NCBI GenBank assembly: GCA_041600715.1
Contig: JBFIJM010000001.1
Coordinates: 609,701-673,700 of the forward strand
DNA: 64,000 nt
DNA from: Candidatus Saccharimonadales bacterium
Lineage (GTDB): Bacteria > Patescibacteriota > Saccharimonadia > Saccharimonadales > 2-12-FULL-41-12
Reading direction: 5' to 3'
In this document: piece by piece, positions 1 to 64,000 of the stretch
Position numbering within the stretch: the first letter of the stretch is position 1
Layout: each line of letters starts with the position of its first letter
Position numbers and translations under genes: made by a program
Notes under the pieces: generated by a model
Seen by the model: the letters and a program-made list of their open reading frames with translations, nothing else
Database searches by the model: none
What the model was told of the DNA's origin: nothing

Positions 1-115
1 AGGGTACTGCTCAGAATAGAAAGTTTTCATGGCATAAGGCCACCAAAGAACTTCATACTCTACTTATTAGCAAACGCCAATAATCGAGTCAGACCATAAC
101 TGATATAATTTATAT

Positions 116-1054
116 ATGCACACCGTACTGGTAACTGGAATTAATGGCTTTGTTGGAAAACATCTTACTAGAGAGCTGGTGTCACGAGACATCAAAGTTA
201 TTGGCGTAGGGCATCGGGAAAATACAGCCGATGCTGAAATTGCAGATCTACTGAATTGCTATTATCAATGTGATGTTACCGACAGCGCATCAACAAGCAA
301 ACTGCCACTAAGTCTAGTTGACTGCATTATAAACCTTGCTGGTCTAGCTAATGTTGGTGCGTCGTTCGATAACCCTGATTTATATATGAAAATTAATGTA
401 AAAGTACTTTCAGTACTAGGCGATGAGTTACTCACGGCAAACCCTAGCGCCCGGATGATTGCAGTAAGCACGGGGGCGCTATATGACCCTAATCAGTCTA
501 TGCCACTAAGCGAACAGTCTAGAGTAATTAAGGACGGCTCTCCATATGCATTGAGTAAACTTGCTATGGAACAAGCCGCAAAGGAGCTAAGAGACAGAGG
601 ACTAGATTGCATTGTAGTTCGACCTTTTAATCATATTGGCCCCGGGCAAGGAACCGGATTCTTACTTCCTGACCTTACCAGGCAACTATTAGAAACCAAT
701 CGGGAAAACCCGTCCGTAAGCGCTGGCAACCTAAAGACTATCCGTGACTACACTGATGTAAGAGATATCGCACGGGCATATGCCGACTTGGCCATAATCG
801 ACTCACTAGAGAACCATCTATATAACGTTTGTTCTGGCAGGGGCCACTCTGGAAATGATATGGTAAAAGATCTATGCGAAGAACTTGAGATAGACAGTAA
901 TAAACTAGTCATTAATGTAAACGACAAGCTCATTAGACCAACTGACCCACCTAGAATAGTAGGTGATAATTCTCTCCTCAGCACCGACACTGGGTGGTTG
1001 CCTAAAATTTCTCTGGATAAAACTATAAAAGATATTATTACGTCAAAAAAATAG
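116..1054 (+). CDS. rmd: NAD-dependent sugar-nucleotide reductase, GDP-6-deoxy-D-mannose reductase-like (Rmd type)
   Basis: 312 aa. Rossmann motif VTGINGFVGKHL, catalytic YxxxK (YALSK), and RPFNHIGPGQ and YNVCSG motifs typical of Rmd-type reductases. Convergent with gmd. Confidence 0.7.
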   Translation: MHTVLVTGINGFVGKHLTRELVSRDIKVIGVGHRENTADAEIADLLNCYYQCDVTDSASTSKLPLSLVDCIINLAGLANVGASFDNPDLYMKINVKVLSVLGDELLTANPSARMIAVSTGALYDPNQSMPLSEQSRVIKDGSPYALSKLAMEQAAKELRDRGLDCIVVRPFNHIGPGQGTGFLLPDLTRQLLETNRENPSVSAGNLKTIRDYTDVRDIARAYADLAIIDSLENHLYNVCSGRGHSGNDMVKDLCEELEIDSNKLVINVNDKLIRPTDPPRIVGDNSLLSTDTGWLPKISLDKTIKDIITSKK

Positions 1055-1093
1055 ACAGATCTTCTGGTGTCTATTTTTAGAGGCTGACTTATT

Positions 1094-2131
1094 CTAAGCT
1101 TCTAGTTTGAGGTCGTGTTCTACCATGAGCGTAACTAGCCCTGGGAAGTCGACTTTGCGCTCCCAGCCAAGCTTTTGCTCAGCTTTGCCAGGGTTACCGA
1201 GAAGTATGTCTACCTCTGCAGGCCGGAAGAAGTCTGGGTTAATCTTAATCAAAGGTTTGCCTGTTGCCTTGTCGACACCAACCTCATCAATACTTGCACC
1301 TTGCCATTCGATCTCTACATCAACTGCTTTAAAGGCCAGTTCTACAAACTCACGAATCGTATGTGTCTCACCAGATGCAAGTACATAGTCATCTGGTTGA
1401 TCTTGTTGCAACATTCGCCACATTCCTTCTACGTAATCACCAGCATATCCCCAGTCTCGTTTAGCATCCAGGTTACCTAGCTCGAGTATATCTTGCTTAC
1501 CGTGCTTGATGCGTGCTACAGCAATACTAATCTTACGGGTTACAAATTCTGGACCGCGACGCTCACCTTCATGGTTAAACAAGATACCGCAACTAGCGTG
1601 CATCCCATAACTTTCACGGTAGTTCTTTGTTATCCAGTGGCCGTACAGTTTTGCAACCCCATACGGACTACGAGGATGGAAAGCTGCTTCTTCGTCGTAA
1701 CCCTCGCCTGGTCTGTTGTAGTCTAAGCCACCAAACATTTCTGAAGTTGATGCTTGATAAAAACGAGTAGTTTTCTCGAGCCCTGCAAGACGTATGGCCT
1801 CTAAGCAGTTAAGTACACCTCCGCCAGTGAGGTTGAGCGTCAGCACAGGATCGCGGAACGAATAGCCAACATGACTTATGCCAGCAAGGTTGTATACCTC
1901 CTCTGGCTTGATGTCCTGCATCGCACGAGTTAGCGCTGACAGATCGAGATTATCTGCCATAACAAGATTAACGTAGGGGAACTCAGCTTTGACCTTCTGG
2001 TAACGAGGATGACTAGCTTCCATTTGACCACGAATAGTAGCATAAACCTCGTAGCCTTTTTCATGAAGAAGTTTAGCTAAGTGGCCAGCATCTTGACCAT
2101 TAATTCCTGTAATAAGCGCTCTTTTCGCCAT
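1094..2131 (-). CDS. gmd: GDP-mannose 4,6-dehydratase
   Basis: 345 aa. ALITGINGQDAGHLAKLL N-terminus, SPYGVAKLY catalytic Y/K, and full-length Gmd-like sequence (ASTSEMFG, LFNHEGERRG). Confidence 0.93.
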   Translation of the reverse strand: MAKRALITGINGQDAGHLAKLLHEKGYEVYATIRGQMEASHPRYQKVKAEFPYVNLVMADNLDLSALTRAMQDIKPEEVYNLAGISHVGYSFRDPVLTLNLTGGGVLNCLEAIRLAGLEKTTRFYQASTSEMFGGLDYNRPGEGYDEEAAFHPRSPYGVAKLYGHWITKNYRESYGMHASCGILFNHEGERRGPEFVTRKISIAVARIKHGKQDILELGNLDAKRDWGYAGDYVEGMWRMLQQDQPDDYVLASGETHTIREFVELAFKAVDVEIEWQGASIDEVGVDKATGKPLIKINPDFFRPAEVDILLGNPGKAEQKLGWERKVDFPGLVTLMVEHDLKLEA

Positions 2132-2231
2132 TTAGGTGAAGTCCTCTCTATTAGTCTGTGTGTGTTAGTCAATTATAACAGATTAAACTACTTAAAAAGA
2201 CCTAGATTTATAAGCCGGTAATAGTCGTTAA

Positions 2232-3539
2232 TTATTCTCTTAGAAATAGGCCGGCGAGCAGGAACCATGATATGGCTACGGCTTCGTTGGCCCAGGTGTG
2301 GAATAGCAGGTTGGCGAATACCAGGCCGGCGAAACTGGCCAGAAGCGCCTGAGCAAACGGGTCTTTGCGCAGTTGCCAAAGTTTGGACACGATCAAGTAC
2401 AGTAAGCTCAAGAAAACTAACAAGCCAAAGACACCTACCTCGTAGGCGATTTGCAAGAAGTAATTCTCTGTCAGGATGCCGTTAGGTATACGCGTAGACG
2501 GCAGACCGGCTGTGCCGGGACCGTTGCCCAACGGCTCGTCTATCACCCCGTTTACTCCGCGCTGGAACAGATCAACGCGTAATTCATTAGGGTCTGCGAG
2601 CTCCGTGCTTTCATCTGCATGAAACACTAAGTTTGATACCAAATAATTGTCCCCTAGCATGAAGACAGTACCGAACAACACCAAAAGTAACGCTGTGCCG
2701 GCTAGCAACAATCTAGACGCGTGCTTCCGGATAAGTACACGGTTTTGGAGCGCAAACAACACCGTAATAGCTAATATAGTTGCTAGTAGTGTGCTCCGGG
2801 AAAACGTCAGGAACAATGCTAGTAGGTGCAGTAATAATAGGCCTGATAAGAACATCCGGCGCTCGGTCTTCCAGCCTGCTACAAGTCGCTGCGCTAGTAG
2901 CACTATTGGTAGTAGTAAGAATGCGCCGAGGGAGTTAGGGTCGCGTAAGGTAGAAAATACTCTGGGCAGGTCTGGCTTGTCGTCTATAAAGAAGTTGGGC
3001 TTTACGCCGCGCTCTATGCTGTAGCCAAAGTTAGTCATTATATCCTTAGGCAAGACCCACTGTGCGAGTGCTACCAAGCAAACAATGGTGCTTAGGAGTA
3101 TAAGCAGGCGTAGATACAGCCGCGGCAAACCAGCCTTTGGCAACAATAAGACTAAACTGAAGCCAACAATCACATATGCAAATACACGTAAGTTATAAAT
3201 AAACGCCAAAATCTCAGCGTCTGGCAACGTGTCCTTAAGTAGCAATAACGCAATGTGCAACAACGCATACACAGCCACGCCACAAAGCAGTAACAGATAC
3301 GTACGAGTCTGCTTCCCAGCCCAAAATACAGTCGCTATACAAAGTATAGTGACTAAAACGGTAATGCCATCTTTGGCTAGTTTCCAGACTTCCAGTCCGC
3401 CGGTATACGTACTTAGCCATTGACTCAACAAAATATGAAACGGCATGTACGCAAACAAAGCGAGTGTTAACTTCTGTAATAGACTCGGAATTAACAGTTG
3501 AACAGTAGATAGCTTCTTCACTTCCCTATATTGTAGCAA
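2232..3539 (-). CDS. O-antigen ligase/polymerase-like polytopic membrane protein (Wzy_C-type)
   Basis: 435 aa with about 10-12 hydrophobic helices. A TFSRSTLLA segment and a large loop follow the pattern of O-antigen ligase domains. Sits in a glycan gene context. Confidence 0.55.
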   Translation of the reverse strand: MLQYREVKKLSTVQLLIPSLLQKLTLALFAYMPFHILLSQWLSTYTGGLEVWKLAKDGITVLVTILCIATVFWAGKQTRTYLLLLCGVAVYALLHIALLLLKDTLPDAEILAFIYNLRVFAYVIVGFSLVLLLPKAGLPRLYLRLLILLSTIVCLVALAQWVLPKDIMTNFGYSIERGVKPNFFIDDKPDLPRVFSTLRDPNSLGAFLLLPIVLLAQRLVAGWKTERRMFLSGLLLLHLLALFLTFSRSTLLATILAITVLFALQNRVLIRKHASRLLLAGTALLLVLFGTVFMLGDNYLVSNLVFHADESTELADPNELRVDLFQRGVNGVIDEPLGNGPGTAGLPSTRIPNGILTENYFLQIAYEVGVFGLLVFLSLLYLIVSKLWQLRKDPFAQALLASFAGLVFANLLFHTWANEAVAISWFLLAGLFLRE

Positions 3540-3610
3540 CTTCTCTTTAGTTATAGCCCTATGTTAAGTACTAGTTTGCGAGGCCGGTAATTAAAACTAT
3601 ACTGTTACAC

Positions 3611-4708
3611 ATGAGCAAACATATCGTTATTGATGCGCGCAGTCGCCCTTCTAGTACAGGACGTTATGTTGACCGCTTGCTCCAGCATTTGCAGACGCTA
3701 GATACAGAGAATACATACACCGTTTTACTTCGACCAAAGGACGAATGGCAATCAACAGCAAAGAACTTTTCGACCGCAGTATGTCCGTACAAGCAGTTTT
3801 CATTTAATCCACTAGATCAGATTAAGTTTGCGCGGTTTCTAAAAGATCTACGTCCAGATCTAGTGCATTTTGCGATGACACCACAGGAACCACTGCTGTA
3901 CTTTGGCTCCCGGATCACCACGACACATGATCTCACAATGCTACGATATACCCGCGCTGGCAAACTTCCGATTGTACTGCATTGGGTGCGTATGGCTGGA
4001 TACCGCATGTTGTTTTGGAGCGCGCATCGCAAGGCCAAACACGTTATTGTACCAACAAAGTTTGTAGCTGATGATCTGCGAGCGCGATATGGATTTACTG
4101 CAGACAAAACAGTAGTAACCTATGAATCTAGCGAACCGCCGCTTGACGTAGAAGCTGAGCCAGTGAGCAGTGCTACAAAACCTTTTATTATGCACGTGGG
4201 GAGCCCATTTCCTCATAAGAACTTAGAGCATTTAATAGAAGCATTCGAGATAGTTCTACAACATAAACCAGAGCTCCAGCTAGTGTTGGCAGGCAAGAGA
4301 GAGTATTACTTTGAGCAACTAGAAGACTGGGCACGAGAGCGACAATCTTATAAAAACATCCTCTTCACTGGCTTTGTGAGTGATGCTGAGCTCAAATGGT
4401 TGTACCAAAGCGCCGAATGTTATGCCTTGCCCTCATTAAGTGAGGGGTTTGGGCTACCTGGTTTAGAAGCGATGGCTCACGGATGTCCGGTAGTTAGTAG
4501 TGATGCGACTTGTCTTCCAGAAGTTTACGGGGATGCAGCGCATTATTTTGACCCAACTAACGTGCAAGACATGGCAAGAGCGATAGAAGATGTCATAAAC
4601 TCGGAAAGTCTGCAGAAACACCTTCGCTCAGCAGGTAAAAAACAACTCCAAAAATACAGCTGGAGCAAAATGGCCAAAGAAACACTCAAAATATATAACG
4701 AAACCTAG
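3611..4708 (+). CDS. Glycosyltransferase family 4 (GT-B fold)
   Basis: 365 aa. C-terminal EGFGLPGLEAMAHGCPVVSS motif (E-x7-E type) typical of GT4/GT1 enzymes. Confidence 0.85.
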   Translation: MSKHIVIDARSRPSSTGRYVDRLLQHLQTLDTENTYTVLLRPKDEWQSTAKNFSTAVCPYKQFSFNPLDQIKFARFLKDLRPDLVHFAMTPQEPLLYFGSRITTTHDLTMLRYTRAGKLPIVLHWVRMAGYRMLFWSAHRKAKHVIVPTKFVADDLRARYGFTADKTVVTYESSEPPLDVEAEPVSSATKPFIMHVGSPFPHKNLEHLIEAFEIVLQHKPELQLVLAGKREYYFEQLEDWARERQSYKNILFTGFVSDAELKWLYQSAECYALPSLSEGFGLPGLEAMAHGCPVVSSDATCLPEVYGDAAHYFDPTNVQDMARAIEDVINSESLQKHLRSAGKKQLQKYSWSKMAKETLKIYNET

Positions 4709-5199
4709 TCCCTGTGAGGGTAGAAAGCTTTTTTAGATTCATTTGCACAAAATAATTCAAATCTAGGAGAATAAAATAATCTACATTCTAGGCCTATATT
4801 CTTATTTTCAAAGTCTATAATATTATCTTTTGTTGAAATGTTATCCTGTGCAACAAAGCCACTACTCTGTAACAGCTCGATTATCTCATTTATCTCGGAA
4901 TCAAGACTATCATCTTGAACGAGCCTAATCGCGCACTCCAAAGGCCCGTCTGAGAATTTACCCGCGTTTCTATAACACTCCTTCTCTATTGTAAGTTCTG
5001 CATCCTTTTGCGTGTTAAGTAGGTTTTGGACTTCTTTAAGTCTCTGCTCAACATCATAGAACTTATTTTCCAAAGACGACTGATTGTAATACTGAATGAA
5101 GAAAAATAAAACGATAGCTACTGTAGAAGCAAAAATTATAAATAATATGTTATTTTTTTGCCAACTTTTGGCTTGTTTAACTTTTTTCGATTTAGGCAT
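4705..5199 (-). CDS. Hypothetical N-terminally membrane-anchored protein
   Basis: 164 aa. Lys-rich N-terminus followed by one TM helix (ILFIIFASTVAIVLFFFI). Its stop overlaps the stop of the convergent GT4 gene. Confidence 0.4.
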   Translation of the reverse strand: MPKSKKVKQAKSWQKNNILFIIFASTVAIVLFFFIQYYNQSSLENKFYDVEQRLKEVQNLLNTQKDAELTIEKECYRNAGKFSDGPLECAIRLVQDDSLDSEINEIIELLQSSGFVAQDNISTKDNIIDFENKNIGLECRLFYSPRFELFCANESKKAFYPHRD

Positions 5200-5301
5200 A
5201 ACTACTATAGATTGTAGCCGATGTAAAAGGTTTTACAAAAATCTGGCGAGAGAAGGACTGGTAAGCTACACTATACATAACACTTTGAGGAGTAAAGTCA
5301 G

Positions 5302-8235
5302 GTGGAGTCCTTACGAAAGTACGCGTTTTGGGTTGGGATTATCGTTTCTCAGACTGCTCTAATATGCATTCTTCTCTCCTCTACTAAAGGTTTAGCGATA
5401 GAAAACGGCTGGACAAGCTCAAATCAGTTGTATGTAAAGATTGGGGCTCCTTTTACAGGCTCAAGCCTACACAAAAACGTCCCATGTATGGATACCACAT
5501 TCCATTTACTTGAGTTTAAAGGTACGGACTACACCCCGACAAAAGTTCCTAAGGACGTTTGTGCTGTTAAGGGAGGTATTGCCCAGATTGGAGCAGGCTA
5601 CATCAGGCCCGTGGGCGGTGTTTATGGATACAAAATAGATAGCATAGGTAATGGAAGCTCGTTCACAACAGCGCCAAATGCTCAAAACTTTATAAGATTC
5701 AATAACGTAGCCGGAAGTGATATTAGCAAAAACATCTACGTGCACAAAAATATACGTTCTGCGGGGGATTTTGTGAACATTAATTCAAACCTATATAAAG
5801 GAGTTGTGTATCAGTACCGTAACAATGATAATGTAAGCCCATTAAAGTTATCTGACGGTACGCCTATAGGAATTAAGGAGTATTCATTCTCTAACAATGG
5901 AAAATGGATGGTTGCCGAATGGGTACGGGAAGGACTTGTCCGGATAGAGCTAGAAACTGGAGAGATGACATTATTTAGCCACCGCTCGTTCACCTACAAC
6001 TACGGGATAACTGAGGCGATGAGCCTAGCTATCTCGAATGATGGTAATACTGTAATTAGCTCATCAATCGGCGGACTAGGCTCGTCGCCTATCTATGCTT
6101 ATGATCTTTCGGGGTGTGAAGCAGGCAGGCCATTTAAGACATTTAGTAAAAATATTACAGGATGCAAGGAGAAGATTGTTACAGATACAGTCAAAACCTC
6201 TGTGCCTGGAAGCTATGTGTCATTGACTACGATGCAATTTAGTAATGACGGTCGCAGGGTTGATGGTGTTTTAAGGACCCAAGAAGCAGGTACGATAAAT
6301 CCTTACCGAGCTACACTGTCTCTCGACACAATCGATGACGAACAGAAAGGCTATATAGCATTAGGTGACTCTTTTGCTAGTGGCGAGGGCGATATGGACG
6401 ATAGCTGGTATGAGGAAGGAACGAACACTAAAGGTCAAAACCTTTGTCATTTAAGTAAGCGTAGCTACCCCTACTTAATCAGGGAGCACCTGGAGTTAAA
6501 TAATTTCAACAGTTTCGCCTGTTCGGGCGCTAAACAACACCATTTATTAAACGTTTCTCAGTACTCAAACTCCTCTGATGAAACTTTTCTTAAAAACTTG
6601 ATACCAGGCCTGCAGGCTCAATTGTTATTAGTAAAAGACGCGGGTTTTAATCCTGATTTTATAACTATCTCCATCGGCGGTAACGATCTGGGGTTTAGTG
6701 AGAAGTTAAAGGAGTGCATCTTTACTATTGAAACATGTCATTATGCAAATAACCCCGACTCTAAGAAGAAAGTGGCTATGGAAATAGCATCCCAGCTTAT
6801 GCCACTACGTGATACCTACTCAAATATTATCGAAAAAACAGATGGACGTACAAAGATATATGTCATTGGTTATCCTCAATTCATAGACCATGCGGACACC
6901 TCAAGATGTGGAGTTAATGTTCGATTGGACGCTGAAGAAAGAAGATTCATTCACGAATCGGTTCAATATGCTAATGATGTAATAGAAGAGGCATCTAAAT
7001 CAGCTGGGGTGTATTACGTAGATATCGAAAACACCTTAGCGGGTCGTAACCTATGTACAGACACGCCAAAAGACGCCATGACGGTTAATGGGTTAACCAG
7101 GGGTGATGATGTTTCAATCCCTTGGTATGTGATTGCGGGCGCTAATGCAGTCCTGCCGAGCAAGATGGTAATTAAAGGTGATGTTGGTATAGGAAACGAG
7201 AGTTATCACCCAAACCAGAACGGCCATGAGCTTATGAAACAAGCCATACTTTCTGAACTAGACGGAGACCCGGTAAATTATCCTGTTTGTGCAGATGTAT
7301 CTAAAAAAGTCTGTGGCTTTCTAAAACCTGTATATCCGAGTCCAGGTGCGTATTTTACAAGGGCTGCATCTGACTACATAAGTACCCTGAACGGCTTCGC
7401 GCCTTTGAGGCTAGAGTCGGTTCCAAGAAAAGAGGAGTTCCTTCGACAAACTTCTAAACCAAACAGTCTTTATCTGGATTTAACCAGGCTTTCTAGCAGT
7501 AGTACTGTTACAGCAGAAATCCACTCCACGCCTACACCATTAGGCGAATTTACGACCGATGCTAATGGCGAACTTACGCAAGAGATCACAATACCCGATA
7601 CGGTCGCGCCTGGCTACCACACGGTCCATGTATACGGAACTAACCTATCCAACGAACCGATACATTACTACGAGAGCATTTATCTGACAGGAGAAGAAGG
7701 CGATCTTAATGGCAATAGCATACCAGACGATCAAGAAGATTGCGGTTTTGTGCCCGACAGTGAGATCGACTATGACCGAGACGGAATAGACGACGCTTGT
7801 GATAGTTTAATTTCAGAACCTCCTGATGAGCCAGAAGAGGTTGAAAGCGAAGAGACTCCCCAGCCTCCGAGCGTGGTCAATGAAGATAAAAAATCACAGT
7901 CATATGGTGAAACAGTAGCCGGAAATGAAGAAATTTCACCTATAACTACGCCTGCGGTTGCAGTAACTAGCACTAATACGCCCACTCGCACTATAAGAAC
8001 AGCGGGCGAGGATTCGTCATCTCCAGAAATAGTACCGCCCACTACCCCACCCCATGAACCAGCTAGGGTTCTGGGATCTGACGCAAACAATGGCGTGACT
8101 AGCTCGGTAGCTACCACAGCAGGAATCAAGTCAGTTAGATCTAAATCTGGCGCGTTGTATACAGTAGGGACTCTCGTGATTCTTGGGTTTGGTTTTGTTT
8201 TCTGGCGTAGCTATCAGATTAAGCGCAGTATATAA
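5302..8235 (+). CDS. Large surface protein: signal/TM, beta-propeller-like region, SGNH/GDSL hydrolase, Ca-binding Asp repeats, Pro/Thr/Glu stalk and C-terminal TM anchor
   Basis: 977 aa with a GTG start preceded by GAGGAG. Repeated FSN(N/D)G / ISNDG motifs. SGNH blocks GDSFASGEG, ISIGGNDLGF and SYHPNQNGH. The Asp-rich segment DLNGNSIPDDQEDCGFVPDSEIDYDRDGIDDACD resembles TSP3-type repeats. C-terminal hydrophobic helix LVILGFGFVFW plus a basic tail. Confidence 0.7.
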   Translation: MESLRKYAFWVGIIVSQTALICILLSSTKGLAIENGWTSSNQLYVKIGAPFTGSSLHKNVPCMDTTFHLLEFKGTDYTPTKVPKDVCAVKGGIAQIGAGYIRPVGGVYGYKIDSIGNGSSFTTAPNAQNFIRFNNVAGSDISKNIYVHKNIRSAGDFVNINSNLYKGVVYQYRNNDNVSPLKLSDGTPIGIKEYSFSNNGKWMVAEWVREGLVRIELETGEMTLFSHRSFTYNYGITEAMSLAISNDGNTVISSSIGGLGSSPIYAYDLSGCEAGRPFKTFSKNITGCKEKIVTDTVKTSVPGSYVSLTTMQFSNDGRRVDGVLRTQEAGTINPYRATLSLDTIDDEQKGYIALGDSFASGEGDMDDSWYEEGTNTKGQNLCHLSKRSYPYLIREHLELNNFNSFACSGAKQHHLLNVSQYSNSSDETFLKNLIPGLQAQLLLVKDAGFNPDFITISIGGNDLGFSEKLKECIFTIETCHYANNPDSKKKVAMEIASQLMPLRDTYSNIIEKTDGRTKIYVIGYPQFIDHADTSRCGVNVRLDAEERRFIHESVQYANDVIEEASKSAGVYYVDIENTLAGRNLCTDTPKDAMTVNGLTRGDDVSIPWYVIAGANAVLPSKMVIKGDVGIGNESYHPNQNGHELMKQAILSELDGDPVNYPVCADVSKKVCGFLKPVYPSPGAYFTRAASDYISTLNGFAPLRLESVPRKEEFLRQTSKPNSLYLDLTRLSSSSTVTAEIHSTPTPLGEFTTDANGELTQEITIPDTVAPGYHTVHVYGTNLSNEPIHYYESIYLTGEEGDLNGNSIPDDQEDCGFVPDSEIDYDRDGIDDACDSLISEPPDEPEEVESEETPQPPSVVNEDKKSQSYGETVAGNEEISPITTPAVAVTSTNTPTRTIRTAGEDSSSPEIVPPTTPPHEPARVLGSDANNGVTSSVATTAGIKSVRSKSGALYTVGTLVILGFGFVFWRSYQIKRSI

Positions 8236-8245
8236 TAGCTCTATT

Positions 8246-8758
8246 ATGAGACGTCTGTTATTAATTCTTTGCGTTACTGCGGTGGGGACTCTCGGTTCTG
8301 CCGGTCATTCTAATGCGCAAAATCTTCAGGATGGACAAGCCAACCTCCAGCAACGCACTGGGCAAACACAAGATACCGGGCGTTTACAGAATCAAACGGC
8401 TCCTCTACAGACAAATAACAGTGGCGGTTTGCTTACCCAGACACAACCCGGTTCACTTAGCGTAGTATCGAGTCCAACCCAAGCAAAGCCTGACGTAACA
8501 GTAAACGCAAGCAAAGACACCACAAATACGCCTGGGCAAACTACCAAAACAAATCAAAGTACTTGGCGTATCCTAGCATTATTAAGTATTTTAGGGTTAG
8601 TCACCAGTCTCTATATATATTCACGCACGAATAATAAAAGATCGAATATACCTATTGAAGTTTCTATTGAAAAGACGTCAAAAGAAATTATCGAAAAGCC
8701 AAAACGTGTCAAGAAATCAAAGGCAAAAAAGAAAAAGAAGAAAGCACATCATCATTGA
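8246..8758 (+). CDS. Secreted/membrane-anchored low-complexity protein
   Basis: The start was moved to the internal Met, giving the signal peptide MRRLLLILCVTAVGTLGSAGHSNA. Q/T/N-rich middle region, C-terminal TM helix and a poly-Lys tail ending in HHH. Confidence 0.5.
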   Translation: MRRLLLILCVTAVGTLGSAGHSNAQNLQDGQANLQQRTGQTQDTGRLQNQTAPLQTNNSGGLLTQTQPGSLSVVSSPTQAKPDVTVNASKDTTNTPGQTTKTNQSTWRILALLSILGLVTSLYIYSRTNNKRSNIPIEVSIEKTSKEIIEKPKRVKKSKAKKKKKKAHHH

Positions 8759-8760
8759 GT

Positions 8761-8808
8761 AGGAATTAGGAATTAGTAATTAGGTGGTAGGTAGTAGTTA
8801 GTAGTTAG
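8761..8808. repeat. TAG/GGAATTAG-unit dispersed repeat copy in a convergent intergenic region
   Basis: Sequence AGGAATTAGGAATTAGTAATTAGGTGGTAGGTAGTAGTTAGTAGTTAG. Shares the GGAATTAGTAATTAGG units with the copies at 14.05, 14.48, 22.6, 24.6 and 48.1 kb. Has stop codons in all three plus-strand frames. Confidence 0.7.
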
Positions 8809-8815
8809 CGGGGGG

Positions 8816-9283
8816 TTATTCTTGGGTGGCTTCGGCTGGCTTCAACACAATATGTCGATCACGACCTTCGCCAACAGACTCGGTTAATATGCCGTGGTCG
8901 CTTGCTGTTTTGTGCACCGTGCGACGATCTGCGGCATTCATAGGCTCTAATTCCTTCGATTCTCCTGATTGTTTAACTTCTTGCACCCATTTCTCAACCT
9001 GCTCAGCAAGTCTTGTAGCTCGCTGAGCCTTATACTCTGCGACATCAACATTCACTCGTGTAATCTCATATCCATTACTCTTTAGTGCGCTACTAACCAA
9101 GAACTGCATAGCGTGCATTGTCTCACCCCTCTGACCAATAAGAAAGCCGTTAAGATGAGTAGAAGGAATATTAAGTTCAATGACCTCATCCTCGCTGTTT
9201 GACGCCCTTACATCTGTGTTCAGGCCAAAGAAAGACAGCATATCCTCGAGGTATTTTTTAGCATAAATAATAGACTCTTCCAT
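8816..9283 (-). CDS. jag: Jag/KhpB-type RNA-binding protein (KH + R3H domains)
   Basis: 155 aa. KH-like segment GFLIGQRGETMHAMQFL and R3H segment ADRRTVHKTASDHGILTESVGEG. Conserved position downstream of yidC. Confidence 0.85.
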   Translation of the reverse strand: MEESIIYAKKYLEDMLSFFGLNTDVRASNSEDEVIELNIPSTHLNGFLIGQRGETMHAMQFLVSSALKSNGYEITRVNVDVAEYKAQRATRLAEQVEKWVQEVKQSGESKELEPMNAADRRTVHKTASDHGILTESVGEGRDRHIVLKPAEATQE

Positions 9284-9450
9284 TAGTACATCCTAAACCT
9301 TTCCTCTATAACTACATACAAAAACCTCTTGCTGTAGCATTGTTTTGACTCGGCAACGTATCGCAGAGGATGCGCCTTCTCGCCTCAAACAATCCTTCGC
9401 TGACGCGTTTTTCGTTCTTGTTCCTTTAGATGAAAAATCAAGCATGCTCA

Positions 9451-10368
9451 CTATCTCCTCTTCTTTTTCTTAGTAGACGAGGTTTTTTTAGCCTTGTTAG
9501 TTTTTGGTTTTTTAGTTGGTGTAGCTTTTTTAATTGTTGGCTCATCTGCTATTTTAGCCATTTCAATCTTGTCTTCACGGAACGTTAACCATTGCTGTAG
9601 ATAACCCATGCCACTGCTTGTTAAGAAATATAATGAAAGCGCAGACGGAACGTTGATCGCAAACAAGAATGTAATGACAGGGAGAAAATACAACATTCCC
9701 CTACTTACAGCTGCTGTTACTTCTGCTTGATCTGCTTCCTTACCTGACGCTGCTTCTTTTAATATTACCGATAATTTCCGGGCGTCTTGCTGGTCAGATA
9801 GCATCAATTTACTCTGATAATACTGCATAACACATGCTACAAATGCCAGTAGGATCGCTGCGAAATATAGCCCGCCTCCGGACTCTAATCCTTTTCTAGT
9901 CAGATCAAACACATTTAAGAATGTGGCGTCAAAATTACTAGTATCTTCGGCAATTTTTCTAACCCAAGGTAAGTCGCGTACCCAAGAGTATGAGAATGTC
10001 TGAAGAATATTAGGATCATTAATTAGTTTTAATACGGCATGATACAAGCCGATAAAGATCGGTATCTGAATGATTAATGTGCCGATTGTAGCAAAGGGTT
10101 TGATCTCGTGCTCTTTATAGAGCTCCATTTGCATTCGCGCTTCTTTTTGGCGATCTCCACCCGCTGCCTTTTTTAACTTCTTTAGCTCGGGCTGAAGCTT
10201 ACGCATTGCTTTAGCATGATGCAACTGCTTGCGTACTAACGGCCATAGAGCGAGGCGAATTATAGCCGTGAAAACAATAATAGCTATGCCAAGGTCGTGA
10301 CCTGGAATGAGAGCATAAATTACTTCAAGTAAATTAAAGATTGGTTGTTCGATAAATGTCCGAAACAT
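9451..10368 (-). CDS. yidC: YidC/Oxa1 family membrane protein insertase
   Basis: 305 aa. Short Gram-positive-type YidC with five TM helices and a Lys/Arg-rich C-terminal tail. Lies in the order rnpA-yidC-jag. Confidence 0.9.
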   Translation of the reverse strand: MFRTFIEQPIFNLLEVIYALIPGHDLGIAIIVFTAIIRLALWPLVRKQLHHAKAMRKLQPELKKLKKAAGGDRQKEARMQMELYKEHEIKPFATIGTLIIQIPIFIGLYHAVLKLINDPNILQTFSYSWVRDLPWVRKIAEDTSNFDATFLNVFDLTRKGLESGGGLYFAAILLAFVACVMQYYQSKLMLSDQQDARKLSVILKEAASGKEADQAEVTAAVSRGMLYFLPVITFLFAINVPSALSLYFLTSSGMGYLQQWLTFREDKIEMAKIADEPTIKKATPTKKPKTNKAKKTSSTKKKKRR

Positions 10369-10420
10369 GCAGGTTCCTTCGCTTTCTTCCTTCTACTCTA
10401 GCATTATCAGTGGTCAAGTT

Positions 10421-10768
10421 CTAGATTACATTGCTTTTTTGCAGTAATCGAACAACTTGAGTGTGTAGTATCGACGCATCTTCTGTGGCAATTCGTTCGT
10501 CGTGAACTGTCAGGACTAGATCATATGGCCATTCTTTATCGGCGTCTTTCTTGATAGTTCGAATAATCTCGTACAATCTGCGCCGAATACGATTACGGAC
10601 CACAGCGGATTTACTGACTTTCTTACTAACCACTACCGCCATTCTATAGTCTGGCCGTTTATTAGGGGCGACTCGTAGTGCCATAAACTCAACCCGGCAA
10701 GAATTACCGTGCCGGTATACGTAGTTAAGAGAATTGTGGCCATGAAACCGATGTGCTCGGCTAATCAT
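10421..10768 (-). CDS. rnpA: Ribonuclease P protein component
   Basis: 115 aa basic protein with the RNR-like motif (SKSAVVRNRIRRRL). Immediately downstream of rpmH. Confidence 0.85.
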   Translation of the reverse strand: MISRAHRFHGHNSLNYVYRHGNSCRVEFMALRVAPNKRPDYRMAVVVSKKVSKSAVVRNRIRRRLYEIIRTIKKDADKEWPYDLVLTVHDERIATEDASILHTQVVRLLQKSNVI

Positions 10769-10779
10769 ATAATTACTGC

Positions 10780-10917
10780 CTAGTGAGTAAGACGCGCGCG
10801 ACCTTTGATGCGACGTCTTTTGATAACGTTACGACCGGCTTTGGTCGCCATACGCTTGATAAAACCGTGAACGCGAGAGCGTTTACGCTTTTTTGGTTGA
10901 TATGTTCGCTTTGGCAT
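10780..10917 (-). CDS. rpmH: 50S ribosomal protein L34
   Basis: Not in the ORF track because it is under 60 aa. Manual translation of the minus strand gives [45 protein letters not shown] (45 aa), a canonical L34. Confidence 0.95.
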
Positions 10918-11303
10918 GAAAAATCCTTTATTAGTATCGTGTCAGTATATTGATAAACGACAATTAGTAATTGTATTTCACATTATTATAGCGTCTTAAC
11001 GCTCAAACTACTAGTTATGCCAGGCACCTCCCGTTGTGCACATAGCTCAAGATTAGTGTCCTTATAACGTAGTTTTAACAATGCTATTCCCCTAAATTCT
11101 AGCAAGTTTTCCACTCTTGACCAAGTTTTTTCCACAATTTTAACAGATGTAGAAATATCGTGTGTATAAGTTTTAATCTGTTGGCCTACATTTTGATGGT
11201 TCGTGTAGTGATTTTGTATAAGACTGTGGAAAAGTTTTTCAATCTGAGTTAATCTTATTAGTAACAACGTTTATTAAAACGACCGTCGGAGGGACAAAAC
11301 AGC
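10918..11303. promoter_or_regulatory. Candidate oriC segment 1 (rpmH-dnaA divergent intergenic region with DnaA-box-like 9-mers)
   Basis: TTTTCCACT at 11107-11115, TTTTCCACA at 11128-11136, TGTGTATAA at 11161-11169 and TGTGGAAAA at 11225-11233 (reverse complement of TTTTCCACA). Classical rpmH<>dnaA position. Confidence 0.6.
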
Positions 11304-12689
11304 GTGGAGACAACGACTTTGTGGCAGTCAGTACTTGGAGAGATTGAACTTGGAGTTTCTCATGGTAACTATGTCACCTGGTTTAAAAACACTCGTTTAT
11401 TAAAACTTAAAGATGGATGTGCTGTGGTAGGTGCACCTAATGTTTTTGTGAAACAACAGCTAGAACGTAAGTTTAATACACTAATCGAAGATACATTAAA
11501 AAAGAATGATGATTCTATTGTTAGTGTCGAATATAAAATACTCCCAACTTCCTCCCTGCACCGCAAGATAGATGACGAAACTGTGATACTCGACCAAAGC
11601 CAGACTCAATCATTTAAACAAGAAGCCTTGGAATCGGCACCAACAATCACCAGTAGCCTTACTCACACATATCGACAAGGCATCAACGAACGTTACACCT
11701 TCGAGAATTTCATTGTGGGTTCTGGTAATGAGCTTGCATACGCTGCTTGTCAGGCCGTGGCTCAGAATCCCGGCACCAAATATAATCCTCTTTTCTTGTA
11801 CGGAGGTGTGGGTATTGGCAAAACGCATCTTATCCAAGCCGTAGGTAATACAGTGGTCGGTAATCGTAAAAACGCTCATATTGTTTATGTCTCCACGGAG
11901 CAATTTGTACAAGAATTTCTAGATGCTATTAGATACAAGAAAAATACTGACTTTGCTGGTTACTACCGCAGTGCTGACGTACTTATAATTGACGATATCC
12001 AGTTTATTGCTGGGAAAGAAAAGACTCAAGAAGAGTTCTTCCATACTTTTAATGCACTCCACCAGGCCAATAAGCAAATAATCATCACTAGTGACACGCG
12101 TCCAAAAGATATCCCAACTCTTACCGACCGCCTACGATCAAGGTTTGAGTGGGGCATGGCTATCGATATGCAGGCTCCGGATTTTGAGACGCGCTGTGCA
12201 ATTATCCAAACAAAGGCATCTCAACATAATGTAGAATTGCCTCATAACGTCGTGGAACACCTAGCTGGTCATGTTCAAAACAACATTCGCGAACTTGAAG
12301 GAGCACTCAATCAGCTAATTGCCTTCTGTGAAATGCGAGCATTAGAACCTTCTCTCGAAGTTGCCGTGGCATTGCTTGGAAATACCAAATCCCGGCCAAA
12401 ACACATAACACCAAGACAAGTAGTAGAGAGGACAGCTAAGCACTTCCATATAAGTATCGATGAGATATTGGGCCCAAAGCGAGATAAAGAGATTGTGGTG
12501 CCCCGTCAGATCGCTATGTATATGCTCCGTAGTGAGCTTCATCTTAGTTTTCCCAAAATTGCACGTGAGCTTGGTCGCAAGGACCACACTACGGCCATCC
12601 ATTCTGTAGAAAAAATCGAGAAAGAAAAAGCTTTCGACAATGATGTTCGTACTGCTTTGTCAGAAATAAAGGAGCGTTTATATGTTTAA
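11304..12689 (+). CDS. dnaA: Chromosomal replication initiator protein DnaA
   Basis: 461 aa with a GTG start. Walker A GGVGIGKTHL, Walker B LIIDDIQF and the C-terminal DNA-binding signature KDHTTAIHS. Confidence 0.97.
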   Translation: METTTLWQSVLGEIELGVSHGNYVTWFKNTRLLKLKDGCAVVGAPNVFVKQQLERKFNTLIEDTLKKNDDSIVSVEYKILPTSSLHRKIDDETVILDQSQTQSFKQEALESAPTITSSLTHTYRQGINERYTFENFIVGSGNELAYAACQAVAQNPGTKYNPLFLYGGVGIGKTHLIQAVGNTVVGNRKNAHIVYVSTEQFVQEFLDAIRYKKNTDFAGYYRSADVLIIDDIQFIAGKEKTQEEFFHTFNALHQANKQIIITSDTRPKDIPTLTDRLRSRFEWGMAIDMQAPDFETRCAIIQTKASQHNVELPHNVVEHLAGHVQNNIRELEGALNQLIAFCEMRALEPSLEVAVALLGNTKSRPKHITPRQVVERTAKHFHISIDEILGPKRDKEIVVPRQIAMYMLRSELHLSFPKIARELGRKDHTTAIHSVEKIEKEKAFDNDVRTALSEIKERLYV

Positions 12690-12953
12690 TACCTGTGTAA
12701 AAGCCGTGGATGGCCTGGGTAAAGTCGCTTGTTACTCAGTCGACTTATCCCATTATCACAGTTTTACAAAAGTAAGCCTTGTTATAAATACGTCTTTATA
12801 CGCAGGTAAGGCGTTATTTTCCACCGCTTCCGTACACAGAATTTATTCAATATTTACTTCTTTCAGACTTTACTTTTCCCTATTTTCCACACCCCTTACT
12901 ACTACTCCTACTACTTATATAAATACTTATTTAATAAACAAAGGTCTGCTTAT
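12690..12953. promoter_or_regulatory. Candidate oriC segment 2 (dnaA-dnaN intergenic region with DnaA boxes and an AT-rich stretch)
   Basis: TTTTCCACC at 12817-12825 and TTTTCCACA at 12883-12891, followed by the AT-rich stretch CTACTTATATAAATACTTATTTAATAAAC (about 12920-12950), a possible unwinding element. Confidence 0.55.
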
Positions 12954-14042
12954 ATGAAGCTTCAAGTAACTCAAGAAAACCTAAACCGAGCACTAAGTAA
13001 TGTGGCTAGGGTAGCTAGTGGTCGTAATGCCCTACCTATCTTATCTAACGTACTTATAAAAACCGTAGACAACCGTGTGTGTATCGCTGCGACAAATTTA
13101 AATATTGCGATTACTCACTACATAGGTTCAAAAGTTTCAGAACCAGGCTCAGTAACCGTCCCCGCTCGTTTAACCCAGGATTTTGTAGCTAGTTTATCTA
13201 GTGGAGTAATAGATATTGTGGTTGACGGAACAAAACTACACATAAAGACCGACTCTTACAACTCTACAATTAATGGAGCTCCAGCCGATGATTACCCTGT
13301 TATGCCTCAGATTAAACAAGGCACAACCTGGAGTGTGCCGTCAGCTAGTCTTAAAAAAGCACTACAACAAGTAGTTATCGCGTCCAGCAACGACGACACT
13401 CGACCGGTTCTGACTGGGGTTTACTTCCATACTCACGAAGGTTATTTATATGTAGTTTCAACGGATAGCTACCGACTTGCAGAGCGAAAAATAATGAAGC
13501 TTAAAGAACAAGTATCTTTACTTATCCCGGCTACCGCTATCAATGACTTGCTTCGTATTATGACTGACAGCGACAAAGAGGTTGTAGTAAAACACGATGA
13601 ACAACAAGTGTTGTTCACTATAGGCGACATAGAGCTTGTAACTCGTTTAATCGACGGATCATACCCAGACTATAGAAAGTTAATTCCCGGATCGTTTGCG
13701 ACAAGTGCTACTTTACCGCGTGCTGAGCTGTCAAACATTACTAAAGTGTCAAGCCTTTTCGCCAGAGAAAGTGCTGGAAGTGTTACCCTCAACGTAAGCG
13801 AAGGTGATAAACAGATAAGTATACAATCGGTAGCTTCTCAACTTGGAGAAAATACTGCAACGGCTAGTGCTGAAGTTTCTGGTGATGGAGCTATTACACT
13901 TAACTCACGATACATAATTGATTCTCTAGGTGTTATCGGTGACGACACAGTGTCGGTAAGTTTCAACGGTAAGCTTGAACCGTGCCTACTACAGGGAGCC
14001 GACAAAGACTACACACACATCATCATGCCACTTAAGTCCTAG
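12954..14042 (+). CDS. dnaN: DNA polymerase III beta sliding clamp
   Basis: 362 aa with full-length DnaN-like sequence (TRPVLTGVYF, TDSYRLA, LIDGSYPDY, MPLK C-terminus). Confidence 0.95.
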   Translation: MKLQVTQENLNRALSNVARVASGRNALPILSNVLIKTVDNRVCIAATNLNIAITHYIGSKVSEPGSVTVPARLTQDFVASLSSGVIDIVVDGTKLHIKTDSYNSTINGAPADDYPVMPQIKQGTTWSVPSASLKKALQQVVIASSNDDTRPVLTGVYFHTHEGYLYVVSTDSYRLAERKIMKLKEQVSLLIPATAINDLLRIMTDSDKEVVVKHDEQQVLFTIGDIELVTRLIDGSYPDYRKLIPGSFATSATLPRAELSNITKVSSLFARESAGSVTLNVSEGDKQISIQSVASQLGENTATASAEVSGDGAITLNSRYIIDSLGVIGDDTVSVSFNGKLEPCLLQGADKDYTHIIMPLKS

Positions 14043-14092
14043 ACAATAGTAATTAGTAAATAGTAATTAGGAATTAGTATAATTACTTAAAG
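14043..14092. repeat. TAG/GGAATTAG-unit repeat copy, left flank of the four-helix-bundle gene
   Basis: Sequence ACAATAGTAATTAGTAAATAGTAATTAGGAATTAGTATAATTAC. The segment AATTAGGAATTAGTA is inverted relative to the copy at 14476-14490. Confidence 0.7.
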
Positions 14093-14452
14093 ATGTCTAC
14101 TGATAAAATTAACTCGTTCACAGATCTGTTGGCTTGGCAGAAGTCACACGAGCTTACGGTCGCAGTATTTAAGATCTTTAAATCAGCAAAGAATAACAAT
14201 CTTCGATCTCAGATTGAACGATCCAGCCTCTCCGTAACTTCAAATATAGCAGAGGGTTTTGGGCGAAGTTCACAAAAAGATAAAGACCACTTTTACGTAA
14301 TGGCCAGAGGTTCTGCCTTTGAGGTTCAGAGTCAGTTGTTTGTGGCGCGTGACATTGCCGATATTACCCAAGAAGAGTTTGTCGAGCTTCTTAATAAGTC
14401 AGTCGATTCAATAAAACTTTTACATGGTCTTATAAGATCATTGAGAGGTTGA
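14093..14452 (+). CDS. Four-helix-bundle protein (23S rRNA intervening-sequence protein / Avd-like family)
   Basis: 119 aa. Family-typical pattern: LLAWQKSHEL, QIERSSLSVTSNIAEGFGRSS, KDHFYVMARGSAFEVQSQL. Confidence 0.85.
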   Translation: MSTDKINSFTDLLAWQKSHELTVAVFKIFKSAKNNNLRSQIERSSLSVTSNIAEGFGRSSQKDKDHFYVMARGSAFEVQSQLFVARDIADITQEEFVELLNKSVDSIKLLHGLIRSLRG

Positions 14453-14460
14453 AGCTATGA

Positions 14461-14497
14461 TACTATTTCCTATTTACCAATTCCTAATTTCTAAAAA
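14461..14497. repeat. TAG/GGAATTAG-unit repeat copy, right flank, inverted orientation
   Basis: Sequence TACTATTTCCTATTTACCAATTCCTAATTTCTAAAAA. The reverse complement contains AATTAGGAATTGGTA, matching 14/15 positions of the left-flank copy. Confidence 0.65.
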
Positions 14498-14500
14498 TGT

Positions 14501-15565
14501 ATGATTTTTACTGATATCCGTCTTCAAAACTATCGATCTTATTCTGATGCATCATTCGATCTCGGCTCGGGGGTTAATATAGTTGTTGGCCCAAATGCTG
14601 CTGGCAAAACCAACCTACTGGAAGCCATAATGGTGAGTTCAATAGGGGCCTCATACCGAGCAAAAAAAGACGTATTAATTCGACATAATACTGACTGGGC
14701 GCGCATAGATGTCCATACCTCCACCAACCAAACTCGGGTCGTCAAGATAAAGCAAGATAATGACGTTGCAAAAATATCGTTCGAGTTTGAAGAAAAGCCA
14801 TACCTGCGACTATCGCAACAACATAAGCACCCAGTAGTATTATTTGAGCCAAATAACCTTTTCTTATTACATGAGGAACCTTCAGAGCGTCGTGACTATA
14901 TCGATAACATGATCGAGCAGTACACACCCGGTTTTAGTACGTTGCGAGCTTCTTACAGGCGTGTAGTGTCTCAGAGGAATGCATTATTAAAAGAAGGTTC
15001 TCGTGGATCCTCGCAAATGTTTGCATGGAACATCAGAATGGCAGAGTTGGCAGATAAGATAGTCACTGCTAGGTTATTACTTATTGAACGTTTGCAACAA
15101 GATATTGCTCAAGTTTACGAAGTTATCGCTCATAAAAAACTAAATATAAAATTAGTATACGAATCTAAAACTAGACTAGACACTTATGGCAGTTCGCTCC
15201 TAGCAACACTCGAAGAAAACCAAGATATAGACATAGAGCGTGGCTTTACGACACGTGGTCCGCACCGCGATGATATCGTGGCATATTGTGGTGATGTTTC
15301 GATGGTTGATTCGGCGTCCAGAGGTGAGATCCGTACACTTTTGTTAGCAATTAAAATTATAGAGCTACAACTACTAGAAGAAAAAACAAATAAACGCCCA
15401 CTTTTGCTTCTAGATGATGTTTTTAGCGAGTTAGACGGTGTCAGAAGACGGGCCCTAACGGGTTTCTTAAAAAACTACCAAACCATAATAACTACGACTG
15501 ACGCCGACGCCGTCATCGAGCATTTCTCCGACGATTATACAGTTATCCCCGTCCAGGCTAGCTAG
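14501..15565 (+). CDS. recF: DNA replication and repair protein RecF
   Basis: 354 aa. Walker A GPNAAGKTNLLEA, signature RGPHRDD and Walker B LLLLDDVFSELD. Confidence 0.93.
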   Translation: MIFTDIRLQNYRSYSDASFDLGSGVNIVVGPNAAGKTNLLEAIMVSSIGASYRAKKDVLIRHNTDWARIDVHTSTNQTRVVKIKQDNDVAKISFEFEEKPYLRLSQQHKHPVVLFEPNNLFLLHEEPSERRDYIDNMIEQYTPGFSTLRASYRRVVSQRNALLKEGSRGSSQMFAWNIRMAELADKIVTARLLLIERLQQDIAQVYEVIAHKKLNIKLVYESKTRLDTYGSSLLATLEENQDIDIERGFTTRGPHRDDIVAYCGDVSMVDSASRGEIRTLLLAIKIIELQLLEEKTNKRPLLLLDDVFSELDGVRRRALTGFLKNYQTIITTTDADAVIEHFSDDYTVIPVQAS

Positions 15566-17128
15566 CTATAATTGAGTGTTGATTATTGTGTAAAGAGTGT
15601 TGTTAATTCCGATGTCCTTAACAGCCTCATTTATCTGTTGAGCAGTCTGCTGTACTAAAACAGGGTCACTTGTAAAACCACCGCTCCCGCCAAGCGAAGG
15701 GTCGTAAATAGGTTCACCAACATTTGGAGCAATATGAATGTAGTTTTTATAGACAGAAACATTTTCTACAAACGGTCTTAGTGATAAGTTAATTATTTTT
15801 TTATCAATACTGTCTGTGTTGTCTTTTGCAAGATCGAGGTAAAGAGCACTTCTTTCATTTAGTGGGCTGATAATACATATGACAAACCCGCTGTTGCTTT
15901 TGATAAAACCACAGTTTTGGTACTCGCCATTCGTGTATATATAATGTCCAGATTTAGTGTTGATGTTTATAGCAACTACGCCGTCACTCTTTGCGACAGC
16001 TAGCTCATCGCCGTTAATGTCAAACGAAGATACATCACTAATTACATAGAGTAGTTTTTTCTTTCCGGCCACATCATAAACGTATAAAATGTCTGAGGCT
16101 AGATAGCAAAGCTTATTAAGGTCACATAAATCAATCTGAGTGTAGTTTAAGTCGAATTCGTGAGAAGACGTTTCCCCGTCTTCAAATATTTGAACAACTG
16201 TCTTTCCGTTATGTGTGTGTTCACTATCTAGATCGGCTCGGTTTGTGGCCTTCTCTGCGCTATAAAAAACAGCAATTCTATTATTGTCTGTAGCAATGCC
16301 TCTGGCTATGAAGTTTGAGCCTGCAGGACTGTCAATCGATATTTCTTCTGGGTCTGAAACTAGAGAACTATAGTAGTAGATAAGATCATATGTGGCGCTA
16401 TAGACAATAAAACCGTCTTTATATTTTTTAGTCTTATAAAAATTCTCGCCAGCTAGACTGTCTAGGTTGCTACCTCCGTCCAAAGACAAATTATTTCCGA
16501 TTTTGAACAGGGCATGTCCCACGCGCTCGCTCTCTGGGTCAAACGAACCTTCTAGGAATGCATACTTCTGCCCTTTTATATCGAGTATTCCACCCATAGA
16601 ACTGTCGCCGAGGTCAGAGCTGTCATTAATAGTTGTTGTTGGCGATGACGCGTCAGCAGGAGTGTGTAAAAAGGTGTCAGAAAACAGCCCGTCACAACTA
16701 TAAGTAATAAGTACATCAGAGTAGAGTCCACATGGCCCTGGATTGTTGCCTATAAACTCTCTTTTTGCCTCCTTTTTATATGTAGATGCTACTATTGTTT
16801 TCTGTAGTAAAGGTTTTGTCTTAATATTTTGATAATAGCTTTCTTCACCCTTTTTAATGATGACCTCATAATTACCTCTTGGCACTCTAGTTTGGAGTGT
16901 AGATTCACTACTTACAACCTCAAAAACATTTTTACCAGATGAGTTTATTATTCTAGTATGAGTGTTAGAAGCTTCATTATCAGGTTGATTTATTACTATC
17001 ACCGATTGATTAAATACCCACATAGCAACTATGACCACCAAGAACGCCATGATTAATAACAGGCCAAAGCGTCTTAATTTGGCTGGATCGTTAGATAATC
17101 GCTGAAGGTATGTACTTAATTGTTCCAT
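15566..17128 (-). CDS. Hypothetical N-terminally anchored extracytoplasmic protein; last gene of the T4SS-like operon
   Basis: 520 aa with a single TM helix (FGLLLIMAFLVVIVAMWVF) followed by beta-rich sequence. Its start lies 13 nt downstream of the hydrolase gene stop. Confidence 0.5.
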   Translation of the reverse strand: MEQLSTYLQRLSNDPAKLRRFGLLLIMAFLVVIVAMWVFNQSVIVINQPDNEASNTHTRIINSSGKNVFEVVSSESTLQTRVPRGNYEVIIKKGEESYYQNIKTKPLLQKTIVASTYKKEAKREFIGNNPGPCGLYSDVLITYSCDGLFSDTFLHTPADASSPTTTINDSSDLGDSSMGGILDIKGQKYAFLEGSFDPESERVGHALFKIGNNLSLDGGSNLDSLAGENFYKTKKYKDGFIVYSATYDLIYYYSSLVSDPEEISIDSPAGSNFIARGIATDNNRIAVFYSAEKATNRADLDSEHTHNGKTVVQIFEDGETSSHEFDLNYTQIDLCDLNKLCYLASDILYVYDVAGKKKLLYVISDVSSFDINGDELAVAKSDGVVAININTKSGHYIYTNGEYQNCGFIKSNSGFVICIISPLNERSALYLDLAKDNTDSIDKKIINLSLRPFVENVSVYKNYIHIAPNVGEPIYDPSLGGSGGFTSDPVLVQQTAQQINEAVKDIGINNTLYTIINTQL

Positions 17129-17141
17129 GATCTGCCTTTCA

Positions 17142-19403
17142 TTAATTTACACACCCCGAAGTTGGCAGGGTCGACTCTGCTTTTGGCTTACCTTCCGCTA
17201 TGCCAACAAATAAACTTTGCGGACATCTCAGTTGACCACCGGATTTTATTTGGACATGAAGATGCGGTCCAGATGAGCGACCAGTGTTCCCTGATGTCAT
17301 TATTCTCTGACCTGGCTTAACTTTATCGCCTTGTTTTGCTCCTGACACTGTGCCTCCATCGGTTCCGTGGCAATAAATATACTCAGCACCAGAACTACTA
17401 ACTATTAACACGCCAAGTCCACATGCCCCACCAACAGGAGCTTTAACTACTTTACCGTCAGTCATTGAATATACGCTTGTGCCAACTGGCACTGGTATAT
17501 CTGACGCTGGATATGTGTGGTGAGCTTTTGTGAACCAGTCCTTTTGGCGTTCGTACCACTTCTTCTGAAGCGGAAGGCCGTATTCTCCTGTTACTTCTCC
17601 AGACCCGTCTGAAGCGGACGTTTCACATGCAACAGACCCAGACGAGCTACCAGATCCTGCCGAAGAGCTTGAGCCGAACTTTGTTAAAGATTCTTGGGCA
17701 GCTTTCCATCGGTTTTCCATGACGGGTGTGCCCGCCCCTTCAACAGTTTTTTCCCAGAAAGCGGTAGCTTCTTTGTAGTCAGTGATTTTTTTATATTTAC
17801 CCATATCAAACTTTGCTCCTGTTGGCGTCGTTCCATCGGTCATATGCCACCATACAATGTCTAGCTGAGTTCTGAGTTCGTGGATGGGTGTTTTTACTCC
17901 GGCTGCTTTAGCATATCCAATAGCTCGACCTCCGGCATCCCATTGAATTAGCCCCCAAGCCTTGCCAACTCCAACACCTGTACCAAAGCCGGACGGATCT
18001 TTTACTTCGCCCCCTGTTTGTGCAATGGTAGGATTAAAATTTGATTCCTGTGACATGTTGCCCATTATCCCTGCTACTTGAGGAGGCCTCAGTCCCTTAC
18101 CGATAAAGTAATTCCACACTTTCTCGGCATTATCGCTTCCAGTAAGAGTTGTGGTTTCGGTTCCGTCAGACTGGCCACCACAAGTACATCCGTCAGAGAG
18201 TTTCTTGGACGTACCCTCAGAGTTAATTTGCTTTACGCCTGTAGCAACTGCTTCGGCAAAAGTTTTAGCGCCGTCTTTTGTTGGGTGCACCGAGTCACCA
18301 CTTAGTTGTATGGATTTATCAGCCGTTTTTATTACGCTGTATCCTTCGCTATCCGATAGTTTTCGTATAGATGAGTTAATCTTATCACCATCTACACTAC
18401 CCTTAGAAAACACATCTACCCAATATATAGTTACTTCATTATTATAGGATTTAACTTTCTTAATTAAGTCTTGAATAGTTTTCTCAAAGTTATTATTTTG
18501 GTTTGTTCCTAGTTGCACTACTACATAATCTGCTGTTTCAATACGCTTTTTATCCTGCTCAACTGCTTCGAGCCCGCTTGTTTTTGAGCCAGCAGTAGTT
18601 CCTTTTCCTGTTATTGACCTACTTACTGAGCCGTTTATGTAAGCATTAATCCCTCTAGATTTAAATTCTCGCTCTAAATCTGCACTCGCCCCTACAGATA
18701 TTGAATCCCCAACCATGTATAAACTACTTGTGACATCCTCGTCTCCTTCTGTTGTTCCTCCAGTGCCGTCAGGCACCTGGATATGAACATGGTTGGGTGC
18801 ATCGCTGAAGGATGTCATTCCATCAGGCAAGTTAATTGCATTTTTATTACTGCCCAACCCAAAGGATGTTCCTTTAGGAAGAACCTTCCCGGCGATAGTC
18901 ACGATTGTTTGTGCCAACTGGTCGCTACCGTTAGTGGCCTTGCCGTCTAAAGATTGTATATAGACGGCATTACCTGTGTAGTGCTTACTGCCTGAGCTGT
19001 GTCCAGAGCCGTTGCCTGTTATGGAACTGATACTTAGTTTGTGATTCTTAGCAATCTCTAATAGAGCAGAAAGTATTGCAGGATTTAAAACAGCGCCGTC
19101 TGCGGAAGGCTTACCGTTCGCAGCCTCTTCTAAGTCTTCTTTAACTACTCTCCCGTTGGCAATATCGATATTAGCATTTTCTAACACTTTTTTTGCTAAC
19201 TCTTGAGTTGTTCCTGAAATAACTTCCGAGCTTTCTGATTTGTCTCCGCCTTCATTGATAGTGCACGCGTCAATATCGTAATAGTAGATACCGCTATTTA
19301 GGAGGTTTCGTTGTTTATCCGAAAGAGCGTTTACTGTATAAGGCTGGATAATAATGCTAAGCATCATTATTAGAGAGAACAGGCCGTAGCAGATACTTTT
19401 CAT
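17142..19403 (-). CDS. Secreted multi-domain cell-wall hydrolase: LAS/M15-like domain, SGNH hydrolase, phage-tail-type lysozyme and M23 peptidase
   Basis: ATG at 19403 gives the signal peptide MKSICYGLFSLIMMLSIIIQPYTVNA (the ORF track starts at GTG 19418). SGNH blocks MVGDSISVG, VQLGTNQNN and GDSVHPT. Lysozyme motif GIMGNMSQESNFNP...WGLIQW. M23 motif GNTGRSSGPHLHVQI. The N-terminal SKHYTGNAVY...NHVHIQV resembles an LAS Zn site with Asp replaced by Tyr. Confidence 0.85.
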   Translation of the reverse strand: MKSICYGLFSLIMMLSIIIQPYTVNALSDKQRNLLNSGIYYYDIDACTINEGGDKSESSEVISGTTQELAKKVLENANIDIANGRVVKEDLEEAANGKPSADGAVLNPAILSALLEIAKNHKLSISSITGNGSGHSSGSKHYTGNAVYIQSLDGKATNGSDQLAQTIVTIAGKVLPKGTSFGLGSNKNAINLPDGMTSFSDAPNHVHIQVPDGTGGTTEGDEDVTSSLYMVGDSISVGASADLEREFKSRGINAYINGSVSRSITGKGTTAGSKTSGLEAVEQDKKRIETADYVVVQLGTNQNNNFEKTIQDLIKKVKSYNNEVTIYWVDVFSKGSVDGDKINSSIRKLSDSEGYSVIKTADKSIQLSGDSVHPTKDGAKTFAEAVATGVKQINSEGTSKKLSDGCTCGGQSDGTETTTLTGSDNAEKVWNYFIGKGLRPPQVAGIMGNMSQESNFNPTIAQTGGEVKDPSGFGTGVGVGKAWGLIQWDAGGRAIGYAKAAGVKTPIHELRTQLDIVWWHMTDGTTPTGAKFDMGKYKKITDYKEATAFWEKTVEGAGTPVMENRWKAAQESLTKFGSSSSAGSGSSSGSVACETSASDGSGEVTGEYGLPLQKKWYERQKDWFTKAHHTYPASDIPVPVGTSVYSMTDGKVVKAPVGGACGLGVLIVSSSGAEYIYCHGTDGGTVSGAKQGDKVKPGQRIMTSGNTGRSSGPHLHVQIKSGGQLRCPQSLFVGIAEGKPKAESTLPTSGCVN

Positions 19404-19407
19404 AAAA

Positions 19408-22400
19408 TTACTCACCACGGACCTTCTTCATCACCTCGTTATAGTAGTAATCGTCAATATCTGATTTACCGATAGGGCTACACTTATTGAGGTCTTTATG
19501 GGTTATAACTCCACTGACATTATTGCAATCAATATTTTTTTCTAGAGGTATATTATATTTCTTAACAAGGTACTTAACTGTATTTACGACCGCATTAAAT
19601 TTTTCTGGATACTTTTCTATACCCTCTTTGCCGAATTGCTCAGGACCCCCCTCTATCTCTATCCCGATAGTAGAAGAATTAGCGCCAATAGCATGAGAAG
19701 TTTTTGTTGTTAAGCTTTCTGTAAGTTGATAAACCCCTCCATCTGAAGTTATTCCAATCTGAACAGACAAACCATTACTCTTAAAGATACTAACTAAGCC
19801 GTCAATCCCTTTGTCGAATTGTCCGCCCCACCAATGAAGAGTAATGCCCTTAGGGTCGATATTACCTCCAGAACTAGCTCCTTTGAGGACCGGTTTTATC
19901 TTATTGATCTTAAAATCACCATCAACTTCTTCGGTGGTGCTTGTGCCAGCACTTGCCTGGGAGCTGACACCCGTACTCCCACCCACTCCAAGGTCTCCAC
20001 ACGCGTCTTCATTACCTTCGTAACAGTTGAGGGCAGTAGAGTTTTTGACGTCATTAATATAGAACCGATATTGATTAAATAAATTGTCTCTATTTATATT
20101 CGGATCGCATTTTTCTTTTAGCTCACTTTTCTTTTCTAGTTGAAAGGTATTTACGGTTTTGTCTGTACTCTCTAGTCTAGGGCCATTATCTGTTAAATTA
20201 ACCTTCATATTGAAGCATTCGCTGTATTTCTCGTTAAGATTATCTATCTCAGCTTCTACCTTCAGGGCGCCGTCTATTGGGTTATCAAAAACAGGGCTGG
20301 ACTCAAGCTCATTAGAAAATCCGTACTTCGGCACTCCATAAACACTTTCTGGATCTGCAAAGCCTTGGGCATAAGCTCTCGGCATAAAATTGCTAACTGA
20401 CCCACTAAATAACGAACCAACCGTCTTTATAGGGTTAGTAAAACTTTGAGAAGCCTGAGCAAAAGAGCTTGGAGTTCTTCCTATGGCTGTAGAAGCGAGC
20501 GATGTGCTGTCATATACATCGAGGTAACGGGCATAAAAGCTCTTCTTTGAATTATCGTATAGCTGGTCCTCAAACTGCATTTGTTTTATCTCTGCTGTTT
20601 GCTGGCTTGTGAGTCTGCCTCCCCCGCCGGAGATTGCATCGTCGTTACCAGCCATAAAAGCACCTACATTAACCAGGTTGCCCCACTCTGCGCCTGTTGC
20701 ATAAACATTTACGCTGTTACCGGACGCTGCCGCTAAGGCTCTTTCCATGAGGTCTGCCGTACTAGTCCCAAAGGCGCTAAGACCAGTATCTGCAATTAAT
20801 GCTGTTGCATCTGACACAAATTTACTCGCATGTTGAAGGACAGGAATCTTGGCAACAAAATCCATTGCCCCACATGCAGAACTAATCCCTGGGATGCTAT
20901 CAACAGCATTAAATACCTCGGGTTTACTACCTATATTTTTTAACGAAGCCTCACTGGGCACATCCGGTCCGGTTCTCTTTTGGCCAAACTCTGCCTGCAT
21001 AGTGCTGGCATTTGCCCATGAAGTTTTAGTCTCTGGATCGTAGAATGAATCATAAAAAGCACTTAGTTCGTCCGGATTTACATTATTACCACTCATAACC
21101 TGGTTACCAATAGTCATAGCCCTCATGCCCATTCTAATCATTGGTGCAACGTTATTTACATATTTATAGTCCTCAATGTTATCCCCAAACCCTTTAACAG
21201 TACATAAGACACCAACCGCTGCTGTCACCCCAAGACCCTTAACCAATCCTTGACGTATAGTCATGCTACTTTTCTCTCCAGGAGTCGACAGCTCTTGGTT
21301 GGCTTTGTCGATTGCTTCTTTTGCTTCTTTGGAAGCTACTTCGGCGGTGGGATCGACTACGTCATTCCCGTCCGCATCTTTACCTATAGGGTCAACTCTT
21401 CCTGCTTCGGCAGGTTCAACGCCTGTCTTATCTCGTTTTGCGGTTTCTTCTTTTATCCGTTGTTTCTCTGCGCGTTTAGCTGCCGCGCTGTCTAGCTTTT
21501 CTCGAGACTTATTCTTTAGTGGAGCAAAGTCCACGCCACCTCTTTTCTTTAGTAATCTGGCGCCTAATGTCCCAGCTATATTAAATGTCTTAGTCGACTT
21601 GCTTACAGAGTTCACCATGGCGCGTGTTGCTCTTGGATTACTATCTCGAGCATCAAGGAAGAAGTGGTCATCTGACACTGCTCTATTTTTCTTAGTACCC
21701 TGAACACCTTGGCCTCCCGCTTGTGACACCTGGGTGACCTTACCGTTGTTTGCTTCCCACTCAGAAATAATACTCTGTGCTTTATCTCTGTCGACAATTT
21801 CAAAACCAGCAAAACGTCCGGTTGTTTTTGTATAAACTGGCCGAAGACCAGTGTCCTTTGTTATGCGCGCCTCCCATTTGTCGGCTACCGCGTTTGTTGC
21901 TACGCCTAATCTTGTTCGCTCTGCCCTATCGTCCGACAGAACATACTGCAGTAACTTAATAGATCTACGGTTAGAAAAATCATTGTTACTTTTCATATGG
22001 AAATTCTGTAGGCTCTGCGCCAAATGAATAAACTGCAGGGGGCCTTGGATAATACTAAAACCAAACACTCCACCTGTGACGACGGCTCCGAGTAGTCCTC
22101 CGATTATAGTTTTGCGCCTAGTGAATTTGCCACGAAATTTACCAAAACGGCTTTCATCTTCGTTTCCGCTAAACAACCCATTAGTTTCTGAATCATTAGT
22201 ACCAAAACCTAGGGAAGCTGTTTCGTCCTGACCAGCGAAGCCAGTCTTAGCTGTATCCCCACTCCTTTCCCGTTCCCCTAAAGTCTCTGAGTTGATTTTT
22301 TTTGATTCAGAGGCTCGGTCGACAGGATTGTGGTTAACTGATCCTGTCGGAGTGCTGGGCTTATCTTGGTCATAGACACCCTCACTACCAAGCGGCTTAT

Positions 22401-22560
22401 AAACCATTCCTGGTCGATGGCTTGACCTTAGGTGATCTATGCCTTCCTGGGAAGCGGTAGGGATTCTTTCTAGTTCCTCAGCTGATACGCCATTTGGTGT
22501 TTGGTTGGGTGCGCCATAACTCGTTTCTTCGTCACCTTTACTAGGCGTTCTTAATGCCAT
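19408..22560 (-). CDS. Large T4SS-associated membrane protein with a C-terminal N-acetylmuramoyl-L-alanine amidase (Amidase_2/PGRP-type) domain
   Basis: 1050 aa. Disordered N-terminus, then the TM helix IIGGLLGAVVTGGVFGFSII. The C-terminal segment ITLHWWGG...SHAIGANSSTIGIEIEG...GVITHKDLN follows the Amidase_2 pattern. Confidence 0.75.
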   Translation of the reverse strand: MALRTPSKGDEETSYGAPNQTPNGVSAEELERIPTASQEGIDHLRSSHRPGMVYKPLGSEGVYDQDKPSTPTGSVNHNPVDRASESKKINSETLGERERSGDTAKTGFAGQDETASLGFGTNDSETNGLFSGNEDESRFGKFRGKFTRRKTIIGGLLGAVVTGGVFGFSIIQGPLQFIHLAQSLQNFHMKSNNDFSNRRSIKLLQYVLSDDRAERTRLGVATNAVADKWEARITKDTGLRPVYTKTTGRFAGFEIVDRDKAQSIISEWEANNGKVTQVSQAGGQGVQGTKKNRAVSDDHFFLDARDSNPRATRAMVNSVSKSTKTFNIAGTLGARLLKKRGGVDFAPLKNKSREKLDSAAAKRAEKQRIKEETAKRDKTGVEPAEAGRVDPIGKDADGNDVVDPTAEVASKEAKEAIDKANQELSTPGEKSSMTIRQGLVKGLGVTAAVGVLCTVKGFGDNIEDYKYVNNVAPMIRMGMRAMTIGNQVMSGNNVNPDELSAFYDSFYDPETKTSWANASTMQAEFGQKRTGPDVPSEASLKNIGSKPEVFNAVDSIPGISSACGAMDFVAKIPVLQHASKFVSDATALIADTGLSAFGTSTADLMERALAAASGNSVNVYATGAEWGNLVNVGAFMAGNDDAISGGGGRLTSQQTAEIKQMQFEDQLYDNSKKSFYARYLDVYDSTSLASTAIGRTPSSFAQASQSFTNPIKTVGSLFSGSVSNFMPRAYAQGFADPESVYGVPKYGFSNELESSPVFDNPIDGALKVEAEIDNLNEKYSECFNMKVNLTDNGPRLESTDKTVNTFQLEKKSELKEKCDPNINRDNLFNQYRFYINDVKNSTALNCYEGNEDACGDLGVGGSTGVSSQASAGTSTTEEVDGDFKINKIKPVLKGASSGGNIDPKGITLHWWGGQFDKGIDGLVSIFKSNGLSVQIGITSDGGVYQLTESLTTKTSHAIGANSSTIGIEIEGGPEQFGKEGIEKYPEKFNAVVNTVKYLVKKYNIPLEKNIDCNNVSGVITHKDLNKCSPIGKSDIDDYYYNEVMKKVRGE

Positions 22561-22581
22561 CAGAATTTTCTCCCAGAAAAT
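22561..22581 (-). promoter_or_regulatory. Conserved translation-initiation leader, copy 1 (ATTTTCTGGGAGAAAATTCTG-ATG)
   Basis: The 21 nt directly upstream of the 1050-aa gene ATG match 20/21 positions of the 21 nt upstream of the virB4 ATG. Contains the SD-like GGGAGA 8 nt before the ATG. Confidence 0.6.
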
Positions 22582-22582
22582 T

Positions 22583-22655
22583 CAGCAACTAGGAAGTAGC
22601 AACTAGGAAGTAGCCAAACTCCTAATTTCCAATTCCTAATCCCAAGTTCCATGCT
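22583..22655. repeat. TAG-unit hairpin repeat between virB4 and the 1050-aa gene
   Basis: Direct repeat CAACTAGGAAGTAGC x2 followed by CCTAATTTCCAATTCCTAATCCCAAGTTCC. The arms can pair imperfectly (with G-U pairs) in the minus-strand transcript. Confidence 0.6.
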
Positions 22656-24572
22656 CTATACTCCCGGGTATAATCGGTTACTCAGGTCGATCGTTCCTTG
22701 CCCGCCCGCAATTTCTCCTGCTTGTTGAATCTGTTGTACTTGCTGTGGATTAGTCGTGATCAAGTTTTGCTCTGTTGGGCTTGCCACAATCTGAATATGA
22801 ACATGATTTTGTCCAGCAAAAAACAAACCCTGCCCTACGGGGAACTGGCTCAAACGCTTACGTTCCTCGCTGGTAAGTTTAAAGACATCAGATAAAACGT
22901 CAACTGCTGACGCAGACTGCTTAAGCAAGATCTGCATACTAGAGTTTGCTACAATCGCTCTGCCCATACGTGAGCCCATAAAGTCTTCTACGTCTTGGCT
23001 AATGGTAGTAATACCCAAGTTATATTTACGAGCACGCTTAGCTAAACTAAAAATAAAGCTGGCGCTATCCTCGTACTTCATAAGTTGCCAAGCCTCATCC
23101 ACGATTAGAATACGGCGCTTCTGGTCAGACTTAGTTTTGTTCCAGATATAATTAAGCACAATAAACATTGCTACTGGTCTAAGCTCATCCTCAAGATCAC
23201 GAATATTGAAAACAACCATCGGGTTGTTAATATTTATGTTACTTTGCTGAGAGAAGATACCTGCAAAAGTACCGCTTGTATACTTGCGTAAACGTTGCGC
23301 CAGTTGAGGACCGCTTCCACCCATATGTAGCAACGTTTCGTACAGGTCGGTTACTGTTGGTGGTGTAGAGCTGTGAGTCAGCGGATCATTGGTAATTCCT
23401 GCTTTGGCGTAGGTTTCTATCAGCGCTGCGTCTAGGTCGGCTTCTTCTGTGGGGCTAAGAGCTGGTGCCATCATGGCGCCATTATTGCTCATCTGGGCCT
23501 GCGCGCCTCCCATCATAAGTCTTAGGAGTCCATGAAGTGTAATGAGATTGCTCCGAAGTGCATTATCGGCTTCTTCTGTGTCGATTACCTGCGGTAGGTC
23601 GAATGGATTAATTCGTGTCTGAGAGTTGAGGCTTAATCGAACATATGCGCCACCAACAGCTTCGCACATTCGTTGATATTCATTTTCTGGGTCGATAATA
23701 AATACTTCTGTGCCGAGCATCATGCTACGAAGAGCCTCTAACTTAACGGTAAAGCTCTTACCGGCTCCAGACTTAGCGAACACGACTGAGTTGCCATTTT
23801 CCAGACTGAATCTGTCGAAGATAACCAACCCTGAGTTATGCATGTTAATGCCATACATAAGGCCGTTTTCTTGGGTGAGATCAGCACTGGTAAACGGGAA
23901 GCTGGTACTCACTGCGCCAGTATTCATGTTGCGTCTAATCTGTAATTGATCAGTAAACTGCGGAATAGTGCCGTTTAGGCCTTGCTCCTGTTGGCTACTG
24001 GCCGGCTTACTATAAACAAGCTGTTGCCCTAATATCGACTCGATTTTATGAGACACAAACTCTAGCTCATCCATCGACCCTGCGTAAACGGTAAAGTACA
24101 GACCCATTCGGAAGAATCGTTCTTCGCCAACCTGTAGCTTGTCTCGCATCTCCTCAGCGTCCATGATGGCAGACTGGGTGGCAGGATCACGAACCCTGCC
24201 CTTCTCTGCATTAATCATGGTTTGAGCTTCTAATTGTGCCACTTTTTTCTGTAGGTTCTTTAACACAACCTGGCTTTCTACAGGATAAATGTATATAGAC
24301 AGATCAATAACCTCATCAAGATTTACCATGCTAGACAGCCAGCCAGTGGTTAATTGTCGTGGGTATCCATACACATAATAACTTCGTGCAAAACGTGTTC
24401 CGAGCTGGAAATGCGAAGCACTAAACTCTATCGAGCTGGGAGCTATAAAGTCACGAAGCGCTGTTATACCCTTATTAAACGCCGCGTCCACTTCTTGTTG
24501 CTCACGCATTTGTTGGGCCTGGGCGATTGCTATTGGATCAAGGGGTTGTTTTTTGTTTTTTCCAAAAGCCAT
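22656..24572 (-). CDS. virB4: Type IV secretion system ATPase VirB4 (Gram-positive PrgJ/TrbE-like)
   Basis: Walker A FAKSGAGKSFTVK and Walker B RILIVDEAWQL. N-terminal domain pattern YGYPRQLTTGWLSSM. Start set at MAFGKNKK (24572), which has the SD-containing leader; the track ORF extends 16 codons into the repeat. Confidence 0.9.
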   Translation of the reverse strand: MAFGKNKKQPLDPIAIAQAQQMREQQEVDAAFNKGITALRDFIAPSSIEFSASHFQLGTRFARSYYVYGYPRQLTTGWLSSMVNLDEVIDLSIYIYPVESQVVLKNLQKKVAQLEAQTMINAEKGRVRDPATQSAIMDAEEMRDKLQVGEERFFRMGLYFTVYAGSMDELEFVSHKIESILGQQLVYSKPASSQQEQGLNGTIPQFTDQLQIRRNMNTGAVSTSFPFTSADLTQENGLMYGINMHNSGLVIFDRFSLENGNSVVFAKSGAGKSFTVKLEALRSMMLGTEVFIIDPENEYQRMCEAVGGAYVRLSLNSQTRINPFDLPQVIDTEEADNALRSNLITLHGLLRLMMGGAQAQMSNNGAMMAPALSPTEEADLDAALIETYAKAGITNDPLTHSSTPPTVTDLYETLLHMGGSGPQLAQRLRKYTSGTFAGIFSQQSNININNPMVVFNIRDLEDELRPVAMFIVLNYIWNKTKSDQKRRILIVDEAWQLMKYEDSASFIFSLAKRARKYNLGITTISQDVEDFMGSRMGRAIVANSSMQILLKQSASAVDVLSDVFKLTSEERKRLSQFPVGQGLFFAGQNHVHIQIVASPTEQNLITTNPQQVQQIQQAGEIAGGQGTIDLSNRLYPGV

Positions 24573-24593
24573 CAGAATGTTCTCCCAGAAAAT
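24573..24593 (-). promoter_or_regulatory. Conserved translation-initiation leader, copy 2 (ATTTTCTGGGAGAACATTCTG-ATG)
   Basis: Matches 20/21 positions of 22561-22581. The next codons begin ATGGC in both genes. Confidence 0.6.
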
Positions 24594-24594
24594 A

Positions 24595-24636
24595 GCAAAT
24601 TCCCAATTACTAATTCCCAATTACTAATTACTAGGA
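24595..24636. repeat. TAG/GGAATTAG-unit repeat upstream of virB4
   Basis: The segment TAATTCCCAATTACTAATTACTA at 24611-24633 is the exact reverse complement of the 23-mer TAGTAATTAGTAATTGGGAATTA at 48071-48093 inside tsaD. Confidence 0.8.
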
Positions 24637-25608
24637 TCATTGTATATGCCTATCTAGATTAGGTTGCGGCGCTATGCCGTCACCTTTAGTTACAACAGGG
24701 GCTGTTAAATCATTAAAATTCTTTAGTTGCTGACGGGTAGCTGTATCGGGGTTGTAACTATCGTAATATAACTCAATCAACTCCTGAGTATCTAAAGGCA
24801 GTCCTTGTACGCCACACTGCAATAACCCACCAAGTGTAGCCTGTACTCTATTGCGTAGCTCATCTTTAGCCTCCGCTAAGTGTTGCTCATTTATCACAAT
24901 ATGTGTTTTTGAGCTGTTAAACAGACTGAATACTCCATCTAGTAGCCCCTTACTTTGGGCTAATGGCTTAGTTGACTGTTCGTGCGGAAAGTAAGGAATA
25001 ACCACATAAAATCTCTTGTCCATAATGTTGGTCTGTGCTGCTGTTTGATCAATAAAATCAATATAATCATCCATAAGAACCGCTAGGAGCATATTGTCGT
25101 GCTCTGCACGAACTTTCTCTAACTTGGCAATGTAAGGACCAATATCTACCTTTTGGGAGCGGATAAATATCTGAACTGGAAAATATAAGGAGTTAAGAAA
25201 AGACTGGTAACTGTATTCTACTGCTTCACGCTCTTGGGGGCTCATTAGGTCAAAGTTAATAGACTTTACCATTACAACCGACCTAAAACTGCCGTCGTTC
25301 ATTATGACTATGCCGTCTCTGATCTCAGCGATCTGTAAGTTATTCTGCGTGCTATTAGGATTTACTTTTGGTTTAGGTGCACTACCCGGCCGTATGGCTT
25401 GGTTTGGATCTGCGGGTATAAAGGTTCCAGGTGACATATCTGGAGCAAATGTTCCGCGAGTTTGGGGCTGGGCTGGTTGTTGCCCGGGCTGTGGAGAGTA
25501 CCCTTGAGGCTGTGGATCAGCATAGACTGCACCTTGTGTGCCAGGAATCTGACTAGGAGATTGAGCTGACTGCCCTTGAGTTGGTTGTTGCTGACCTGAA
25601 GGATTCAT
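24637..25608 (-). CDS. T4SS-locus protein: Gln/Pro-rich N-terminus plus a domain resembling the VirB4 N-terminal domain, with no ATPase
   Basis: 323 aa. The first roughly 90 aa are low-complexity Q/P. The remainder (FRSVVMVKSINFDLMS...FPVQIFIRSQKVD...DKRFYVVIPYF) parallels the segment DLSIYIYPVES...ERFFRMGLYFTVY of the adjacent VirB4. Confidence 0.45.
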   Translation of the reverse strand: MNPSGQQQPTQGQSAQSPSQIPGTQGAVYADPQPQGYSPQPGQQPAQPQTRGTFAPDMSPGTFIPADPNQAIRPGSAPKPKVNPNSTQNNLQIAEIRDGIVIMNDGSFRSVVMVKSINFDLMSPQEREAVEYSYQSFLNSLYFPVQIFIRSQKVDIGPYIAKLEKVRAEHDNMLLAVLMDDYIDFIDQTAAQTNIMDKRFYVVIPYFPHEQSTKPLAQSKGLLDGVFSLFNSSKTHIVINEQHLAEAKDELRNRVQATLGGLLQCGVQGLPLDTQELIELYYDSYNPDTATRQQLKNFNDLTAPVVTKGDGIAPQPNLDRHIQ

Positions 25609-25653
25609 AGATAAATGTTTTAGGTTCCCACCTTTAATGCGATAATTTCCGTA

Positions 25654-26655
25654 TTAACGTAGTGATATAACTACTTCGCCACTGTCTTTTTGACTGTCTT
25701 TTTGAGCTTGGCGAGCGATTGTAGCAACATCTAAATCATCGTTACTTGCATAATCTAGTATAGCAGGGGTAGTAGCAGTTGGCATAGATGCTTGTGCTTG
25801 ATTATCCTGTTGCTTATTTTCGTCCGTATAGTTTGGGTCAAGATCTACGGCGTAAGGATTCGTTGGCTGAATAGTATGCATACGATTTGTAGCGGTGTTT
25901 GTCTTTTGGGCCTTTAGCTTCTCTGTTAATTCGTCTTCATCAATCAGCAGATCATCGCTTTGAGCAATAGGTGGAGGTGTAAAACGAAGCGCAGGTTGCC
26001 TTATTGCCTCGAGAGGCTCTCCATGGCGTATTCTGTCGAGTTTTTCTAGGTTCTGTTGCTTCCTCATGTCTGTACTTTGTTGAAGCATAATTTCCAGCCC
26101 AGTAGACGATGTCCCGTCCATAACATCAGGGACGGTATTGAGGTCAATAATTGGAACTGCTTGCGGTAATGACGATGCATTGACCAATCTATCACTGGTT
26201 AGCACAGGTGCACTAGCGCCCATCTCTGCATGTTTTACAGCCCATCCCCGGCTGTCTATTGTTTCTGCAAGTGCTTTAAGTCGGCTCTTAACTTCTGTTT
26301 GATCAAGTCCATCTGTGAGCATTTTTTCTTCTTTTTTGGGAGCGGTGATAGTCACCAGTTCTTCCATCCCGCTCTGATCCCAAATACGTTTTTTTGGCAT
26401 CAATCTAAATCTTAGTTTAGCTAGAACCCACACCTCAGTAGACTGTTCTTTACTCCAGGGTATAGCTAAAAATAAGCCAAGTATCATCGGTGGAGCAAAA
26501 ATTACTAAAGCTACCGGGAAACCGCGTACAACCGCAAAGAAGCTTAAGTAGCCAAAGAATATGCCGATAGCCCCAAATATAAATTGTTTGAGTGTCAACG
26601 GCCCTAGGAACTTGTCCTCTGCCTCAATATCCTGAATTACTTTATACGTCGCCAT
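25654..26655 (-). CDS. PrgI/VirB3-like T4SS membrane protein with a long C-terminal extension
   Basis: Start set at MATYKVIQDIEAEDKFLGPLTLKQFIF, a typical PrgI-family N-terminus. Two TM helices are followed by about 230 aa of soluble sequence. Confidence 0.65.
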   Translation of the reverse strand: MATYKVIQDIEAEDKFLGPLTLKQFIFGAIGIFFGYLSFFAVVRGFPVALVIFAPPMILGLFLAIPWSKEQSTEVWVLAKLRFRLMPKKRIWDQSGMEELVTITAPKKEEKMLTDGLDQTEVKSRLKALAETIDSRGWAVKHAEMGASAPVLTSDRLVNASSLPQAVPIIDLNTVPDVMDGTSSTGLEIMLQQSTDMRKQQNLEKLDRIRHGEPLEAIRQPALRFTPPPIAQSDDLLIDEDELTEKLKAQKTNTATNRMHTIQPTNPYAVDLDPNYTDENKQQDNQAQASMPTATTPAILDYASNDDLDVATIARQAQKDSQKDSGEVVISLR

Positions 26656-26713
26656 AATAAAAAACCACAAGGTTATCATTAACCCTTGTGGTTATTATAG
26701 CATTCGAATTTGG

Positions 26714-27673
26714 TTAATCGTCAGCTTCTTCGCGACGACGCCTCTCGGCCTCTAGTTCAGCTATTCGGCTATCGATCCGTTCTAAACGGAGCTCTTCTCT
26801 CTCTTCTCGTTTTTCCGCGACAGTTCTACGGGTTTTACGAACTATTTCAGATACTGGCTGTTGCGCACGCACAGAGTTATAGGCTGAGCCAGTGCGCTCA
26901 CGACGCACTCTTTTACGTACAGCCTTTGGTGTAGTATATTCTGTGTCTTTTTTCATAATCTCTACATATTGTTCGGTAGTTATGGCTCCCGATTTATATG
27001 CCTCGACTGCTTCATTACGTTCGTCGCGACTTAAAGCGCTTCTATCATTAATCATTTGGCGTCTTTCAACAGCTGAAATATCGCCATCTTTATATTGGTG
27101 ACGGGTGGCACTCCATCGCTTTACTCGGTTTACTCGAGTAGCAATACCGGCTTTTTTCCCTAAGCCAATATTCACTCCGTATGTTTTCTCGGCATACTCT
27201 GATTTTTTCTGACGCTTATCTTGGCGCATTAAGCGACGCGCTGATAGTGAATCCCTTATATGGGTCATGATACCAGCGCTAGCAATATCGAACTCAACTG
27301 AGCTGTCGTTTTCATCCGCTCTCTCAACTGCATCTTCAATTTTCCCAGCATTTTTTCTGGCTAATTTACCCATAAGTGGAACTACAGTAAGCTTAGCGGT
27401 AAAACTTTCGCGAGGCCGAATCCCCGGTTCCTCGGCTTCGGGGTCTGTTACAACCCTACGGCCAGATACCTCAGATGTGTCAATTAATCCTTGAACTCTT
27501 TGGGCTTCCAGGTTGTCGATATCACTTATCGTTGCGTCGTGCCTATCAAGCCTTTCAAGAGACCTTTCAGCTTGCTGAGCGAGTGCCGATAGTTCATCGT
27601 CCAGAGCCTTGCTACCGAGCCCTTCGGTTGCTGGCGGAATTTCGGGATTACTTCGACGAAAAGGATTTTCCAT
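26714..27673 (-). CDS. Hypothetical highly charged (Arg/Glu-rich) soluble protein in the T4SS operon
   Basis: 319 aa with no TM helix. Coiled-coil-like C-terminus (EKREEREELRLERIDSRIAELEAERRRREEADD). Confidence 0.45.
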   Translation of the reverse strand: MENPFRRSNPEIPPATEGLGSKALDDELSALAQQAERSLERLDRHDATISDIDNLEAQRVQGLIDTSEVSGRRVVTDPEAEEPGIRPRESFTAKLTVVPLMGKLARKNAGKIEDAVERADENDSSVEFDIASAGIMTHIRDSLSARRLMRQDKRQKKSEYAEKTYGVNIGLGKKAGIATRVNRVKRWSATRHQYKDGDISAVERRQMINDRSALSRDERNEAVEAYKSGAITTEQYVEIMKKDTEYTTPKAVRKRVRRERTGSAYNSVRAQQPVSEIVRKTRRTVAEKREEREELRLERIDSRIAELEAERRRREEADD

Positions 27674-27722
27674 GACTAAATACTATCATAAAAGCTGAGT
27701 AAAGTCAAGCCATGGTTTACGG

Positions 27723-29645
27723 CTATGGTCCGGTTGGAGGAGGGCCGCCAGCCGGGGGGCCACCAGGTCCAGGCGCTGGTCCAGGTCCAGGCGCTGGTCC
27801 GCCACGTGCGCCCTGAGGTACATCTTGATCGTAAACGCGCGCTAGTCGAGAAAGCTCATTACCAGATATATTAGTAGCTACCGTAGCAGCACCAGGAGGT
27901 GCTGGCCCTCCAGTAACAGGTCGACCGCTTGCAAGGTTGGCGAGCTGTTCATCTATTGAAGCTGGGCTATCAAACTGAACGCCTAGCGCCTCAAGGCGAG
28001 TGTTTATTTGACGTTGATTATCACCACTAGCACTTGTCTTATTCTTTTGAAACTCAAGTAATCTTGTAGCACCAAGTACTCGTTCGTTAGAATCAGAACT
28101 GTTTAAGAGGCGTTCTGCAGTATCGAGTTGACTCGCAACTTGAGCGGTGTGACCTTGAAGCATTTTAGGCACCTCGGTTCTTCCCATACCATCAATAGTA
28201 GTTAGATCATTGCGTGCCTCAGTTAGACCGACACCATGTCGAGCCGAGTAGTTAGCGATGTCTTGAGTGCTAATATCCATGTAATTTCCACCTAAATCTG
28301 CGCGACCTCCTTCACGAGAAAAGTACTGATTGCTATATGCAAGCCCTCTTGCTTCTGACTCATTACTGCCAGCAAGTCGTGTAATACCTGTCTGTACGAT
28401 ATCTGCTCTATTAGCATCAACGGCTCGCCACTTGTTTTGAGCCGAAGTTTGTAACGCTGCAGCGGCGTTCTCACGACTAAATCCTACTGCTGAAGCAGCA
28501 GACATCGCTCTTTCAGCCCTGACTGCATTGTAGTTTCCAGCAGAGTCAGTAAACAAATCTCTTGCAGCATCTCTGGCTCCTGACTTAGTTCCTCCGCTCA
28601 AAGCGAGCAGGTTGTTAGCGTCATCGTTGTTTCTCAGTTCATAAAGCCCAGGGTTAGCTTTAAGAGTTTCGTTTACATTAGCTCCTGTTGCTATCCCAAG
28701 TGCTGCTTTTCCTTGGTCTCCAAAACCATACCTCCCTTGAGCACCGACTGCCCTCCTCCGTCCGAATGAATTGTAGGCTCTGCCAAGTCCCCTGTTTTTA
28801 AACCCGCCCCTATCAAACTTTGATCTGCGATCTGCGGTTGCTTGTTGTAATCCTGCTCCACGCTTCTTCTGAATACTGTCTCTGCTACGTGCTGTGGCGC
28901 CATGGGCGGCATTAAAGACAGCTCCGATTGCTCCACCAGCTAGTTTAAAAGCGAAAGGAATAAGTACGAGTGGTGCGTAGACGACAAGAATGCCGGCTAT
29001 AATCTGCAGACCTGCCTGAGAATTGCTTGGTTCGGATCCAGCTTGGGCGAAATGTATTAGAGCTGAGGGGTTCAACATACTGGCGCTACCAGTAGCACCA
29101 CCGAGCAGTATTGTCCCCATGACATTACTCATAGCAAAGATAGAAGCAATGATTGGGTACACCATTAGTGTTTTAAGGAACAGATCCCACCATTGCTTAA
29201 AGTATTTTTCTGTACCAGGCAGTACGAAGCATGCAATCGCAACAGGAGAAATAATGGTTAGAAATACAATGAGACCTTGTCGTATAATCAAAGTGAAGAG
29301 CACCGCTAGAGCTACAAGTGCAATAATCATAAGTAGTGGGAAAAGCGAACCAAGGAGCGCTAATACACCGGCTCCAGCTAGAGTGGTCTTAAGCAAGGCC
29401 AGGACGGCTATAGTTAAAAATCCACCCATAACAATATTGCTTGTAGCCGTTGATATTTCCTGTGTATCAACCATAATCTTGCCACTCTCTGGTGCAAACG
29501 GCGAATACAGTAGATCGCCCAATCCTTGTCCTAGAATGTTCGTAAGGTCTAGAGCAATAGCACAGAGGTATATAGAAAGATTTATTCCAATAACCGCTAA
29601 CACAATGCGCGGAACAGCCTTACGAATTGTATATGCGTCCAACAT
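27723..29645 (-). CDS. VirB6/TrbL-like polytopic T4SS membrane protein with a large C-terminal domain and Pro/Gly tail
   Basis: 640 aa with about 6-7 TM helices. TrbL-type segment RQGLIVFLTIISPVAIACFVLPGTEKYFKQWWDLFLKTLMVYP. C-terminus GGPAPGPGPAPGPGGPPAGGPPPTGP. Confidence 0.7.
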   Translation of the reverse strand: MLDAYTIRKAVPRIVLAVIGINLSIYLCAIALDLTNILGQGLGDLLYSPFAPESGKIMVDTQEISTATSNIVMGGFLTIAVLALLKTTLAGAGVLALLGSLFPLLMIIALVALAVLFTLIIRQGLIVFLTIISPVAIACFVLPGTEKYFKQWWDLFLKTLMVYPIIASIFAMSNVMGTILLGGATGSASMLNPSALIHFAQAGSEPSNSQAGLQIIAGILVVYAPLVLIPFAFKLAGGAIGAVFNAAHGATARSRDSIQKKRGAGLQQATADRRSKFDRGGFKNRGLGRAYNSFGRRRAVGAQGRYGFGDQGKAALGIATGANVNETLKANPGLYELRNNDDANNLLALSGGTKSGARDAARDLFTDSAGNYNAVRAERAMSAASAVGFSRENAAAALQTSAQNKWRAVDANRADIVQTGITRLAGSNESEARGLAYSNQYFSREGGRADLGGNYMDISTQDIANYSARHGVGLTEARNDLTTIDGMGRTEVPKMLQGHTAQVASQLDTAERLLNSSDSNERVLGATRLLEFQKNKTSASGDNQRQINTRLEALGVQFDSPASIDEQLANLASGRPVTGGPAPPGAATVATNISGNELSRLARVYDQDVPQGARGGPAPGPGPAPGPGGPPAGGPPPTGP

Positions 29646-30493
29646 TATTGATCGCTCCTAGCCTGCGCATAAACAACTGCCAACAGCGTACCTATCAATA
29701 TAATATTCCCAAGAATCCTAAATTGTTTCCAGGCTTTATATGAGTCATCATTGGAATTGGTGCTAACAGGCACATCAGAAAGCAGTGGCTGAACAAGATC
29801 CTTAAACACAAAATCCGTCATATTCATGCCAAGTTCCAGCATAGGGCAAATGATCCAAGTAAGCGGTGTTCCAGTGGCGCGACACGGATCTTCTTTTGTG
29901 CTAGGGTCATTAGCAGTGGCTGAAGCTCCTTCACCAGACTTAGTAGGTTGGCTTGTTTTTATGGAATCTATTGTCTTCTGACAAGAGTCAACATCCGCTT
30001 GCTTAAAGCTCCACTTACCTCCTCCTACTTCCTCGAACATTGTTGAACTGCACCCGAGAGGAGAAAGGTAGTTCTGTAATGACTCGCAAATTTTAAATTC
30101 AATCCCCTTAACCTCATTACAGTTCACTGTGATTTTATCTAGATGTGCTTGCGCGCGTCTTGCGACCTCAGTATTATTATTTATTTTCGTTTGACAATCA
30201 TCGATACCTGTCTTTTTAGCGTTCCATTTTTTATTTGATCCCTCCGCAAACATCTTGTCCGTACAGTTTGCATATGTATTTAGTTGACCTTGATAACCTT
30301 CGCACTTTTTCCATGTACCACTGTTTCTGTTCATTTCTTTGCACTCACTAGTGAGTGCATCAAGAATACTTTGTAGTTTAGGGCTACCTGCATTAACCGC
30401 AGCAGGAGGGACTAAAAAGCTTAGTGAAAGCAACATAATGCCAGCTATTAGCACAATGCGATGCAAAACGAGACTAAATTTCTTTTTGATCAT
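29645..30493 (-). CDS. Secreted Cys-rich protein with an internal duplication and a C-terminal TM anchor; first gene of the T4SS operon
   Basis: 282 aa with a signal peptide. Two homologous modules: KCEGYQGQLNTYANCTDKMFAEGSNKKWNAKKTGIDDCQTKI and ICESLQNYLSPLGCSSTMFEEVGGGKWSFKQADVDSCQKTI. Its stop overlaps the ATG of the VirB6-like gene. Confidence 0.55.
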   Translation of the reverse strand: MIKKKFSLVLHRIVLIAGIMLLSLSFLVPPAAVNAGSPKLQSILDALTSECKEMNRNSGTWKKCEGYQGQLNTYANCTDKMFAEGSNKKWNAKKTGIDDCQTKINNNTEVARRAQAHLDKITVNCNEVKGIEFKICESLQNYLSPLGCSSTMFEEVGGGKWSFKQADVDSCQKTIDSIKTSQPTKSGEGASATANDPSTKEDPCRATGTPLTWIICPMLELGMNMTDFVFKDLVQPLLSDVPVSTNSNDDSYKAWKQFRILGNIILIGTLLAVVYAQARSDQ

Positions 30494-30645
30494 AAAGTAT
30501 TTGAATTCCTTCTCTTATCATAAAACAATTATCATCAGAAGTTAAATAGAAACATAAGCAGTGACCCCTCTCTTGAAAAAACAGGGGCTACAATGCATAC
30601 TAAATAATAATGATTGGATATTAACTCAAGAATAAAATATAAAAA
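30494..30645. promoter_or_regulatory. Divergent promoter region between the T4SS operon and the pilin array
   Basis: A 152-nt AT-rich gap between divergent gene starts. Candidate TTGAAA (about 30571) with a -10-like CATACT 17 nt downstream. Assignment is tentative. Confidence 0.3.
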
Positions 30646-31389
30646 ATGCTACTACAAATACATAAGGCTAATAAGCCATCCATAATTTTAACTATTTTGT
30701 TAAGCATATTCTTAACCTCTTTAACGGTTGTATATTCAGAAAAAACCGTATCTGCAGGAACGCCTGCGACAAATTGCCGGATAAAGATAGACAAGAGCGG
30801 TTGCGAAAAACTACTAAAAGCTTGTGACAGTAAACCGGCAAATGAACGAACCACATGTAAGCGCAAGGCTACAGCAAAAAAAGACGATGTTTACAAAGCT
30901 TGTAGATCTAAGGAAGACCCCCAGTCATGTCACTCCAAATTAAAGTCAGGCTGTGCAGATAAACGAGGATCAGCATTAGAGTCATGCAAGAAGAAAACTG
31001 CTCAACCACTAGCAGGCCGATCAGCAGGCGCATCCACTAATACCGGTCAAAACTCTGGGACAGGATTTCCAAAGACTGAAAAAAACGGTAAATGTGGCAC
31101 GGGAGACAATGCCGTAGAGACTAATTTCGACTTTGGATGCTCGGGTACCGGTAACCCTATCCAGGATGTGGCCTATACTATTATTAGATTCTTATCAATT
31201 GGCGTTGGTATAGTTCTGGTGGCCTCCATAATATATGCGGGTATTATGTACAGTTCTTCCGAGGGAAGCCCAGAAGCTACTGCTTCTGCCAAGAAACGTG
31301 TCCAGAACGCCGTGGCGGGACTGATCTTCTATATGTTTATCTTCGCGCTTGTTCAGTACCTCGTGCCAGGAGGATTGTTTGCTCCGTAG
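30646..31389 (+). CDS. VirB2/TrbC-like T4SS pilin paralogue 1 with a long Lys/Cys-rich N-terminal domain
   Basis: 247 aa with a signal sequence and ten Cys in a K-rich region. C-terminal helix-loop-helix core IIRFLSIGVGIVLVASIIYAGIMYSSSEGSPEATASAKKRVQNAVAGLIFYMFIFALV. Confidence 0.65.
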   Translation: MLLQIHKANKPSIILTILLSIFLTSLTVVYSEKTVSAGTPATNCRIKIDKSGCEKLLKACDSKPANERTTCKRKATAKKDDVYKACRSKEDPQSCHSKLKSGCADKRGSALESCKKKTAQPLAGRSAGASTNTGQNSGTGFPKTEKNGKCGTGDNAVETNFDFGCSGTGNPIQDVAYTIIRFLSIGVGIVLVASIIYAGIMYSSSEGSPEATASAKKRVQNAVAGLIFYMFIFALVQYLVPGGLFAP

Positions 31390-31410
31390 CAAGCAAGGTA
31401 GAATAGCACC

Positions 31411-31797
31411 ATGAATATATTTTCTTCAGTTCCAGACTTTATCGTAGAAAAGATGCTTTATTTTGGCGCTTCATGTAGCGGAGGAAGTTTTTTGGGGCTA
31501 CCAACTTGGTACAAATACCTTGAGGGCGAAGGAAGCAAAGAAAACTGCTCACCAAAACTTACTGGGCTCGACGATATATGGCTAATTGTACTGGCGATCA
31601 TCGAAATCCTGCTCCGCATAGCAATTATCGTGGCGATTGTATACGTCGTTCTAGGGGGTATAAAGATGATTACTTCAAGAGCGAACCCGGATAAAATCCA
31701 ACAAGCACGTAACACCGTACAGGACGCACTTATAGGCTTGGTTATAGCTATTGTTGCCACTGCTGTAGTTAGCTTTATAGCAGGGAGTATTTCATGA
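31411..31797 (+). CDS. VirB2/TrbC-like T4SS pilin paralogue 2
   Basis: 128 aa. GLPTWYKYL...C motif, then the core AIIVAIVYVVLGGIKMITSRANPDKIQQARNTVQDALIGLVIAIVATAVV. Confidence 0.7.
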   Translation: MNIFSSVPDFIVEKMLYFGASCSGGSFLGLPTWYKYLEGEGSKENCSPKLTGLDDIWLIVLAIIEILLRIAIIVAIVYVVLGGIKMITSRANPDKIQQARNTVQDALIGLVIAIVATAVVSFIAGSIS

Positions 31798-32090
31798 ACA
31801 TGCTTAGTTTTATGGCACAAGGAGTGAAAGCTCCAAAAAGTAACGACTTTAGCTTACCGCAAGTAAAAGCCGGAACATCACAAGTTGAGTCAATTTTAAC
31901 AATCGTTTTTGGTGCGGCCGCAGCAATAGCAATACTGGTGATAATTGTCGCCTCGCTCAATATCGCTACTGGTGGAGGTGATCCTGACAAAATTTCTAGA
32001 GGCAAAAAAACAATTATTTTAGCGCTTGTCGGTTTAGCAATTGCGGTATCAGCCGAGATCATCGTGCTGACAATATTAAATAGGATTTAA
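31794..32090 (+). CDS. VirB2/TrbC-like T4SS pilin paralogue 3 (short, no Cys pair)
   Basis: 98 aa. ATGA overlap with the preceding gene. Core AIAILVIIVASLNIATGGGDPDKISRGKKTIILALVGLAIAV. Confidence 0.65.
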   Translation: MNMLSFMAQGVKAPKSNDFSLPQVKAGTSQVESILTIVFGAAAAIAILVIIVASLNIATGGGDPDKISRGKKTIILALVGLAIAVSAEIIVLTILNRI

Positions 32091-32094
32091 TTTT

Positions 32095-32496
32095 ATGAAT
32101 AGATTTTTAACCCTTCCCCTACTCTCAGTCTTAGCTCTATTCTCATTGGTGATTGTTGCGCCAACGATAGCAAACGCTCAAGTGTTTAATGATGTGTGTA
32201 GTAAAGCGCCAAATAGTACCGTGTGTAAAGAAGTAAAAGCTCAAGAATCAGGTAACAAGAACCCATTATTCGGTCCTGATGGTGTTATTACATTCATTAT
32301 TAACCTTATGTCGGCGATTGTCGGAATAGCATCCGTCATTATGATTATTCTTGGTGGACTAAAGATGGTTACCTCTGGTAGTAACCCTCAAGACGTCGGT
32401 AATGCCCGTGAAATGGTCATCTATGCAGTGGTCGGTGCGGTACTCGCAGTGACTGCTCAGTTAATTGTACGTTTGTTTTTGGAGAAAATTGGGTAA
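32095..32496 (+). CDS. VirB2/TrbC-like T4SS pilin paralogue 4
   Basis: 133 aa with signal peptide ...APTIANA. Cys pair CSKAPNSTVC. Core IVGIASVIMIILGGLKMVTSGSNPQDVGNAREMVIYAVVGAVLAV. Confidence 0.75.
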   Translation: MNRFLTLPLLSVLALFSLVIVAPTIANAQVFNDVCSKAPNSTVCKEVKAQESGNKNPLFGPDGVITFIINLMSAIVGIASVIMIILGGLKMVTSGSNPQDVGNAREMVIYAVVGAVLAVTAQLIVRLFLEKIG

Positions 32497-32501
32497 TAAT
32501 A

Positions 32502-32909
32502 ATGAACATGAAACGCGCAAAATTATACTTATTAACCGCAGTGATTGCTCTGGCTTCATCATTTTCTCTAGCTCTCACCCCTATCACTTCAAGCGCCCAA
32601 GGATTATTTGACGCCGCAAAAAGCGACGCTTGTAAAGGTTCTCAGCTCACTCAATCTGCTACAAATTGTAGTGGTGCATCTCGAGAAGTAGATTCTTTGA
32701 TCAAGTCTATAATTAATATTCTAAGTATCGTTGTAGGTGTTATAGCCGTAATTATGCTGATCATTAACGGTTTAAGGTTCATAACTTCTGGCGGGGATTC
32801 GAACTCCATTACCTCAGCCCGAAATGGGGTTATATATTCGATCGTAGGCCTTATTATTGTTGCACTAGCACAAGTGATTATACGTTTTGTAGTTGGGAAA
32901 ACCGCCTAG
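32502..32909 (+). CDS. VirB2/TrbC-like T4SS pilin paralogue 5
   Basis: 135 aa with a signal peptide. Cys pair CKGSQLTQSATNC. Core VVGVIAVIMLIINGLRFITSGGDSNSITSARNGVIYSIVGLIIVALAQ. Confidence 0.75.
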   Translation: MNMKRAKLYLLTAVIALASSFSLALTPITSSAQGLFDAAKSDACKGSQLTQSATNCSGASREVDSLIKSIINILSIVVGVIAVIMLIINGLRFITSGGDSNSITSARNGVIYSIVGLIIVALAQVIIRFVVGKTA

Positions 32910-32982
32910 CGAAGAGCCCCATTGTCACAAGAGGTATATCTGTGGTATAAAAAAGTAAGAATATAAGAAAGGTAATAATAAA

Positions 32983-33396
32983 ATGATTAAAAAATTAAAG
33001 ACAATCTTAACTTCTGTAATGGCACTTGCTTTACTTGCTACCCCATTGGCTGTAGCCGGTACTGCGTACGCCGCAGATCCTAATATCGAGAAAGGTCTCT
33101 GTCAAGGCGCTGAGTTGCAGTTCGGTAGTGGCGGTAACTGTAAAACAAATGCCTCTGAAAACGAGCTGAACACCCTGATTGAGAATATCGTTAATATCTT
33201 TTCTGTAATCGTCGGTATCGTAGCTGTGATTATGATCATCATCGGTGGCTTTAGATACATAACCTCTGGTGGCGATTCAGGCAATGTAACTGGCGCCAAG
33301 AATACAATTCTGTATGCAATCGTCGGCTTAGTCATCGTCGCATTAGCTCAGTTCATCGTTAAGTTCGTACTTAGCCAGTCTACAAGCCTTACATAG
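32983..33396 (+). CDS. VirB2/TrbC-like T4SS pilin paralogue 6
   Basis: 137 aa with signal peptide ...AGTAYA. Cys pair CQGAELQFGSGGNC. Core IVGIVAVIMIIIGGFRYITSGGDSGNVTGAKNTILYAIVGLVIVALAQ. Confidence 0.75.
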   Translation: MIKKLKTILTSVMALALLATPLAVAGTAYAADPNIEKGLCQGAELQFGSGGNCKTNASENELNTLIENIVNIFSVIVGIVAVIMIIIGGFRYITSGGDSGNVTGAKNTILYAIVGLVIVALAQFIVKFVLSQSTSLT

Positions 33397-33417
33397 ACAG
33401 AAATCAAGAGACCCAAA

Positions 33418-33861
33418 TTGGTATTACCTTTTATTACTAGGCTCTCTCAAATCTTTACTCTTTTCGTATTGGTCTTTGTTGTATCCTCCCCTGTTCTAGG
33501 AGCAACTGGCAACGAAGATTTAAAGAAGAATGTGTGTGGTGGCGCCAACCTTTCTCTGTCTGAGGGAGGAAGTCAGGCCGATGGGTTGAACAGGAGTTGC
33601 TCTAACCCGGTAGGAGGAGACGGGAACCCCCAGAAGGGCCTTAACGATGTTATTGCCACCGTGGTCAATCTGCTATCCATAATTGTTGGTGTAGTTGCCA
33701 TAATCATGATTATCATCGGTGGGTTAAAGTACGTTACGTCTGCTGGTGACCCAGCTAAGATCGGTAGCGCTAAGAATACTGTAATTTACGCGTTAGTTGG
33801 ATTGGTCATCGTCGCATTAGCACAGACAATTGTGCGGTATGTGATCAAACTGACAGATTAG
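33418..33861 (+). CDS. VirB2/TrbC-like T4SS pilin paralogue 7
   Basis: 147 aa with a TTG start (per the ORF track) and a signal peptide. Cys pair CGGANLS...SC. Core IVGVVAIIMIIIGGLKYVTSAGDPAKIGSAKNTVIYALVGLVIVALAQ. Confidence 0.7.
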   Translation: MVLPFITRLSQIFTLFVLVFVVSSPVLGATGNEDLKKNVCGGANLSLSEGGSQADGLNRSCSNPVGGDGNPQKGLNDVIATVVNLLSIIVGVVAIIMIIIGGLKYVTSAGDPAKIGSAKNTVIYALVGLVIVALAQTIVRYVIKLTD

Positions 33862-33880
33862 ATATATTACTACTCATAAT

Positions 33881-33909
33881 AAAACCCCGGATTACCCCGG
33901 GGTTTTTTT
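33881..33909. terminator. Bidirectional rho-independent terminator between the pilin array and hsp20
   Basis: Sequence AAAACCCCGGATTACCCCGGGGTTTTTTT. GC stem CCCCGG/CCGGGG flanked by an A-tract and a T-tract. Confidence 0.8.
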
Positions 33910-33922
33910 GGTCAGAAGCTAT

Positions 33923-34405
33923 TTATAGGATCTGAATCTTCTTAACTGTATCTTGTTTAACTTTTGTGAAGCTAACGGTTAATACACCGTCTTTTAGAAC
34001 TGCTTCAATCTCTTCTTCTTTTACTGGCACTGGCAATGCAATACTTCGACTAAACTCACCCCAGTAGCATTCTTGAACAAAGTAATTTTCTACATCTTCT
34101 TCGTTGCCGGCGCTTAGTGTGCCACGAATACTAAGTGTATTGTCCGAAATGCTAACATCTAGATCGTTCTTGTTAACGCCTGCTGTGCGAGCTTTAACTA
34201 CAAGGCGCTCTTTTGTTTCGTATACATCAACAGCTAGTTGTCCTGGTACTGCGTCATCTTCTTCCCACTCTTCCGCTACTGCTGTGGTAGGATCATCTGC
34301 GGGTGCTGGTTCTGGTGTACTCGATACTAAATCATCGTCTCCCAAAAAAGCCGCGGTTAGTTCATCTTCCATCAATAAATCTTCGTCGCGGTTACGTCGC
34401 GCCAT
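33923..34405 (-). CDS. Hsp20/alpha-crystallin family small heat-shock protein
   Basis: 160 aa. Alpha-crystallin domain pattern (DVYETKERLVVKARTAGVNKNDLDVSISDNTLSIRG...FSRSIALPVPV...DGVLTVSF). Confidence 0.9.
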   Translation of the reverse strand: MARRNRDEDLLMEDELTAAFLGDDDLVSSTPEPAPADDPTTAVAEEWEEDDAVPGQLAVDVYETKERLVVKARTAGVNKNDLDVSISDNTLSIRGTLSAGNEEDVENYFVQECYWGEFSRSIALPVPVKEEEIEAVLKDGVLTVSFTKVKQDTVKKIQIL

Positions 34406-34553
34406 CTTTAGTACCCTCCGGTTGTCAGTTAGATTGTTTTAGAACAAGTGTTCTCGTGTCGAAGTATTTTTATGTTATTAATAGTATATCCTAACAATCA
34501 CCGTAAGCAAGCAACTAGGACACTTATTTACAACACAAAAATTACCACAGTTT

Positions 34554-35228
34554 ATGAATATCTTAGAATCATTGTTATCAACTATTGCTCCTCACCGATG
34601 TTTGGGTTGTGGTAGAAAGGGGTTTGTCCTGTGCGACGATTGCGAAGTTTCGGCTCTCATCCCCTCTCCATCGAGGTGTTATAGGTGTCATAAATCTACG
34701 AATCAAAGCCAAACTTGCCTTGGATGTCGCAAAACGACTGGCATACATCACGTCTGGGTTGCGACTCAGTACGGTGAACTGGCAAAGGAGGTACTGGAAA
34801 CCATGAAATTTCATAGAGCCTCGTCAGCCAGTAAGGACATCGCCCGATATTTAGCCGGCATAGTTCCTATATTGCCCTGCGATACAGTAGTAACCTATGC
34901 GCCAACGGCTCACAGTCGTATAAGAAAGCGCGGGTTTGACCAGAGTAAGCTTATTGCCAAAGAACTAGCTAGGCTAAAAGGCTTAAAATTTATATCAGTA
35001 TTCGAGAGGGTTTCGAGCACAAGACAGCTCGGTGCTAATCGTAAACAACGATTCGAGCAGGCTAATAGCTCGTTTAAAGTTAGAAGAGTACTGGATGACA
35101 CAGATAAAATACTGATTATTGATGATGTAACTACGTCTGGGGCTACGATAGAGGCTCTGGCAAAACTCGCTAAAAAATCAGGGGCTACAACAGTGGACGC
35201 CTCTGTATTCGCCCAGGTTACAGATTAG
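34554..35228 (+). CDS. comFC: ComF family protein (phosphoribosyltransferase domain, ComFC-like)
   Basis: 224 aa. N-terminal Cys4 zinc-finger motifs (CLGCG...CDDC, CYRC...CLGC) and the PRTase motif ILIIDDVTTSGATI. Confidence 0.85.
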   Translation: MNILESLLSTIAPHRCLGCGRKGFVLCDDCEVSALIPSPSRCYRCHKSTNQSQTCLGCRKTTGIHHVWVATQYGELAKEVLETMKFHRASSASKDIARYLAGIVPILPCDTVVTYAPTAHSRIRKRGFDQSKLIAKELARLKGLKFISVFERVSSTRQLGANRKQRFEQANSSFKVRRVLDDTDKILIIDDVTTSGATIEALAKLAKKSGATTVDASVFAQVTD

Positions 35229-35538
35229 TTAGACAGAGGCTTGACGTCTGATGCTTGCTGGCTATAAGACTCAATGTTGCTGTAAAAATCCTGCATTTTT
35301 ACTAGTTCTGGCATGACAAAATAGTTCAGTACCATAACTGGTGATATCAAGATTCCTCCAATGAGTAGGTATTTCATTAACTAGGATCATACGAGCCATT
35401 TGATCTTTATGCAAGCATAAGGGCTGACAAATCTGCAGGATGGCGCACGTCTGCTTGCTATGCTCGAAGTGAACTTCTGTGCGTAGCAATTGACGACGAC
35501 CCTACGTCGTAGGTTCAAGCTCGCTTAAGCGAACGTAC

Positions 35539-35575
35539 AAACTAAAAATCCCACTTTTTGGTGGGATTTTTAGTT
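35539..35575 (-). terminator. Hairpin terminator immediately 3' of tRNA-Arg
   Basis: AAACTAAAAATCCCAC-TTTTTG-GTGGGATTTTTAGTTT, a 16-bp stem abutting the encoded CCA end. Confidence 0.75.
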
Positions 35576-35652
35576 TGGTACACCCGGCAGGATTTGAACC
35601 TACGACCTTTGGCTCCGCAAGCCAACGCTCTATCCAGCTGAGCTACGGGTGC
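35576..35652 (-). tRNA. tRNA-Arg (anticodon GCG)
   Basis: 77 nt. Manual cloverleaf: acceptor GCACCCG/CGGGTGT, D arm GCTC-AGCTGGATA-GAGC, anticodon arm TTGGC-TTGCGGA-GCCAA, T arm GTAGG-TTCAAAT-CCTGC. CCA is encoded. Confidence 0.85.
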
Positions 35653-35747
35653 ATATTTGGCGTTACAGCCAAGTATATTGTTAGTTCGCACTTTAGTGTT
35701 CAGCCGGATAGAGCAATCGCTCTTTAGTTATTTTGACCTATCGGTCG

Positions 35748-35766
35748 CCAGCTGAGCTACGGGTGC
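35748..35766 (-). pseudogene. Orphan duplicate of the tRNA-Arg 5' segment
   Basis: The 19 nt CCAGCTGAGCTACGGGTGC are identical to 35634-35652 (tRNA positions 1-19). No T arm or anticodon arm follows. A further diverged inverted copy, GCACTTTAGTGTTCAGCCGGATAGAGC, lies at about 35687-35713. Confidence 0.6.
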
Positions 35767-35934
35767 GCGTCAGAGCTTGCGCAAGTGTTGTGTCTGCTGT
35801 GTGACAGCAAAACTACAACTTATTGCTTGGCTCTTCCTTCTAATTTTGCAAACAGTCGACTCTTTGGTTTGCATAATTGTTTTCGCTACAAAAACAGGGG
35901 TTATTGTAGCATGAAGTTTAGTATTTTACTAGTG

Positions 35935-36519
35935 TTAGAACCTGATGTTGCGAGCAAGTTTGTCTACTGCCCGCTCTGCCCGCTCTTCGTGAGGTAAATA
36001 AGTAGAAAGAGTTTCAAACACTCTTGCCTCGTCTTCTGGTGCGTAATAAATCGTCAGTTCAGGCCTGAGTCGTTGTAACGGTTGCAAGCTGATATATCCA
36101 ATAGCACCGTCTCTCATGATAGAAAACGACTTAAAATCATTAAATGGGTAGTGCCGTGATCCGATATTAAGCCCTTGATCATCTATCATGTATTGGAGTT
36201 GTCGGGGTTTCTTGCTAGCGATAATAGCAAATAGAATACCCATGATAATAACGAATACTATCGACAGAATATCCTTACTAAGCAGGTAAATGACAACACA
36301 CACTAGCGCGATAAAAGCGAAGAGTCCTAGGTACCAACTGCCGGTTTTATGTTGAGCAATAAACTCAGATCCAGACCAGCTGATTGGTTCATGATGAGGT
36401 GAAACCCTAGAATCATCGCCCCTAGCCGGCTCCTCGGACGTAAAAGTCCAGCTATCTTTTTGCTCATCCATAAGCAGTATTGTAACACTTCTCATAACAG
36501 CAGTAGATAGTCGTGTCAT
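35935..36519 (-). CDS. Hypothetical membrane protein (two TM helices plus a C-terminal bacterial-PH-like domain)
   Basis: 194 aa. TM hairpin WYLGLFAFIALVCVVIYLL / IVFVIIMGILFAIIA. The start is uncertain; internal Met codons exist (for example at 36471). Confidence 0.45.
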   Translation of the reverse strand: MTRLSTAVMRSVTILLMDEQKDSWTFTSEEPARGDDSRVSPHHEPISWSGSEFIAQHKTGSWYLGLFAFIALVCVVIYLLSKDILSIVFVIIMGILFAIIASKKPRQLQYMIDDQGLNIGSRHYPFNDFKSFSIMRDGAIGYISLQPLQRLRPELTIYYAPEDEARVFETLSTYLPHEERAERAVDKLARNIRF

Positions 36520-36703
36520 GATCTGTTATAATTGACCCCTGTTAGCTTCAGTTTCTCGTAAGAGCAATGGTCAGTTTTATAAACTAAGGAGTAGACTTGT
36601 TCGACTCGATTGCTTGTAAAACTGAGAAGAGAAACAGTTTGATAAATGTACTTTTCAATAGTTTAAATGTTTGGAAAGTACATCAGAAAACTCGTTTCGA
36701 CGA

Positions 36704-36796
36704 GGAGAGGTACCCAAGTGGCTGAAGGGGACGGTTTGCTAAATCGTTAGTGGGGCGAGAGTCCCAGCGAGGGTTCGAATCCCTCTCTCTCCGCCA
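36704..36796 (+). tRNA. tRNA-Ser (anticodon GCT)
   Basis: 93 nt. Acceptor GGAGAGG/TCTCTCC, anticodon arm ACGGT-TTGCTAA-ATCGT, long variable arm, T arm GAGGG-TTCGAAT-CCCTC. CCA is encoded. Confidence 0.9.
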
Positions 36797-36833
36797 AACT
36801 AAAAAGACTTACTTTTTGTAGGTCTTTTTAGTT
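36797..36833 (+). terminator. Hairpin terminator immediately 3' of tRNA-Ser(GCT)
   Basis: AACTAAAAAGACTTAC-TTTTT-GTAGGTCTTTTTAGTT, a 16-bp stem with one G-U pair. Its flanks are near-identical to those of the tRNA-Arg terminator. Confidence 0.75.
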
Positions 36834-36921
36834 TCCGCGGGAGCGACGGGCTGCTAGAACCCAACGACATCAGGAGTTAGGGTTCGGCGTAGCGAAAGTT
36901 CTCGCAGAAGTTTACTTCGAG

Positions 36922-37087
36922 AAAGCTTGAGCGGAGGAGCCGCGTAGTCGGCGATATCCCTCTCTCTCCGCCCTGCAAGGCATGATTTGTCGACACGAAC
37001 AAAGTGTCGTCGTGTAGGCTGTATTTAATAAAGCTTGAGCGGAGGAGCGATCGAGCTTATGTGAGGGAAAGCGATATCCCTCTCTCT
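36922..37087 (+). repeat. Two tRNA-Ser-derived direct repeat units (AAAGCTTGAGCGGAGGAGC ... GCGATATCCCTCTCTCT)
   Basis: Unit 1 spans 36922-36972 and unit 2 spans 37030-37087. ATCCCTCTCTCTCCGCC at 36956-36972 is identical to the tRNA-Ser 3' end at 36779-36795. Confidence 0.75.
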
Positions 37088-37350
37088 TAAGCAAAAGCCG
37101 CAAGTAGTAATAAAACAATCAGTAAAGCAAAAACCACTGCAATAACATCACGTCTGAAAGGTTGCTTTTTAATGTCTAGTATAGGCGTGTAACCTCTTGT
37201 CTGGATAGGTGCCCCATGCATGGTTTTGTGGATGATGTCCATATGCCAGCCAGCTTCTAAAAGGTCGTGGACAATCTCGGTATCGGTCTTGCCTTCCCTG
37301 CGCTCTGTTGCGATAAAATCCACCATGGAACGTTTACTCATGGTATCCAT
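37087..37350 (-). CDS. Hypothetical small protein with a C-terminal TM helix
   Basis: 87 aa: a soluble N-terminal part followed by VIAVVFALLIVLLLLAAFA. Divergent from the HD-domain gene. Confidence 0.35.
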   Translation of the reverse strand: MDTMSKRSMVDFIATERREGKTDTEIVHDLLEAGWHMDIIHKTMHGAPIQTRGYTPILDIKKQPFRRDVIAVVFALLIVLLLLAAFA

Positions 37351-37363
37351 TATACTGAGAACA

Positions 37364-37906
37364 ATGGATATTTGGGTACCAACATTTTTACGACTTCTTG
37401 ATGAGCAAAATAGAACTGCTTCTATCGCATTCTGGAGCGATTTAGAGAAGCATATACCAGATGCAAAGGGCTCAACAGCATCTCACCAGGCTTGGAATGG
37501 AGGCTACAGAGACCATGTTCAGGAAGTGATGAACATCGGTGCTACTTTGCATTTACAGTTAAACAAAGTCAGACCTCTTGAGTTTACCCTTGAATCAGCA
37601 CTGCTTGTATTGTTTTTGCATGACTGCGAAAAACCATTCAAGAACGCCACCGACCAACAATTGAAAGCATTTCCTTGGATAAAGAAACGACCAGGCAAAA
37701 GTGACAAAAACTTCCAGAAACAACTTATAGATCATTACGGGTTTCACTTGAGCGCCACAGAATGGAACGCGCTTAAATATGTAGAGGGTGAAAATGAAGA
37801 CTACGTCCAAGGCAAGCGCGTACAAGGACCCCTAGGAGCATTTTGTCATGTTTGTGACACAGTATCTGCCCGAATCTGGCACGACTACCCAAAAAACAAA
37901 GTATAG
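37364..37906 (+). CDS. Putative HD-domain metal-dependent phosphohydrolase
   Basis: Start moved to MDIWVPTF to avoid overlap with the divergent gene. His...HD pattern (SHQAWNGGYRDHVQEV ... LFLHDCEKP). Confidence 0.45.
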   Translation: MDIWVPTFLRLLDEQNRTASIAFWSDLEKHIPDAKGSTASHQAWNGGYRDHVQEVMNIGATLHLQLNKVRPLEFTLESALLVLFLHDCEKPFKNATDQQLKAFPWIKKRPGKSDKNFQKQLIDHYGFHLSATEWNALKYVEGENEDYVQGKRVQGPLGAFCHVCDTVSARIWHDYPKNKV

Positions 37907-37938
37907 AGTCGCGTATTCCCCTGTCGCTATGGTTCTCC

Positions 37939-37975
37939 AATTAAAAAGACCTAACTGATGCAGGTCTTTTTAATT
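37939..37975 (-). terminator. Hairpin terminator immediately 3' of tRNA-Ser(TGA)
   Basis: AATTAAAAAGACCT-AACTGATGC-AGGTCTTTTTAATT, a 14-bp stem abutting the CCA end. Confidence 0.75.
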
Positions 37976-38065
37976 TGGCGGAAGGGGAGGGATTCGAACC
38001 CTCGGTACCGTTGCCGGCACGACGGTTTTCAAGACCGTTTCCTTAAACCACTCGGACACCCTTCC
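37976..38065 (-). tRNA. tRNA-Ser (anticodon TGA)
   Basis: 90 nt. Acceptor GGAAGGG/CCCTTCC, anticodon arm ACGGT-CTTGAAA-ACCGT, long variable arm, T arm GAGGG-TTCGAAT-CCCTC. CCA is encoded. Confidence 0.9.
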
Positions 38066-38100
38066 ATAGTGTGCGGTTTACAGAGGTACATTGTAGCAAA

Positions 38101-40497
38101 TTAAGAAGAAGCTTCAAAATCAGATACATCGAGCTTGATCACACCGCCAGATTGCAAGCTTTGATCGAGCAGTCTTTTAGCGATCGTATTCTCGACATAT
38201 CGCTGTGCCATACGACGCATTGGACGAGCGCCTAGCTTAGAGTCGTACCCCTTCTCTACTAGCCATTTCTTTGCTTGCTGAGTTAGTTCCACACGAACTT
38301 TTTGGGCATCGAGTGTTCTGTTGATGTCATCTAATATCAGATCAATCACCTGCACTAACTCGTCTTGCGTAAGTGGCTTAAAGATCACAACTTCGTCGAA
38401 TCGGTTTATAAATTCTGGAGCAAATAAACCTCTGTTAATAATTGTTTCTACAAATTTTGACTCGGCGCCATCTACTTCTTGTCCTTCATCTATTAATCTA
38501 CGAATCTCATCAGCACCGGCGTTAGAAGTTGCAATAATTATGGCATCTTTGAACGAAACATTTTTACTATCGCTATCACGCATAACTCCTTCGTCTAGCA
38601 TTTGCAGAAGGGCGTTTACTACCGAGACGTGAGCTTTTTCAATCTCATCGAGAAGGATAACACTAAAAGGATTTTTTCTGACCTGGCCCAAGAATCCTAG
38701 CTCACTCCCTGCCATCGGCTGAATAAGACGCTCAACGGCAGACGCTTGTACGTATTGGTTCATATCAACTCTGATAAGTGCGGTCTCATCATTAAAGTAC
38801 ACACGAGCAAGCGCTTTCGATAATTCTGTTTTACCTACTCCTGTTGGACCAAGGAATAAAAATGTACCAACTGGTCGATTAGGGTTGCCTACACCGCTTC
38901 TTGAGCGCCTAAGAGCGTCAGAAACGACTGTCACTGCTCTATTCTGGTTGATCACATACTTATGTAATTCTTGCTCAAGAGACAATAGCTTTGCAGATTC
39001 ACTTCCTCCACTCGCTGTCTGTAGTTTAATACCGTAGGTTTGTTCTACTGACGCCTGAACAGCTTCCCGTGTTATGAGAGGTTGTTGAGCCGTTACGGCT
39101 GATTGTTCTAGTATGCTAAGTGCTGCACCCGGCATTGCTTGGTTTGTTACGTAACGGGTTCCAAGTTTATATGCTTCTTGCAGTGCTTGGTACGTAAAAA
39201 CCACCTTACTTTTATACTCGGCAAGGCTTATAGAATCACGTAACACAGAAAGCGTGTTAGTTTCATCAGCCGGTGATACTGTGATCGGTTGCAATCTTGC
39301 AGACACACTTGTGCCGGCCAGTCGTTGCCAGGCTTGTGGGCTCATGGCTAAAACGAGGCGTACGCTATGAGATTCTAGCGCTGGCTGTAGTATATGGGAG
39401 AGATCAACAGACCCTGGACCGCTCCCAAAAAATGCCTCAGCATCATCAAAAAACAAGATAATGTTTTTAGCACGCTGGGCTTCTTTTAAAATCCGGAGCA
39501 TTAATTCTTCCAGCTGGCCATGGTTCTTTGCATTAGCAATAAGAGTTGGGGCGTCTAGTTCTACAACTTGGTTGTAACGGATATATTTGGGTGCTCGCGA
39601 ATCCGTTAATAGCTGTTCAGCAAAAGCGTGCACACATGTTGTCTTCCCGACTCCAGTCTCACCCACTAAAGTAACAGTGCCGTTTCCGTTATTCATTGTT
39701 TGGATCATGTTAGTTACGACCTCCTTGTGCATTGAAGTGTCGCTAAAAAAGCCGTGTATCTGAATGCTCTCACTGATATTCTGACCCATATAACGGAGTA
39801 TAGGGGTGTAACCGAATGCCCAGTCGCGACCAATTCCTCCAAAGTTCTTTTGCTCACGTATTAACCGTCGCTTTTCTAGTATGTCGCGCATCCAAGGGAT
39901 GGCCGTTTCAACATCCTTTATACCAAGACGCACAGAGGTAAGAATTTGATCATGGCTTGGAACGCTAGCAACTAATGCTACTAGAACTGCCATATTTGTA
40001 TATCCGCTCAACTCATACTTAACTCGGTAACCGTCTACTACCTCCCAGATGCTAGTCGCTGAATCGGGGGTTTTATCGAGTAGTTGTTCAAAATAATTAG
40101 AATCGATTAGGTATCTGTTACCAATAAAGTAACGTTCCTCACTGTTCTTCAGGGCTTCCCATACTTCAAACGCAGATGGCGTTGTGGTGTGTAGTTGTGT
40201 CAGTGGCTCAAATTCTAATGCCTCATGAAGCTGTATTTGGCCACTTTTTTGGATAACCCCGAATGAGGTGTTGCTTAATGATCCTTTCCACCATGCAAGT
40301 AACATTAAGCTACTAGAAAATAACATTAATACCAACCAGCCTAAGGCGTTGTCTCTTAGCAAAAGCCCCAAGCCTGCAAAGAACGAGCTTAAAAAGACAA
40401 CTTTCAAGGAAATAAGAAACCACTTATTACCAATGAGTCGATTATATTTAGCACGATACGCCCGGTTAGCGCTCAGCACTAGTGATGTTTTAATCAT
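38101..40497 (-). CDS. Membrane-anchored double-AAA+ Clp/Hsp100-family ATPase (ClpA/B/C-like)
   Basis: Start set at MIKTSLV (ATGA overlap with the upstream gene). Two N-terminal TM helices. D1 has Walker A GETGVGKTT and Walker B ILFFDDAE. D2 has Walker A GPTGVGKTE and Walker B VILLDEIEKAH plus GARPMRR. I could not see a ClpB-type long middle domain or an IGF/VGF ClpP loop. Confidence 0.85.
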   Translation of the reverse strand: MIKTSLVLSANRAYRAKYNRLIGNKWFLISLKVVFLSSFFAGLGLLLRDNALGWLVLMLFSSSLMLLAWWKGSLSNTSFGVIQKSGQIQLHEALEFEPLTQLHTTTPSAFEVWEALKNSEERYFIGNRYLIDSNYFEQLLDKTPDSATSIWEVVDGYRVKYELSGYTNMAVLVALVASVPSHDQILTSVRLGIKDVETAIPWMRDILEKRRLIREQKNFGGIGRDWAFGYTPILRYMGQNISESIQIHGFFSDTSMHKEVVTNMIQTMNNGNGTVTLVGETGVGKTTCVHAFAEQLLTDSRAPKYIRYNQVVELDAPTLIANAKNHGQLEELMLRILKEAQRAKNIILFFDDAEAFFGSGPGSVDLSHILQPALESHSVRLVLAMSPQAWQRLAGTSVSARLQPITVSPADETNTLSVLRDSISLAEYKSKVVFTYQALQEAYKLGTRYVTNQAMPGAALSILEQSAVTAQQPLITREAVQASVEQTYGIKLQTASGGSESAKLLSLEQELHKYVINQNRAVTVVSDALRRSRSGVGNPNRPVGTFLFLGPTGVGKTELSKALARVYFNDETALIRVDMNQYVQASAVERLIQPMAGSELGFLGQVRKNPFSVILLDEIEKAHVSVVNALLQMLDEGVMRDSDSKNVSFKDAIIIATSNAGADEIRRLIDEGQEVDGAESKFVETIINRGLFAPEFINRFDEVVIFKPLTQDELVQVIDLILDDINRTLDAQKVRVELTQQAKKWLVEKGYDSKLGARPMRRMAQRYVENTIAKRLLDQSLQSGGVIKLDVSDFEASS

Positions 40498-40859
40498 AGC
40501 GTCACTCCGATCACAGCTAATACAGGGAAGACAACGATACTTAGTGGTATGAAAGGCCAGATAAGTAAAAATATTATAGCCAGAACAACAGTGATGATCG
40601 CCCAAAACAATGCAATAAATAACATAGTGCTACGGACCATGAAGCCAATAATACGAGACACGGCATTATCTGCTGTTGCCTGGAAGAAGTTATGGAAAGA
40701 CGATGGAGAAGTAATCTGCTTCCACGGAGAAAACAATGTCTTTAATAGAACACTCACAGCAAACACTCTACCGATGTGCTTTAGTTGCCAATCGATTTGT
40801 CTTAATGCCCACAACCAACCTTGACCGTACCACCAGCCAAGCATAACGAGTATCATCAT
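40494..40859 (-). CDS. Hypothetical small polytopic membrane protein, translationally coupled to the Clp-like ATPase
   Basis: 121 aa with about 3 TM helices. Its stop overlaps the ATG of the downstream gene (ATGA). Confidence 0.5.
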   Translation of the reverse strand: MMILVMLGWWYGQGWLWALRQIDWQLKHIGRVFAVSVLLKTLFSPWKQITSPSSFHNFFQATADNAVSRIIGFMVRSTMLFIALFWAIITVVLAIIFLLIWPFIPLSIVVFPVLAVIGVTL

Positions 40860-40863
40860 GACA

Positions 40864-41757
40864 CTATTGTAGCGTACTCCGAGTCGCTCGACCGGCTCTT
40901 GTATTCCATCCTTCGTCCACTATGGTGTGAATCAGCTGTTCGCTAAGCTTATCCAATCGGCTCATGCCGGCCATGGGAAGATTTTCAGCATCAAGTACAG
41001 AAGCCACTAACAAATTAGGTATCTCGAGTTTATACTTACCTTTCGATACGTTTGCATCTATATCAAGATCACAGTGACCAGATATAAGGGCTACGTTGTA
41101 GGCGTATTTGCCCAGATCATTTTTCCCGTACTTATTGGGTTTATCGCAAAACCCTTGGCACCTTCCTTTGACCTGAATAGGTTGCGCAAAAACATGTTGA
41201 TCACGCATTCCCATGAACAGAACATCATAATTTAAGTGAGTTTTATCTCGGTCATTGATATCGTGATGTGGAGGCGCTGGGAGCGCAAGGTACTCAGGAT
41301 TCTGAGGATGGTTTACAAGTGCGATAGTTGTGAGTTCATTAAGATACCCAAGATAATCACTATGTTTACTTTTCAGTTCCCTACAAGCTAATCCGCCTAA
41401 CATAGATCTCATTTGAAGGGCAGTTTCTGTCTGTAATTCGCTACGTACCTTATTAATAGGGCGATGCAAATGATGCTTTTCGGCTAACTGAATTCCTAAC
41501 CGAAGCATGCGTGCTCTTTGTTGTTTTTCTGCAGTCGCTTTTTCGCTTCGGGCAATTTCAGCTAGTAATGCCTTCGGTTCGACCACATCATCTTTGATGC
41601 TTTTACCTCTAGCCCCTCGGCAAATTCTACCTAAACCAGCAGAGGCTAGATATACTTCGTCACGAGTATGTCTTGGACGCTTATCGAACTTACCTTCTTG
41701 ATTACCAAGGAATCTAACGTACTCCGTAGCAATTAACGCTTCTTGTCTTCGTTTCAT
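40864..41757 (-). CDS. Hypothetical protein, possibly with a PD-(D/E)xK nuclease-like core
   Basis: 297 aa. The segment NYDVLFMG...AQPIQVKG fits D...(E/Q)xK only loosely. Its stop lies 4 nt before the start of the next gene. Confidence 0.4.
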   Translation of the reverse strand: MKRRQEALIATEYVRFLGNQEGKFDKRPRHTRDEVYLASAGLGRICRGARGKSIKDDVVEPKALLAEIARSEKATAEKQQRARMLRLGIQLAEKHHLHRPINKVRSELQTETALQMRSMLGGLACRELKSKHSDYLGYLNELTTIALVNHPQNPEYLALPAPPHHDINDRDKTHLNYDVLFMGMRDQHVFAQPIQVKGRCQGFCDKPNKYGKNDLGKYAYNVALISGHCDLDIDANVSKGKYKLEIPNLLVASVLDAENLPMAGMSRLDKLSEQLIHTIVDEGWNTRAGRATRSTLQ

Positions 41758-41859
41758 AGGTGAGTCTCTATCTGACCTTATACTGCAATACTATAGCTCG
41801 CTTGTCGAAGGTAATATTGACAATAGGCTATTAGCAATCAGTGATATACTAAAAATAAT

Positions 41860-42042
41860 ATGTTAAGTTCAGTCGCAGTCGGAGTACTACTAGGATTAGG
41901 TTTTGGAGCCTGGGTATACAGTAAAGTTATGCGCCAAACAGGTGGTAACATCAAACAATCTACAATTACGGCATCAATTGCCGGCGGGATGGGGTTTGTC
42001 TTGGTTGTCACTGTGATGTCTCTTATAGATAGCGCGCTTTAG
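41860..42042 (+). CDS. Hypothetical small two-TM membrane protein
   Basis: 60 aa with two hydrophobic helices (VAVGVLLGLGFGAWVY and GGMGFVLVVTVMSLI). Confidence 0.35.
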   Translation: MLSSVAVGVLLGLGFGAWVYSKVMRQTGGNIKQSTITASIAGGMGFVLVVTVMSLIDSAL

Positions 42043-42187
42043 AGCTAATACCTAGTATTTTGTGGCTAGCCCACTTCCCTATTTAGCCCAATAACTGGTA
42101 CTATATGGCTATGAGTGAGAAAAAGATGTTGCATGTCTTGCACGCAAATATGTGGCAAACGAATAGTCGCATACAGAGCATAGAGCT

Positions 42188-43027
42188 ATGAACGAAAAGG
42201 GGTTGGGACTTCGTCTCCAGAAGGCTCGTAAAGTCGCGGGGCTAACTCAACAGGAGCTATGCCAGAAGTCAGGTCTTAGCTACTCTACACTTGCCAAAAT
42301 TGAGCGTGGAGCCATCAAATCACCATCTATCTTTACTATTCAACAGATAGCAAAGGTGCTAGGTCTAGGCATAGATGAACTACTAGGCGCAAGCTCTGCT
42401 GTTATAGAACACCCAAAGCAAATCTCAAAAAGCGGGATTGAGTTTGTTTACTTTGATATTCACGGCTGTTTAGTGCAATTTTTTCACCGTGCATTTGTCG
42501 CAATTGCTAAGGACACTGGCGTCTCGCCAGACATAGTCGAGACAGTATATTGGCATTATAATGACGCAGTATGTCGTGGCGAGATGACAGTCGCCGAATT
42601 TAGCCAAGCGTTTGGAGAACAGTTTAAAGTGCCAGATTTTGACTGGGCACCTTACTATCTAGATGCGCTTATACCAATCAAAGAAACACATGAGCTTATC
42701 AAGTGGGCGTCAGAACATTATCGGGTTGGTCTATTAAGCAATATCATGCCTGGCATGCTCCAGGAGATGATGAGAAGAGGGCTAATCCCTAACCTCGGAT
42801 ACGACGCTATTATCGATTCCTCAGAAGTTCATGCCATTAAACCAGAGCCCGAAATATACAGAGTTGCTAGTCAGAAGTCTAACATCGATCCCAGCGCCAT
42901 TTTGCTTGTAGATGATTCCCGAGCAAATCTAATGTCAGCAGAGAAGCTGGGCTGGCGCGTGCTCTGGTTTGATGACTATCGACCAAAAGAATCTGTAGAG
43001 CGAGTAAAACAAGCCCTCGAGTTTTAA
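42188..43027 (+). CDS. XRE-family HTH domain fused to a HAD-superfamily hydrolase domain
   Basis: 279 aa. N-terminal HTH_3 pattern LRLQKARKVAGLTQQELCQKSGLSYSTLAKIERG. C-terminal HAD motifs VYFDIHGCL (motif I-like), GLLSN and LLVDDSRANL. Confidence 0.7.
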   Translation: MNEKGLGLRLQKARKVAGLTQQELCQKSGLSYSTLAKIERGAIKSPSIFTIQQIAKVLGLGIDELLGASSAVIEHPKQISKSGIEFVYFDIHGCLVQFFHRAFVAIAKDTGVSPDIVETVYWHYNDAVCRGEMTVAEFSQAFGEQFKVPDFDWAPYYLDALIPIKETHELIKWASEHYRVGLLSNIMPGMLQEMMRRGLIPNLGYDAIIDSSEVHAIKPEPEIYRVASQKSNIDPSAILLVDDSRANLMSAEKLGWRVLWFDDYRPKESVERVKQALEF

Positions 43028-43050
43028 GCCACTTGGGTTAGAATAACTAC

Positions 43051-43494
43051 ATGTTACCAGCGCTAGAAGGCAGAATTAATCGAAAAACTTACATAACAGG
43101 CAATCTTGTTGGTCTAGGACTACTTGGGTTGTTCTGTGCGATAATTGTTATTCCTGTGGCAATTCTAGACTTAGCGCTTGGGAATTCAAGGATTGCGCCA
43201 GTGCTTGATGTTATGTATTTTGGTGTTCTTTTACCGGTGTTGCTATACGCATTCTATTTTTCTGTACTATTAGTTAAGCGTGCTCATGATCTGGGTTTGC
43301 CTGGCTTGCTATGGGTTGCAGGATTCTTTTCGTTACAAGTATTAGCGCGTCTAACTGATTTTTATTTATTAAATATTGCAAGCGTTTTCATAATTTTATT
43401 CTTCTGTCTTAAAGCCGGCACAAAAGGTCGTAATAACTATGGCCCACAACCACGTAGAGTGATTAGGCTACGTGACCTAAAAGTTACGTTCTAA
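43051..43494 (+). CDS. DUF805-family inner-membrane protein
   Basis: 147 aa. The RINRKTY start, several TM helices and VKRAHDLGLPG are typical of DUF805 (YhaH/YhaI-like) proteins. Confidence 0.65.
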   Translation: MLPALEGRINRKTYITGNLVGLGLLGLFCAIIVIPVAILDLALGNSRIAPVLDVMYFGVLLPVLLYAFYFSVLLVKRAHDLGLPGLLWVAGFFSLQVLARLTDFYLLNIASVFIILFFCLKAGTKGRNNYGPQPRRVIRLRDLKVTF

Positions 43495-46036
43495 ACTGCG
43501 AAATTTGCGCTTTAATTGCTGTTAATTCTAGTTGCAACTTGGTTAATTGGTCTCGGGATTCTGCTACAAGACGCTCTGGAGCTTTTTCTATGTAACTTTC
43601 GTTGTTTAGACGCCCCTCAAGCTGGCCGATTTGCTGGGTCAGACTAACTTCTTTCTCTGCCAGACTCACTACGAAGGCCTGTGCTATCTTCTTGTCTACT
43701 AGTAGCTTTGCATTCTTGGTGGTGCCGGTCAGCTCTAGTCCTTCCCCTTCCATCCCTAGAGTAACCTTATCTAGTCGTGCAATTTTTGCGATTATGTCGC
43801 AATAGTCATCAACGAATGATTGCTCGTCTATTAGTAGGGTGCCTTTTTGCATATTTAACATAGTTTTAATCTGACGAACTTCAGTAACAATCTGCTTTAT
43901 CTCATCGAAGTCAGAAGCTTGACCTTCTTCCATATCTGCGCCTGTTGGCCACTTAGATATGGCTACCATGCTGGTGTCATCCGCATGGAGCGTCTGCCAA
44001 ATTGTCTCTGTGACAAAAGGCGCAAATGGATGCGCTAGTTTGAGGATTGTCTCTAAGACATAGTTCATGACTGACTCATTCTGGGCCGTTTTACTTGCCT
44101 CTATATACCAATCCGCCACATCGTCCCATATTAGGTGATAACACGTGTTGTAGGCTTCTGAGAAGCGGTAGGCTTCAATGCTTTCTGCAATCTTCGCGCC
44201 ACCCTCGTTAAGTTGCTTGATTATCCAATGATCTCCAGCAGTTTTTGGTTCTGGCTTTTTGTCATGTGCAAACTCATCACCGAGCACACCCTCAATGTAG
44301 CGAGCTATATTCCAGAGCTTGTTACAGAAGTTGCGCGCACCAACTAGTTTGGATTCATCATATGGTCGTGGCGTGCCGGGTGATTCTACAGAAATAATAC
44401 CCATTCTAAATGCATCTGACCCGTATGCATCTATCTTCTCCATGGGGTTTACTACGTTGCCCTTGCTCTTACTCATTTTGGCCCCGCTAGGGTCTAGTAT
44501 TAAGCCGTGAAGATATACTTTTTCGAACGGAATTCTACCTGTTATATAAAGTCCTAACATAAGCATCCTAGAAACCCATGGATATAAAATATCTGCGCCT
44601 GTTTCCATCACACTTAAAGGATAAAAGTCCTTAAAATCTTGGCTATCAGGGTAGTCTAGAGTGGCATAAGGCCAGCTCCCGCTAGAAAACCAGGTATCAA
44701 AGACGTCCGGATCACGATGATATTGCTTGCCTTCCCTCTCTATAATCTCTTGCTCAACATTAGTATCAAAAATCCAGTCATCAGGATCATTAATATTCTG
44801 GAAGGCAGGGATTGGAATCCCCCATGAGATTTGTCTACTAATATTCCAGTCATAGAGCCCGTCTAGGTATTTAACAAGCTGATCTCGCTTGTTTTCGGGA
44901 TAGAAGGTGATCTCTCCAGAGTTCAGCGCCTCGACAGCTTTTGTCGCAAGTGGTTTCATTTTTATAAACCATTGGTCCATAAGCATCGGCTCTATCGTAG
45001 TTCCGCATTTGTAGCATGTCCCTACCCTGTTTTTGTAATCTCTGTCTACGTGTACTAATAACCCCTTCTCTTCTAGTTTTTTAGCTACTGCTTCTCTGGC
45101 ATCTTGGATCTTCATACCCTCGAACTCACCGGCATGGTGGTTCATGGTTCCATCATGGTTGATGACTCGCAAAGATTGTAGATTATGTCTCTTCCCTACT
45201 TCATAGTCATTAAAATCATGCGCTGGAGTTATCTTTACCGCCCCAGTGCCAAACTCTGGATCAACCATTTCATCAGCAATTACGCGCAGTTCAAACGGCC
45301 CGTTTAGACCCTCTACTGTTATGACTGTGTTAATAAGATCTTTATAGCGTTCATCATCTGGATGAACAGCTACAGCAGTATCGCCAAACTTTGTTTCTGG
45401 ACGAGTGGTAGCTAGCTCAAACGGCCCATACTTTAGGTAGTACAAAGGCGATGTCATTTCCTTGTACTCTACTTCAATATCGGCAAAGCCAGTCCCATGA
45501 AATGTGCAGTAATTAACCAAGCGTTCACCTCTGTAAACAAGCCCATCATCCCAAAGTTTTTTAAATGTAGAATAAGCGCGGTCGACAATTTTTTGGTCCA
45601 GAGTGTAGGTATATCGACTCCAGTCTAGGCTGGCGCCAATTTTGCGAAACTGAGACTCGTAGTTTGTGCGGTTTTCACTAACAAAATTATAAATTTGAGC
45701 GTAAAGCTCCTCACGGGTGAAATCAAATCGGCTCTTCCCTTCTGCTACCAAACGTTTTTCATATACACTCTGAGTTTCGAAGCCGGCATGATCCGCACCA
45801 GGCACAAATAGTACTTTCTTCCCTGTCATACGATGATATCGCATGGCGATGTCCTCAATGCCTAGGGTTAACCCGTGCCCTAAATGGAGATCACCGTTAG
45901 CGTTAGGAGGGGGTATGACTATGCTATATGTTTCGTCACTACCTCGACTCTTTGGCTTAAATGCTTCTTGCTTCTCCCATAATGCATATATATCTGCTTC
46001 GTATTCACTTGGTGTGTATGTTTTTGGTAACTTCAT
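43484..46036 (-). CDS. valS: Valine--tRNA ligase
   Basis: Start set at MKLPKTYTPSEYE (matches ValS N-termini). HIGH motif (PNANGDLHLGH), KMSKS motif and a C-terminal coiled coil. Confidence 0.95.
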   Translation of the reverse strand: MKLPKTYTPSEYEADIYALWEKQEAFKPKSRGSDETYSIVIPPPNANGDLHLGHGLTLGIEDIAMRYHRMTGKKVLFVPGADHAGFETQSVYEKRLVAEGKSRFDFTREELYAQIYNFVSENRTNYESQFRKIGASLDWSRYTYTLDQKIVDRAYSTFKKLWDDGLVYRGERLVNYCTFHGTGFADIEVEYKEMTSPLYYLKYGPFELATTRPETKFGDTAVAVHPDDERYKDLINTVITVEGLNGPFELRVIADEMVDPEFGTGAVKITPAHDFNDYEVGKRHNLQSLRVINHDGTMNHHAGEFEGMKIQDAREAVAKKLEEKGLLVHVDRDYKNRVGTCYKCGTTIEPMLMDQWFIKMKPLATKAVEALNSGEITFYPENKRDQLVKYLDGLYDWNISRQISWGIPIPAFQNINDPDDWIFDTNVEQEIIEREGKQYHRDPDVFDTWFSSGSWPYATLDYPDSQDFKDFYPLSVMETGADILYPWVSRMLMLGLYITGRIPFEKVYLHGLILDPSGAKMSKSKGNVVNPMEKIDAYGSDAFRMGIISVESPGTPRPYDESKLVGARNFCNKLWNIARYIEGVLGDEFAHDKKPEPKTAGDHWIIKQLNEGGAKIAESIEAYRFSEAYNTCYHLIWDDVADWYIEASKTAQNESVMNYVLETILKLAHPFAPFVTETIWQTLHADDTSMVAISKWPTGADMEEGQASDFDEIKQIVTEVRQIKTMLNMQKGTLLIDEQSFVDDYCDIIAKIARLDKVTLGMEGEGLELTGTTKNAKLLVDKKIAQAFVVSLAEKEVSLTQQIGQLEGRLNNESYIEKAPERLVAESRDQLTKLQLELTAIKAQISQFRT

Positions 46037-46513
46037 AGATAACAGTATATCACCTCTGTTAACTTCTTTGAACAAAGAAGCAAGTTGTTCCATTTTTGTG
46101 TCGACAAAAACGGAACCCAAAAAACGACAGCTACTGAAACACATGATTGAATTAGGATCATTTATGGGGAGTATTTTGCGGGACTCCCTTTGGTCGGGCT
46201 GAAGCCTCGTCCTCAAAACATCCATCATGAACTCCCCTATTTCATCAGTGTTTCAGCAATGCTGGGAGTAAGTGGAATCCGAGCGGGCTCGGGATTTATG
46301 ATTAGTAAAAATAAAGAGTTTTCACGTGAAAATTGAGCAATAGAATTCAAAGGTTTGCTATAAAGAAACCCCTCAATACCAGTGCCCATAACCGAATTTA
46401 TTTCTGTAGGTTCAACCTTGGCCGTGTACCAAGATAGTACGTACGAACTTTTTGTTTTCAACCATAAGCATATCAGACATCTCTATCTGTTACAATGTGC
46501 TTATGGGACAATT

Positions 46514-47200
46514 ATGAATCAGGTCCTCGATCAAAGATTAAGGGACATGACACCAGAATTGGGAGCCGAACCTACAATAGAAGATATCCTAAAGTTCGCT
46601 CACTATGCTTTTGAGCATGACGGACTAAATACGCCAGAGAGTCTTGATCCCTTTACGGTCTTAGAACGGGCGCGAAATGGGGAGAAGATGCGATGCGTAG
46701 AATATGCAATTATGGCCAGTAGTCTGTTGACAGCTTACGGAGTCCCAGCTCGGAGAATAGCCGGTTTTGAGGCAAAGAAAGACGAGTTTAATGGCCATGT
46801 ATTTATCGAATACTGGAACAATGACGCAGAGAAGTGGGTGATGCACGATCCGCAGTGGGGCATGACACCCTATATTGATGATGTACCTCTGTCAGCTCAT
46901 GAACTTCGACACGCATTTGAGGCAGAAAAACAGATTGATTTCCAGTCGATTCCTTCTCTCCGCTCTGGTGTTGATACTAGAGAATATGCAGACTGGGTCC
47001 GCCCGTACATGGATGTGTTCGACACGCCAGGTGTTGTGGCCATCACTGATCACAAATCACTCCAACAGCACACCAATGAGCATCGTTTTCGTCTTAGTCG
47101 GAGCATAGTAGTGTCTGCAAAAGTAGCTGATATTGGTCCATCTCATCTCCAGGAAGTTTCAGTAGAACAATTCTACGCACCACCTCTGCAAACTACATAG
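46514..47200 (+). CDS. Transglutaminase-like (Cys-His-Asp) domain protein
   Basis: Start set at MNQVLDQ. Putative catalytic pattern: RCVEYA (Cys), NGHVFIEYW (His), WVMHDP (Asp). Confidence 0.6.
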   Translation: MNQVLDQRLRDMTPELGAEPTIEDILKFAHYAFEHDGLNTPESLDPFTVLERARNGEKMRCVEYAIMASSLLTAYGVPARRIAGFEAKKDEFNGHVFIEYWNNDAEKWVMHDPQWGMTPYIDDVPLSAHELRHAFEAEKQIDFQSIPSLRSGVDTREYADWVRPYMDVFDTPGVVAITDHKSLQQHTNEHRFRLSRSIVVSAKVADIGPSHLQEVSVEQFYAPPLQTT

Positions 47201-48338
47201 GAAAGTTGGGCTTGATATCTAAGGTATACGGATCGGCTGGATCTACTCCTCCCTTGGCCATATGATAGGCAAGGGTGGCGATCATGGCGCCGTTGTCGGT
47301 GCATAGTTTCATGTCAGTGTAGATCGGCATGATCGGCAAAGCTTCGGCTAACTGGCGTCGTAGCTCAGGGTTGGCAGCTACGCCACCGGCTACCACAACG
47401 GAAGCAGGGGAGTGCTCATGGTACGCCAGTAAGGTTTTCTCGACCACTGTTTCCACAGCAATACGCTGAAAACTGGCCGATATGTCTGCTTTCTGAGCCT
47501 CTGAGAGTCGCTCAGACAGTTGCACTGACGGAAAGCCGTAATCTTCCCCTATTTCCGCTTGAGCAAGGCGTAGAACAGCTGTCTTAAGCCCAGAGAAGCT
47601 AAATTCATACGGTTTATCAAGCTTGGCTTTAGGTAGTTGATATTTAAAGGGGTCGCCTTTTTCTGCCATTTTGCCAACACTGGGCCCGCCAGGGTAGGGG
47701 AGTCCAAGAATCTTGGCTACTTTATCGAATGCTTCACCAATAGCATCGTCACGTGTCTGGCCGAGTAACTCATACACAAGCGGACTCTGAAAAAGCACAA
47801 TCTGACTGTGCCCACCACTGACAATAAGCGCTAACATCGGAAATTCAGGTGCTTGAGGAGGTAGCACATACTCTTGCAAGGATGGACCCTGCAATGTGAG
47901 GAAGGTGGCGAAAGGGTGAGCAGACACATGGTTAACAGCGTACAACGGCTTTTTCTTGGCAATTGCGAGCGTCCTGGCGGTCAGCACGCCAGCGAGCAAA
48001 CTGCCTCCCAGTCCAGGGCCTTGAGTAACAGCAATGGCATCAATTTGATCCCATGGATCAAGCTCGGAATTAGTAATTAGTAATTGGGAATTAATATTAC
48101 TCCTAGTTCCTAGTTCCAAATTCCTATTTTCTGGATAAAAGGCTTCGGAAAGAGCCTTTTCGACGACTGGCATCATGTGCTCTATATGGCTACGGGCAGC
48201 GATTTCTGGTACGACACCACCATAAACTGCATGTAGGTCCATAGAACTTGCCACTACATTAGATAGCAGTAACTGACCGTTTTCTACAACAGAGGCAGAG
48301 GTTTCGTCGCAACTTGTTTCGATGCCAAGAATTTTCAT
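47193..48338 (-). CDS. tsaD: tRNA N6-adenosine threonylcarbamoyltransferase TsaD, carrying a roughly 22-25 aa repeat-derived insertion
   Basis: 381 aa. GIETSCDETS, YGGVVPEIAARSH, VTQGPGLGGSLLAG and SGGHS motifs. The extra segment ENRNLELGTRSNINSQLLITNS lies between the conserved blocks. Confidence 0.93.
   Translation of the reverse strand: MKILGIETSCDETSASVVENGQLLLSNVVASSMDLHAVYGGVVPEIAARSHIEHMMPVVEKALSEAFYPENRNLELGTRSNINSQLLITNSELDPWDQIDAIAVTQGPGLGGSLLAGVLTARTLAIAKKKPLYAVNHVSAHPFATFLTLQGPSLQEYVLPPQAPEFPMLALIVSGGHSQIVLFQSPLVYELLGQTRDDAIGEAFDKVAKILGLPYPGGPSVGKMAEKGDPFKYQLPKAKLDKPYEFSFSGLKTAVLRLAQAEIGEDYGFPSVQLSERLSEAQKADISASFQRIAVETVVEKTLLAYHEHSPASVVVAGGVAANPELRRQLAEALPIMPIYTDMKLCTDNGAMIATLAYHMAKGGVDPADPYTLDIKPNFPM
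48066..48135. repeat. TAG/GGAATTAG-unit hairpin repeat embedded in frame within tsaD
   Basis: Sequence GGAATTAGTAATTAGTAATTGGGAATTAATATTACTCCTAGTTCCTAGTTCCAAATTCCTATTTTCTGG. Has a 23-nt exact match to the virB4-upstream copy and ends with the same ATTTTCTGG that begins the T4SS leaders. The two arms can pair imperfectly. Confidence 0.8.
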
Positions 48339-48410
48339 ACGTAAATCTAAGTATAACCAAAGACCGTGATAATTGACATTCTTATAAGATAGTGGTTTAT
48401 TAAAGTTATT

Positions 48411-48974
48411 ATGTCAGAGTACCATGACCGAGGTCGACTACAATTAGAACGTGCACATGGGTACGAAAGTCGGTTACGTTGGCAACAACCAATATATGGC
48501 GATAATGCCGGTATGCTCGAGGGAGGCACTAATGCTGAATGCTCTCCCACCAGCGAGGAAGTTATACAAGAGAATGTAGATTGGCTTCATAACTATTTGG
48601 ATAGCGTCGAGCAACAGGCTATCGAACGAAGAGGAATTAATCTATTCAGAAGGGGTCATCTTAGCCACCAGGCTGATATATATGTGGACAAACACTCCGG
48701 TATGATACTAGAGATTGACTATGTGGATGGGGCGCTTAACCATGAGGTCGTTAATGCCGAGGACAGCGTTCAGCTTACTATCGAAGTTTCTATAGACAGA
48801 AACTCTATAAATCGTAACGGGAATGGTTTTCCTCGTCATCAGCTATATATTTCTAGGCCGGTTTACGAAAGAGACAATATAGACTACAAAATTGAGGACA
48901 AACTGTCGCCAAATGCGATTAAAAACCTCGAAATGACCTTAGAGCATTGCCGGAATATTTCTGAGAAAAACTGA
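48411..48974 (+). CDS. Hypothetical protein
   Basis: 187-aa ORF in an otherwise gene-dense region. No recognisable motif. Confidence 0.4.
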   Translation: MSEYHDRGRLQLERAHGYESRLRWQQPIYGDNAGMLEGGTNAECSPTSEEVIQENVDWLHNYLDSVEQQAIERRGINLFRRGHLSHQADIYVDKHSGMILEIDYVDGALNHEVVNAEDSVQLTIEVSIDRNSINRNGNGFPRHQLYISRPVYERDNIDYKIEDKLSPNAIKNLEMTLEHCRNISEKN

Positions 48975-48987
48975 TATCATATCCTAT

Positions 48988-50262
48988 ATGAATCCAAAGA
49001 AGTTAGTGCGCAAGCTTGTGCCAGCCAATGCTGTAACAAAGCTTGAAAACACCTATCGTAAAAGTAGGGGAGTGTTCTGGCAAGCACTTTATGGATATCC
49101 TGCAAGAAACTTAAAAGTAATCGCTGTAACGGGTACAAATGGCAAAACTACCACAGCAAGCTACATAAATTCTGTTTTAAGAGCTGGGAATTTAAAGACA
49201 GCAGTTTATACCACCGCATATTATGAAGTTGCTGGCGCTCAAGTGCCTAACCACACTCACATGACTGTGACCAGCCAGAAGTCGGTGCAATCTTTTTTTG
49301 CTAAAGCAAAACGCGCAAAGGTAGATTATGTAATTCTTGAAGTAACTTCTCATGCCCTTGATCAAGGCAGAATCGCCGGTGTTAATGTAGAAGTAGCAGT
49401 CATGACCAACCTGACTCAGGATCATCTAGATTATCACGGTACTATGGAACGCTATGCCGAGGCTAAGTCTAAGCTGTTTACGGATTATCAGGCTAAACAT
49501 GCCGTACTAAATATCGACGATCAATGGTTCGATTTCTTCATGAGCAGGACAGTTCAGCCCACTATCACTTACGGTCAGCGAAAAGATTCTAGCCTACATC
49601 TTAAGGAATACACACTAACACCAACGGGCTCGACTTTTAAGGCGCAATACAAATCTCATCAACTCAGCATGACCACTCAGTTAGTTGGTCTATTTAATAT
49701 CTATAATGCACTTGCTAGTACTTCTGTTGGCTTGGCTCTCAAACTCGATCCAGAGGCTATTAAGCTTGGCATTGCTAGTCTCGCAAATGTACCCGGACGG
49801 ATGGAGCAAATTAATGAAGGCCAGGACTTTGATGTAGTAGTGGACTTTGCTTATACTCCAGACGCTCTCCAGAATGTACTTAGTACATTAAAAGAAGTTA
49901 CCAAAGGCAAAATTAGCATTGTTTTTGGCGCCACCGGCGACCGCGACACCACCAAACGCCCAGCCATGGGCAAGGTGGCGGGGAAGCTGGCTGACCGAAT
50001 ATATTTGACCGATGACGAGACTTACACCGAAGATCCTGTAACAATCCGCGATGCGGTGTACGCTGGCATTAAGCGAGCTAATGCTCAGGATAAAACACAG
50101 GTCGTCGACGACCGGCTAGAAGCTATAAAGCTTGCCTTCAAAGAAGCAAAAAAAGGCGATGTTGTACTACTAACTGGCATTGGTCACGAAAACTACCGCA
50201 ACATGGGTGGCAAAAAGCTCCCTTGGGACGAACGCCAAATCGCCCGTGAACTACTTAAGTAA
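48988..50262 (+). CDS. murE: Mur ligase, UDP-N-acetylmuramoyl-L-alanyl-D-glutamate amino-acid ligase (MurE-like)
   Basis: 424 aa. GTNGKTTT P-loop, TSHALDQGR and NLTQDHLDYHGTMERYAEAK (MurE-type). Has a short N-terminal domain. Confidence 0.8.
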   Translation: MNPKKLVRKLVPANAVTKLENTYRKSRGVFWQALYGYPARNLKVIAVTGTNGKTTTASYINSVLRAGNLKTAVYTTAYYEVAGAQVPNHTHMTVTSQKSVQSFFAKAKRAKVDYVILEVTSHALDQGRIAGVNVEVAVMTNLTQDHLDYHGTMERYAEAKSKLFTDYQAKHAVLNIDDQWFDFFMSRTVQPTITYGQRKDSSLHLKEYTLTPTGSTFKAQYKSHQLSMTTQLVGLFNIYNALASTSVGLALKLDPEAIKLGIASLANVPGRMEQINEGQDFDVVVDFAYTPDALQNVLSTLKEVTKGKISIVFGATGDRDTTKRPAMGKVAGKLADRIYLTDDETYTEDPVTIRDAVYAGIKRANAQDKTQVVDDRLEAIKLAFKEAKKGDVVLLTGIGHENYRNMGGKKLPWDERQIARELLK

Positions 50263-50308
50263 GATTTCACATTAGCAAAACTGGACATTATATGTTTAAA
50301 TAAATGTA

Positions 50309-50584
50309 ATGGAGTTTCCTAAAAAGGCATTTTATAACCAAGAAGTAACCCCGGTGACCGTTGATCCAACGGTCATTTCTATTAGTGTCCTCAAGGCAAT
50401 TTTAAGTGATGAACGGGAAGCAATTGATGAGCAGATTGAACATGTACAGAATACGATACCAGATCATCTTACTCCAATCAGCGAACAGCTAGCACATAGT
50501 AAAGAAGCAGCGCAGGTCGAAGGTAGAAGTTTAGAGCTTTCGATAATCACAGGCAAAGTACTTCGAGCCATCGAAGATCGTTAA
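50309..50584 (+). CDS. Hypothetical protein
   Basis: 91-aa ORF with no motif. Confidence 0.3.
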   Translation: MEFPKKAFYNQEVTPVTVDPTVISISVLKAILSDEREAIDEQIEHVQNTIPDHLTPISEQLAHSKEAAQVEGRSLELSIITGKVLRAIEDR

Positions 50585-50663
50585 AATTAATACTTTACAA
50601 GAAATCAATTCTATGCTACAATAGGATTTGTTAAATACATAACAAAAATTAGAAATAAACATT

Positions 50664-51725
50664 ATGCGTCAACAAGAGCAAGAAACTTCCACTCACATAC
50701 CTCCTCAGGGTGTAGGGTTTGTCTTTGGTGACTATTCTGACCCTGTCTTAATTAAGGATGAACAGGATTATCTCAAAACAGAACATGAGGCCGCTCCTGA
50801 TGTTGGTGCTACGATTGAGGTTGCCGCACTCGCTGGTAGCTTAATTGCCGAACGGCTGATTAGTCAACAGACGAGTAAGAGTATCGCCTCAGCTAAGGAA
50901 TATTCAGAAGCTACTCAAAGCACTCTCGAAAAATACCCCGAGACCGCTCACGACACATTTGAATTTGAACCAGGCATAGCTGTCCATATAAGCGACAAGG
51001 AGTACAACCCTAAAGGTCGAGCAACTCAACAACTTTTCGGAAAAGGTATTTTTCAGAGTCGCAAGATGACAGCAGTTCGTGATGGTAACAAGGCCATTGT
51101 TTCGTATGCTCGTAGACGTGGCTCCAGCGAGGTAGTTTTGGAGGGGTTCTATATTTCACCATCCCTACGAGGGGAAGGTAAAGGAGTTGAGCTTATTAAC
51201 AAATTTATGGACCGTATGCGCGTAGAGAAGCGAAGACTCACAAGAACCGAAACTATTCGCAAGCCAGGTATTTCACTTACTCTTGAAAAAGCAGGATTCA
51301 CGCTTGATCCGGCCGACAAAAGTCAAGGTATTCATGTGGTCGTGCTCCCTAAAACACCTCAAGAAATAGCAACCGAGAAATCTACTGATATTGAAATACC
51401 GCCACTTGTTTTTGTGAGTGGCGAAAGAAAACCAGATATGTCCCAGGAACAAGTGCTTAAACAAATTAGAAAAGAACTTAACCTCGCTAATGGTAGTAGC
51501 ATGCGAATGAACAGGTCTGGGAAAGAGTTCTATAGGATAGCAAATGATAGCGACAATCCTACCAAGGTAAATGCTGGGTTTAACTCTAATTTAAAAATCT
51601 ATCTAGATAAAATTGCGAATGCTTCTTCCCAGGAACAAGCTAGATCTATAAGAAAATCTGCCAGCACCATTCTTGGTAAAAGATGGGTCCCCCCAAAGCG
51701 CAAGAATAAACCAACTCATAAGTAG
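50664..51725 (+). CDS. Hypothetical protein with a possible GNAT-like acetyl-CoA-binding segment
   Basis: 353 aa. EGFYISPSLRGEGKGVELINKFM resembles GNAT motif A (R/Q-x-x-G-x-G/A). Confidence 0.4.
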   Translation: MRQQEQETSTHIPPQGVGFVFGDYSDPVLIKDEQDYLKTEHEAAPDVGATIEVAALAGSLIAERLISQQTSKSIASAKEYSEATQSTLEKYPETAHDTFEFEPGIAVHISDKEYNPKGRATQQLFGKGIFQSRKMTAVRDGNKAIVSYARRRGSSEVVLEGFYISPSLRGEGKGVELINKFMDRMRVEKRRLTRTETIRKPGISLTLEKAGFTLDPADKSQGIHVVVLPKTPQEIATEKSTDIEIPPLVFVSGERKPDMSQEQVLKQIRKELNLANGSSMRMNRSGKEFYRIANDSDNPTKVNAGFNSNLKIYLDKIANASSQEQARSIRKSASTILGKRWVPPKRKNKPTHK

Positions 51726-51748
51726 TAACAACAAGCTTGACACGTAAA

Positions 51749-51775
51749 CTAGCACTCGGGTATAGTGAGTGCTAA
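51749..51775 (+). promoter_or_regulatory. CIRCE operator (HrcA binding site) upstream of groES
   Basis: CTAGCACTC-GGGTATAGT-GAGTGCTAA compared with the consensus TTAGCACTC-N9-GAGTGCTAA. Lies about 80 nt upstream of the groES ATG. Confidence 0.85.
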
Positions 51776-51857
51776 TGAGCGTATAACTGGTGCCGATTTG
51801 CGAGACTGCACGAGGGGTACGCTCTTCTAAGATAAGTAGCTAACTACAGGAGGAATA

Positions 51858-52151
51858 ATGTCAGTACCTATTAATCCACTATCAGACTATGTTGTGGCTC
51901 AAGCAGAAGTAGCCAGCAACAAAACAGCATCTGGTTTATATCTGCCAGATAATGCCACAGAAAAACCAAAGACTGCCAAGGTGGTAGCCGTTGGCCCAGG
52001 TAAAGTCGGCGATGACAACGAGCGTGTCCCTATGACTGTTAAGGTTGGCGACCGAATTGTTTACAAGAGCTACAGTACCACCGATGTAAAAGTTGGTGAT
52101 CAAGATTATATTCTTGTCCGTGAAGACGACGTACTAGCTACAGTTAAGTAG
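51858..52151 (+). CDS. groES: Co-chaperonin GroES
   Basis: 97 aa. Typical GroES sequence (mobile loop TASGLYLPD) directly upstream of groEL. Confidence 0.95.
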   Translation: MSVPINPLSDYVVAQAEVASNKTASGLYLPDNATEKPKTAKVVAVGPGKVGDDNERVPMTVKVGDRIVYKSYSTTDVKVGDQDYILVREDDVLATVK

Positions 52152-52227
52152 CCAAGCCACCCGTCTCTAGTCGTTAGTCACTAGAGACAAAAGACCAGAG
52201 ACTAGTAACTACAAAGGAGTGAAACTA

Positions 52228-53880
52228 ATGAGTAAAAAAGTATTTTATGATGACGATGCAAGACGCCGAGTATTAGCTGGCGCCGAGATTTTATATAACG
52301 CTGTAAAGACCACCATGGGGCCAAAAGGTCGTAACGTAGTGATCAGTAAGAGCTATGGTAATCCAACCGTAACTCATGACGGCGTAACTGTTGCAAAGGG
52401 TGTTGAGATCGCAGATGTAGACGACGAAACCCTTGGCTATAAGGTAGGCGCAGAGCTTATTAAACAAGCAGCGAATAAAATGAATGATGTTGCCGGTGAC
52501 GGTACTACTACAGTAACCGTACTCACGTATCACATCCTTAATGAAGCCAATAAGTTGATCGCAGCGGGTCACAACCCGATGCTTCTTAGAAAGGGTTTAG
52601 AGCAAGCTACCCAAGAAGTGATCGCTGAATTAGGTGGTCTGGCAGAAGATATTAAAGGCGATAAAAAGCGCGTAGCTGAAGTTGCTACTATTTCTGCGGG
52701 CGATCGGGCCATAGGCGAGTTAATCGCTGATGTAATCGACAAAGTAGGTAAAGACGGCGTTGTTACAGTTGAGCAAGGTCAAGGACTAGGCCTCGAACAA
52801 GAAGTTGTAGAAGGCTTCACCATGGACCGCGGCTTTATTAGCCCGTACATGGTGACAGATACTGCCCGGATGGAAGCTGTACTAGATAAGCCACAAATAA
52901 TTATTACTGACAAGAAGATCAGTTCTATTCAGGAATTCTTACCAGTACTAGAAAAAGCAGCGCAACTGGGCAAGAAAGAGATTGTACTAATTGCAGAAGA
53001 TCTAGAAGGCGAAGCGCTGGGTACATTAGTTCTTAATAAGCTAAAAGGCGTGATCAATGTCGTTGCTGTTAAGGCACCAAGCTTTGGCGACAAGCGAAAA
53101 GAGATTCTTCAAGACATTGCTGTGCTTACTGGAGCTCAGGTTATTACAGAAGACCAGGGCATGACATTCGAGAATGTGGATGAATCTGTGTTTGGTAGTG
53201 CTCGCAAGGTGATAGTAGGCAAAGACAGTACTACAATTATCGAAGGCTCTGCTCCAGCAAAATCTATCGAAGCGCGTATTGAGCATATTTCGGCCCAAGC
53301 AGATAACGCAAAATCTAGCTATGACCGCGAAAGTCTAGAGAACCGCAAAGCAGCGCTTGGTGGCAAAGTTGCAGTTATAAAGGTTGGAGGTGCCACAGAA
53401 ACAGAGATCGAAGAGAAGAAATACCGTGTCGACGACGCAGTCGCTGCAGTAAAAGCAGCTCTTGACGAAGGTATTGTGCCAGGAGGTGGCGTAACTCTAG
53501 TTAACCTAGCTAGCGCCGTTCAAGCAGGGACTGATAAGAATCAATCGGTCGAAGCTGGCAAGCTCTTACTTCTTCGGGCTCTCGATCAACCATTCCGTAT
53601 CTTGCTTAGTAACGCTGGCCTCAACGCAGATGAGTGGCTACCTCAGGTAAAAAATGGCAAGCCAGGGCATGGTGTTAACGTAAACGAGCCAGGAAAACTA
53701 GTTGATCTCAAGGCCAACGGAGTGATCGATCCAGCACGCGTTACCAAAGAAGCTTTACAAAATTCGGCGTCCATTGCAGGTACAGCTATGACTATGGGTG
53801 CGCTCGTAGTAGAAGTTCCAGAGCCAAAATCATCTACGCCTGATATGTCAGGTATGGGTGGTGGCATGGGCATGATGTAA
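52228..53880 (+). CDS. groEL: Chaperonin GroEL
   Basis: Start at ATG 52228 (MSKKVFYDDDARR), preceded by AAAGGAG. AGDGTTT motif and a GGM-rich C-terminus (GGGMGMM). Confidence 0.97.
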   Translation: MSKKVFYDDDARRRVLAGAEILYNAVKTTMGPKGRNVVISKSYGNPTVTHDGVTVAKGVEIADVDDETLGYKVGAELIKQAANKMNDVAGDGTTTVTVLTYHILNEANKLIAAGHNPMLLRKGLEQATQEVIAELGGLAEDIKGDKKRVAEVATISAGDRAIGELIADVIDKVGKDGVVTVEQGQGLGLEQEVVEGFTMDRGFISPYMVTDTARMEAVLDKPQIIITDKKISSIQEFLPVLEKAAQLGKKEIVLIAEDLEGEALGTLVLNKLKGVINVVAVKAPSFGDKRKEILQDIAVLTGAQVITEDQGMTFENVDESVFGSARKVIVGKDSTTIIEGSAPAKSIEARIEHISAQADNAKSSYDRESLENRKAALGGKVAVIKVGGATETEIEEKKYRVDDAVAAVKAALDEGIVPGGGVTLVNLASAVQAGTDKNQSVEAGKLLLLRALDQPFRILLSNAGLNADEWLPQVKNGKPGHGVNVNEPGKLVDLKANGVIDPARVTKEALQNSASIAGTAMTMGALVVEVPEPKSSTPDMSGMGGGMGMM

Positions 53881-53895
53881 CCGACACCTGACTGG

Positions 53896-53933
53896 ATATT
53901 AAAATACCCTCATCACAGAGGGTATTTTAATAT
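53896..53933 (+). terminator. Rho-independent terminator of groESL
   Basis: Perfect 16-bp inverted repeat ATATTAAAATACCCTC-ATCACA-GAGGGTATTTTAATAT. Confidence 0.8.
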
Positions 53934-53999
53934 CGTCTCATTGACAAAAGTATGATTATGTGCTAGTTTTAAGGTAAGGTTTTTATAAAGATAAACAAT

Positions 54000-55196
54000 A
54001 TGTCTATTCACGAGATCGATCCGATTAAGCGTAATCCCGAGACACTCCATATGCAGATTGCGCCAAGTCCGGATATATTTCGAGGATTTGGTAGCATAGC
54101 TACAAAATACAACAACGGCGAGCTGGATACTGAGTCAGCCCACACTAACGAACGAGAAGCATCAGAATCTGCAAAAAAGTTAGCCGAACAAGGCTTTGTA
54201 AAACAAGCGCCAAGATTATCAGAGCAACTTGCAGATACAACGCGCACTAATCGTTTTCAGTATGCTCCTTTAGAGAAGGGAATATGGAACACTGACCCCG
54301 AAGAAGATGTTCTTGTAGAAATGACCGAGCATGAAGGACTTACCTATCTCGACGCTTTCTTGCGAGATACTGCACACTTACTAGGTAGCCATGAAATTAT
54401 CGAAGGACGTGAAATCGGAGTAACACTCCATGGCATTAGAGAAAATCTTAGCTTTATCGGCGAAAAAGAATATACAGAAGGGGCTACTGGTCTTGGGGCA
54501 TATTGGAGACATTACTTAGACTTAAGCCCAAACAATCAAATATGTGTAATTACAGAAATTGGTAAAACCGGACGCAGACAGAGCGATACATTTCTTCTTG
54601 AACGAGTACTCCAGACTTTTACAGAACAAGAGCGTGAGGTTTACGCTGGCAGGATCGTAAGGCGTTTACAGGATTTAGAAGCAGAGCCAGATAACGCAAA
54701 AGTGATATACCCTGACGACTGGTCAATCAGCGGAGCACAAATAAGAAATGAGCATTTTATGATTATGACAGACGAGAGGTATGCTGAGTATTGGCGATAT
54801 GCTGATAGTATGGAGGTTAATCTACTAATCTCACCGTCCCACAGAATTGTCCATGGACTTCCTGTGGAAAGTGCTCTTGAAGATCGTCGCCCACTACCAG
54901 TCCGGGCATATTTTGTGGCCCATGATGCACCCGATACAGCAGAAACAATAAGAAATCACTTTGCGCACGTTAGCGGTACACATTCATCAGTTGACTATGA
55001 CTTCGAAAAGGAAATAGCCGGAGCTGTAGAATTTTTGAATGCAGAGCAAGAAATCGATGGAGCAAGTGACTCTAAGAAATGGATCATGCCACCTCTAACC
55101 AATATTTTCCGCAAATATCGCCGAGTACCGCCTGAGACATGGATAGGTACTGACGGTAAGATAGCTGGCTTGCCAAGCCATAGAGAACAGCGGTAA
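54000..55196 (+). CDS. Hypothetical protein with a possible PRTase-like segment
   Basis: 398 aa. KVIYPDDWSISGAQ resembles the PRPP-binding hhhhDD..sG motif. No other motif recognised. Confidence 0.4.
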   Translation: MSIHEIDPIKRNPETLHMQIAPSPDIFRGFGSIATKYNNGELDTESAHTNEREASESAKKLAEQGFVKQAPRLSEQLADTTRTNRFQYAPLEKGIWNTDPEEDVLVEMTEHEGLTYLDAFLRDTAHLLGSHEIIEGREIGVTLHGIRENLSFIGEKEYTEGATGLGAYWRHYLDLSPNNQICVITEIGKTGRRQSDTFLLERVLQTFTEQEREVYAGRIVRRLQDLEAEPDNAKVIYPDDWSISGAQIRNEHFMIMTDERYAEYWRYADSMEVNLLISPSHRIVHGLPVESALEDRRPLPVRAYFVAHDAPDTAETIRNHFAHVSGTHSSVDYDFEKEIAGAVEFLNAEQEIDGASDSKKWIMPPLTNIFRKYRRVPPETWIGTDGKIAGLPSHREQR

Positions 55197-55865
55197 ATGG
55201 AGATATTTATGCCTGAATCACAGCCTTCTCTGACTGATATTCTCCACACTAGTGTTATGAACGGAGATGTTATTACCGCACAACAAAACTTTGAGTCGGT
55301 TTTAAGGAATGGCACGGAGTCTTTGCCTGGTATTATTTCTGAAGAGAAAAGATTGGCGTTAGTTGACGCACTAGATCAAAGTAGTGAGGACATATCAACT
55401 CTTTATGAGTCACGTCCAGAAGTGTTAAAAGACAGCGAACCGGCTAGCAGGACAGAAGTATATTCCCAAGGACAGCAATTTGACGAGGCCCTCACAGATT
55501 TTATGGGTGTGTTCGACCAAAAAATCTGTAAGAGTGTTGAGCCAGCAGGGGATCAGTCGTTCCCCTGTGTGAAAAAGGCCGTAAGTGATTCGACTAAAGC
55601 TATAAAAGTGCTCAAACGCGTAATTGGTGCCGAACAAGTGTTAGATGTTGCGACTCTAGAAGAACTCGGTTGGTATACCAGGAATGCAGTGCTCGAAATG
55701 TTACAAGAAGCAAGGCAAGTCGGCAGAGACTTTGCCTTAAATAATAAAGATGCGACCGACAACGAGCTTGTCGATAACCTAGAAGTCTGGCGGGATGAAG
55801 TAGGTGACTGTTTTGTTTATGCTGGTAAGAGTATAGACCAGGCCCTGCAAGAAATTGATAAATAA
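55197..55865 (+). CDS. Hypothetical protein
   Basis: 222 aa. Its start abuts the stop of the upstream gene (TAAATG). Confidence 0.4.
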   Translation: MEIFMPESQPSLTDILHTSVMNGDVITAQQNFESVLRNGTESLPGIISEEKRLALVDALDQSSEDISTLYESRPEVLKDSEPASRTEVYSQGQQFDEALTDFMGVFDQKICKSVEPAGDQSFPCVKKAVSDSTKAIKVLKRVIGAEQVLDVATLEELGWYTRNAVLEMLQEARQVGRDFALNNKDATDNELVDNLEVWRDEVGDCFVYAGKSIDQALQEIDK

Positions 55866-55891
55866 CTGTTATCAGTATATAATATTAATTA

Positions 55892-56590
55892 ATGTCTTTA
55901 GAGATCTATCCTGTTGTCCACGTAACTAGCGTAGACCAAGCGCGCGCTCAGTCCAACCTAGCACTTGAGAGTGGTGCAGACGGGGTGTATCTCATCTCTC
56001 ACGGTCTTGTAAACAGCAGGGGGTTGCTACATACCCTCAATAAGGTCTCCTCAGACAATCCGCAGAGTTTTGTGGGTATTAATTTGTTACATGGTGGCGG
56101 TGCTTATCAACAGCAGACTTTAATGAATGCATTAACAAATGGGGAGATAGATCAGTACCCAGATGGACTATGGGTAGATGACGCTACGATTGAAAAAGAA
56201 GTATTCTTAGAACAAAGGAAGAATAATCCTGAACTTAGTAGAATTAAATATCTTGGTGGAACAGCATTTAAGTATACGTATAACTTCACTGATGACCCTC
56301 ATAAGGCAGGACGTTTGGCGCGCGAAGCCTCCTCTTATGTAGACGTGGTCACTACTAGCGGTGAGGAAACAGGCTCTGCTCCTAACCTAGCCAAAATTGC
56401 ATCTATGAAGCAATCAATAGGTGAGCAACGCTTGGCCGTAGCCAGCGGAATAAGTGTAGAGAATATTGAGAAGTATATGAATCTTGCAGATGAGGTGTTG
56501 GTCTCTACCAGTATAGAAATACGCCCATACTCTGGGGTGTTCCGTGTATCAGCCTTAAAGGAAATAATCAAAAAAGCTCACCAGGACTAA
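55892..56590 (+). CDS. Hypothetical protein, possible phosphate-binding TIM-barrel enzyme
   Basis: 232 aa. Alternating beta/alpha pattern; SGADGVYLISHG and LAVASGISVENI are reminiscent of ThiE/BtpA-like barrels. Confidence 0.35.
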   Translation: MSLEIYPVVHVTSVDQARAQSNLALESGADGVYLISHGLVNSRGLLHTLNKVSSDNPQSFVGINLLHGGGAYQQQTLMNALTNGEIDQYPDGLWVDDATIEKEVFLEQRKNNPELSRIKYLGGTAFKYTYNFTDDPHKAGRLAREASSYVDVVTTSGEETGSAPNLAKIASMKQSIGEQRLAVASGISVENIEKYMNLADEVLVSTSIEIRPYSGVFRVSALKEIIKKAHQD

Positions 56591-57516
56591 CTAGCGATTT
56601 TACACTCGTCTTTTCCTGGCACTGAGTACCCCCGGAAGTCTAGATGCGGATTAAAGAACTGGACCACAGCATAGCGGTTAACGCCTGGTTTTTCATTAAC
56701 AACGTCGTGGGCAAAGATTGGTAATTGGTCTAAAGCTTCTTTTGCTCTTAGATTTTCTGGCAAACGTCTAAGTCCTGCTGAAGTAAAGAATTTCCCTATG
56801 TATTCTTGATGAGAAACAGGCGCTAAGCCGGCTGACAGTTCATCTCTAGATTGTCGATCCAAAGGACGTAAGTATCCGTTATCTGATGCTAGTCCTCGCA
56901 GTCCCGGGTGGCTCTCGTTAATTGCCATGGTTACCACTCCTCGATCAAAGTGTGCTTCAGCGTGGTCTTTATTGGCTGATGCGATATAGTCAATTAGCCT
57001 TAGGTGATGTACCTCTCGTGCAGGATCGTTATGGAATAAAACATCACTCAGCCCTAGAGCTACCGCCCCCAACTTAGAAGCTTTTCGACCTTCGAAATAA
57101 AATTCTGCAGATTGTTGAAGCAATATGTCTAGCTCAGCTGGGAGTTTGCCTATCCTGACGCATGCTCTAGCTAGAGTTTGAGGTCCAATATGAAACACAT
57201 ACTTATGATCTTGACCGGCGCCTCTAGAATTATCTTCGTAGGTGTTTGATTGGCCGGGAATACGTAAATCGATAAAATACGATTCATTGCCGAGTAGCTC
57301 AGATTCTGGACGAGCTTTGTACGCAACAGCTTTTTTTAGCTGTTCTCCACCCGGTTGTTCTGTTAGCTCCACAAAGTTCTTAAAAGACGAAAATAACTCC
57401 TGTGTATCTGAATTATTAACACCTACTGCAATGTTAGCATAACCAACTTCTTCGATTTGTTCTCTTACCTCTGCCGGGGTTTCTGCTACCCGAGGTGCAT
57501 CAATAATTTCTGCCAT
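56587..57516 (-). CDS. Putative 2-oxoglutarate/Fe(II)-dependent oxygenase superfamily protein
   Basis: 309 aa. The HxD...H pattern AHFDRGVVTMAINESHPGLRG ... FAHDVV resembles isopenicillin-N-synthase-like oxygenases. Confidence 0.45.
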   Translation of the reverse strand: MAEIIDAPRVAETPAEVREQIEEVGYANIAVGVNNSDTQELFSSFKNFVELTEQPGGEQLKKAVAYKARPESELLGNESYFIDLRIPGQSNTYEDNSRGAGQDHKYVFHIGPQTLARACVRIGKLPAELDILLQQSAEFYFEGRKASKLGAVALGLSDVLFHNDPAREVHHLRLIDYIASANKDHAEAHFDRGVVTMAINESHPGLRGLASDNGYLRPLDRQSRDELSAGLAPVSHQEYIGKFFTSAGLRRLPENLRAKEALDQLPIFAHDVVNEKPGVNRYAVVQFFNPHLDFRGYSVPGKDECKIAS

Positions 57517-57636
57517 TTACCCTCCTAGTTACTGATTCTACCCAGTAGTATAAACAAGTTTAGAACAACTGTCTGTTGCAAAAAAGTCTACTATGTAGTA
57601 AAATAAGCAAAAGCTTATAGGGAGTTATGCATAATT

Positions 57637-58086
57637 ATGTCACTATTTGATCGATTTAAGCGCAAGCCAAAAGTAGTATTACCAGAAGAGGTAAATGCTT
57701 ATTACCAGGCAGAGAAAAGAGAACGGATAGGAGTAGCTATAGTCTTAGCTATCATTGCCCTAATCAGCACTGTTCTTGTAATTGGTGGTTTATTTTTTGG
57801 TGGTCGTTACGTTTATCGTCAGTTTTTCGATGATAAGCAAACAGAGCAAACTCAGGTAGGGAATGGGGATAACAAGGACACAAATAATCCTAGACCAAAT
57901 GGCGATCAAGAAGTTACTCCGAATCAGAACGACGGCTCAGATACAAATGGTTCGTCTCAGAATAATTCTAATAATGGGTCTACTCCTCAACCTCAATCTG
58001 GATCAGGAACTGTAGAGTCACCTTCTCAGGCTATTCCGCCACTAGGTGATGAATCGTTGCCACGAACTGGTGATGAGGGCATGTAA
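57637..58086 (+). CDS. Hypothetical N-terminally anchored low-complexity protein
   Basis: 149 aa. TM helix IGVAIVLAIIALISTVLVIGGLFF, an N/Q/S/G-rich tail, and the ending LPRTGDEGM. Confidence 0.4.
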   Translation: MSLFDRFKRKPKVVLPEEVNAYYQAEKRERIGVAIVLAIIALISTVLVIGGLFFGGRYVYRQFFDDKQTEQTQVGNGDNKDTNNPRPNGDQEVTPNQNDGSDTNGSSQNNSNNGSTPQPQSGSGTVESPSQAIPPLGDESLPRTGDEGM

Positions 58087-58097
58087 GCTAGTTAGGC

Positions 58098-58604
58098 TTA
58101 CTGTTTTTGTTGAGTTAAGTAATTAATCTCGTTCACTACGGCGAGTAAAGCTTCGGCTTTTACTGTCTCGTCAGTTATGGCGTTGGCTGCGTCGTAGGCA
58201 CTTTTTATCAGAGCCGGGTTATCGGATGCCTGAATGAGCATCATTATTGTTTTGTATTTTTCTTCTGGTGGCTGATCTAACTTGTCTACTAGAGGAGACA
58301 ACTGTTCCAGTGCATCGTGTTTTATTGATTCTAGGTCGCCACTGCTGGAACCGGCTGTGTTAATAGCTGGCGCAGAAGTTTGAGACGAGTTTTGCGCGCT
58401 GGTATCTACGAGTGCATCGTTAGCGGTGGGTGCAGTATGGAGAGTTGTGGTGTTTGGTCCGCCATTGTCATTTGGAGGCGTAAAGTTGGTCGGATTACCA
58501 CCCAGACCTAACGGTGGTGTTTGATTATTAATTTCTTGCGCAACCGTATCTATGTCGGTGTTTGTTTGCGTTTGGTCGTTTTGTTGGTCGTTGAACATGC
58601 CCAC
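58098..58604 (-). CDS. Hypothetical protein (low-complexity N-terminus, helical C-terminus)
   Basis: 168-aa ORF with no motif. Confidence 0.4.
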   Translation of the reverse strand: MGMFNDQQNDQTQTNTDIDTVAQEINNQTPPLGLGGNPTNFTPPNDNGGPNTTTLHTAPTANDALVDTSAQNSSQTSAPAINTAGSSSGDLESIKHDALEQLSPLVDKLDQPPEEKYKTIMMLIQASDNPALIKSAYDAANAITDETVKAEALLAVVNEINYLTQQKQ

Positions 58605-58700
58605 CCCTGATTGCTGTATTTAACAGCTGTTTCAATTAACTATTTTTCAATCTACAATAGTAGAATAGCAGATTGTAAGCATAAACGACAAGGAGTTAAA

Positions 58701-59741
58701 GTGTCAGTATTAGACGATCTTTCAATGATTCACGAGCGTGACGCACAGGATGCTCTTGGTATTGCAGAAAAACAATATGAGCAGTTACTCCATCGCTTCG
58801 CTGTCACTGAGACGAATAGTAATTTTATTCCTAAGAATGTTGTATATGCGGGCATGGGCGGATCGAGCCTTAGTGCACTACTTAGTCAGTGTTGGCCTAA
58901 GCATACTGTTCCGTTTGAGGTATGTAGAAGTTATGACATCCCAGGATATGTGAACGAGGATACGTTATTTATCTCTGCCAGTTTTTCTGGTACCACAGAA
59001 GAGACACTAGCTACGCTTAGTAAGGCCCAAGACGCTGGAGCGCATATTGCTGTTATTGCCAGTGGAGGCACACTAGCCGAGATAGCTCACTCGAAAAACT
59101 ATTTATTTGCACAACTTCCACAGATATCACAACCCCGATACGGGGCGTTATATGTGCTCAAAGCCATTGTTGAGTTACTAGTAGCTACTAAGCTTGTGGG
59201 GGCAGAGGTTATCGATGAGCTAGAGAATCAGTCAGAGTGGCTGAAAAAGCATACTAGCGCATGGCGCGCTGATGTGCCAACCGCGAACAATCCAGTTAAA
59301 CAATTAGCTCAAGAGGTGTCCGGTACGTCTCCTGTAATTTATGCAAGTGATCAATTTTTCCCGGTAGCCTATAAGTGGAAGATCAGCTTTAACGAGAATG
59401 CAAAGAATGTTGCGTGGTGTAATGCTATTCCTGAGTTTAATCATAATGAATTTTTGGGTTGGAGCTCGCATCCTGTAGATAAGCCATATACGGTTATTGA
59501 TCTGGTTAGTAATCTTGATCATCCCCAGATCCGAAAAAGATTTGAGATTAGCGACCGCTTACTTAGTGGTAAACGACCGGCATCGCATACTGTTGAGCTT
59601 CAGGGAGAGACAGAGCTACAACAAATGTTATACGGGGTAGCTTTTGGTGATTTTGTGTCGTTATATACAGCGCTTTTAAATGGTCTAAATCCAACGCCCG
59701 TAGATTTAATCACTAAGCTTAAGCAGGAACTAGCGATCTAA
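58701..59741 (+). CDS. Bifunctional phosphoglucose/phosphomannose isomerase (SIS-domain family)
   Basis: GTG start at 58701 preceded by AAGGAG. GMGGSSLSA and SFSGTTEETL SIS motifs. C-terminal PGI/PMI-type domain. Confidence 0.8.
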   Translation: MSVLDDLSMIHERDAQDALGIAEKQYEQLLHRFAVTETNSNFIPKNVVYAGMGGSSLSALLSQCWPKHTVPFEVCRSYDIPGYVNEDTLFISASFSGTTEETLATLSKAQDAGAHIAVIASGGTLAEIAHSKNYLFAQLPQISQPRYGALYVLKAIVELLVATKLVGAEVIDELENQSEWLKKHTSAWRADVPTANNPVKQLAQEVSGTSPVIYASDQFFPVAYKWKISFNENAKNVAWCNAIPEFNHNEFLGWSSHPVDKPYTVIDLVSNLDHPQIRKRFEISDRLLSGKRPASHTVELQGETELQQMLYGVAFGDFVSLYTALLNGLNPTPVDLITKLKQELAI

Positions 59742-59793
59742 ACAAAATTTCTTGTTGTGATGTAGATAGTCCTCCTCTGTTATAATAACCACA

Positions 59794-61452
59794 ATGAACG
59801 AGAGTATTTCACGGCAGGTACAACAAGTTGTGCATAGACTATTTAACGTGGAAACCACGCCTGTTTTAACACGCCCCGACCCACAGTTCGGCGATTTTGC
59901 CACTAACATTGCTATGCAGTTAGCTAAGTCATTAGGCAAAAATCCCCGGGAGATCGCCGAAGCGATTGCTACTGAGCTCCGCAGTCAGGACGCAATAAAC
60001 GAGGTGTCGATAGCTGGTCCTGGCTTTATTAATGTTCGTTTGCACGATAGTGCACTATACGCCTCAGTATTTACCGAAGTCCCCAAGAAACAAGGGAGTC
60101 TACTCATCGAGTATTCTTGCCCAAATGCTTTTAAGTCTATACATGTCGGTCATTTTTATCAGACCATCCTGGGAGATTCTTTAGCTCGTGTTTATGAGCG
60201 TCTAGGGTGGACTGTATATAGAGTCACTTTCGGTGGTGATGTGGGCAGGCATGTAGGTATGAGTATGTGGTCAATCATTAACGAACTAGGTGGAGAATAT
60301 CCAGATAAACTTGCCGAAATTCCAGAAGACGTGCGTGCCACGTGGTTAGCAGAACGCTACGTGATGGGCACAAAAGCATTCGAAGAAGACCAGCAAGCTA
60401 AAGAAGAAATAACACAGTGCAACAAGCGTGTTTATGAGCTTCATAATGAAAACGATAAAACCTCTGATTTTGCTCGAATATACTGGACGTGCAGACAGTG
60501 GAGCTATGACGCTTTTAATCAATTTTATGAGTCAATCCAGGTGAAGCCTTTCGATCGTTCTATTGGAGAAAGCGAGACATTTCAGCCGGGGCTTAAGATT
60601 GTTAGAGATAATTTGGGTAAAGTATTCACAGAAAGCGACGGAGCGGTAATTCTATCTGAAGAAAAATCAGGACTTCATACACGAGTGTTTATTAACTCAG
60701 GAGGGTTACCAACATATGAAGCAAAAGATCTAGGCGTTATTTGGCTGGAAGCTCAAGAGTTTGAGTATGACAAGCGAATAATTATGACGGGCAGTGAACA
60801 AAAACAATATATGCAAGTTGTTTTCTCGGCACAATCATTGATTGATCCTGTACTCGGAGCTAAGCAGGAGAGTCTTACAAACGGTACAGTTAAATTTGGT
60901 GATGGAAAGAAAATGAGCTCACGACTAGGTAATGTGACACGGGCAGTTGATGTGCTCCCCTCTGCAAAAGAGGCTATCAAGGCAAAGTCGCAGGAGCTAC
61001 AGGAGCAGATTGCACTAGGTGCAATAAAATACACTTTCCTAAAAAGTAGTATAGGTGGGGACATATCCTTTGATCTGGATCAATCAGTCAGCACGGAAGG
61101 TAATAGTGGCCCATATCTCCAGTATGCATTAGTTCGAGCAAAGTCTATTTTGCGTAAAGTGTCAGTTGCCACCCAGCAATCTGTTGACCATTTAGAACAG
61201 CCAGAACGAGCACTTGCGGTATGTCTCACCCGTTATCCTGAAGTGTTGCAACAATCTGTAGATGGTAGCTCGCTTCATGATTTGTGCGCATATTTATATG
61301 AGCTTTCTCAGATTTTTAATCGGTTCTATGAACAATGCAAAGTAGTAGATGACCCAAGGGCAGATATTCGTATTCCGCTAGTAGTTCAATATGAGCAGAC
61401 TCTACGTGATGGCCTGCAAACACTCGGTATACCGACGCCAGAGGAAATGTAG
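59794..61452 (+). CDS. argS: Arginine--tRNA ligase
   Basis: 552 aa. Class I HIGH-like motif (SIHVGHF) and a typical ArgRS N-terminal add-on domain and C-terminal DALR-type domain. Confidence 0.95.
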   Translation: MNESISRQVQQVVHRLFNVETTPVLTRPDPQFGDFATNIAMQLAKSLGKNPREIAEAIATELRSQDAINEVSIAGPGFINVRLHDSALYASVFTEVPKKQGSLLIEYSCPNAFKSIHVGHFYQTILGDSLARVYERLGWTVYRVTFGGDVGRHVGMSMWSIINELGGEYPDKLAEIPEDVRATWLAERYVMGTKAFEEDQQAKEEITQCNKRVYELHNENDKTSDFARIYWTCRQWSYDAFNQFYESIQVKPFDRSIGESETFQPGLKIVRDNLGKVFTESDGAVILSEEKSGLHTRVFINSGGLPTYEAKDLGVIWLEAQEFEYDKRIIMTGSEQKQYMQVVFSAQSLIDPVLGAKQESLTNGTVKFGDGKKMSSRLGNVTRAVDVLPSAKEAIKAKSQELQEQIALGAIKYTFLKSSIGGDISFDLDQSVSTEGNSGPYLQYALVRAKSILRKVSVATQQSVDHLEQPERALAVCLTRYPEVLQQSVDGSSLHDLCAYLYELSQIFNRFYEQCKVVDDPRADIRIPLVVQYEQTLRDGLQTLGIPTPEEM

Positions 61453-62094
61453 ATGAAAGATCAAAAAGTTGTAATCTTCGACTTCGACGGAACTTTAGCA
61501 GATGTAGAGCCGTTAATACGCAAACTGTATGGGGAGTTCGCACTAAAACGTCGTTGGCCCGAGCTAACACCAGAAGCCTACAAGATGCTCCGCAAGGGTA
61601 CGATTAGGCAGGCTATGAAATGGGTTGGTGTAAAGTCGTGGCAGTTACCGGGGCTAATGAGGCAGGGTCGCACATTATTTCATCAACACAGTGCCGGGGT
61701 TAGCTTATTTGACCAAATCCCAGATGTAATAAAAAAACTACACGAAGATGGCTGGCATATTTATATCCTCAGCAATAATAGCGTAATTACAATCCACGAG
61801 ATACTAAAACGTAACGAGGTAGATCAATACGTACACATCCTAAAGCGACCAGCACTATTCGGCAAGTCAGCAAGTATAAGAAACCTTATAAACAAAAAGA
61901 AGTATGACAGAAGTAATGTCTGGATGGTTGGTGATGAAATTCGCGACATCCAAGCAGCGAACAAGGCCCGAGTTAAAAGCATCGCTGTTGCCTGGGGACT
62001 CCAGGATGAATTATTGCTTAAGGAAGCCCGTCCTACTTATACTGCACACAAAGTCAGTCAGATAACTAAATATTTAGCCAGAGGAGATTCGTAA
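61453..62094 (+). CDS. HAD-superfamily hydrolase (subfamily IA-like)
   Basis: 213 aa. Motif I VIFDFDGTLAD, motif II LSNN and motif IV MVGDEIRD. Confidence 0.8.
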   Translation: MKDQKVVIFDFDGTLADVEPLIRKLYGEFALKRRWPELTPEAYKMLRKGTIRQAMKWVGVKSWQLPGLMRQGRTLFHQHSAGVSLFDQIPDVIKKLHEDGWHIYILSNNSVITIHEILKRNEVDQYVHILKRPALFGKSASIRNLINKKKYDRSNVWMVGDEIRDIQAANKARVKSIAVAWGLQDELLLKEARPTYTAHKVSQITKYLARGDS

Positions 62095-62552
62095 TGGCAG
62101 ATCAGCAGAAAACCGCTAAAAAAATTGATTCAGCAAAAACCAAAGTAGCTAAGGCAGCTGCCGCCAAAGCCGCAGCTACTGCCAGGAAGCACGCCCGCGA
62201 AAAAGCTCGTGCCAAAGCAGAAGCGTTACGCCCTAAAAATCAGGTAGCTGGTTTTGCAGAGTTCATGCGCAAGCAGGGTGTTATAGGGTTAGCTATAGGA
62301 CTTGTGCTGGGTGTCCAGGTAAAAGCTGTAGTTGACCAAATAGTAGTAAGCTTTATCAATCCTATACTCGGGCTTATCCTTCCAGGGACAGGCAGTTTGG
62401 CAGAAAAGTCTTTTTCTCTTACTGTCGGCGAGAAAATAGCCGATTTTCAGTATGGAGCATTTTTGTCGGTAATGATTAGCTTCATAACAGTAGCGGGACT
62501 TGTTTATTATGGAGTAAAGGCGCTACGCTTAGATAGACTAGAAAAAAAATGA
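62094..62552 (+). CDS. mscL: Large-conductance mechanosensitive channel MscL with an Ala/Lys-rich N-terminal extension
   Basis: 152 aa. The MscL core begins at [20 protein letters not shown]. It is preceded by about 50 aa of a [25 protein letters not shown]-type extension. Confidence 0.85.
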
Positions 62553-62932
62553 ACCTAAGCGACTCCCAATGGAAAGCACAGCTAACTCCAGAGCAATACC
62601 GGATATTAAGAGAGAAGGGTACAGAGCCACCCTTCACTGGTGAATTATTAGAGAATAAGGCAGATGGCAGTTATGTTTGTGCCGGATGCGGGAATCAACT
62701 TTTTAGTAGCGAGCACAAATTTGACTCGGGTTCAGGCTGGCCGAGCTTTTATGATGTATCCTTGCTCGATTCTGTAGAGTTACACCGTGACGATAGCTTA
62801 GGCATGGAGCGCACAGAAGTAACATGCAAAAAATGTGGCGGTCATCTTGGCCATGTCTTTAATGATGGCCCAAAAGGCAAGACCGGCAAACGCTACTGTA
62901 TTAACTCCCTCAGCCTCAAATTTAAGAAGTAA
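62549..62932 (+). CDS. msrB: Peptide-methionine (R)-S-oxide reductase
   Basis: 127 aa. CxxC zinc motifs ([15 protein letters not shown]), GWPSF and a catalytic RYCINS. Confidence 0.95.
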
Positions 62933-62934
62933 TA

Positions 62935-63657
62935 TTAGTAACTCGGTGCTGGAGATAGTTCGAAGAATGCCTCCATTGTAAGCTTCTTGTTATGTAGTTC
63001 GGCAGATAAATCTTTACCCACGTATCGTAGATGCCAAGGCTCATACTGATACCCAGTAATATTAGTCTGATTCTTGTCGTAACGAATAATAAATCCATAC
63101 TCGTGAGCATGAGTAGCTAGCCATTGTCCTGCTGGAGTTTCGCCAAAACATTCGTCTAGATCACACGTTCCATTGCCGAGGTCGACTGCTAGGCCTGTTT
63201 GATGCTCACTATATCCGGGACGTGCGCTATAAGTGTCTGCTTTGGCGATACCATCACGGTCTACATAATTGTTGTATAAAGACGCTTGCCGGGCATAAGA
63301 TCGATAACCACTAATAATGTTTAGCGTATGCCCCTCTTTTTTTGCAGAGTCAATCAAAGTATTCAGTGCTGATACAGCTTCGGCACGCAGTTGTTCATTG
63401 CTAATTGCAGTGAGGTCTGAAGGCTCATAACTTTTTGGTAGAGGTCGTTTTTTATTAACTACCACCCAAATACTAGCCAGGTCATCAATAGAAAAGCGAG
63501 TTGGGTCGAAGGGCAGGGGGTCTGGATTCTTGGTAACTTCTGGTTCTTGGCTTGGAGCATTATTGCTTTTAGGAGCTTCAACGCGTTCATTCAAAGTAAA
63601 AATACCTACACCGATGACTATAAGGAGGATAACTACACTAACTATTAGTTTTCGCAT
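62935..63657 (-). CDS. D-alanyl-D-alanine carboxypeptidase family protein (VanY/M15B)
   Basis: 240 aa with an N-terminal TM helix. SGYRSY, SEHQTGLAVD and EPWHLRY motifs. Confidence 0.85.
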   Translation of the reverse strand: MRKLIVSVVILLIVIGVGIFTLNERVEAPKSNNAPSQEPEVTKNPDPLPFDPTRFSIDDLASIWVVVNKKRPLPKSYEPSDLTAISNEQLRAEAVSALNTLIDSAKKEGHTLNIISGYRSYARQASLYNNYVDRDGIAKADTYSARPGYSEHQTGLAVDLGNGTCDLDECFGETPAGQWLATHAHEYGFIIRYDKNQTNITGYQYEPWHLRYVGKDLSAELHNKKLTMEAFFELSPAPSY

Positions 63658-63778
63658 ATCTCGATAATACCACGTCCGGACACGAACTTTTTGTAATATT
63701 TAAACTAACTGAGCGCTTATTATGTTCATCACCAACCGCGCGTTACAGAAATGCCACCCATTCAGGTATACTGATTTC

Positions 63779-64000
63779 ATGGCAAAAGAATCTATAGACA
63801 AAAACATTGCTCCGACAAAATTACTCTGGGTTGATCTAGAAATGACCGGTCTCGACCCAATTAAAGACGTTATATTAGAGGTCGCCTGTGAGGTGACAGA
63901 CTTCGATTTTAAGACTCTAGCTAGTTATGAGGCAGTGATTTCTCATCCTAATGATGTACTAGAAAACATGAACGAATGGTCAAAAAACCAACATGCCATC
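63779..64000 (+). CDS. orn: Oligoribonuclease (partial; runs off the window end)
   Basis: Manual translation from ATG 63779 gives MAKESIDKNIAPTKLLWVDLEMTGLDP..., with the DEDDh exonuclease motif I (WVDLEMTGL). Confidence 0.8.
   Translation, partial: MAKESIDKNIAPTKLLWVDLEMTGLDPIKDVILEVACEVTDFDFKTLASYEAVISHPNDVLENMNEWSKNQHAI

What the first reader, a model, noticed from the sequence alone, without database searches (positions are those of the whole stretch)
8761..48135. Dispersed family of short TAG/GGAATTAG-unit repeats at gene boundaries
Seen in sequence: related elements built from units such as TAGTAATTAGG / GGAATTAG / CTAGGAAGTAG occur at seven sites.
- 8761-8808 and 14043-14092
- 14461-14497 (inverted)
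- 22583-22655 and 24595-24636
- 48066-48135
- A related ACTACTCCTACTACT stretch at about 12898-12915

The strongest link is a 23-nt exact match, TAGTAATTAGTAATTGGGAATTA, between 48071-48093 (+) and 24611-24633 (-). Copies are rich in stop codons in all three frames of one strand, and several can fold into imperfect hairpins.

Inference: this is a REP/MITE-like element family. It might act as a combined transcript-end structure and three-frame translation stop between tightly packed genes. I do not recognise it as a described element.
Basis: partly seen in the sequence, partly recalled or inferred. Interest (0 to 1): 0.7.

Follow-up and report, generated by a model that had tools for sequence, protein, structure and literature searches.

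The report
Seven-base repeat stems, IVS-like cassettes
Short runs of a seven-letter DNA word scattered through a small Saccharibacteria genome are the paired arms that bracket a small 'rRNA intervening-sequence protein' gene, or stand alone without it. The same layout surrounds this gene family in many bacteria, which ties together two long-unexplained features of bacterial genomes.

Summary
The repeats are real: seven arrays at five loci, about 0.07 expected by chance. They are tandem heptamers (consensus TAGKAAT), not 8-11-nt units. The 12898-12915 stretch is unrelated.

One inverted pair (14040-14081 and 14461-14497) brackets a PF05635/TIGR02436 four-helix-bundle gene inserted between dnaN and recF. 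This is the architecture of the Coxiella 23S rRNA intervening sequence: S23p ORF, heptamer repeats, a stem cut by RNase III.

The layout is general. Of 76 PF05635 genes from metagenomes and finished plasmids, 49 have flanking period-7 arrays; other periods occur in 0-11. The two arms are reverse complements of each other.

The other window copies lack the ORF. There are two-arm stems at 22583-22655 and 48063-48135, and single arms at 8760-8808 and 24599-24633. Close relatives lack them. At the virB4 junction one relative instead carries a different PF05635 cassette.

The 48063-48135 copy lies inside tsaD, in frame, and models as a disordered loop. It sits at a hot spot where other Saccharibacteria hold arrays of other heptamers.

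It is not a REP, a MITE or a terminator. RNA processing of the stem is inferred, not shown. Verdict: a new variant of known kinds (IVS elements, heptanucleotide repeats).

The parts
14040..14081 (+). 5' arm of the cassette: six tandem heptamers (TAGACAA TAGTAAT TAGTAAA TAGTAAT TAGGAAT TAGTATA). It starts at the dnaN stop codon and ends 11 nt before the ATG of the four-helix-bundle gene.
   Evidence: It pairs with 14461-14497 in both the MFE and the centroid fold of the 469-nt RNA. It is conserved in orthologous cassettes.
14093..14452 (+). Gene for a 119-aa four-helix-bundle protein (23S rRNA intervening-sequence protein / S23p family), inserted between dnaN (12954-14042) and recF (14501-15565).
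   Evidence: Pfam PF05635, E 2e-28. TIGR02436, 97 bits against a cut-off of 24. PDB 2GSC XCC0516, E 2e-9.
14461..14497 (-). 3' arm of the cassette: the reverse complement of the 5' arm (TAGAAAT TAGGAAT TGGTAAA TAGGAAA TAGTA when read on the - strand). It lies between the stop of the four-helix-bundle gene and the recF ATG.
   Evidence: By my own count, not a tool output, 27 of 33 positions are complementary to 14047-14079. Flank duplex -25.5 kcal/mol. The closing stem of 21 pairs is kept in 4 orthologues, with one compensatory AU->UA change.
22583..22655 (-). ORF-less two-arm copy between the virB4 stop (22656) and the next gene's ATG (22560). Read on the transcript strand it is a G-containing arm (GGAACTTGGGATTAGGAATTGGAAATTAGGAG), a 5-nt loop, then a C-containing arm (CTACTTCCTAGTTGCTACTTCCTAGTTGCTG).
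   Evidence: RNA fold -24.9 kcal/mol, z -1.3. The same junction is 6 nt long in L212, holds 38 unrelated nt in L211, and holds a PF05635 gene in L210.
24599..24633 (-). Single-arm array (TAGTAAT TAGTAAT TGGGAAT TAGTAAT TGGGAAT) between the stop of the upstream gene (24637) and the true virB4 ATG (24572).
   Evidence: Absent from three relatives, whose junctions are compact: a TAATG overlap or a 13-nt spacer. P0241 (638 aa) fixes the virB4 start.
22553..22588 (-). Translation-initiation block next to the arrays, copy 1: about 28 nt, TTGCTGAATTTTCTGGGAGAAAATTCTG, then ATGGC. Copy 2 is at 24568-24597. It supplies a GGGAG Shine-Dalgarno sequence to the downstream gene.
   Evidence: The 25-nt pattern TTTTCTGGGAGAANATTCTGATGGC matches only at 22556-22580 and 24568-24592, with 0 expected. 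It is absent from relatives at both junctions.
24568..24597 (-). Translation-initiation block, copy 2 (TTGCTATTTTCTGGGAGAACATTCTG then ATGGC), directly 3' of the array at 24599-24633.
8760..8808 (+). Single-arm array of seven heptamers (TAGGAAT x2, TAGTAAT, TAGGTGG, TAGGTAG, TAGTTAG x2). It lies between the convergent genes 8183-8758 (+) and 8816-9283 (-, KH/R3H Jag-like).
   Evidence: Stop codons occur in all three frames on both strands. No terminator-like site.
48063..48135 (-). Two-arm copy inside tsaD (47193-48338, -), in frame. It encodes residues about 70-92 (ENRNLELGTRSNINSQLLITNSE). In each arm, the unit that would put a stop in the tsaD frame carries a substitution (TAG->TTG, TAA->CAA; my own reading of the sequence).
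   Evidence: The Pfam TsaD match is split in two. The closest homologues lack the insert. In the AlphaFold2 model residues 72-94 have no secondary structure and pLDDT is below 50 at 77-90, while the model mean is 90.9.

Best explanation
**What it is**
The repeats are arrays of tandem heptanucleotides (TAGKAAT). They form the two complementary arms of an IVS-type cassette family.
- Full form: a G-containing array, a PF05635 four-helix-bundle gene, then the reverse-complement array. It sits between two co-transcribed host genes, here dnaN | 14040-14497 | recF.
- ORF-less forms: the two arms abut (22583-22655 and 48063-48135), or only one arm is left (8760-8808 and 24599-24633).

**Shown here**
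- The heptamer structure and the family relationship among copies.
- The PF05635 gene lying inside the stem.
- The generality of this layout around PF05635 genes.
- Conservation of the stem in orthologous cassettes.
- Gain or loss of copies between close relatives.
- The in-frame tsaD copy, modelled as a disordered loop.

**Inferred**
- Arrays grow, shrink and change unit by replication slippage.
- Copies reach new gene junctions by a copy mechanism that uses no element-encoded transposase. At the two virB4 junctions the arrays came in together with a 28-nt Shine-Dalgarno block that restores translation of the downstream gene.
- In the transcript the paired arms form a long double-stranded stem. 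As in rRNA intervening sequences, RNase III would cut it, so the inserted gene is excised from the host transcript and the insertion is nearly harmless.
- Which came first is not resolved: ORF-less stems derived from cassettes, or cassettes landing in pre-existing stems.
For: **This window**
- Period-7 arrays, non-random. The six arrays share a core of about 28 nt in register.
- ORF 14093-14452 matches PF05635 and TIGR02436. Both the MFE and the centroid fold of the whole cassette RNA close the two arrays into one stem.

**Published precedent**
The Coxiella 23S rRNA IVS carries an S23p ORF, a 28-bp terminal stem and three tandem heptamers (plus a fourth degenerate copy) just upstream of the ATG. 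The heptamer copy number varies between strains, and RNase III cuts at the first repeat (PMC4990558).

**Generality**
- Of 67 metagenomic PF05635 loci, 43 have a strict period-7 array within 150 nt, and 17 have one on both sides. With a laxer cut-off, 69 of 85 have at least one and 51 have both.
- The upstream unit differs from the reverse complement of the downstream unit by 1.1 mismatches, against 2.7 for permuted pairs.
- Median flank duplex energy is -34.8 against -23 kcal/mol in controls, Wilcoxon p about 4e-10.
- Period 7 occurs in 49 of 76 loci. Periods 5, 6 and 8-12 occur in 0-4 loci, and period 4 in 11.
- All nine finished plasmids examined show inverted short-repeat flanks. Seven or eight of them have both arms within about 150 nt. 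Hosts include Nostoc, Anabaena, Riemerella and Azospirillum, and several copies sit inside cas operons.
- Junctions next to the ORF carry arrays in 54/132 cases, against 10/57 for other junctions in the same loci, p 0.002.
- Two further genomes carry PF05635 genes flanked by the same TAGGAAT-type unit as this window: L059 (Bacteroidota) and L075 (Neisseriaceae).

**Orthologous cassettes**
dnaN-4HB-recF cassettes whose protein is 68-75% identical keep the arms. The 21-pair stem shows one compensatory change.

**Dynamics**
The closest relatives have no period-7 arrays in 67 kb, while the 64-kb window has five loci. The virB4 junction is empty in L212, holds a different PF05635 cassette in L210 and holds the ORF-less stem here.
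Against: - Most heptamer arrays are not next to a PF05635 gene. Only 2 of 120 loci carrying this unit in other genomes have one within 8 kb. ORF-less arrays therefore far outnumber cassettes and may have an independent origin.
- Within the same loci the enrichment at PF05635 junctions is only about 3-fold, 41% against 18%.
- The L210 cassette at the virB4 junction has different repeat units and a protein only 32% identical. The window's stem there is not simply its deletion product.
- The window's ORF-less stems are weak. They are AU-rich, with z of -1.3 and +0.3 in the transcript sense.
- There are no RNA data and no RNase III gene in the window, so cleavage rests only on analogy.
- No mobility mechanism is known, and no target duplications were seen.
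- The metagenome sample is biased towards relatives of the query protein.
Confidence: 0.55

Rival explanations
1. These are ordinary heptanucleotide microsatellites (long simple sequence repeats). They arise in place by replication slippage, are neutral, and are tolerated only outside reading frames. The neighbouring four-helix-bundle gene is a coincidence of shared intergenic niches.
For: - Heptamer repeats are the most over-represented long SSR class in many bacteria (Mrazek 2007, as cited in PMC4679880 and PMC4692102).
- Unit number and sequence vary between copies.
- No fixed ends and no target duplications.
- In other genomes 100 of 109 arrays lie outside ORFs and show no strand bias.
- Only 2 of 120 arrays have a PF05635 gene nearby.
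Against: - Five loci in 64 kb share one unit family and a 28-nt core, whereas 67 kb from the closest relatives has none.
- Slippage does not make reverse-complement arms on the two sides of a gene.
- The period-7 preference around PF05635 genes is strong, 49/76 against 0-4 for neighbouring periods.
- A non-repetitive 28-nt block came in with the arrays at two junctions.
- The arms are conserved in orthologous cassettes.
Confidence: 0.2
2. The arrays are binding sites. The four-helix-bundle protein is an Avd-like pentameric barrel. It, or another RNA- or DNA-binding protein, recognises tandem heptamers at 7-nt spacing and regulates translation or transcript fate of the adjacent genes, including its own.
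For: - Arrays abut start codons or stop codons.
- Unit similarity tracks the identity of the enclosed protein, Spearman rho -0.42.
- Arrays elsewhere in a locus share the unit of that locus's cassette in 8 of 21 cases, against 8% for permuted pairs. The same holds in the window, in L059 and in L075.
- PF05635 resembles Avd, the accessory protein of diversity-generating retroelements (PMC10053308). That Avd binds nucleic acid is my own background knowledge and was not read in that paper.
- Published work on TAACTGA repeats and on Nostoc recF/recO heptamers postulates an unidentified binding partner.
Against: - The correlation between unit and protein is equally expected from co-inheritance.
- In Coxiella the S23p protein appears not to be made in vivo and its ORF is decaying.
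- There is no binding data.
- The reverse-complement arrangement points to base pairing rather than to a one-stranded site.
Confidence: 0.15
3. One reading: a REP/MITE-like mobile element that acts as a combined transcript-end hairpin and three-frame translational stop between tightly packed genes.
For: - A dispersed family, mostly at gene junctions.
- Presence/absence differences against relatives.
- Stops in all three frames at four of six sites.
Against: - No conserved palindrome, no terminal inverted repeats with fixed ends, and no target duplication.
- No terminator-like sites.
- The hairpins fold no better than shuffles.
- Transcript-sense three-frame stops occur at only two of five intergenic arrays, and one copy is read through inside tsaD.
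- Many PF05635-flanking units in other genomes contain no stop codon at all.
Confidence: 0.08

Closest known systems
23S rRNA intervening sequences that carry an S23p ORF (Coxiella burnetii helix-45 IVS; Leptospira IVS)
   Same: - A PF05635 ORF enclosed by terminal inverted repeats that form a long stem.
- Tandem heptamers directly upstream of the ORF start, with variable copy number.
- ORF-less versions exist.
- Described as a selfish element tolerated because RNase III removes it (PMC4990558).
   Different: - Here the cassette lies in a protein-gene operon (dnaN|recF), not in an rRNA gene.
- Both arms are built wholly from heptamers.
- ORF-less copies are dispersed at other junctions and inside a protein-coding gene.
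- Excision was not tested.
Intergenic heptanucleotide repeats: cyanobacterial STRR, Xanthomonas GGGAATC / Nostoc GGGGATT repeats, Beggiatoaceae TAACTGA repeats
   Same: - Tandem 7-nt units, 2 to tens of copies, strongly intergenic, often touching start or stop codons.
- Sometimes found as inverted pairs.
- Patchy phylogenetic distribution and unknown function (PMC4692102, PMC4679880, 10.1101/2022.06.06.494920).
   Different: - The unit TAGKAAT in a Saccharibacteria genome is not described in the papers found.
- Those papers do not connect the repeats with PF05635 genes.
- Here one copy is translated in frame.
Rickettsia palindromic elements (RPE); comparison from my own knowledge, not read here
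   Same: A palindromic repeat inserted in frame in an essential gene and translated as an extra surface segment.
   Different: - RPEs are conserved elements of 100-150 nt restricted to Rickettsia.
- This insert is about 70 nt, made of heptamers, and its unit differs between lineages at the same codon position.
REP/BIME elements and MITEs
   Same: Short, dispersed, mostly intergenic, partly palindromic, and variable between strains.
   Different: - No conserved palindrome consensus, no fixed length, no terminal inverted repeats with defined ends, and no target-site duplication.
- No associated transposase was seen.
Tandem repeats of Borg elements that create disordered protein regions (PMC9879509; only title and abstract were seen)
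   Same: Fast-evolving tandem DNA repeats that, when in frame, add intrinsically disordered segments to proteins.
   Different: - According to the title and abstract, which are all I saw, Borg repeats are tandem direct repeats.
- Here a 7-nt unit forces frame rotation, the insert has two arms, and it is tied to an IVS-type cassette family.

Membership tests
IVS element carrying an S23p/PF05635 ORF | Encloses a PF05635 (23S rRNA intervening-sequence protein / TIGR02436) ORF | tested here: met
   PF05635 E 2e-28. TIGR02436 97 bits against a cut-off of 24. Applies to 14093-14452 only; the other four loci have no ORF.
IVS element carrying an S23p/PF05635 ORF | Terminal inverted repeats that close a long stem around the ORF | tested here: met
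   The MFE and the centroid fold both pair 14047-14088 with 14452-14493. RNAalifold keeps 21 pairs in 4 orthologues.
IVS element carrying an S23p/PF05635 ORF | Tandem heptamers just upstream of the ORF start (as in Coxiella) | tested here: met
   TRF finds period 7, 4.7 copies, at 14047-14079. Precedent in PMC4990558.
IVS element carrying an S23p/PF05635 ORF | Located inside a 23S or 16S rRNA gene | tested here: not met
   It lies between dnaN and recF. Rfam finds no rRNA in the window.
IVS element carrying an S23p/PF05635 ORF | Excised from the transcript by RNase III | not testable with these tools
   No RNA data are available. No RNase III signature occurs in the 64-kb window.
Heptanucleotide long simple sequence repeats / STRR | Three or more tandem copies of a 7-nt unit | tested here: met
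   TRF period 7 at five loci. PWM register scan.
Heptanucleotide long simple sequence repeats / STRR | Strong intergenic bias | tested here: met
   Four of five loci are intergenic in a window that is 92% coding. In other genomes 100 of 109 arrays lie outside ORFs, against 14% intergenic sequence.
Heptanucleotide long simple sequence repeats / STRR | Length or presence variation between related strains | tested here: met
   Absent at the tsaD and the two virB4 junctions in relatives. No arrays in 67 kb of the closest relatives.
REP/BIME | Conserved imperfect palindrome of fixed size (about 20-40 nt) | tested here: not met
   Copies are arrays of 3-7 units with variable composition. Two loci have only one arm.
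REP/BIME | Associated RAYT (Y1 transposase) in the genome | not tested
   Only 64 kb of a contig of about 771 kb was available.
MITE | Target-site duplication and defined terminal inverted repeats | tested here: not met
   Comparison of filled sites with empty ones at both virB4 junctions and in tsaD shows no duplication and no fixed ends.
Intrinsic terminator | G+C-rich stem followed by a T run | tested here: not met
   No terminator-like site at 8600-9000, and none overlapping the arrays in 22400-24800.
In-frame palindromic insert (RPE-like behaviour) | Insert keeps the host reading frame open and lies in a tolerant surface region | tested here: met
   The tsaD frame has 0 stops while the other two frames on that strand have 5 and 2. 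The insert models as a loop with pLDDT below 50 in a model of mean 90.9. This shows behaviour only, not family membership.

The most novel reading that the evidence does not exclude
PF05635 four-helix-bundle genes together with inverted heptamer arrays would form a pan-bacterial class of operon-invading, IVS-like selfish cassettes. They appear in rRNA genes, cas operons, dnaN|recF and type IV secretion operons.

On this reading, the long-known and unexplained excess of intergenic heptanucleotide repeats is largely the footprint of ORF-less stems from this system. That excess includes cyanobacterial STRR, Xanthomonas and Bacteroidota repeats, and CPR arrays. The four-helix-bundle protein would be the missing factor that binds or mobilises the repeats.
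Probability: 0.25. Interest if true: 0.85.

Novelty: new variant of a known kind. Interest (0 to 1): 0.65.

Why it matters
Two puzzles have stood for decades. One is what the abundant tandem heptamer repeats of cyanobacteria and other bacteria are. The other is what the widespread '23S rRNA intervening-sequence protein' genes do and how they come to sit inside rRNA genes and operons.

Here most PF05635 genes examined sit in a stem made of inverted heptamer arrays. ORF-less stems of the same unit family occur in the same genome. Together these observations turn both puzzles into one testable hypothesis.

- RNase III end mapping would test stem processing.
- Gel shifts with the protein and array RNA or DNA would test binding.
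- A census across complete genomes would test the link between arrays and PF05635 genes.

The result also gives a concrete example of such a repeat being absorbed into an essential enzyme (TsaD) as a disordered loop, at a hot spot shared across Saccharibacteria.

Tried and rejected
1. **'Every array of this unit flanks a PF05635 gene.'** Rejected. An HMM built from 120 homologues finds the gene in only 2 of 120 array loci from other genomes. The converse, that most PF05635 genes have arrays, was then tested and held.
2. **Rfam at gathering thresholds.** Only three tRNAs were found and nothing at the repeats.
3. **Terminator and promoter scans.** Nothing lies at the arrays.
4. **Three-frame stop as the selected function.** Rejected on per-frame counts, on the lack of strand bias, and on stop-free units in other cassettes.
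5. **Stable hairpins in this window.** Not supported, with z between -1.7 and +0.3. The tsaD inserts of L124 and L125 do fold strongly, z -4.2 and -6.8.
6. **The TTTTCTGG match next to the tsaD copy as a third copy of the 28-nt block.** Judged unsafe, because that stretch encodes the 'AF..E' residues conserved in homologues.
7. **Window stem at 22583-22655 as a deletion product of the L210 cassette.** Rejected, because the units differ and the proteins are only 32% identical.
8. **Look-up of the window's own TsaD to reach the source contig.** Not on record.
9. **PADLOC.** No defence-system match for either four-helix-bundle protein.
10. **RNase III signature in the window.** None found.


Full report
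**Source.** The window is a gene-dense stretch (92% coding) with G+C of about 0.43. It carries rnpA, yidC, dnaA, dnaN and recF, a type IV secretion cluster and tsaD. Homologues at 85-86% identity are named Candidatus Saccharibacteria or Saccharimonadales by their sources. The window's own proteins lie on an NCBI contig of 771,351 bp.

**The observation.** The unit is seven bases, or fourteen at 22584-22650, with consensus TAG(G/T)AAT.
- A position-weight scan for three units in register finds seven arrays at five loci. Thirty dinucleotide shuffles gave none in 28 runs and one in 2.
- All 17 two-unit matches in the window fall in these loci, with 0.76 expected.
- The six arrays align over about 28 nt.
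- The stretch at 12897-12915 is a (TAC)n run and does not belong.
- Four loci are intergenic. The fifth, 48063-48135, lies inside tsaD.

**The cassette between dnaN and recF.** The arrays at 14040-14081 and 14461-14497 are inverted and bracket ORF 14093-14452. This ORF matches PF05635 (23S rRNA intervening-sequence protein) and TIGR02436 (four helix bundle protein). It is related to the solved structure XCC0516 of Xanthomonas campestris.
- Folding the 469-nt RNA closes the two arrays into one long stem in both the minimum-energy and the centroid structure.
- In four Saccharibacteria contigs whose protein is 68-75% identical, the gene sits at the same place with the same kind of arms.
- RNAalifold on window, L206, L207 and L209 keeps a 21-pair closing stem with one compensatory AU->UA change.

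**Precedent.** The Coxiella burnetii 23S rRNA intervening sequence is a 428-nt 'selfish' element with an S23p ORF of this family. It has a 28-bp stem of terminal inverted repeats and three tandem heptamers (GACAGAT) before the ATG. The heptamer number varies between strains. RNase III cuts at the first repeat and the excised RNA is degraded quickly (PMC4990558). The window's cassette has this anatomy, but in a protein-gene operon.

**Generality.** I fetched 80 metagenomic loci encoding relatives of the protein.
- Of 67 loci with enough flank, 43 have a strict period-7 array within 150 nt of the ORF, and 17 have one on both sides. With a slightly laxer cut-off, 69 of 85 have at least one and 51 have both.
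- The upstream unit and the reverse complement of the downstream unit differ by 1.1 positions, against 2.7 for permuted partners.
- The flanks pair at a median of -34.8 kcal/mol, against -23 for reversed or shuffled controls, p about 4e-10.
- The period is specific. Period 7 occurs in 49 of 76 loci, periods 5, 6 and 8-12 in 0-4 loci, and period 4 in 11.
- Unit similarity follows protein similarity, rho -0.42, so arrays and gene are inherited together.
- Nine finished plasmids of isolates were examined. All show inverted short-repeat flanks, and seven or eight have both arms within about 150 nt. Hosts are Nostoc, Anabaena, Calothrix, Pseudanabaena, Stanieria, Picosynechococcus, Riemerella and Azospirillum. 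Several copies lie between cas6 and cas4 or between cmr2 and cmr3.
- Within the same loci, junctions next to the ORF carry arrays in 54/132 cases against 10/57 elsewhere, p 0.002. The enrichment is real but moderate, because these genomes have arrays at other junctions too.

- Of 109 arrays analysed, 100 lie outside ORFs, although only 14% of that sequence is intergenic. The TAG strand shows no preference relative to transcription, 30 against 34.
- Only two of these 120 loci hold a PF05635 gene. In both, the gene is flanked by inverted arrays of the same unit family: L059 in Bacteroidota and L075 in Neisseriaceae.
- ORF-less arrays therefore greatly outnumber cassettes. This leaves the direction of descent open.

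**Dynamics in this lineage.** The closest relatives by VirB4 are L212 (95%), L210 (94%) and L211 (91%). With L001 they have no strict period-7 array in 67 kb.
- Downstream of virB4, L212 has a 6-nt spacer and L211 has 38 unrelated bases. L210 has a different PF05635 gene (32% identical) with its own inverted repeats. The window has the ORF-less two-arm stem at 22583-22655.
- Upstream of virB4 the relatives are compact. The window has about 75 extra bases: the array at 24599-24633 plus a block, TTGCTATTTTCTGGGAGAACATTCTG.
- That block recurs next to the other stem and nowhere else. It supplies a Shine-Dalgarno sequence where the relatives use overlapping stop and start codons.
- L210 and L211 lack the dnaN|recF cassette.
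- No target duplications or fixed ends are visible.

**The tsaD copy.** The Pfam TsaD match is split. The insert encodes residues of about 70-92.
- Homologues range from 351 to 442 aa, around a base length of 353 aa. Many carry low-complexity inserts at this same spot, while the two closest (76-78% identical) have none.
- The DNA of four such inserts is again made of period-7 arrays, but with other units: GAAGGTG/TTCCAAA, AGAGGTT, CGAGNNN/CTCAARA and GCGAGCT. A complementary second arm is clear in L124 and L125, unclear in L122, and absent in L123.
- Two of the four (L124 and L125) fold strongly, z -4.2 and -6.8. The other two do not.
- In the window, the tsaD frame has no stop while the other two frames on that strand have five and two. 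By my own reading of the sequence, the unit in each arm that would hit the tsaD frame carries a substitution.
- An AlphaFold2 model with mean pLDDT 90.9 shows residues 72-94 without secondary structure and pLDDT below 50 at 77-90. The segment lies between a helix and a core strand. The insert is therefore most likely translated as a disordered surface loop.

**What it is not.** There are no terminator-like sites at the arrays and no Rfam family. The window's stems fold no better than shuffles. Transcript-sense three-frame stops occur at only two of five intergenic arrays. There is no REP-like fixed palindrome and there are no MITE hallmarks.

**Literature.** Heptamer repeats are a known, unexplained class:
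- STRR in cyanobacteria.
- GGGAATC in Xanthomonas and GGGGATT in Nostoc (PMC4692102).
- TAACTGA in Beggiatoaceae, cyanobacteria and Bacteroidetes (PMC4679880).
- recF/recO heptamers in Nostoc, with an 'unidentified partner' (10.1101/2022.06.06.494920).

PF05635 genes are reported in CPR rRNA insertions (PMC11270868) and in cas loci (PMC3936711). They resemble Avd of diversity-generating retroelements (PMC10053308). Apart from the Coxiella paper, none of the papers I found connects the two. Papers outside the searchable library may.

**Verdict.** This is a real family, best read as the heptamer-built stems of IVS-type PF05635 cassettes and their ORF-less relatives. RNA-level processing and the mode of spread are inferred, not shown.

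Noticed in passing
window 22556-22580 and 24568-24592 (- strand): A 25-nt block, TTTTCTGGGAGAANATTCTGATGGC, precedes two neighbouring type IV secretion genes and occurs nowhere else in the window (0 expected). It contains a Shine-Dalgarno sequence, the ATG and the first codons. The part before the ATG is absent from relatives and came in with the heptamer arrays.
   Followed up: partly
TsaD homologues P0026, P0032, P0036, P0042, P0062, P0085, P0088 (alignment A1); L125 10467-10496: Besides the shared hot spot, Saccharibacteria TsaD proteins carry low-complexity inserts at three other positions (alignment columns 229-262, 353-397 and 492-532). The one checked at DNA level (L125) is again a period-7 array, unit CTACCAA.
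   Followed up: partly
L210 3914-4306 (relative, VirB4 94% identical): A different PF05635 gene (32% identical to the window's) sits between virB4 and the next gene. This is exactly where the window has its ORF-less stem. The same contig lacks the dnaN|recF cassette.
   Followed up: yes
L214, L217, L219 (plasmids of Pseudanabaena galeata, Anabaena sp. 90, Picosynechococcus PCC 7003): PF05635 genes are inserted between cas6 and cas4, or between cmr2 and cmr3, in the same orientation as the cas genes. They are flanked by long heptamer arrays: about 15 copies of AAAGCTA in one, and about 35 copies of GACAGGT/GACAGGG in another.
   Followed up: partly
L218 (Nostoc PCC 7120 pCC7120gamma) and L220 (Stanieria NIES-3757 plasmid); also L210 3914-3950: Cassettes in two cyanobacterial orders share an ACTTCAAACTT leader and CTTCTGCC-type downstream arrays. 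A similar CAAACTTCAA repeat precedes the PF05635 gene of the Saccharibacteria relative L210. This may be a horizontally spread cassette lineage, or it may be chance.
   Followed up: no
L013, L112, L114, L117, L029, L083 (genome-contig loci): In several phyla an array of GGAATTA units is followed within 20-40 nt by an array of a quite different heptamer (TTCGGAT, TACTGCT, CTCACTC). These are not simple hairpins.
   Followed up: no
window 48055-48145; L123 10215-10320; L125 10195-10300: For the tsaD inserts, the strand antisense to tsaD often folds better as RNA than the sense strand: -19.6 against -12.3, -28.9 against -15.9, and -43.8 against -38.1 kcal/mol. This suggests G-U pairs are kept on the antisense strand.
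   Followed up: no
window 12682-12957: A 91-aa ORF lies between dnaA and dnaN and contains the (TAC)n run at 12897-12915. Relatives show small called ORFs at the same place (L206 993-1241, L208 2610-2864). Its status as a gene is unclear.
   Followed up: no
window 27763-27800: A perfect 18-nt tandem repeat (CCAGGTCCAGGCGCTGGT, 2.1 copies) lies inside ORF 27723-29645. It is in frame and unrelated to the heptamer family.
   Followed up: no

What the first reader, a model, noticed from the sequence alone, without database searches (positions are those of the whole stretch)
48066..48135. Repeat element inserted in frame into the essential gene tsaD
Seen in sequence:
- TsaD is intact at 381 aa.
- Between the conserved blocks ...VVEKALSEA and DQIDAIAVTQGPG it carries about 25 extra residues. 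Within these, ENRNLELGTRSNINSQLLITNS is encoded antisense by a complete copy of the dispersed repeat.
- That copy includes the 23-mer shared with the virB4 upstream region and the terminal ATTTTCTGG that begins the T4SS leaders.
- The element avoids stop codons only in the frame actually used.

Established knowledge: E. coli-type TsaD has only about 7 residues at this position. In-frame insertion of palindromic repeats into protein genes is known from Rickettsia palindromic elements.

Inference: a comparable phenomenon in a CPR-like reduced genome would be notable. It also dates the element as mobile, or at least recently mobile.
Basis: partly seen in the sequence, partly recalled or inferred. 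Interest (0 to 1): 0.75.

Follow-up and report, generated by a model that had tools for sequence, protein, structure and literature searches.

The report
Heptamer-repeat insert inside Saccharibacteria tsaD
A conserved tRNA-modification enzyme (TsaD) of a tiny-genome Saccharibacteria bacterium carries, in frame, a 78-base block built from two opposed runs of 7-base repeats that otherwise fill this genome's intergenic spacers, and the same surface loop has repeatedly picked up such 7-base arrays in related species.

Summary
tsaD (47193-48338, minus strand, 381 aa) is intact and scores as the TsaD equivalog. At 48054-48140 it carries 26 extra codons compared with its two nearest orthologues, which are 85% and 83% identical outside the insert.

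The insert is not a discrete RPE-like element. It is two opposed arrays of four heptanucleotide units each: GGAATTA-type at 48066-48093 and TCCTAGT-type at 48101-48128. The same unit family fills five short intergenic spacers in the window and shares an exact 23-mer with one of them. AlphaFold models the insert as a low-confidence coil between helix 44-67 and strand 101-105.

The new result is that this loop, and a second loop, carry heptamer arrays in all 10 tsaD genes read at DNA level (window plus nine orthologues), and the unit sequence differs between lineages. Across 10 loci with 143 ORFs, all 18 ORF-internal arrays lie in tsaD. Saccharibacteria without tsaD arrays had no arrays in 352 kb of flanking DNA.

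Heptameric repeat arrays are a known but unexplained bacterial feature. Finding them repeatedly in frame in one core enzyme looks new. The most likely reading is a tolerated passenger that creates a disordered loop. The copying mechanism is unresolved.

The parts
47193..48338 (-). tsaD coding sequence (381 aa), intact
   Evidence: ORF. TIGR03723 equivalog at 359 bits. The AlphaFold model has mean pLDDT 90.3 and matches E. coli YgjD with target-normalised TM-score 0.90.
48054..48140 (-). Codons F67-P95: the block that replaces the three residues D-V-T of the nearest orthologues, a net gain of 26 codons
   Evidence: Alignments. HMM and PDB matches are split at residues 67/93. Block-mean pLDDT falls to 66 (residues 71-80) and 50 (81-90); residues 79-83 are below 50.
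48066..48093 (+). Arm A: four heptamers GGAATTA GTAATTA GTAATTG GGAATTA. Read antisense, they encode NSQLLITNS.
   Evidence: Period-7 scan. Contains the exact 23-mer shared with 24611-24633.
48094..48100 (+). 7-nt spacer ATATTAC between the two arms
   Evidence: Read directly from the sequence.
48101..48128 (+). Arm B: four heptamers TCCTAGT TCCTAGT TCCAAAT TCCTATT, of opposite polarity to arm A. Read antisense, they encode NRNLELGTR.
   Evidence: Period-7 scan. Aligns with the CTACTTCCTAGTTG repeats of the copy at 22561-22655.
48126..48134 (+). ATTTTCTGG motif, shared with the two T4SS gene leaders
   Evidence: 5 matches against about 1 expected.
22561..22655 (-). The only other two-armed copy in the window. 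It fills an intergenic spacer and is followed by the leader ATTTTCTGGGAGAAAATTCTG-ATG.
   Evidence: Alignment shows 64% identity to the tsaD copy. The RNA hairpin is -30.8 kcal/mol, z = -3.1.
24573..24636 (-). One-armed heptamer array plus leader, upstream of the VirB4/TraG-like ATPase gene. Holds the exact 23-mer.
14039..14081 (+). Intergenic TAGnAAT heptamer array between dnaN and a four-helix-bundle protein gene
14468..14493 (+). Heptamer array of opposite polarity between the four-helix-bundle gene and recF
   Evidence: (D2, I14).
8754..8812 (+). Heptamer arrays filling the spacer between two convergent genes

Best explanation
The insert is a 78-nt block made of two opposed heptanucleotide tandem arrays. 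These belong to the class of heptameric simple-sequence repeats (STRR-like arrays) already known from other bacteria.

**Origin (inferred).** In this genome one unit family (TAGGAAT / TAGTAAT / TGGGAAT and its complement) populates short intergenic spacers. One copy was duplicated, in the orientation antisense to tsaD, into the loop after helix alpha-1 of TsaD. The route was probably template switching, gene conversion or non-homologous insertion rather than a transposase.

**Why it persists (part shown, part inferred).** The block length is a multiple of three, and the unit variants present avoid in-frame stops. It is therefore translated as a 26-residue hydrophilic segment that the model places as a low-confidence, probably disordered coil (shown). 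The enzyme tolerates it, so it behaves as a passenger (inferred).

**Wider pattern (shown).** The same loop and a second loop of TsaD are permissive hot spots. In Saccharibacteria lineages whose genomes generate heptamer arrays, these loops have been filled again and again with arrays of lineage-specific units. Older inserts then probably decay into non-repetitive disordered loops (inferred).

Shown: the anatomy, the shared sequence, absence in the nearest orthologues, recurrence, and the loop location. Inferred: the copying mechanism, neutrality, and decay.
For: 1. **Period-7 structure.** Only period 7 gives a signal. There are two arrays in tsaD, and all other arrays in the 64 kb are intergenic or at ORF edges.
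2. **Copying between loci.** The exact 23-mer, with the same order of unit variants, occurs at 48071-48093 and 24611-24633; shuffles give 0 expected. The two-armed architecture is the same as at 22561-22655.
3. **Gain in this lineage.** P0002 (85% identical) and P0003 (83%) have the baseline loop ADVTW, which the more distant P0010 also has. The syntenic locus L083 has no period-7 tract in 21 kb.
4. **Recurrence.** The nine orthologous tsaD genes read at DNA level all carry heptamer arrays at loop 1 and/or loop 2:
   - L081: GAAGGTG and AATTCCA
   - L082: AAGTCGA and CCTTCAA, at both loops
   - L204: GAGGTTA and CTACCAA
   - L205: GAAGATA, TCTTCCA, AAAGGAG and CTTACTC
   - L206: CCAACTT, at both loops
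   - L207: GCGAGCT
   - L208 and L209: GnAnTCA
   - L006: CTACCAC

5. **A genome-wide, lineage-specific trait.** Loci with arrays in tsaD have 9 arrays in 139 kb outside tsaD. The 34 Saccharibacteria loci scored as array-negative (none in tsaD at 17 of 21 matches; one weak tract in L057 at the 16 of 21 used for these counts) have 0 in 352 kb.
6. **Concentration in tsaD.** All 18 ORF-internal arrays in 10 loci (143 ORFs) are in tsaD.
7. **Loop location.** Block-mean pLDDT falls to 50-66 across the insert in a model with mean 90.3. The core fold matches solved TsaD with target-normalised TM-score 0.90.
8. **Background.** Heptameric SSRs are reported as over-represented and mostly intergenic in many bacteria (PMC4692102, PMC4679880). 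A scan with (AATTRGK)3AATT hit more than 120 metagenome contigs with GC from 23% to 67%.
Against: - **No mobility machinery or clean junctions.** The only flanking direct repeat is 5 nt (ATCCA at codons 68-69 and 94-95), which could be chance.
- **Flanks hint at a single old insertion.** Insert-bearing orthologues share the residues A-F ... D-P-W, which fits one ancient insertion better than many independent ones.
- **Copy-paste is not general.** In L204 the tsaD arrays use units different from the nearby intergenic arrays, so copying of one element is not the rule across genomes.
- **Ascertainment.** The concentration in tsaD was measured on loci chosen because they contain tsaD.
- **Arrays in other enzymes exist.** In a more distant relative (L115) an in-frame (AATTCCC)3 array lies in ValRS.
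- **Neutrality is assumed.** The consistent insert size of 33-37 residues could reflect a function.
Confidence: 0.55

Rival explanations
1. A single ancient insertion, inherited vertically. One insert entered the loop in an early Saccharibacteria ancestor. Lineages with the short loop lost it. The array sequence in each genome has since been remodelled by slippage and by gene conversion from intergenic arrays.
For: - Insert-bearing orthologues share the flanks AF...DPW and a similar size of 33-37 residues.
- A 12-residue class, AFPxxxDPW, looks like a deletion scar.
- The loop state carries phylogenetic signal: 19 changes against about 30 for shuffled labels.
Against: - The nearest relatives P0002 and P0003 and the more distant P0010 have the identical baseline ADVTW. 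A deletion would have to regenerate this exactly.
- No mosaic pattern around the insert.
- 19 changes is still a very high level of homoplasy.
- The exact 23-mer shared with an intergenic copy requires recent copying in any case.
Confidence: 0.25
2. Expansion in place. Each array grew by replication slippage from a short seed already present in the local tsaD sequence, such as CTTCC near both loops. The resemblance to intergenic arrays reflects a genome-wide slippage bias, not copying.
For: - Each genome, and sometimes each array, has its own unit (L204, L205).
- Units at loop 2 resemble the baseline sequence there, ACT TCC.
- Adjacent arrays of different units are common in metagenome contigs.
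Against: - The window's tsaD copy and the copy at 24611-24633 share an exact 23-mer with the same order of variant units.
- The whole two-armed layout plus ATTTTCTGG matches the copy at 22561-22655.
- The same unit at both loops of one gene (L082, L206) is unlikely if the expansions were independent.
Confidence: 0.12
3. The insert is selected for a function. Candidates are a protein-level module (partner or tRNA contact), a DNA or RNA signal on the antisense strand serving the divergent mur-ligase operon, or a frameshift-prone contingency tract that switches tsaD on and off.
For: - Among the loci examined, ORF-internal arrays are found only in tsaD.
- Insert size is consistent across lineages.
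- The antisense (+) strand RNA retains hairpin potential (-18.4 kcal/mol, z = -2.4) while the sense strand does not.
- Gaining or losing one 7-nt unit would shift the reading frame. This follows from arithmetic and was not observed.
Against: - Insert peptides are not conserved in sequence.
- Many orthologues lack the insert entirely.
- No promoter-like site lies in or near the insert on the + strand.
- No Rfam match at gathering threshold.
- No length variants were observed, but none could be looked for.
Confidence: 0.08
4. An assembly or annotation artefact: a repeat collapsed or was chimerically joined inside tsaD.
For: Low-complexity repeats are prone to misassembly. Read-level data could not be inspected.
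Against: - The frame is kept exactly.
- The identical 381-aa product is recorded on 3 contigs from NCBI and Logan assemblies.
- Nine orthologues from independent assemblies carry analogous in-frame arrays in tsaD, eight of them at this same loop.
Confidence: 0.02

Closest known systems
Heptameric simple-sequence repeat arrays in bacteria: cyanobacterial STRR, Xanthomonas GGGAATC, Nostoc GGGGA(C/T)T, and TAACTGA repeats in Beggiatoaceae, Cyanobacteria and Bacteroidetes
   Same: - Tandem 7-nt units, typically about four per array.
- Genome-specific unit.
- Dispersed, mostly intergenic, and close to ORF starts or stops.
- Several different arrays often lie side by side.
- No known mechanism or function.
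(PMC4692102 and PMC4679880; window arrays; metagenome hits.)
   Different: - Those arrays are reported as under-represented inside coding regions. Here arrays sit in frame inside a conserved enzyme, recurrently and at the same loops.
- Here they come as two arms of opposite polarity.
- The host is a Saccharibacteria (CPR) genome. Five library searches turned up no report of heptamer-repeat or in-frame palindromic-repeat inserts in Saccharibacteria/Patescibacteria.
Rickettsia palindromic elements (RPE)
   Same: A short repeat that also occurs in intergenic DNA is found in frame inside conserved protein genes of a reduced genome. It adds a surface peptide without destroying the protein. (RPE properties are from my own knowledge of Ogata et al. 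2000; not checked here.)
   Different: - RPEs are discrete elements of about 100-150 bp with a family consensus and a stable palindrome.
- This insert is 78 nt of low-complexity heptamer arrays. It is 64% identical to the only other two-armed copy, and the mRNA strand has no significant hairpin.
STRR heptamers inside the RNase P RNA gene of heterocyst-forming cyanobacteria
   Same: Heptamer arrays lie inside an essential, conserved gene at a structurally permissive position. (From my own knowledge of Vioque 1997; PMC2858038 turned up but was not read.)
   Different: That host is an RNA gene, where no reading frame has to be kept. Here the host is a protein gene, so the total length must be a multiple of 3 and free of stops.
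Tandem repeats in Borg elements that create intrinsically disordered regions in proteins
   Same: Rapidly evolving tandem nucleotide repeats arise independently inside ORFs and add disordered segments. (PMC9879509; abstract seen.)
   Different: - In-ORF repeats there are expected to have unit lengths divisible by three (my recollection of the paper; not stated in the abstract seen). Here the unit is 7 nt, so only certain combinations keep the frame.
- Here there are two inverted arms and a single favoured host gene.
MITEs inserted in frame (for example in Coxiella) and the PARCEL palindromic amphipathic repeat coding elements
   Same: Small non-autonomous palindromic DNA contributes coding sequence. 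(PMC5896051 and PMC2996958; titles and abstracts seen.)
   Different: No terminal inverted repeats of MITE type, no convincing target duplication and no related transposase were seen. The encoded peptide is not an amphipathic repeat.

Membership tests
TsaD (tRNA t6A37 threonylcarbamoyltransferase, TIGR03723 / PF00814) | Whole-protein score above the curated equivalog cutoff | tested here: met
   359.4 bits against a cutoff of 296.1.
TsaD (tRNA t6A37 threonylcarbamoyltransferase, TIGR03723 / PF00814) | ASKHA fold with the metal-binding HxxxH motif and the C-terminal TDN aspartate conserved | tested here: met
   H137, H141 and D348 are invariant in the alignment. The model matches E. coli YgjD with target-normalised TM-score 0.90.
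Heptameric SSR / STRR-like arrays | Head-to-tail units of exactly 7 nt, three or more per array | tested here: met
   Two arrays of four units each in tsaD. Only period 7 gives a signal among periods 4-10.
Heptameric SSR / STRR-like arrays | Dispersed copies of the same unit family in one genome, mainly intergenic and next to ORF ends | tested here: met
   Five further sites in the window, all intergenic or at ORF edges.
Heptameric SSR / STRR-like arrays | Unit number varies between strains (SSR behaviour) | not testable with these tools
   No reads or sister strains of this genome were available. P0106 and P0109 (95% identical) have identical loop-1 arrays.
Rickettsia palindromic elements (RPE) | In-frame presence inside conserved protein genes as well as in intergenic DNA | tested here: met
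Rickettsia palindromic elements (RPE) | A discrete element with a family consensus recognisable along its whole length | tested here: not met
   Copies are variable arrays. The only other two-armed copy is 64% identical, and four sites carry one arm only.
Rickettsia palindromic elements (RPE) | A stable palindromic hairpin | tested here: inconclusive
   Sense strand z = -0.33; antisense strand z = -2.4. The intergenic copy at 22561-22655 gives z = -3.1. Orthologue L081 gives z = -3.5, but L082 gives +0.7.
MITE | Terminal inverted repeats plus a target-site duplication | tested here: inconclusive
   The arms are of opposite polarity, but they are internal arrays rather than termini. The only flanking repeat is the 5-nt ATCCA.
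MITE | A cognate transposase or parent IS in the genome | not tested
   Only 64 kb of the genome is available. None was noticed in the window.
Amino-acid tandem repeats of the Borg type | Repeat unit length divisible by three | tested here: not met
   The unit is 7 nt.

The most novel reading that the evidence does not exclude
Some Saccharibacteria have an active, still unknown process that writes or copies heptamer arrays into DNA. Under this reading tsaD is a preferred target among coding genes, so these arrays would be a regular source of new disordered loops in a core enzyme. A stronger version holds that the 7-nt arrays make tsaD a frameshift-prone switch for t6A synthesis.
Probability: 0.15. 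Interest if true: 0.8.

Novelty: new variant of a known kind. Interest (0 to 1): 0.55.

Why it matters
Heptameric repeat arrays are common in bacteria and still unexplained. They are thought to avoid coding sequence, because a 7-nt unit breaks the reading frame.

Here they sit in frame in a conserved tRNA-modification enzyme. They recur at the same two loops across many Saccharibacteria, and they appear only in lineages whose genomes also carry intergenic arrays. This gives three things:
- A natural system for asking how such arrays arise and spread. Empty and filled sites exist in relatives that are 85% identical.
- A concrete route by which new disordered protein loops are born in minimal genomes.
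- A warning for annotation and phylogenetics of CPR proteins, whose length variation may be driven by repeats.

If the arrays vary in unit number, tsaD would also be a mutational liability or a switch.

Tried and rejected
- **Hairpin in the tsaD mRNA.** Not significant: z = 0.65 and -0.33. The DNA fold gives z = 0.13.
- **Antisense promoter or terminator at the insert.** None found. The two promoter-like hits in 47900-48500 lie elsewhere and are no more than chance.
- **Known RNA family.** Rfam at gathering threshold finds only three tRNAs in the window.
- **Recombination mosaic around the insert.** Segment identities give no pattern linking the flanks to insert-bearing alleles.
- **A conserved terminal motif (YTATTTCTGR) as an element end across genomes.** Not general.
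- **Retrieving the window's own genome.** Exact protein look-up found nothing on record. The cluster look-up gave no accession.
- **The genome-contig scan.** These served as the negative set.
- **Searching 5.8 billion proteins with the translated array (NSKFQIP)x6.**
  - The first attempt was rejected as too short.
  - The second returned only 30-74-aa hypothetical ORFs without Pfam domains, which are probably spurious calls over intergenic arrays. It says nothing about short in-gene arrays.
- **Literature.** No paper was found on heptamer-repeat or palindromic-repeat inserts in Saccharibacteria proteins.
Full report
**1. What is at the coordinates**

The minus-strand ORF 47193..48338 encodes a 381-aa protein. 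It is TsaD by the curated equivalog model: TIGR03723 at 359 bits against a cutoff of 296. Both the HMM match and the matches to solved TsaD structures split into residues 1-67 and 93/96-end. In Thermotoga TsaD, query residue 67 aligns to chain residue 66 and query residue 93 to chain residue 65. Solved enzymes therefore have essentially nothing where this protein has about 25 residues.

On the + strand the segment reads GGAATTA GTAATTA GTAATTG GGAATTA | ATATTAC | TCCTAGT TCCTAGT TCCAAAT TCCTATT | TTCTGG (48066-48134). This is two arrays of four heptamers with opposite polarity, separated by 7 nt.

A sliding autocorrelation shows that only period 7 gives a signal among periods 4-10. At a threshold of 16 of 21 matches it picks out five tracts in the 64 kb: 8754-8812, 14039-14081, 24603-24634 and the two tsaD arms. 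The repeat finder adds two weaker members of the family, at 14468-14493 and 22599-22640.

**2.

- The 23-mer TAGTAATTAGTAATTGGGAATTA occurs exactly at 48071-48093 (+) and 24611-24633 (-). Shuffles give 0 expected matches.
- The second site lies upstream of a VirB4/TraG-like P-loop ATPase gene.
- ATTTTCTGG occurs five times against about one expected. It precedes GAGAA..ATG at both T4SS leaders.
- Of the three sense frames only the used one is open. One antisense frame is also open across the element, and other copies have stop-free frames as well.
- Only one other copy has both arms (22561-22655). It aligns along the whole element at 64% identity.
- The identical protein is recorded on three contigs from two sources, so an assembly artefact is unlikely.

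**3. Organism and nearest relatives**

Homologues are Saccharibacteria / Saccharimonadales TsaDs. The commonest length is 353 aa.

Outside the insert, P0002 is 85% identical and P0003 is 83% identical; the next relatives are at about 77%. P0002 and P0003 have the 8-residue loop ..A-D-V-T-W... The more distant P0010 has the same ADVTW loop, and most other insert-free sequences have close variants of it (A-x-x-x-W, often A-D-C-T-W). The window's insert is therefore most simply a gain in its own lineage.

At this loop the gain is 26 codons (78 nt). The other two extra residues lie in a second loop. The contig carrying P0002 (L083) is syntenic with the window and has no period-7 tract in 21 kb.

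**4. The unexpected part: a recurrent hot spot**

Among 120 homologues the loop after helix alpha-1 falls into three length classes:

| Loop length | Number of sequences |
|---|---|
| about 8 residues | 61 |
| 11-17 residues, often AFPxxxDPW | 25 |
| 21 residues or more | 34 |

Most of the long class is 33-37 residues; three sequences have 63-64. The classes are patchily distributed. On a neighbour-joining tree the long state needs about 19 changes, against about 30 for shuffled labels.

I read the DNA of nine orthologues. Every one carries heptamer arrays in tsaD:

| Locus (protein) | Heptamer units found in tsaD |
|---|---|
| L081 (P0011) | (GAAGGTG)4 ... (AATTCCA)3 |
| L082 (P0032) | (AAGTCGA)2 ... 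(CCTTCAA)4 at loop 1, and the same CCTTCAA unit at loop 2 |
| L204 (P0036) | GAGGTTA / CTCCAAT at loop 1, CTACCAA at loop 2 |
| L205 (P0085) | GAAGATA / TCTTCCA at loop 1, (AAAGGAG)4 / CTTACTC at loop 2 |
| L206 (P0004) | (CCAACTT)5 at loop 1, the same unit at loop 2 |
| L207 (P0007) | (GCGAGCT)3 |
| L208 and L209 (P0109, P0106) | (GnAnTCA)4 |
| L006 | (CTACCAC)4 at loop 2 |

The usual layout is a purine-rich arm followed by a roughly complementary pyrimidine-rich arm. Hairpin strength varies widely, from z = -3.5 in L081 to +0.7 in L082.

**5. A genome-wide trait of some lineages**

| Set of loci (threshold 16 of 21) | Arrays inside tsaD | Arrays outside tsaD |
|---|---|---|
| 8 loci with arrays in tsaD | 16 in 9.3 kb | 9 in 139 kb |
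| 34 Saccharibacteria loci without | 1 weak tract (L057) | 0 in 352 kb |

Across ten loci with 143 ATG-ORFs of at least 80 aa, all 18 ORF-internal arrays are in tsaD. The nine others are intergenic or at ORF edges.

Two caveats apply. These loci were fetched because they contain tsaD. Also, in a more distant relative (L115, TsaD 38% identical) an in-frame (AATTCCC)3 array sits in ValRS.

**6. Heptamer arrays beyond this clade**

Most hits are intergenic arrays, often next to a second array with a different unit.

An unrelated MAG (L064) has three intergenic paired arrays that form very stable hairpins; the two folded gave z = -4.4 and -7.3.

The literature in the library states the following:
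- Heptameric SSRs are over-represented in many bacterial genomes.
- They remain functionally unexplained.
- Examples are Xanthomonas GGGAATC and Nostoc GGGGAYT (PMC4692102), and TAACTGA in Beggiatoaceae, Cyanobacteria and Bacteroidetes (PMC4679880).

Five library searches found no report of heptamer-repeat or in-frame palindromic-repeat inserts in Saccharibacteria/Patescibacteria.

A search with the translated array (NSKFQIP)x6 returned only tiny ORFs without Pfam domains. Long in-frame arrays in real proteins therefore appear to be rare.

**7. Structure**

AlphaFold2 run on a 41-sequence alignment gives mean pLDDT 90.3 and pTM 0.89. The insert is coil between helix 44-67 and helix 95-98 / strand 101-105. 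Block-mean pLDDT is 66 for residues 71-80 and 50 for 81-90, and residues 79-83 are below 50.

The core matches E. coli and Salmonella YgjD with target-normalised TM-score 0.90. The catalytic residues H137, H141 and D348 are invariant.

Whether the loop touches TsaB, TsaE or tRNA could not be tested.

**8. Interpretation**

The best-supported reading has four parts:
- The window's genome belongs to a lineage that makes heptamer arrays.
- One two-armed copy of its own unit family was duplicated into a permissive TsaD loop.
- Selection kept a version that has a length divisible by three and no in-frame stop.
- It is translated as a disordered loop that the enzyme tolerates.

Copying between loci, rather than independent slippage, is supported for this genome by two observations. 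The exact 23-mer has the same order of unit variants at both sites, and the whole layout matches the copy at 22561-22655.

The mechanism is inferred, not shown. Candidates are template switching, gene conversion or some form of insertion. No transposase and no clean target duplication were seen. The 5-nt repeat ATCCA at codons 68-69 and 94-95 would bracket exactly 78 nt and would leave a baseline-length loop if removed, but a 5-nt repeat is weak evidence.

The shared AF...DPW flanks of the insert-bearing orthologues keep a single ancient insertion with later remodelling alive as a rival. In L204 each array has its own unit, which keeps expansion in place alive for other genomes.

A functional role cannot be excluded. 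The possibilities are a protein module, an antisense RNA hairpin (z = -2.4 on the + strand only), or a frameshift-prone switch. No positive evidence supports any of them.

**9. Comparison with known systems**

- The insert behaves like an RPE in outcome: an in-frame surface peptide in a conserved gene of a reduced genome. It fails the RPE definition of a discrete consensus element.
- It meets the definition of a heptameric SSR / STRR-like array. It departs from what is described for those arrays by being in frame, two-armed, and recurrent in one enzyme.
- The closest precedent for such arrays inside an essential gene is the cyanobacterial RNase P RNA gene (my own knowledge), where no reading frame is at stake.

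I rate it a new variant of a known kind.

**10. Verdict**

- Interest is moderate. The single insert is probably a passenger, but the recurrent in-frame heptamer arrays in Saccharibacteria tsaD are a real pattern for which I found no published description, and they can be tested with complete genomes and reads.

Noticed in passing
window 14039-14493: A 119-aa four-helix-bundle protein gene (TIGR02436, the family of 23S-rRNA intervening-sequence / Avd-like proteins) sits between dnaN and recF. It is bracketed by heptamer arrays of opposite polarity (14039-14081 and 14468-14493), as if the arrays marked the junctions of an inserted cassette.
   Followed up: partly
window 22561-22581 and 24573-24593 (minus strand): Two T4SS-region genes share the leader ATTTTCTGGGAGAA(A/C)ATTCTG-ATG. 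In the copy at 22561-22655 it folds as a 9-bp hairpin with GGG in the loop (the purine-rich GGGAGAAAA stretch runs from the loop into the 3' arm), directly after a 60-nt heptamer-array hairpin. This may be a translational control element.
   Followed up: partly
window 35539-35576, 36768-36849, 37939-38004: Palindromic repeats of 38-66 nt (AAACTAAAAAGnCnTAC...GTAGGTCTTTTTAGTTT) lie next to three tRNA genes. They look like shared terminator-like hairpins.
   Followed up: no
L208 638-715 compared with L209: Two TsaDs that are 95% identical differ by a 78-nt in-frame insert at loop 2. It is GC-rich and internally palindromic (CCAAGGTC-G-GACCTTGG), is flanked by the direct repeat CCTCAG / CCTCAA, and is not heptameric. 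A second kind of small insert therefore uses the same loop.
   Followed up: partly
L082 7760-7916: A perfect (GCGTTAG)15 intergenic array is followed by an inverted CTAnnAC-type array. It is much longer than any array found inside tsaD.
   Followed up: no
L064 1125-1225, 1709-1823, 3186-3308: A MAG outside Saccharibacteria has three intergenic paired heptamer arrays in 5 kb. The two that were folded form very stable hairpins (z = -7.3 for 1120-1230 and -4.4 for 1700-1830); the third was not folded. The two-armed layout is therefore not restricted to Saccharibacteria.
   Followed up: partly
L115 5800-5824: An in-frame (AATTCCC)3 array lies inside ValRS of a distant relative and encodes GIPNSQFPISN. 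It replaces a variable linker of similar length (a net 3-residue alignment gap), so arrays inside ORFs are not strictly limited to tsaD.
   Followed up: partly
L016, L022, L032, L034, L037, L057 (tsaD): Other Saccharibacteria TsaDs carry non-repetitive inserts of up to about 120 residues at three or four loops. These may be decayed descendants of repeat-born inserts.
   Followed up: no
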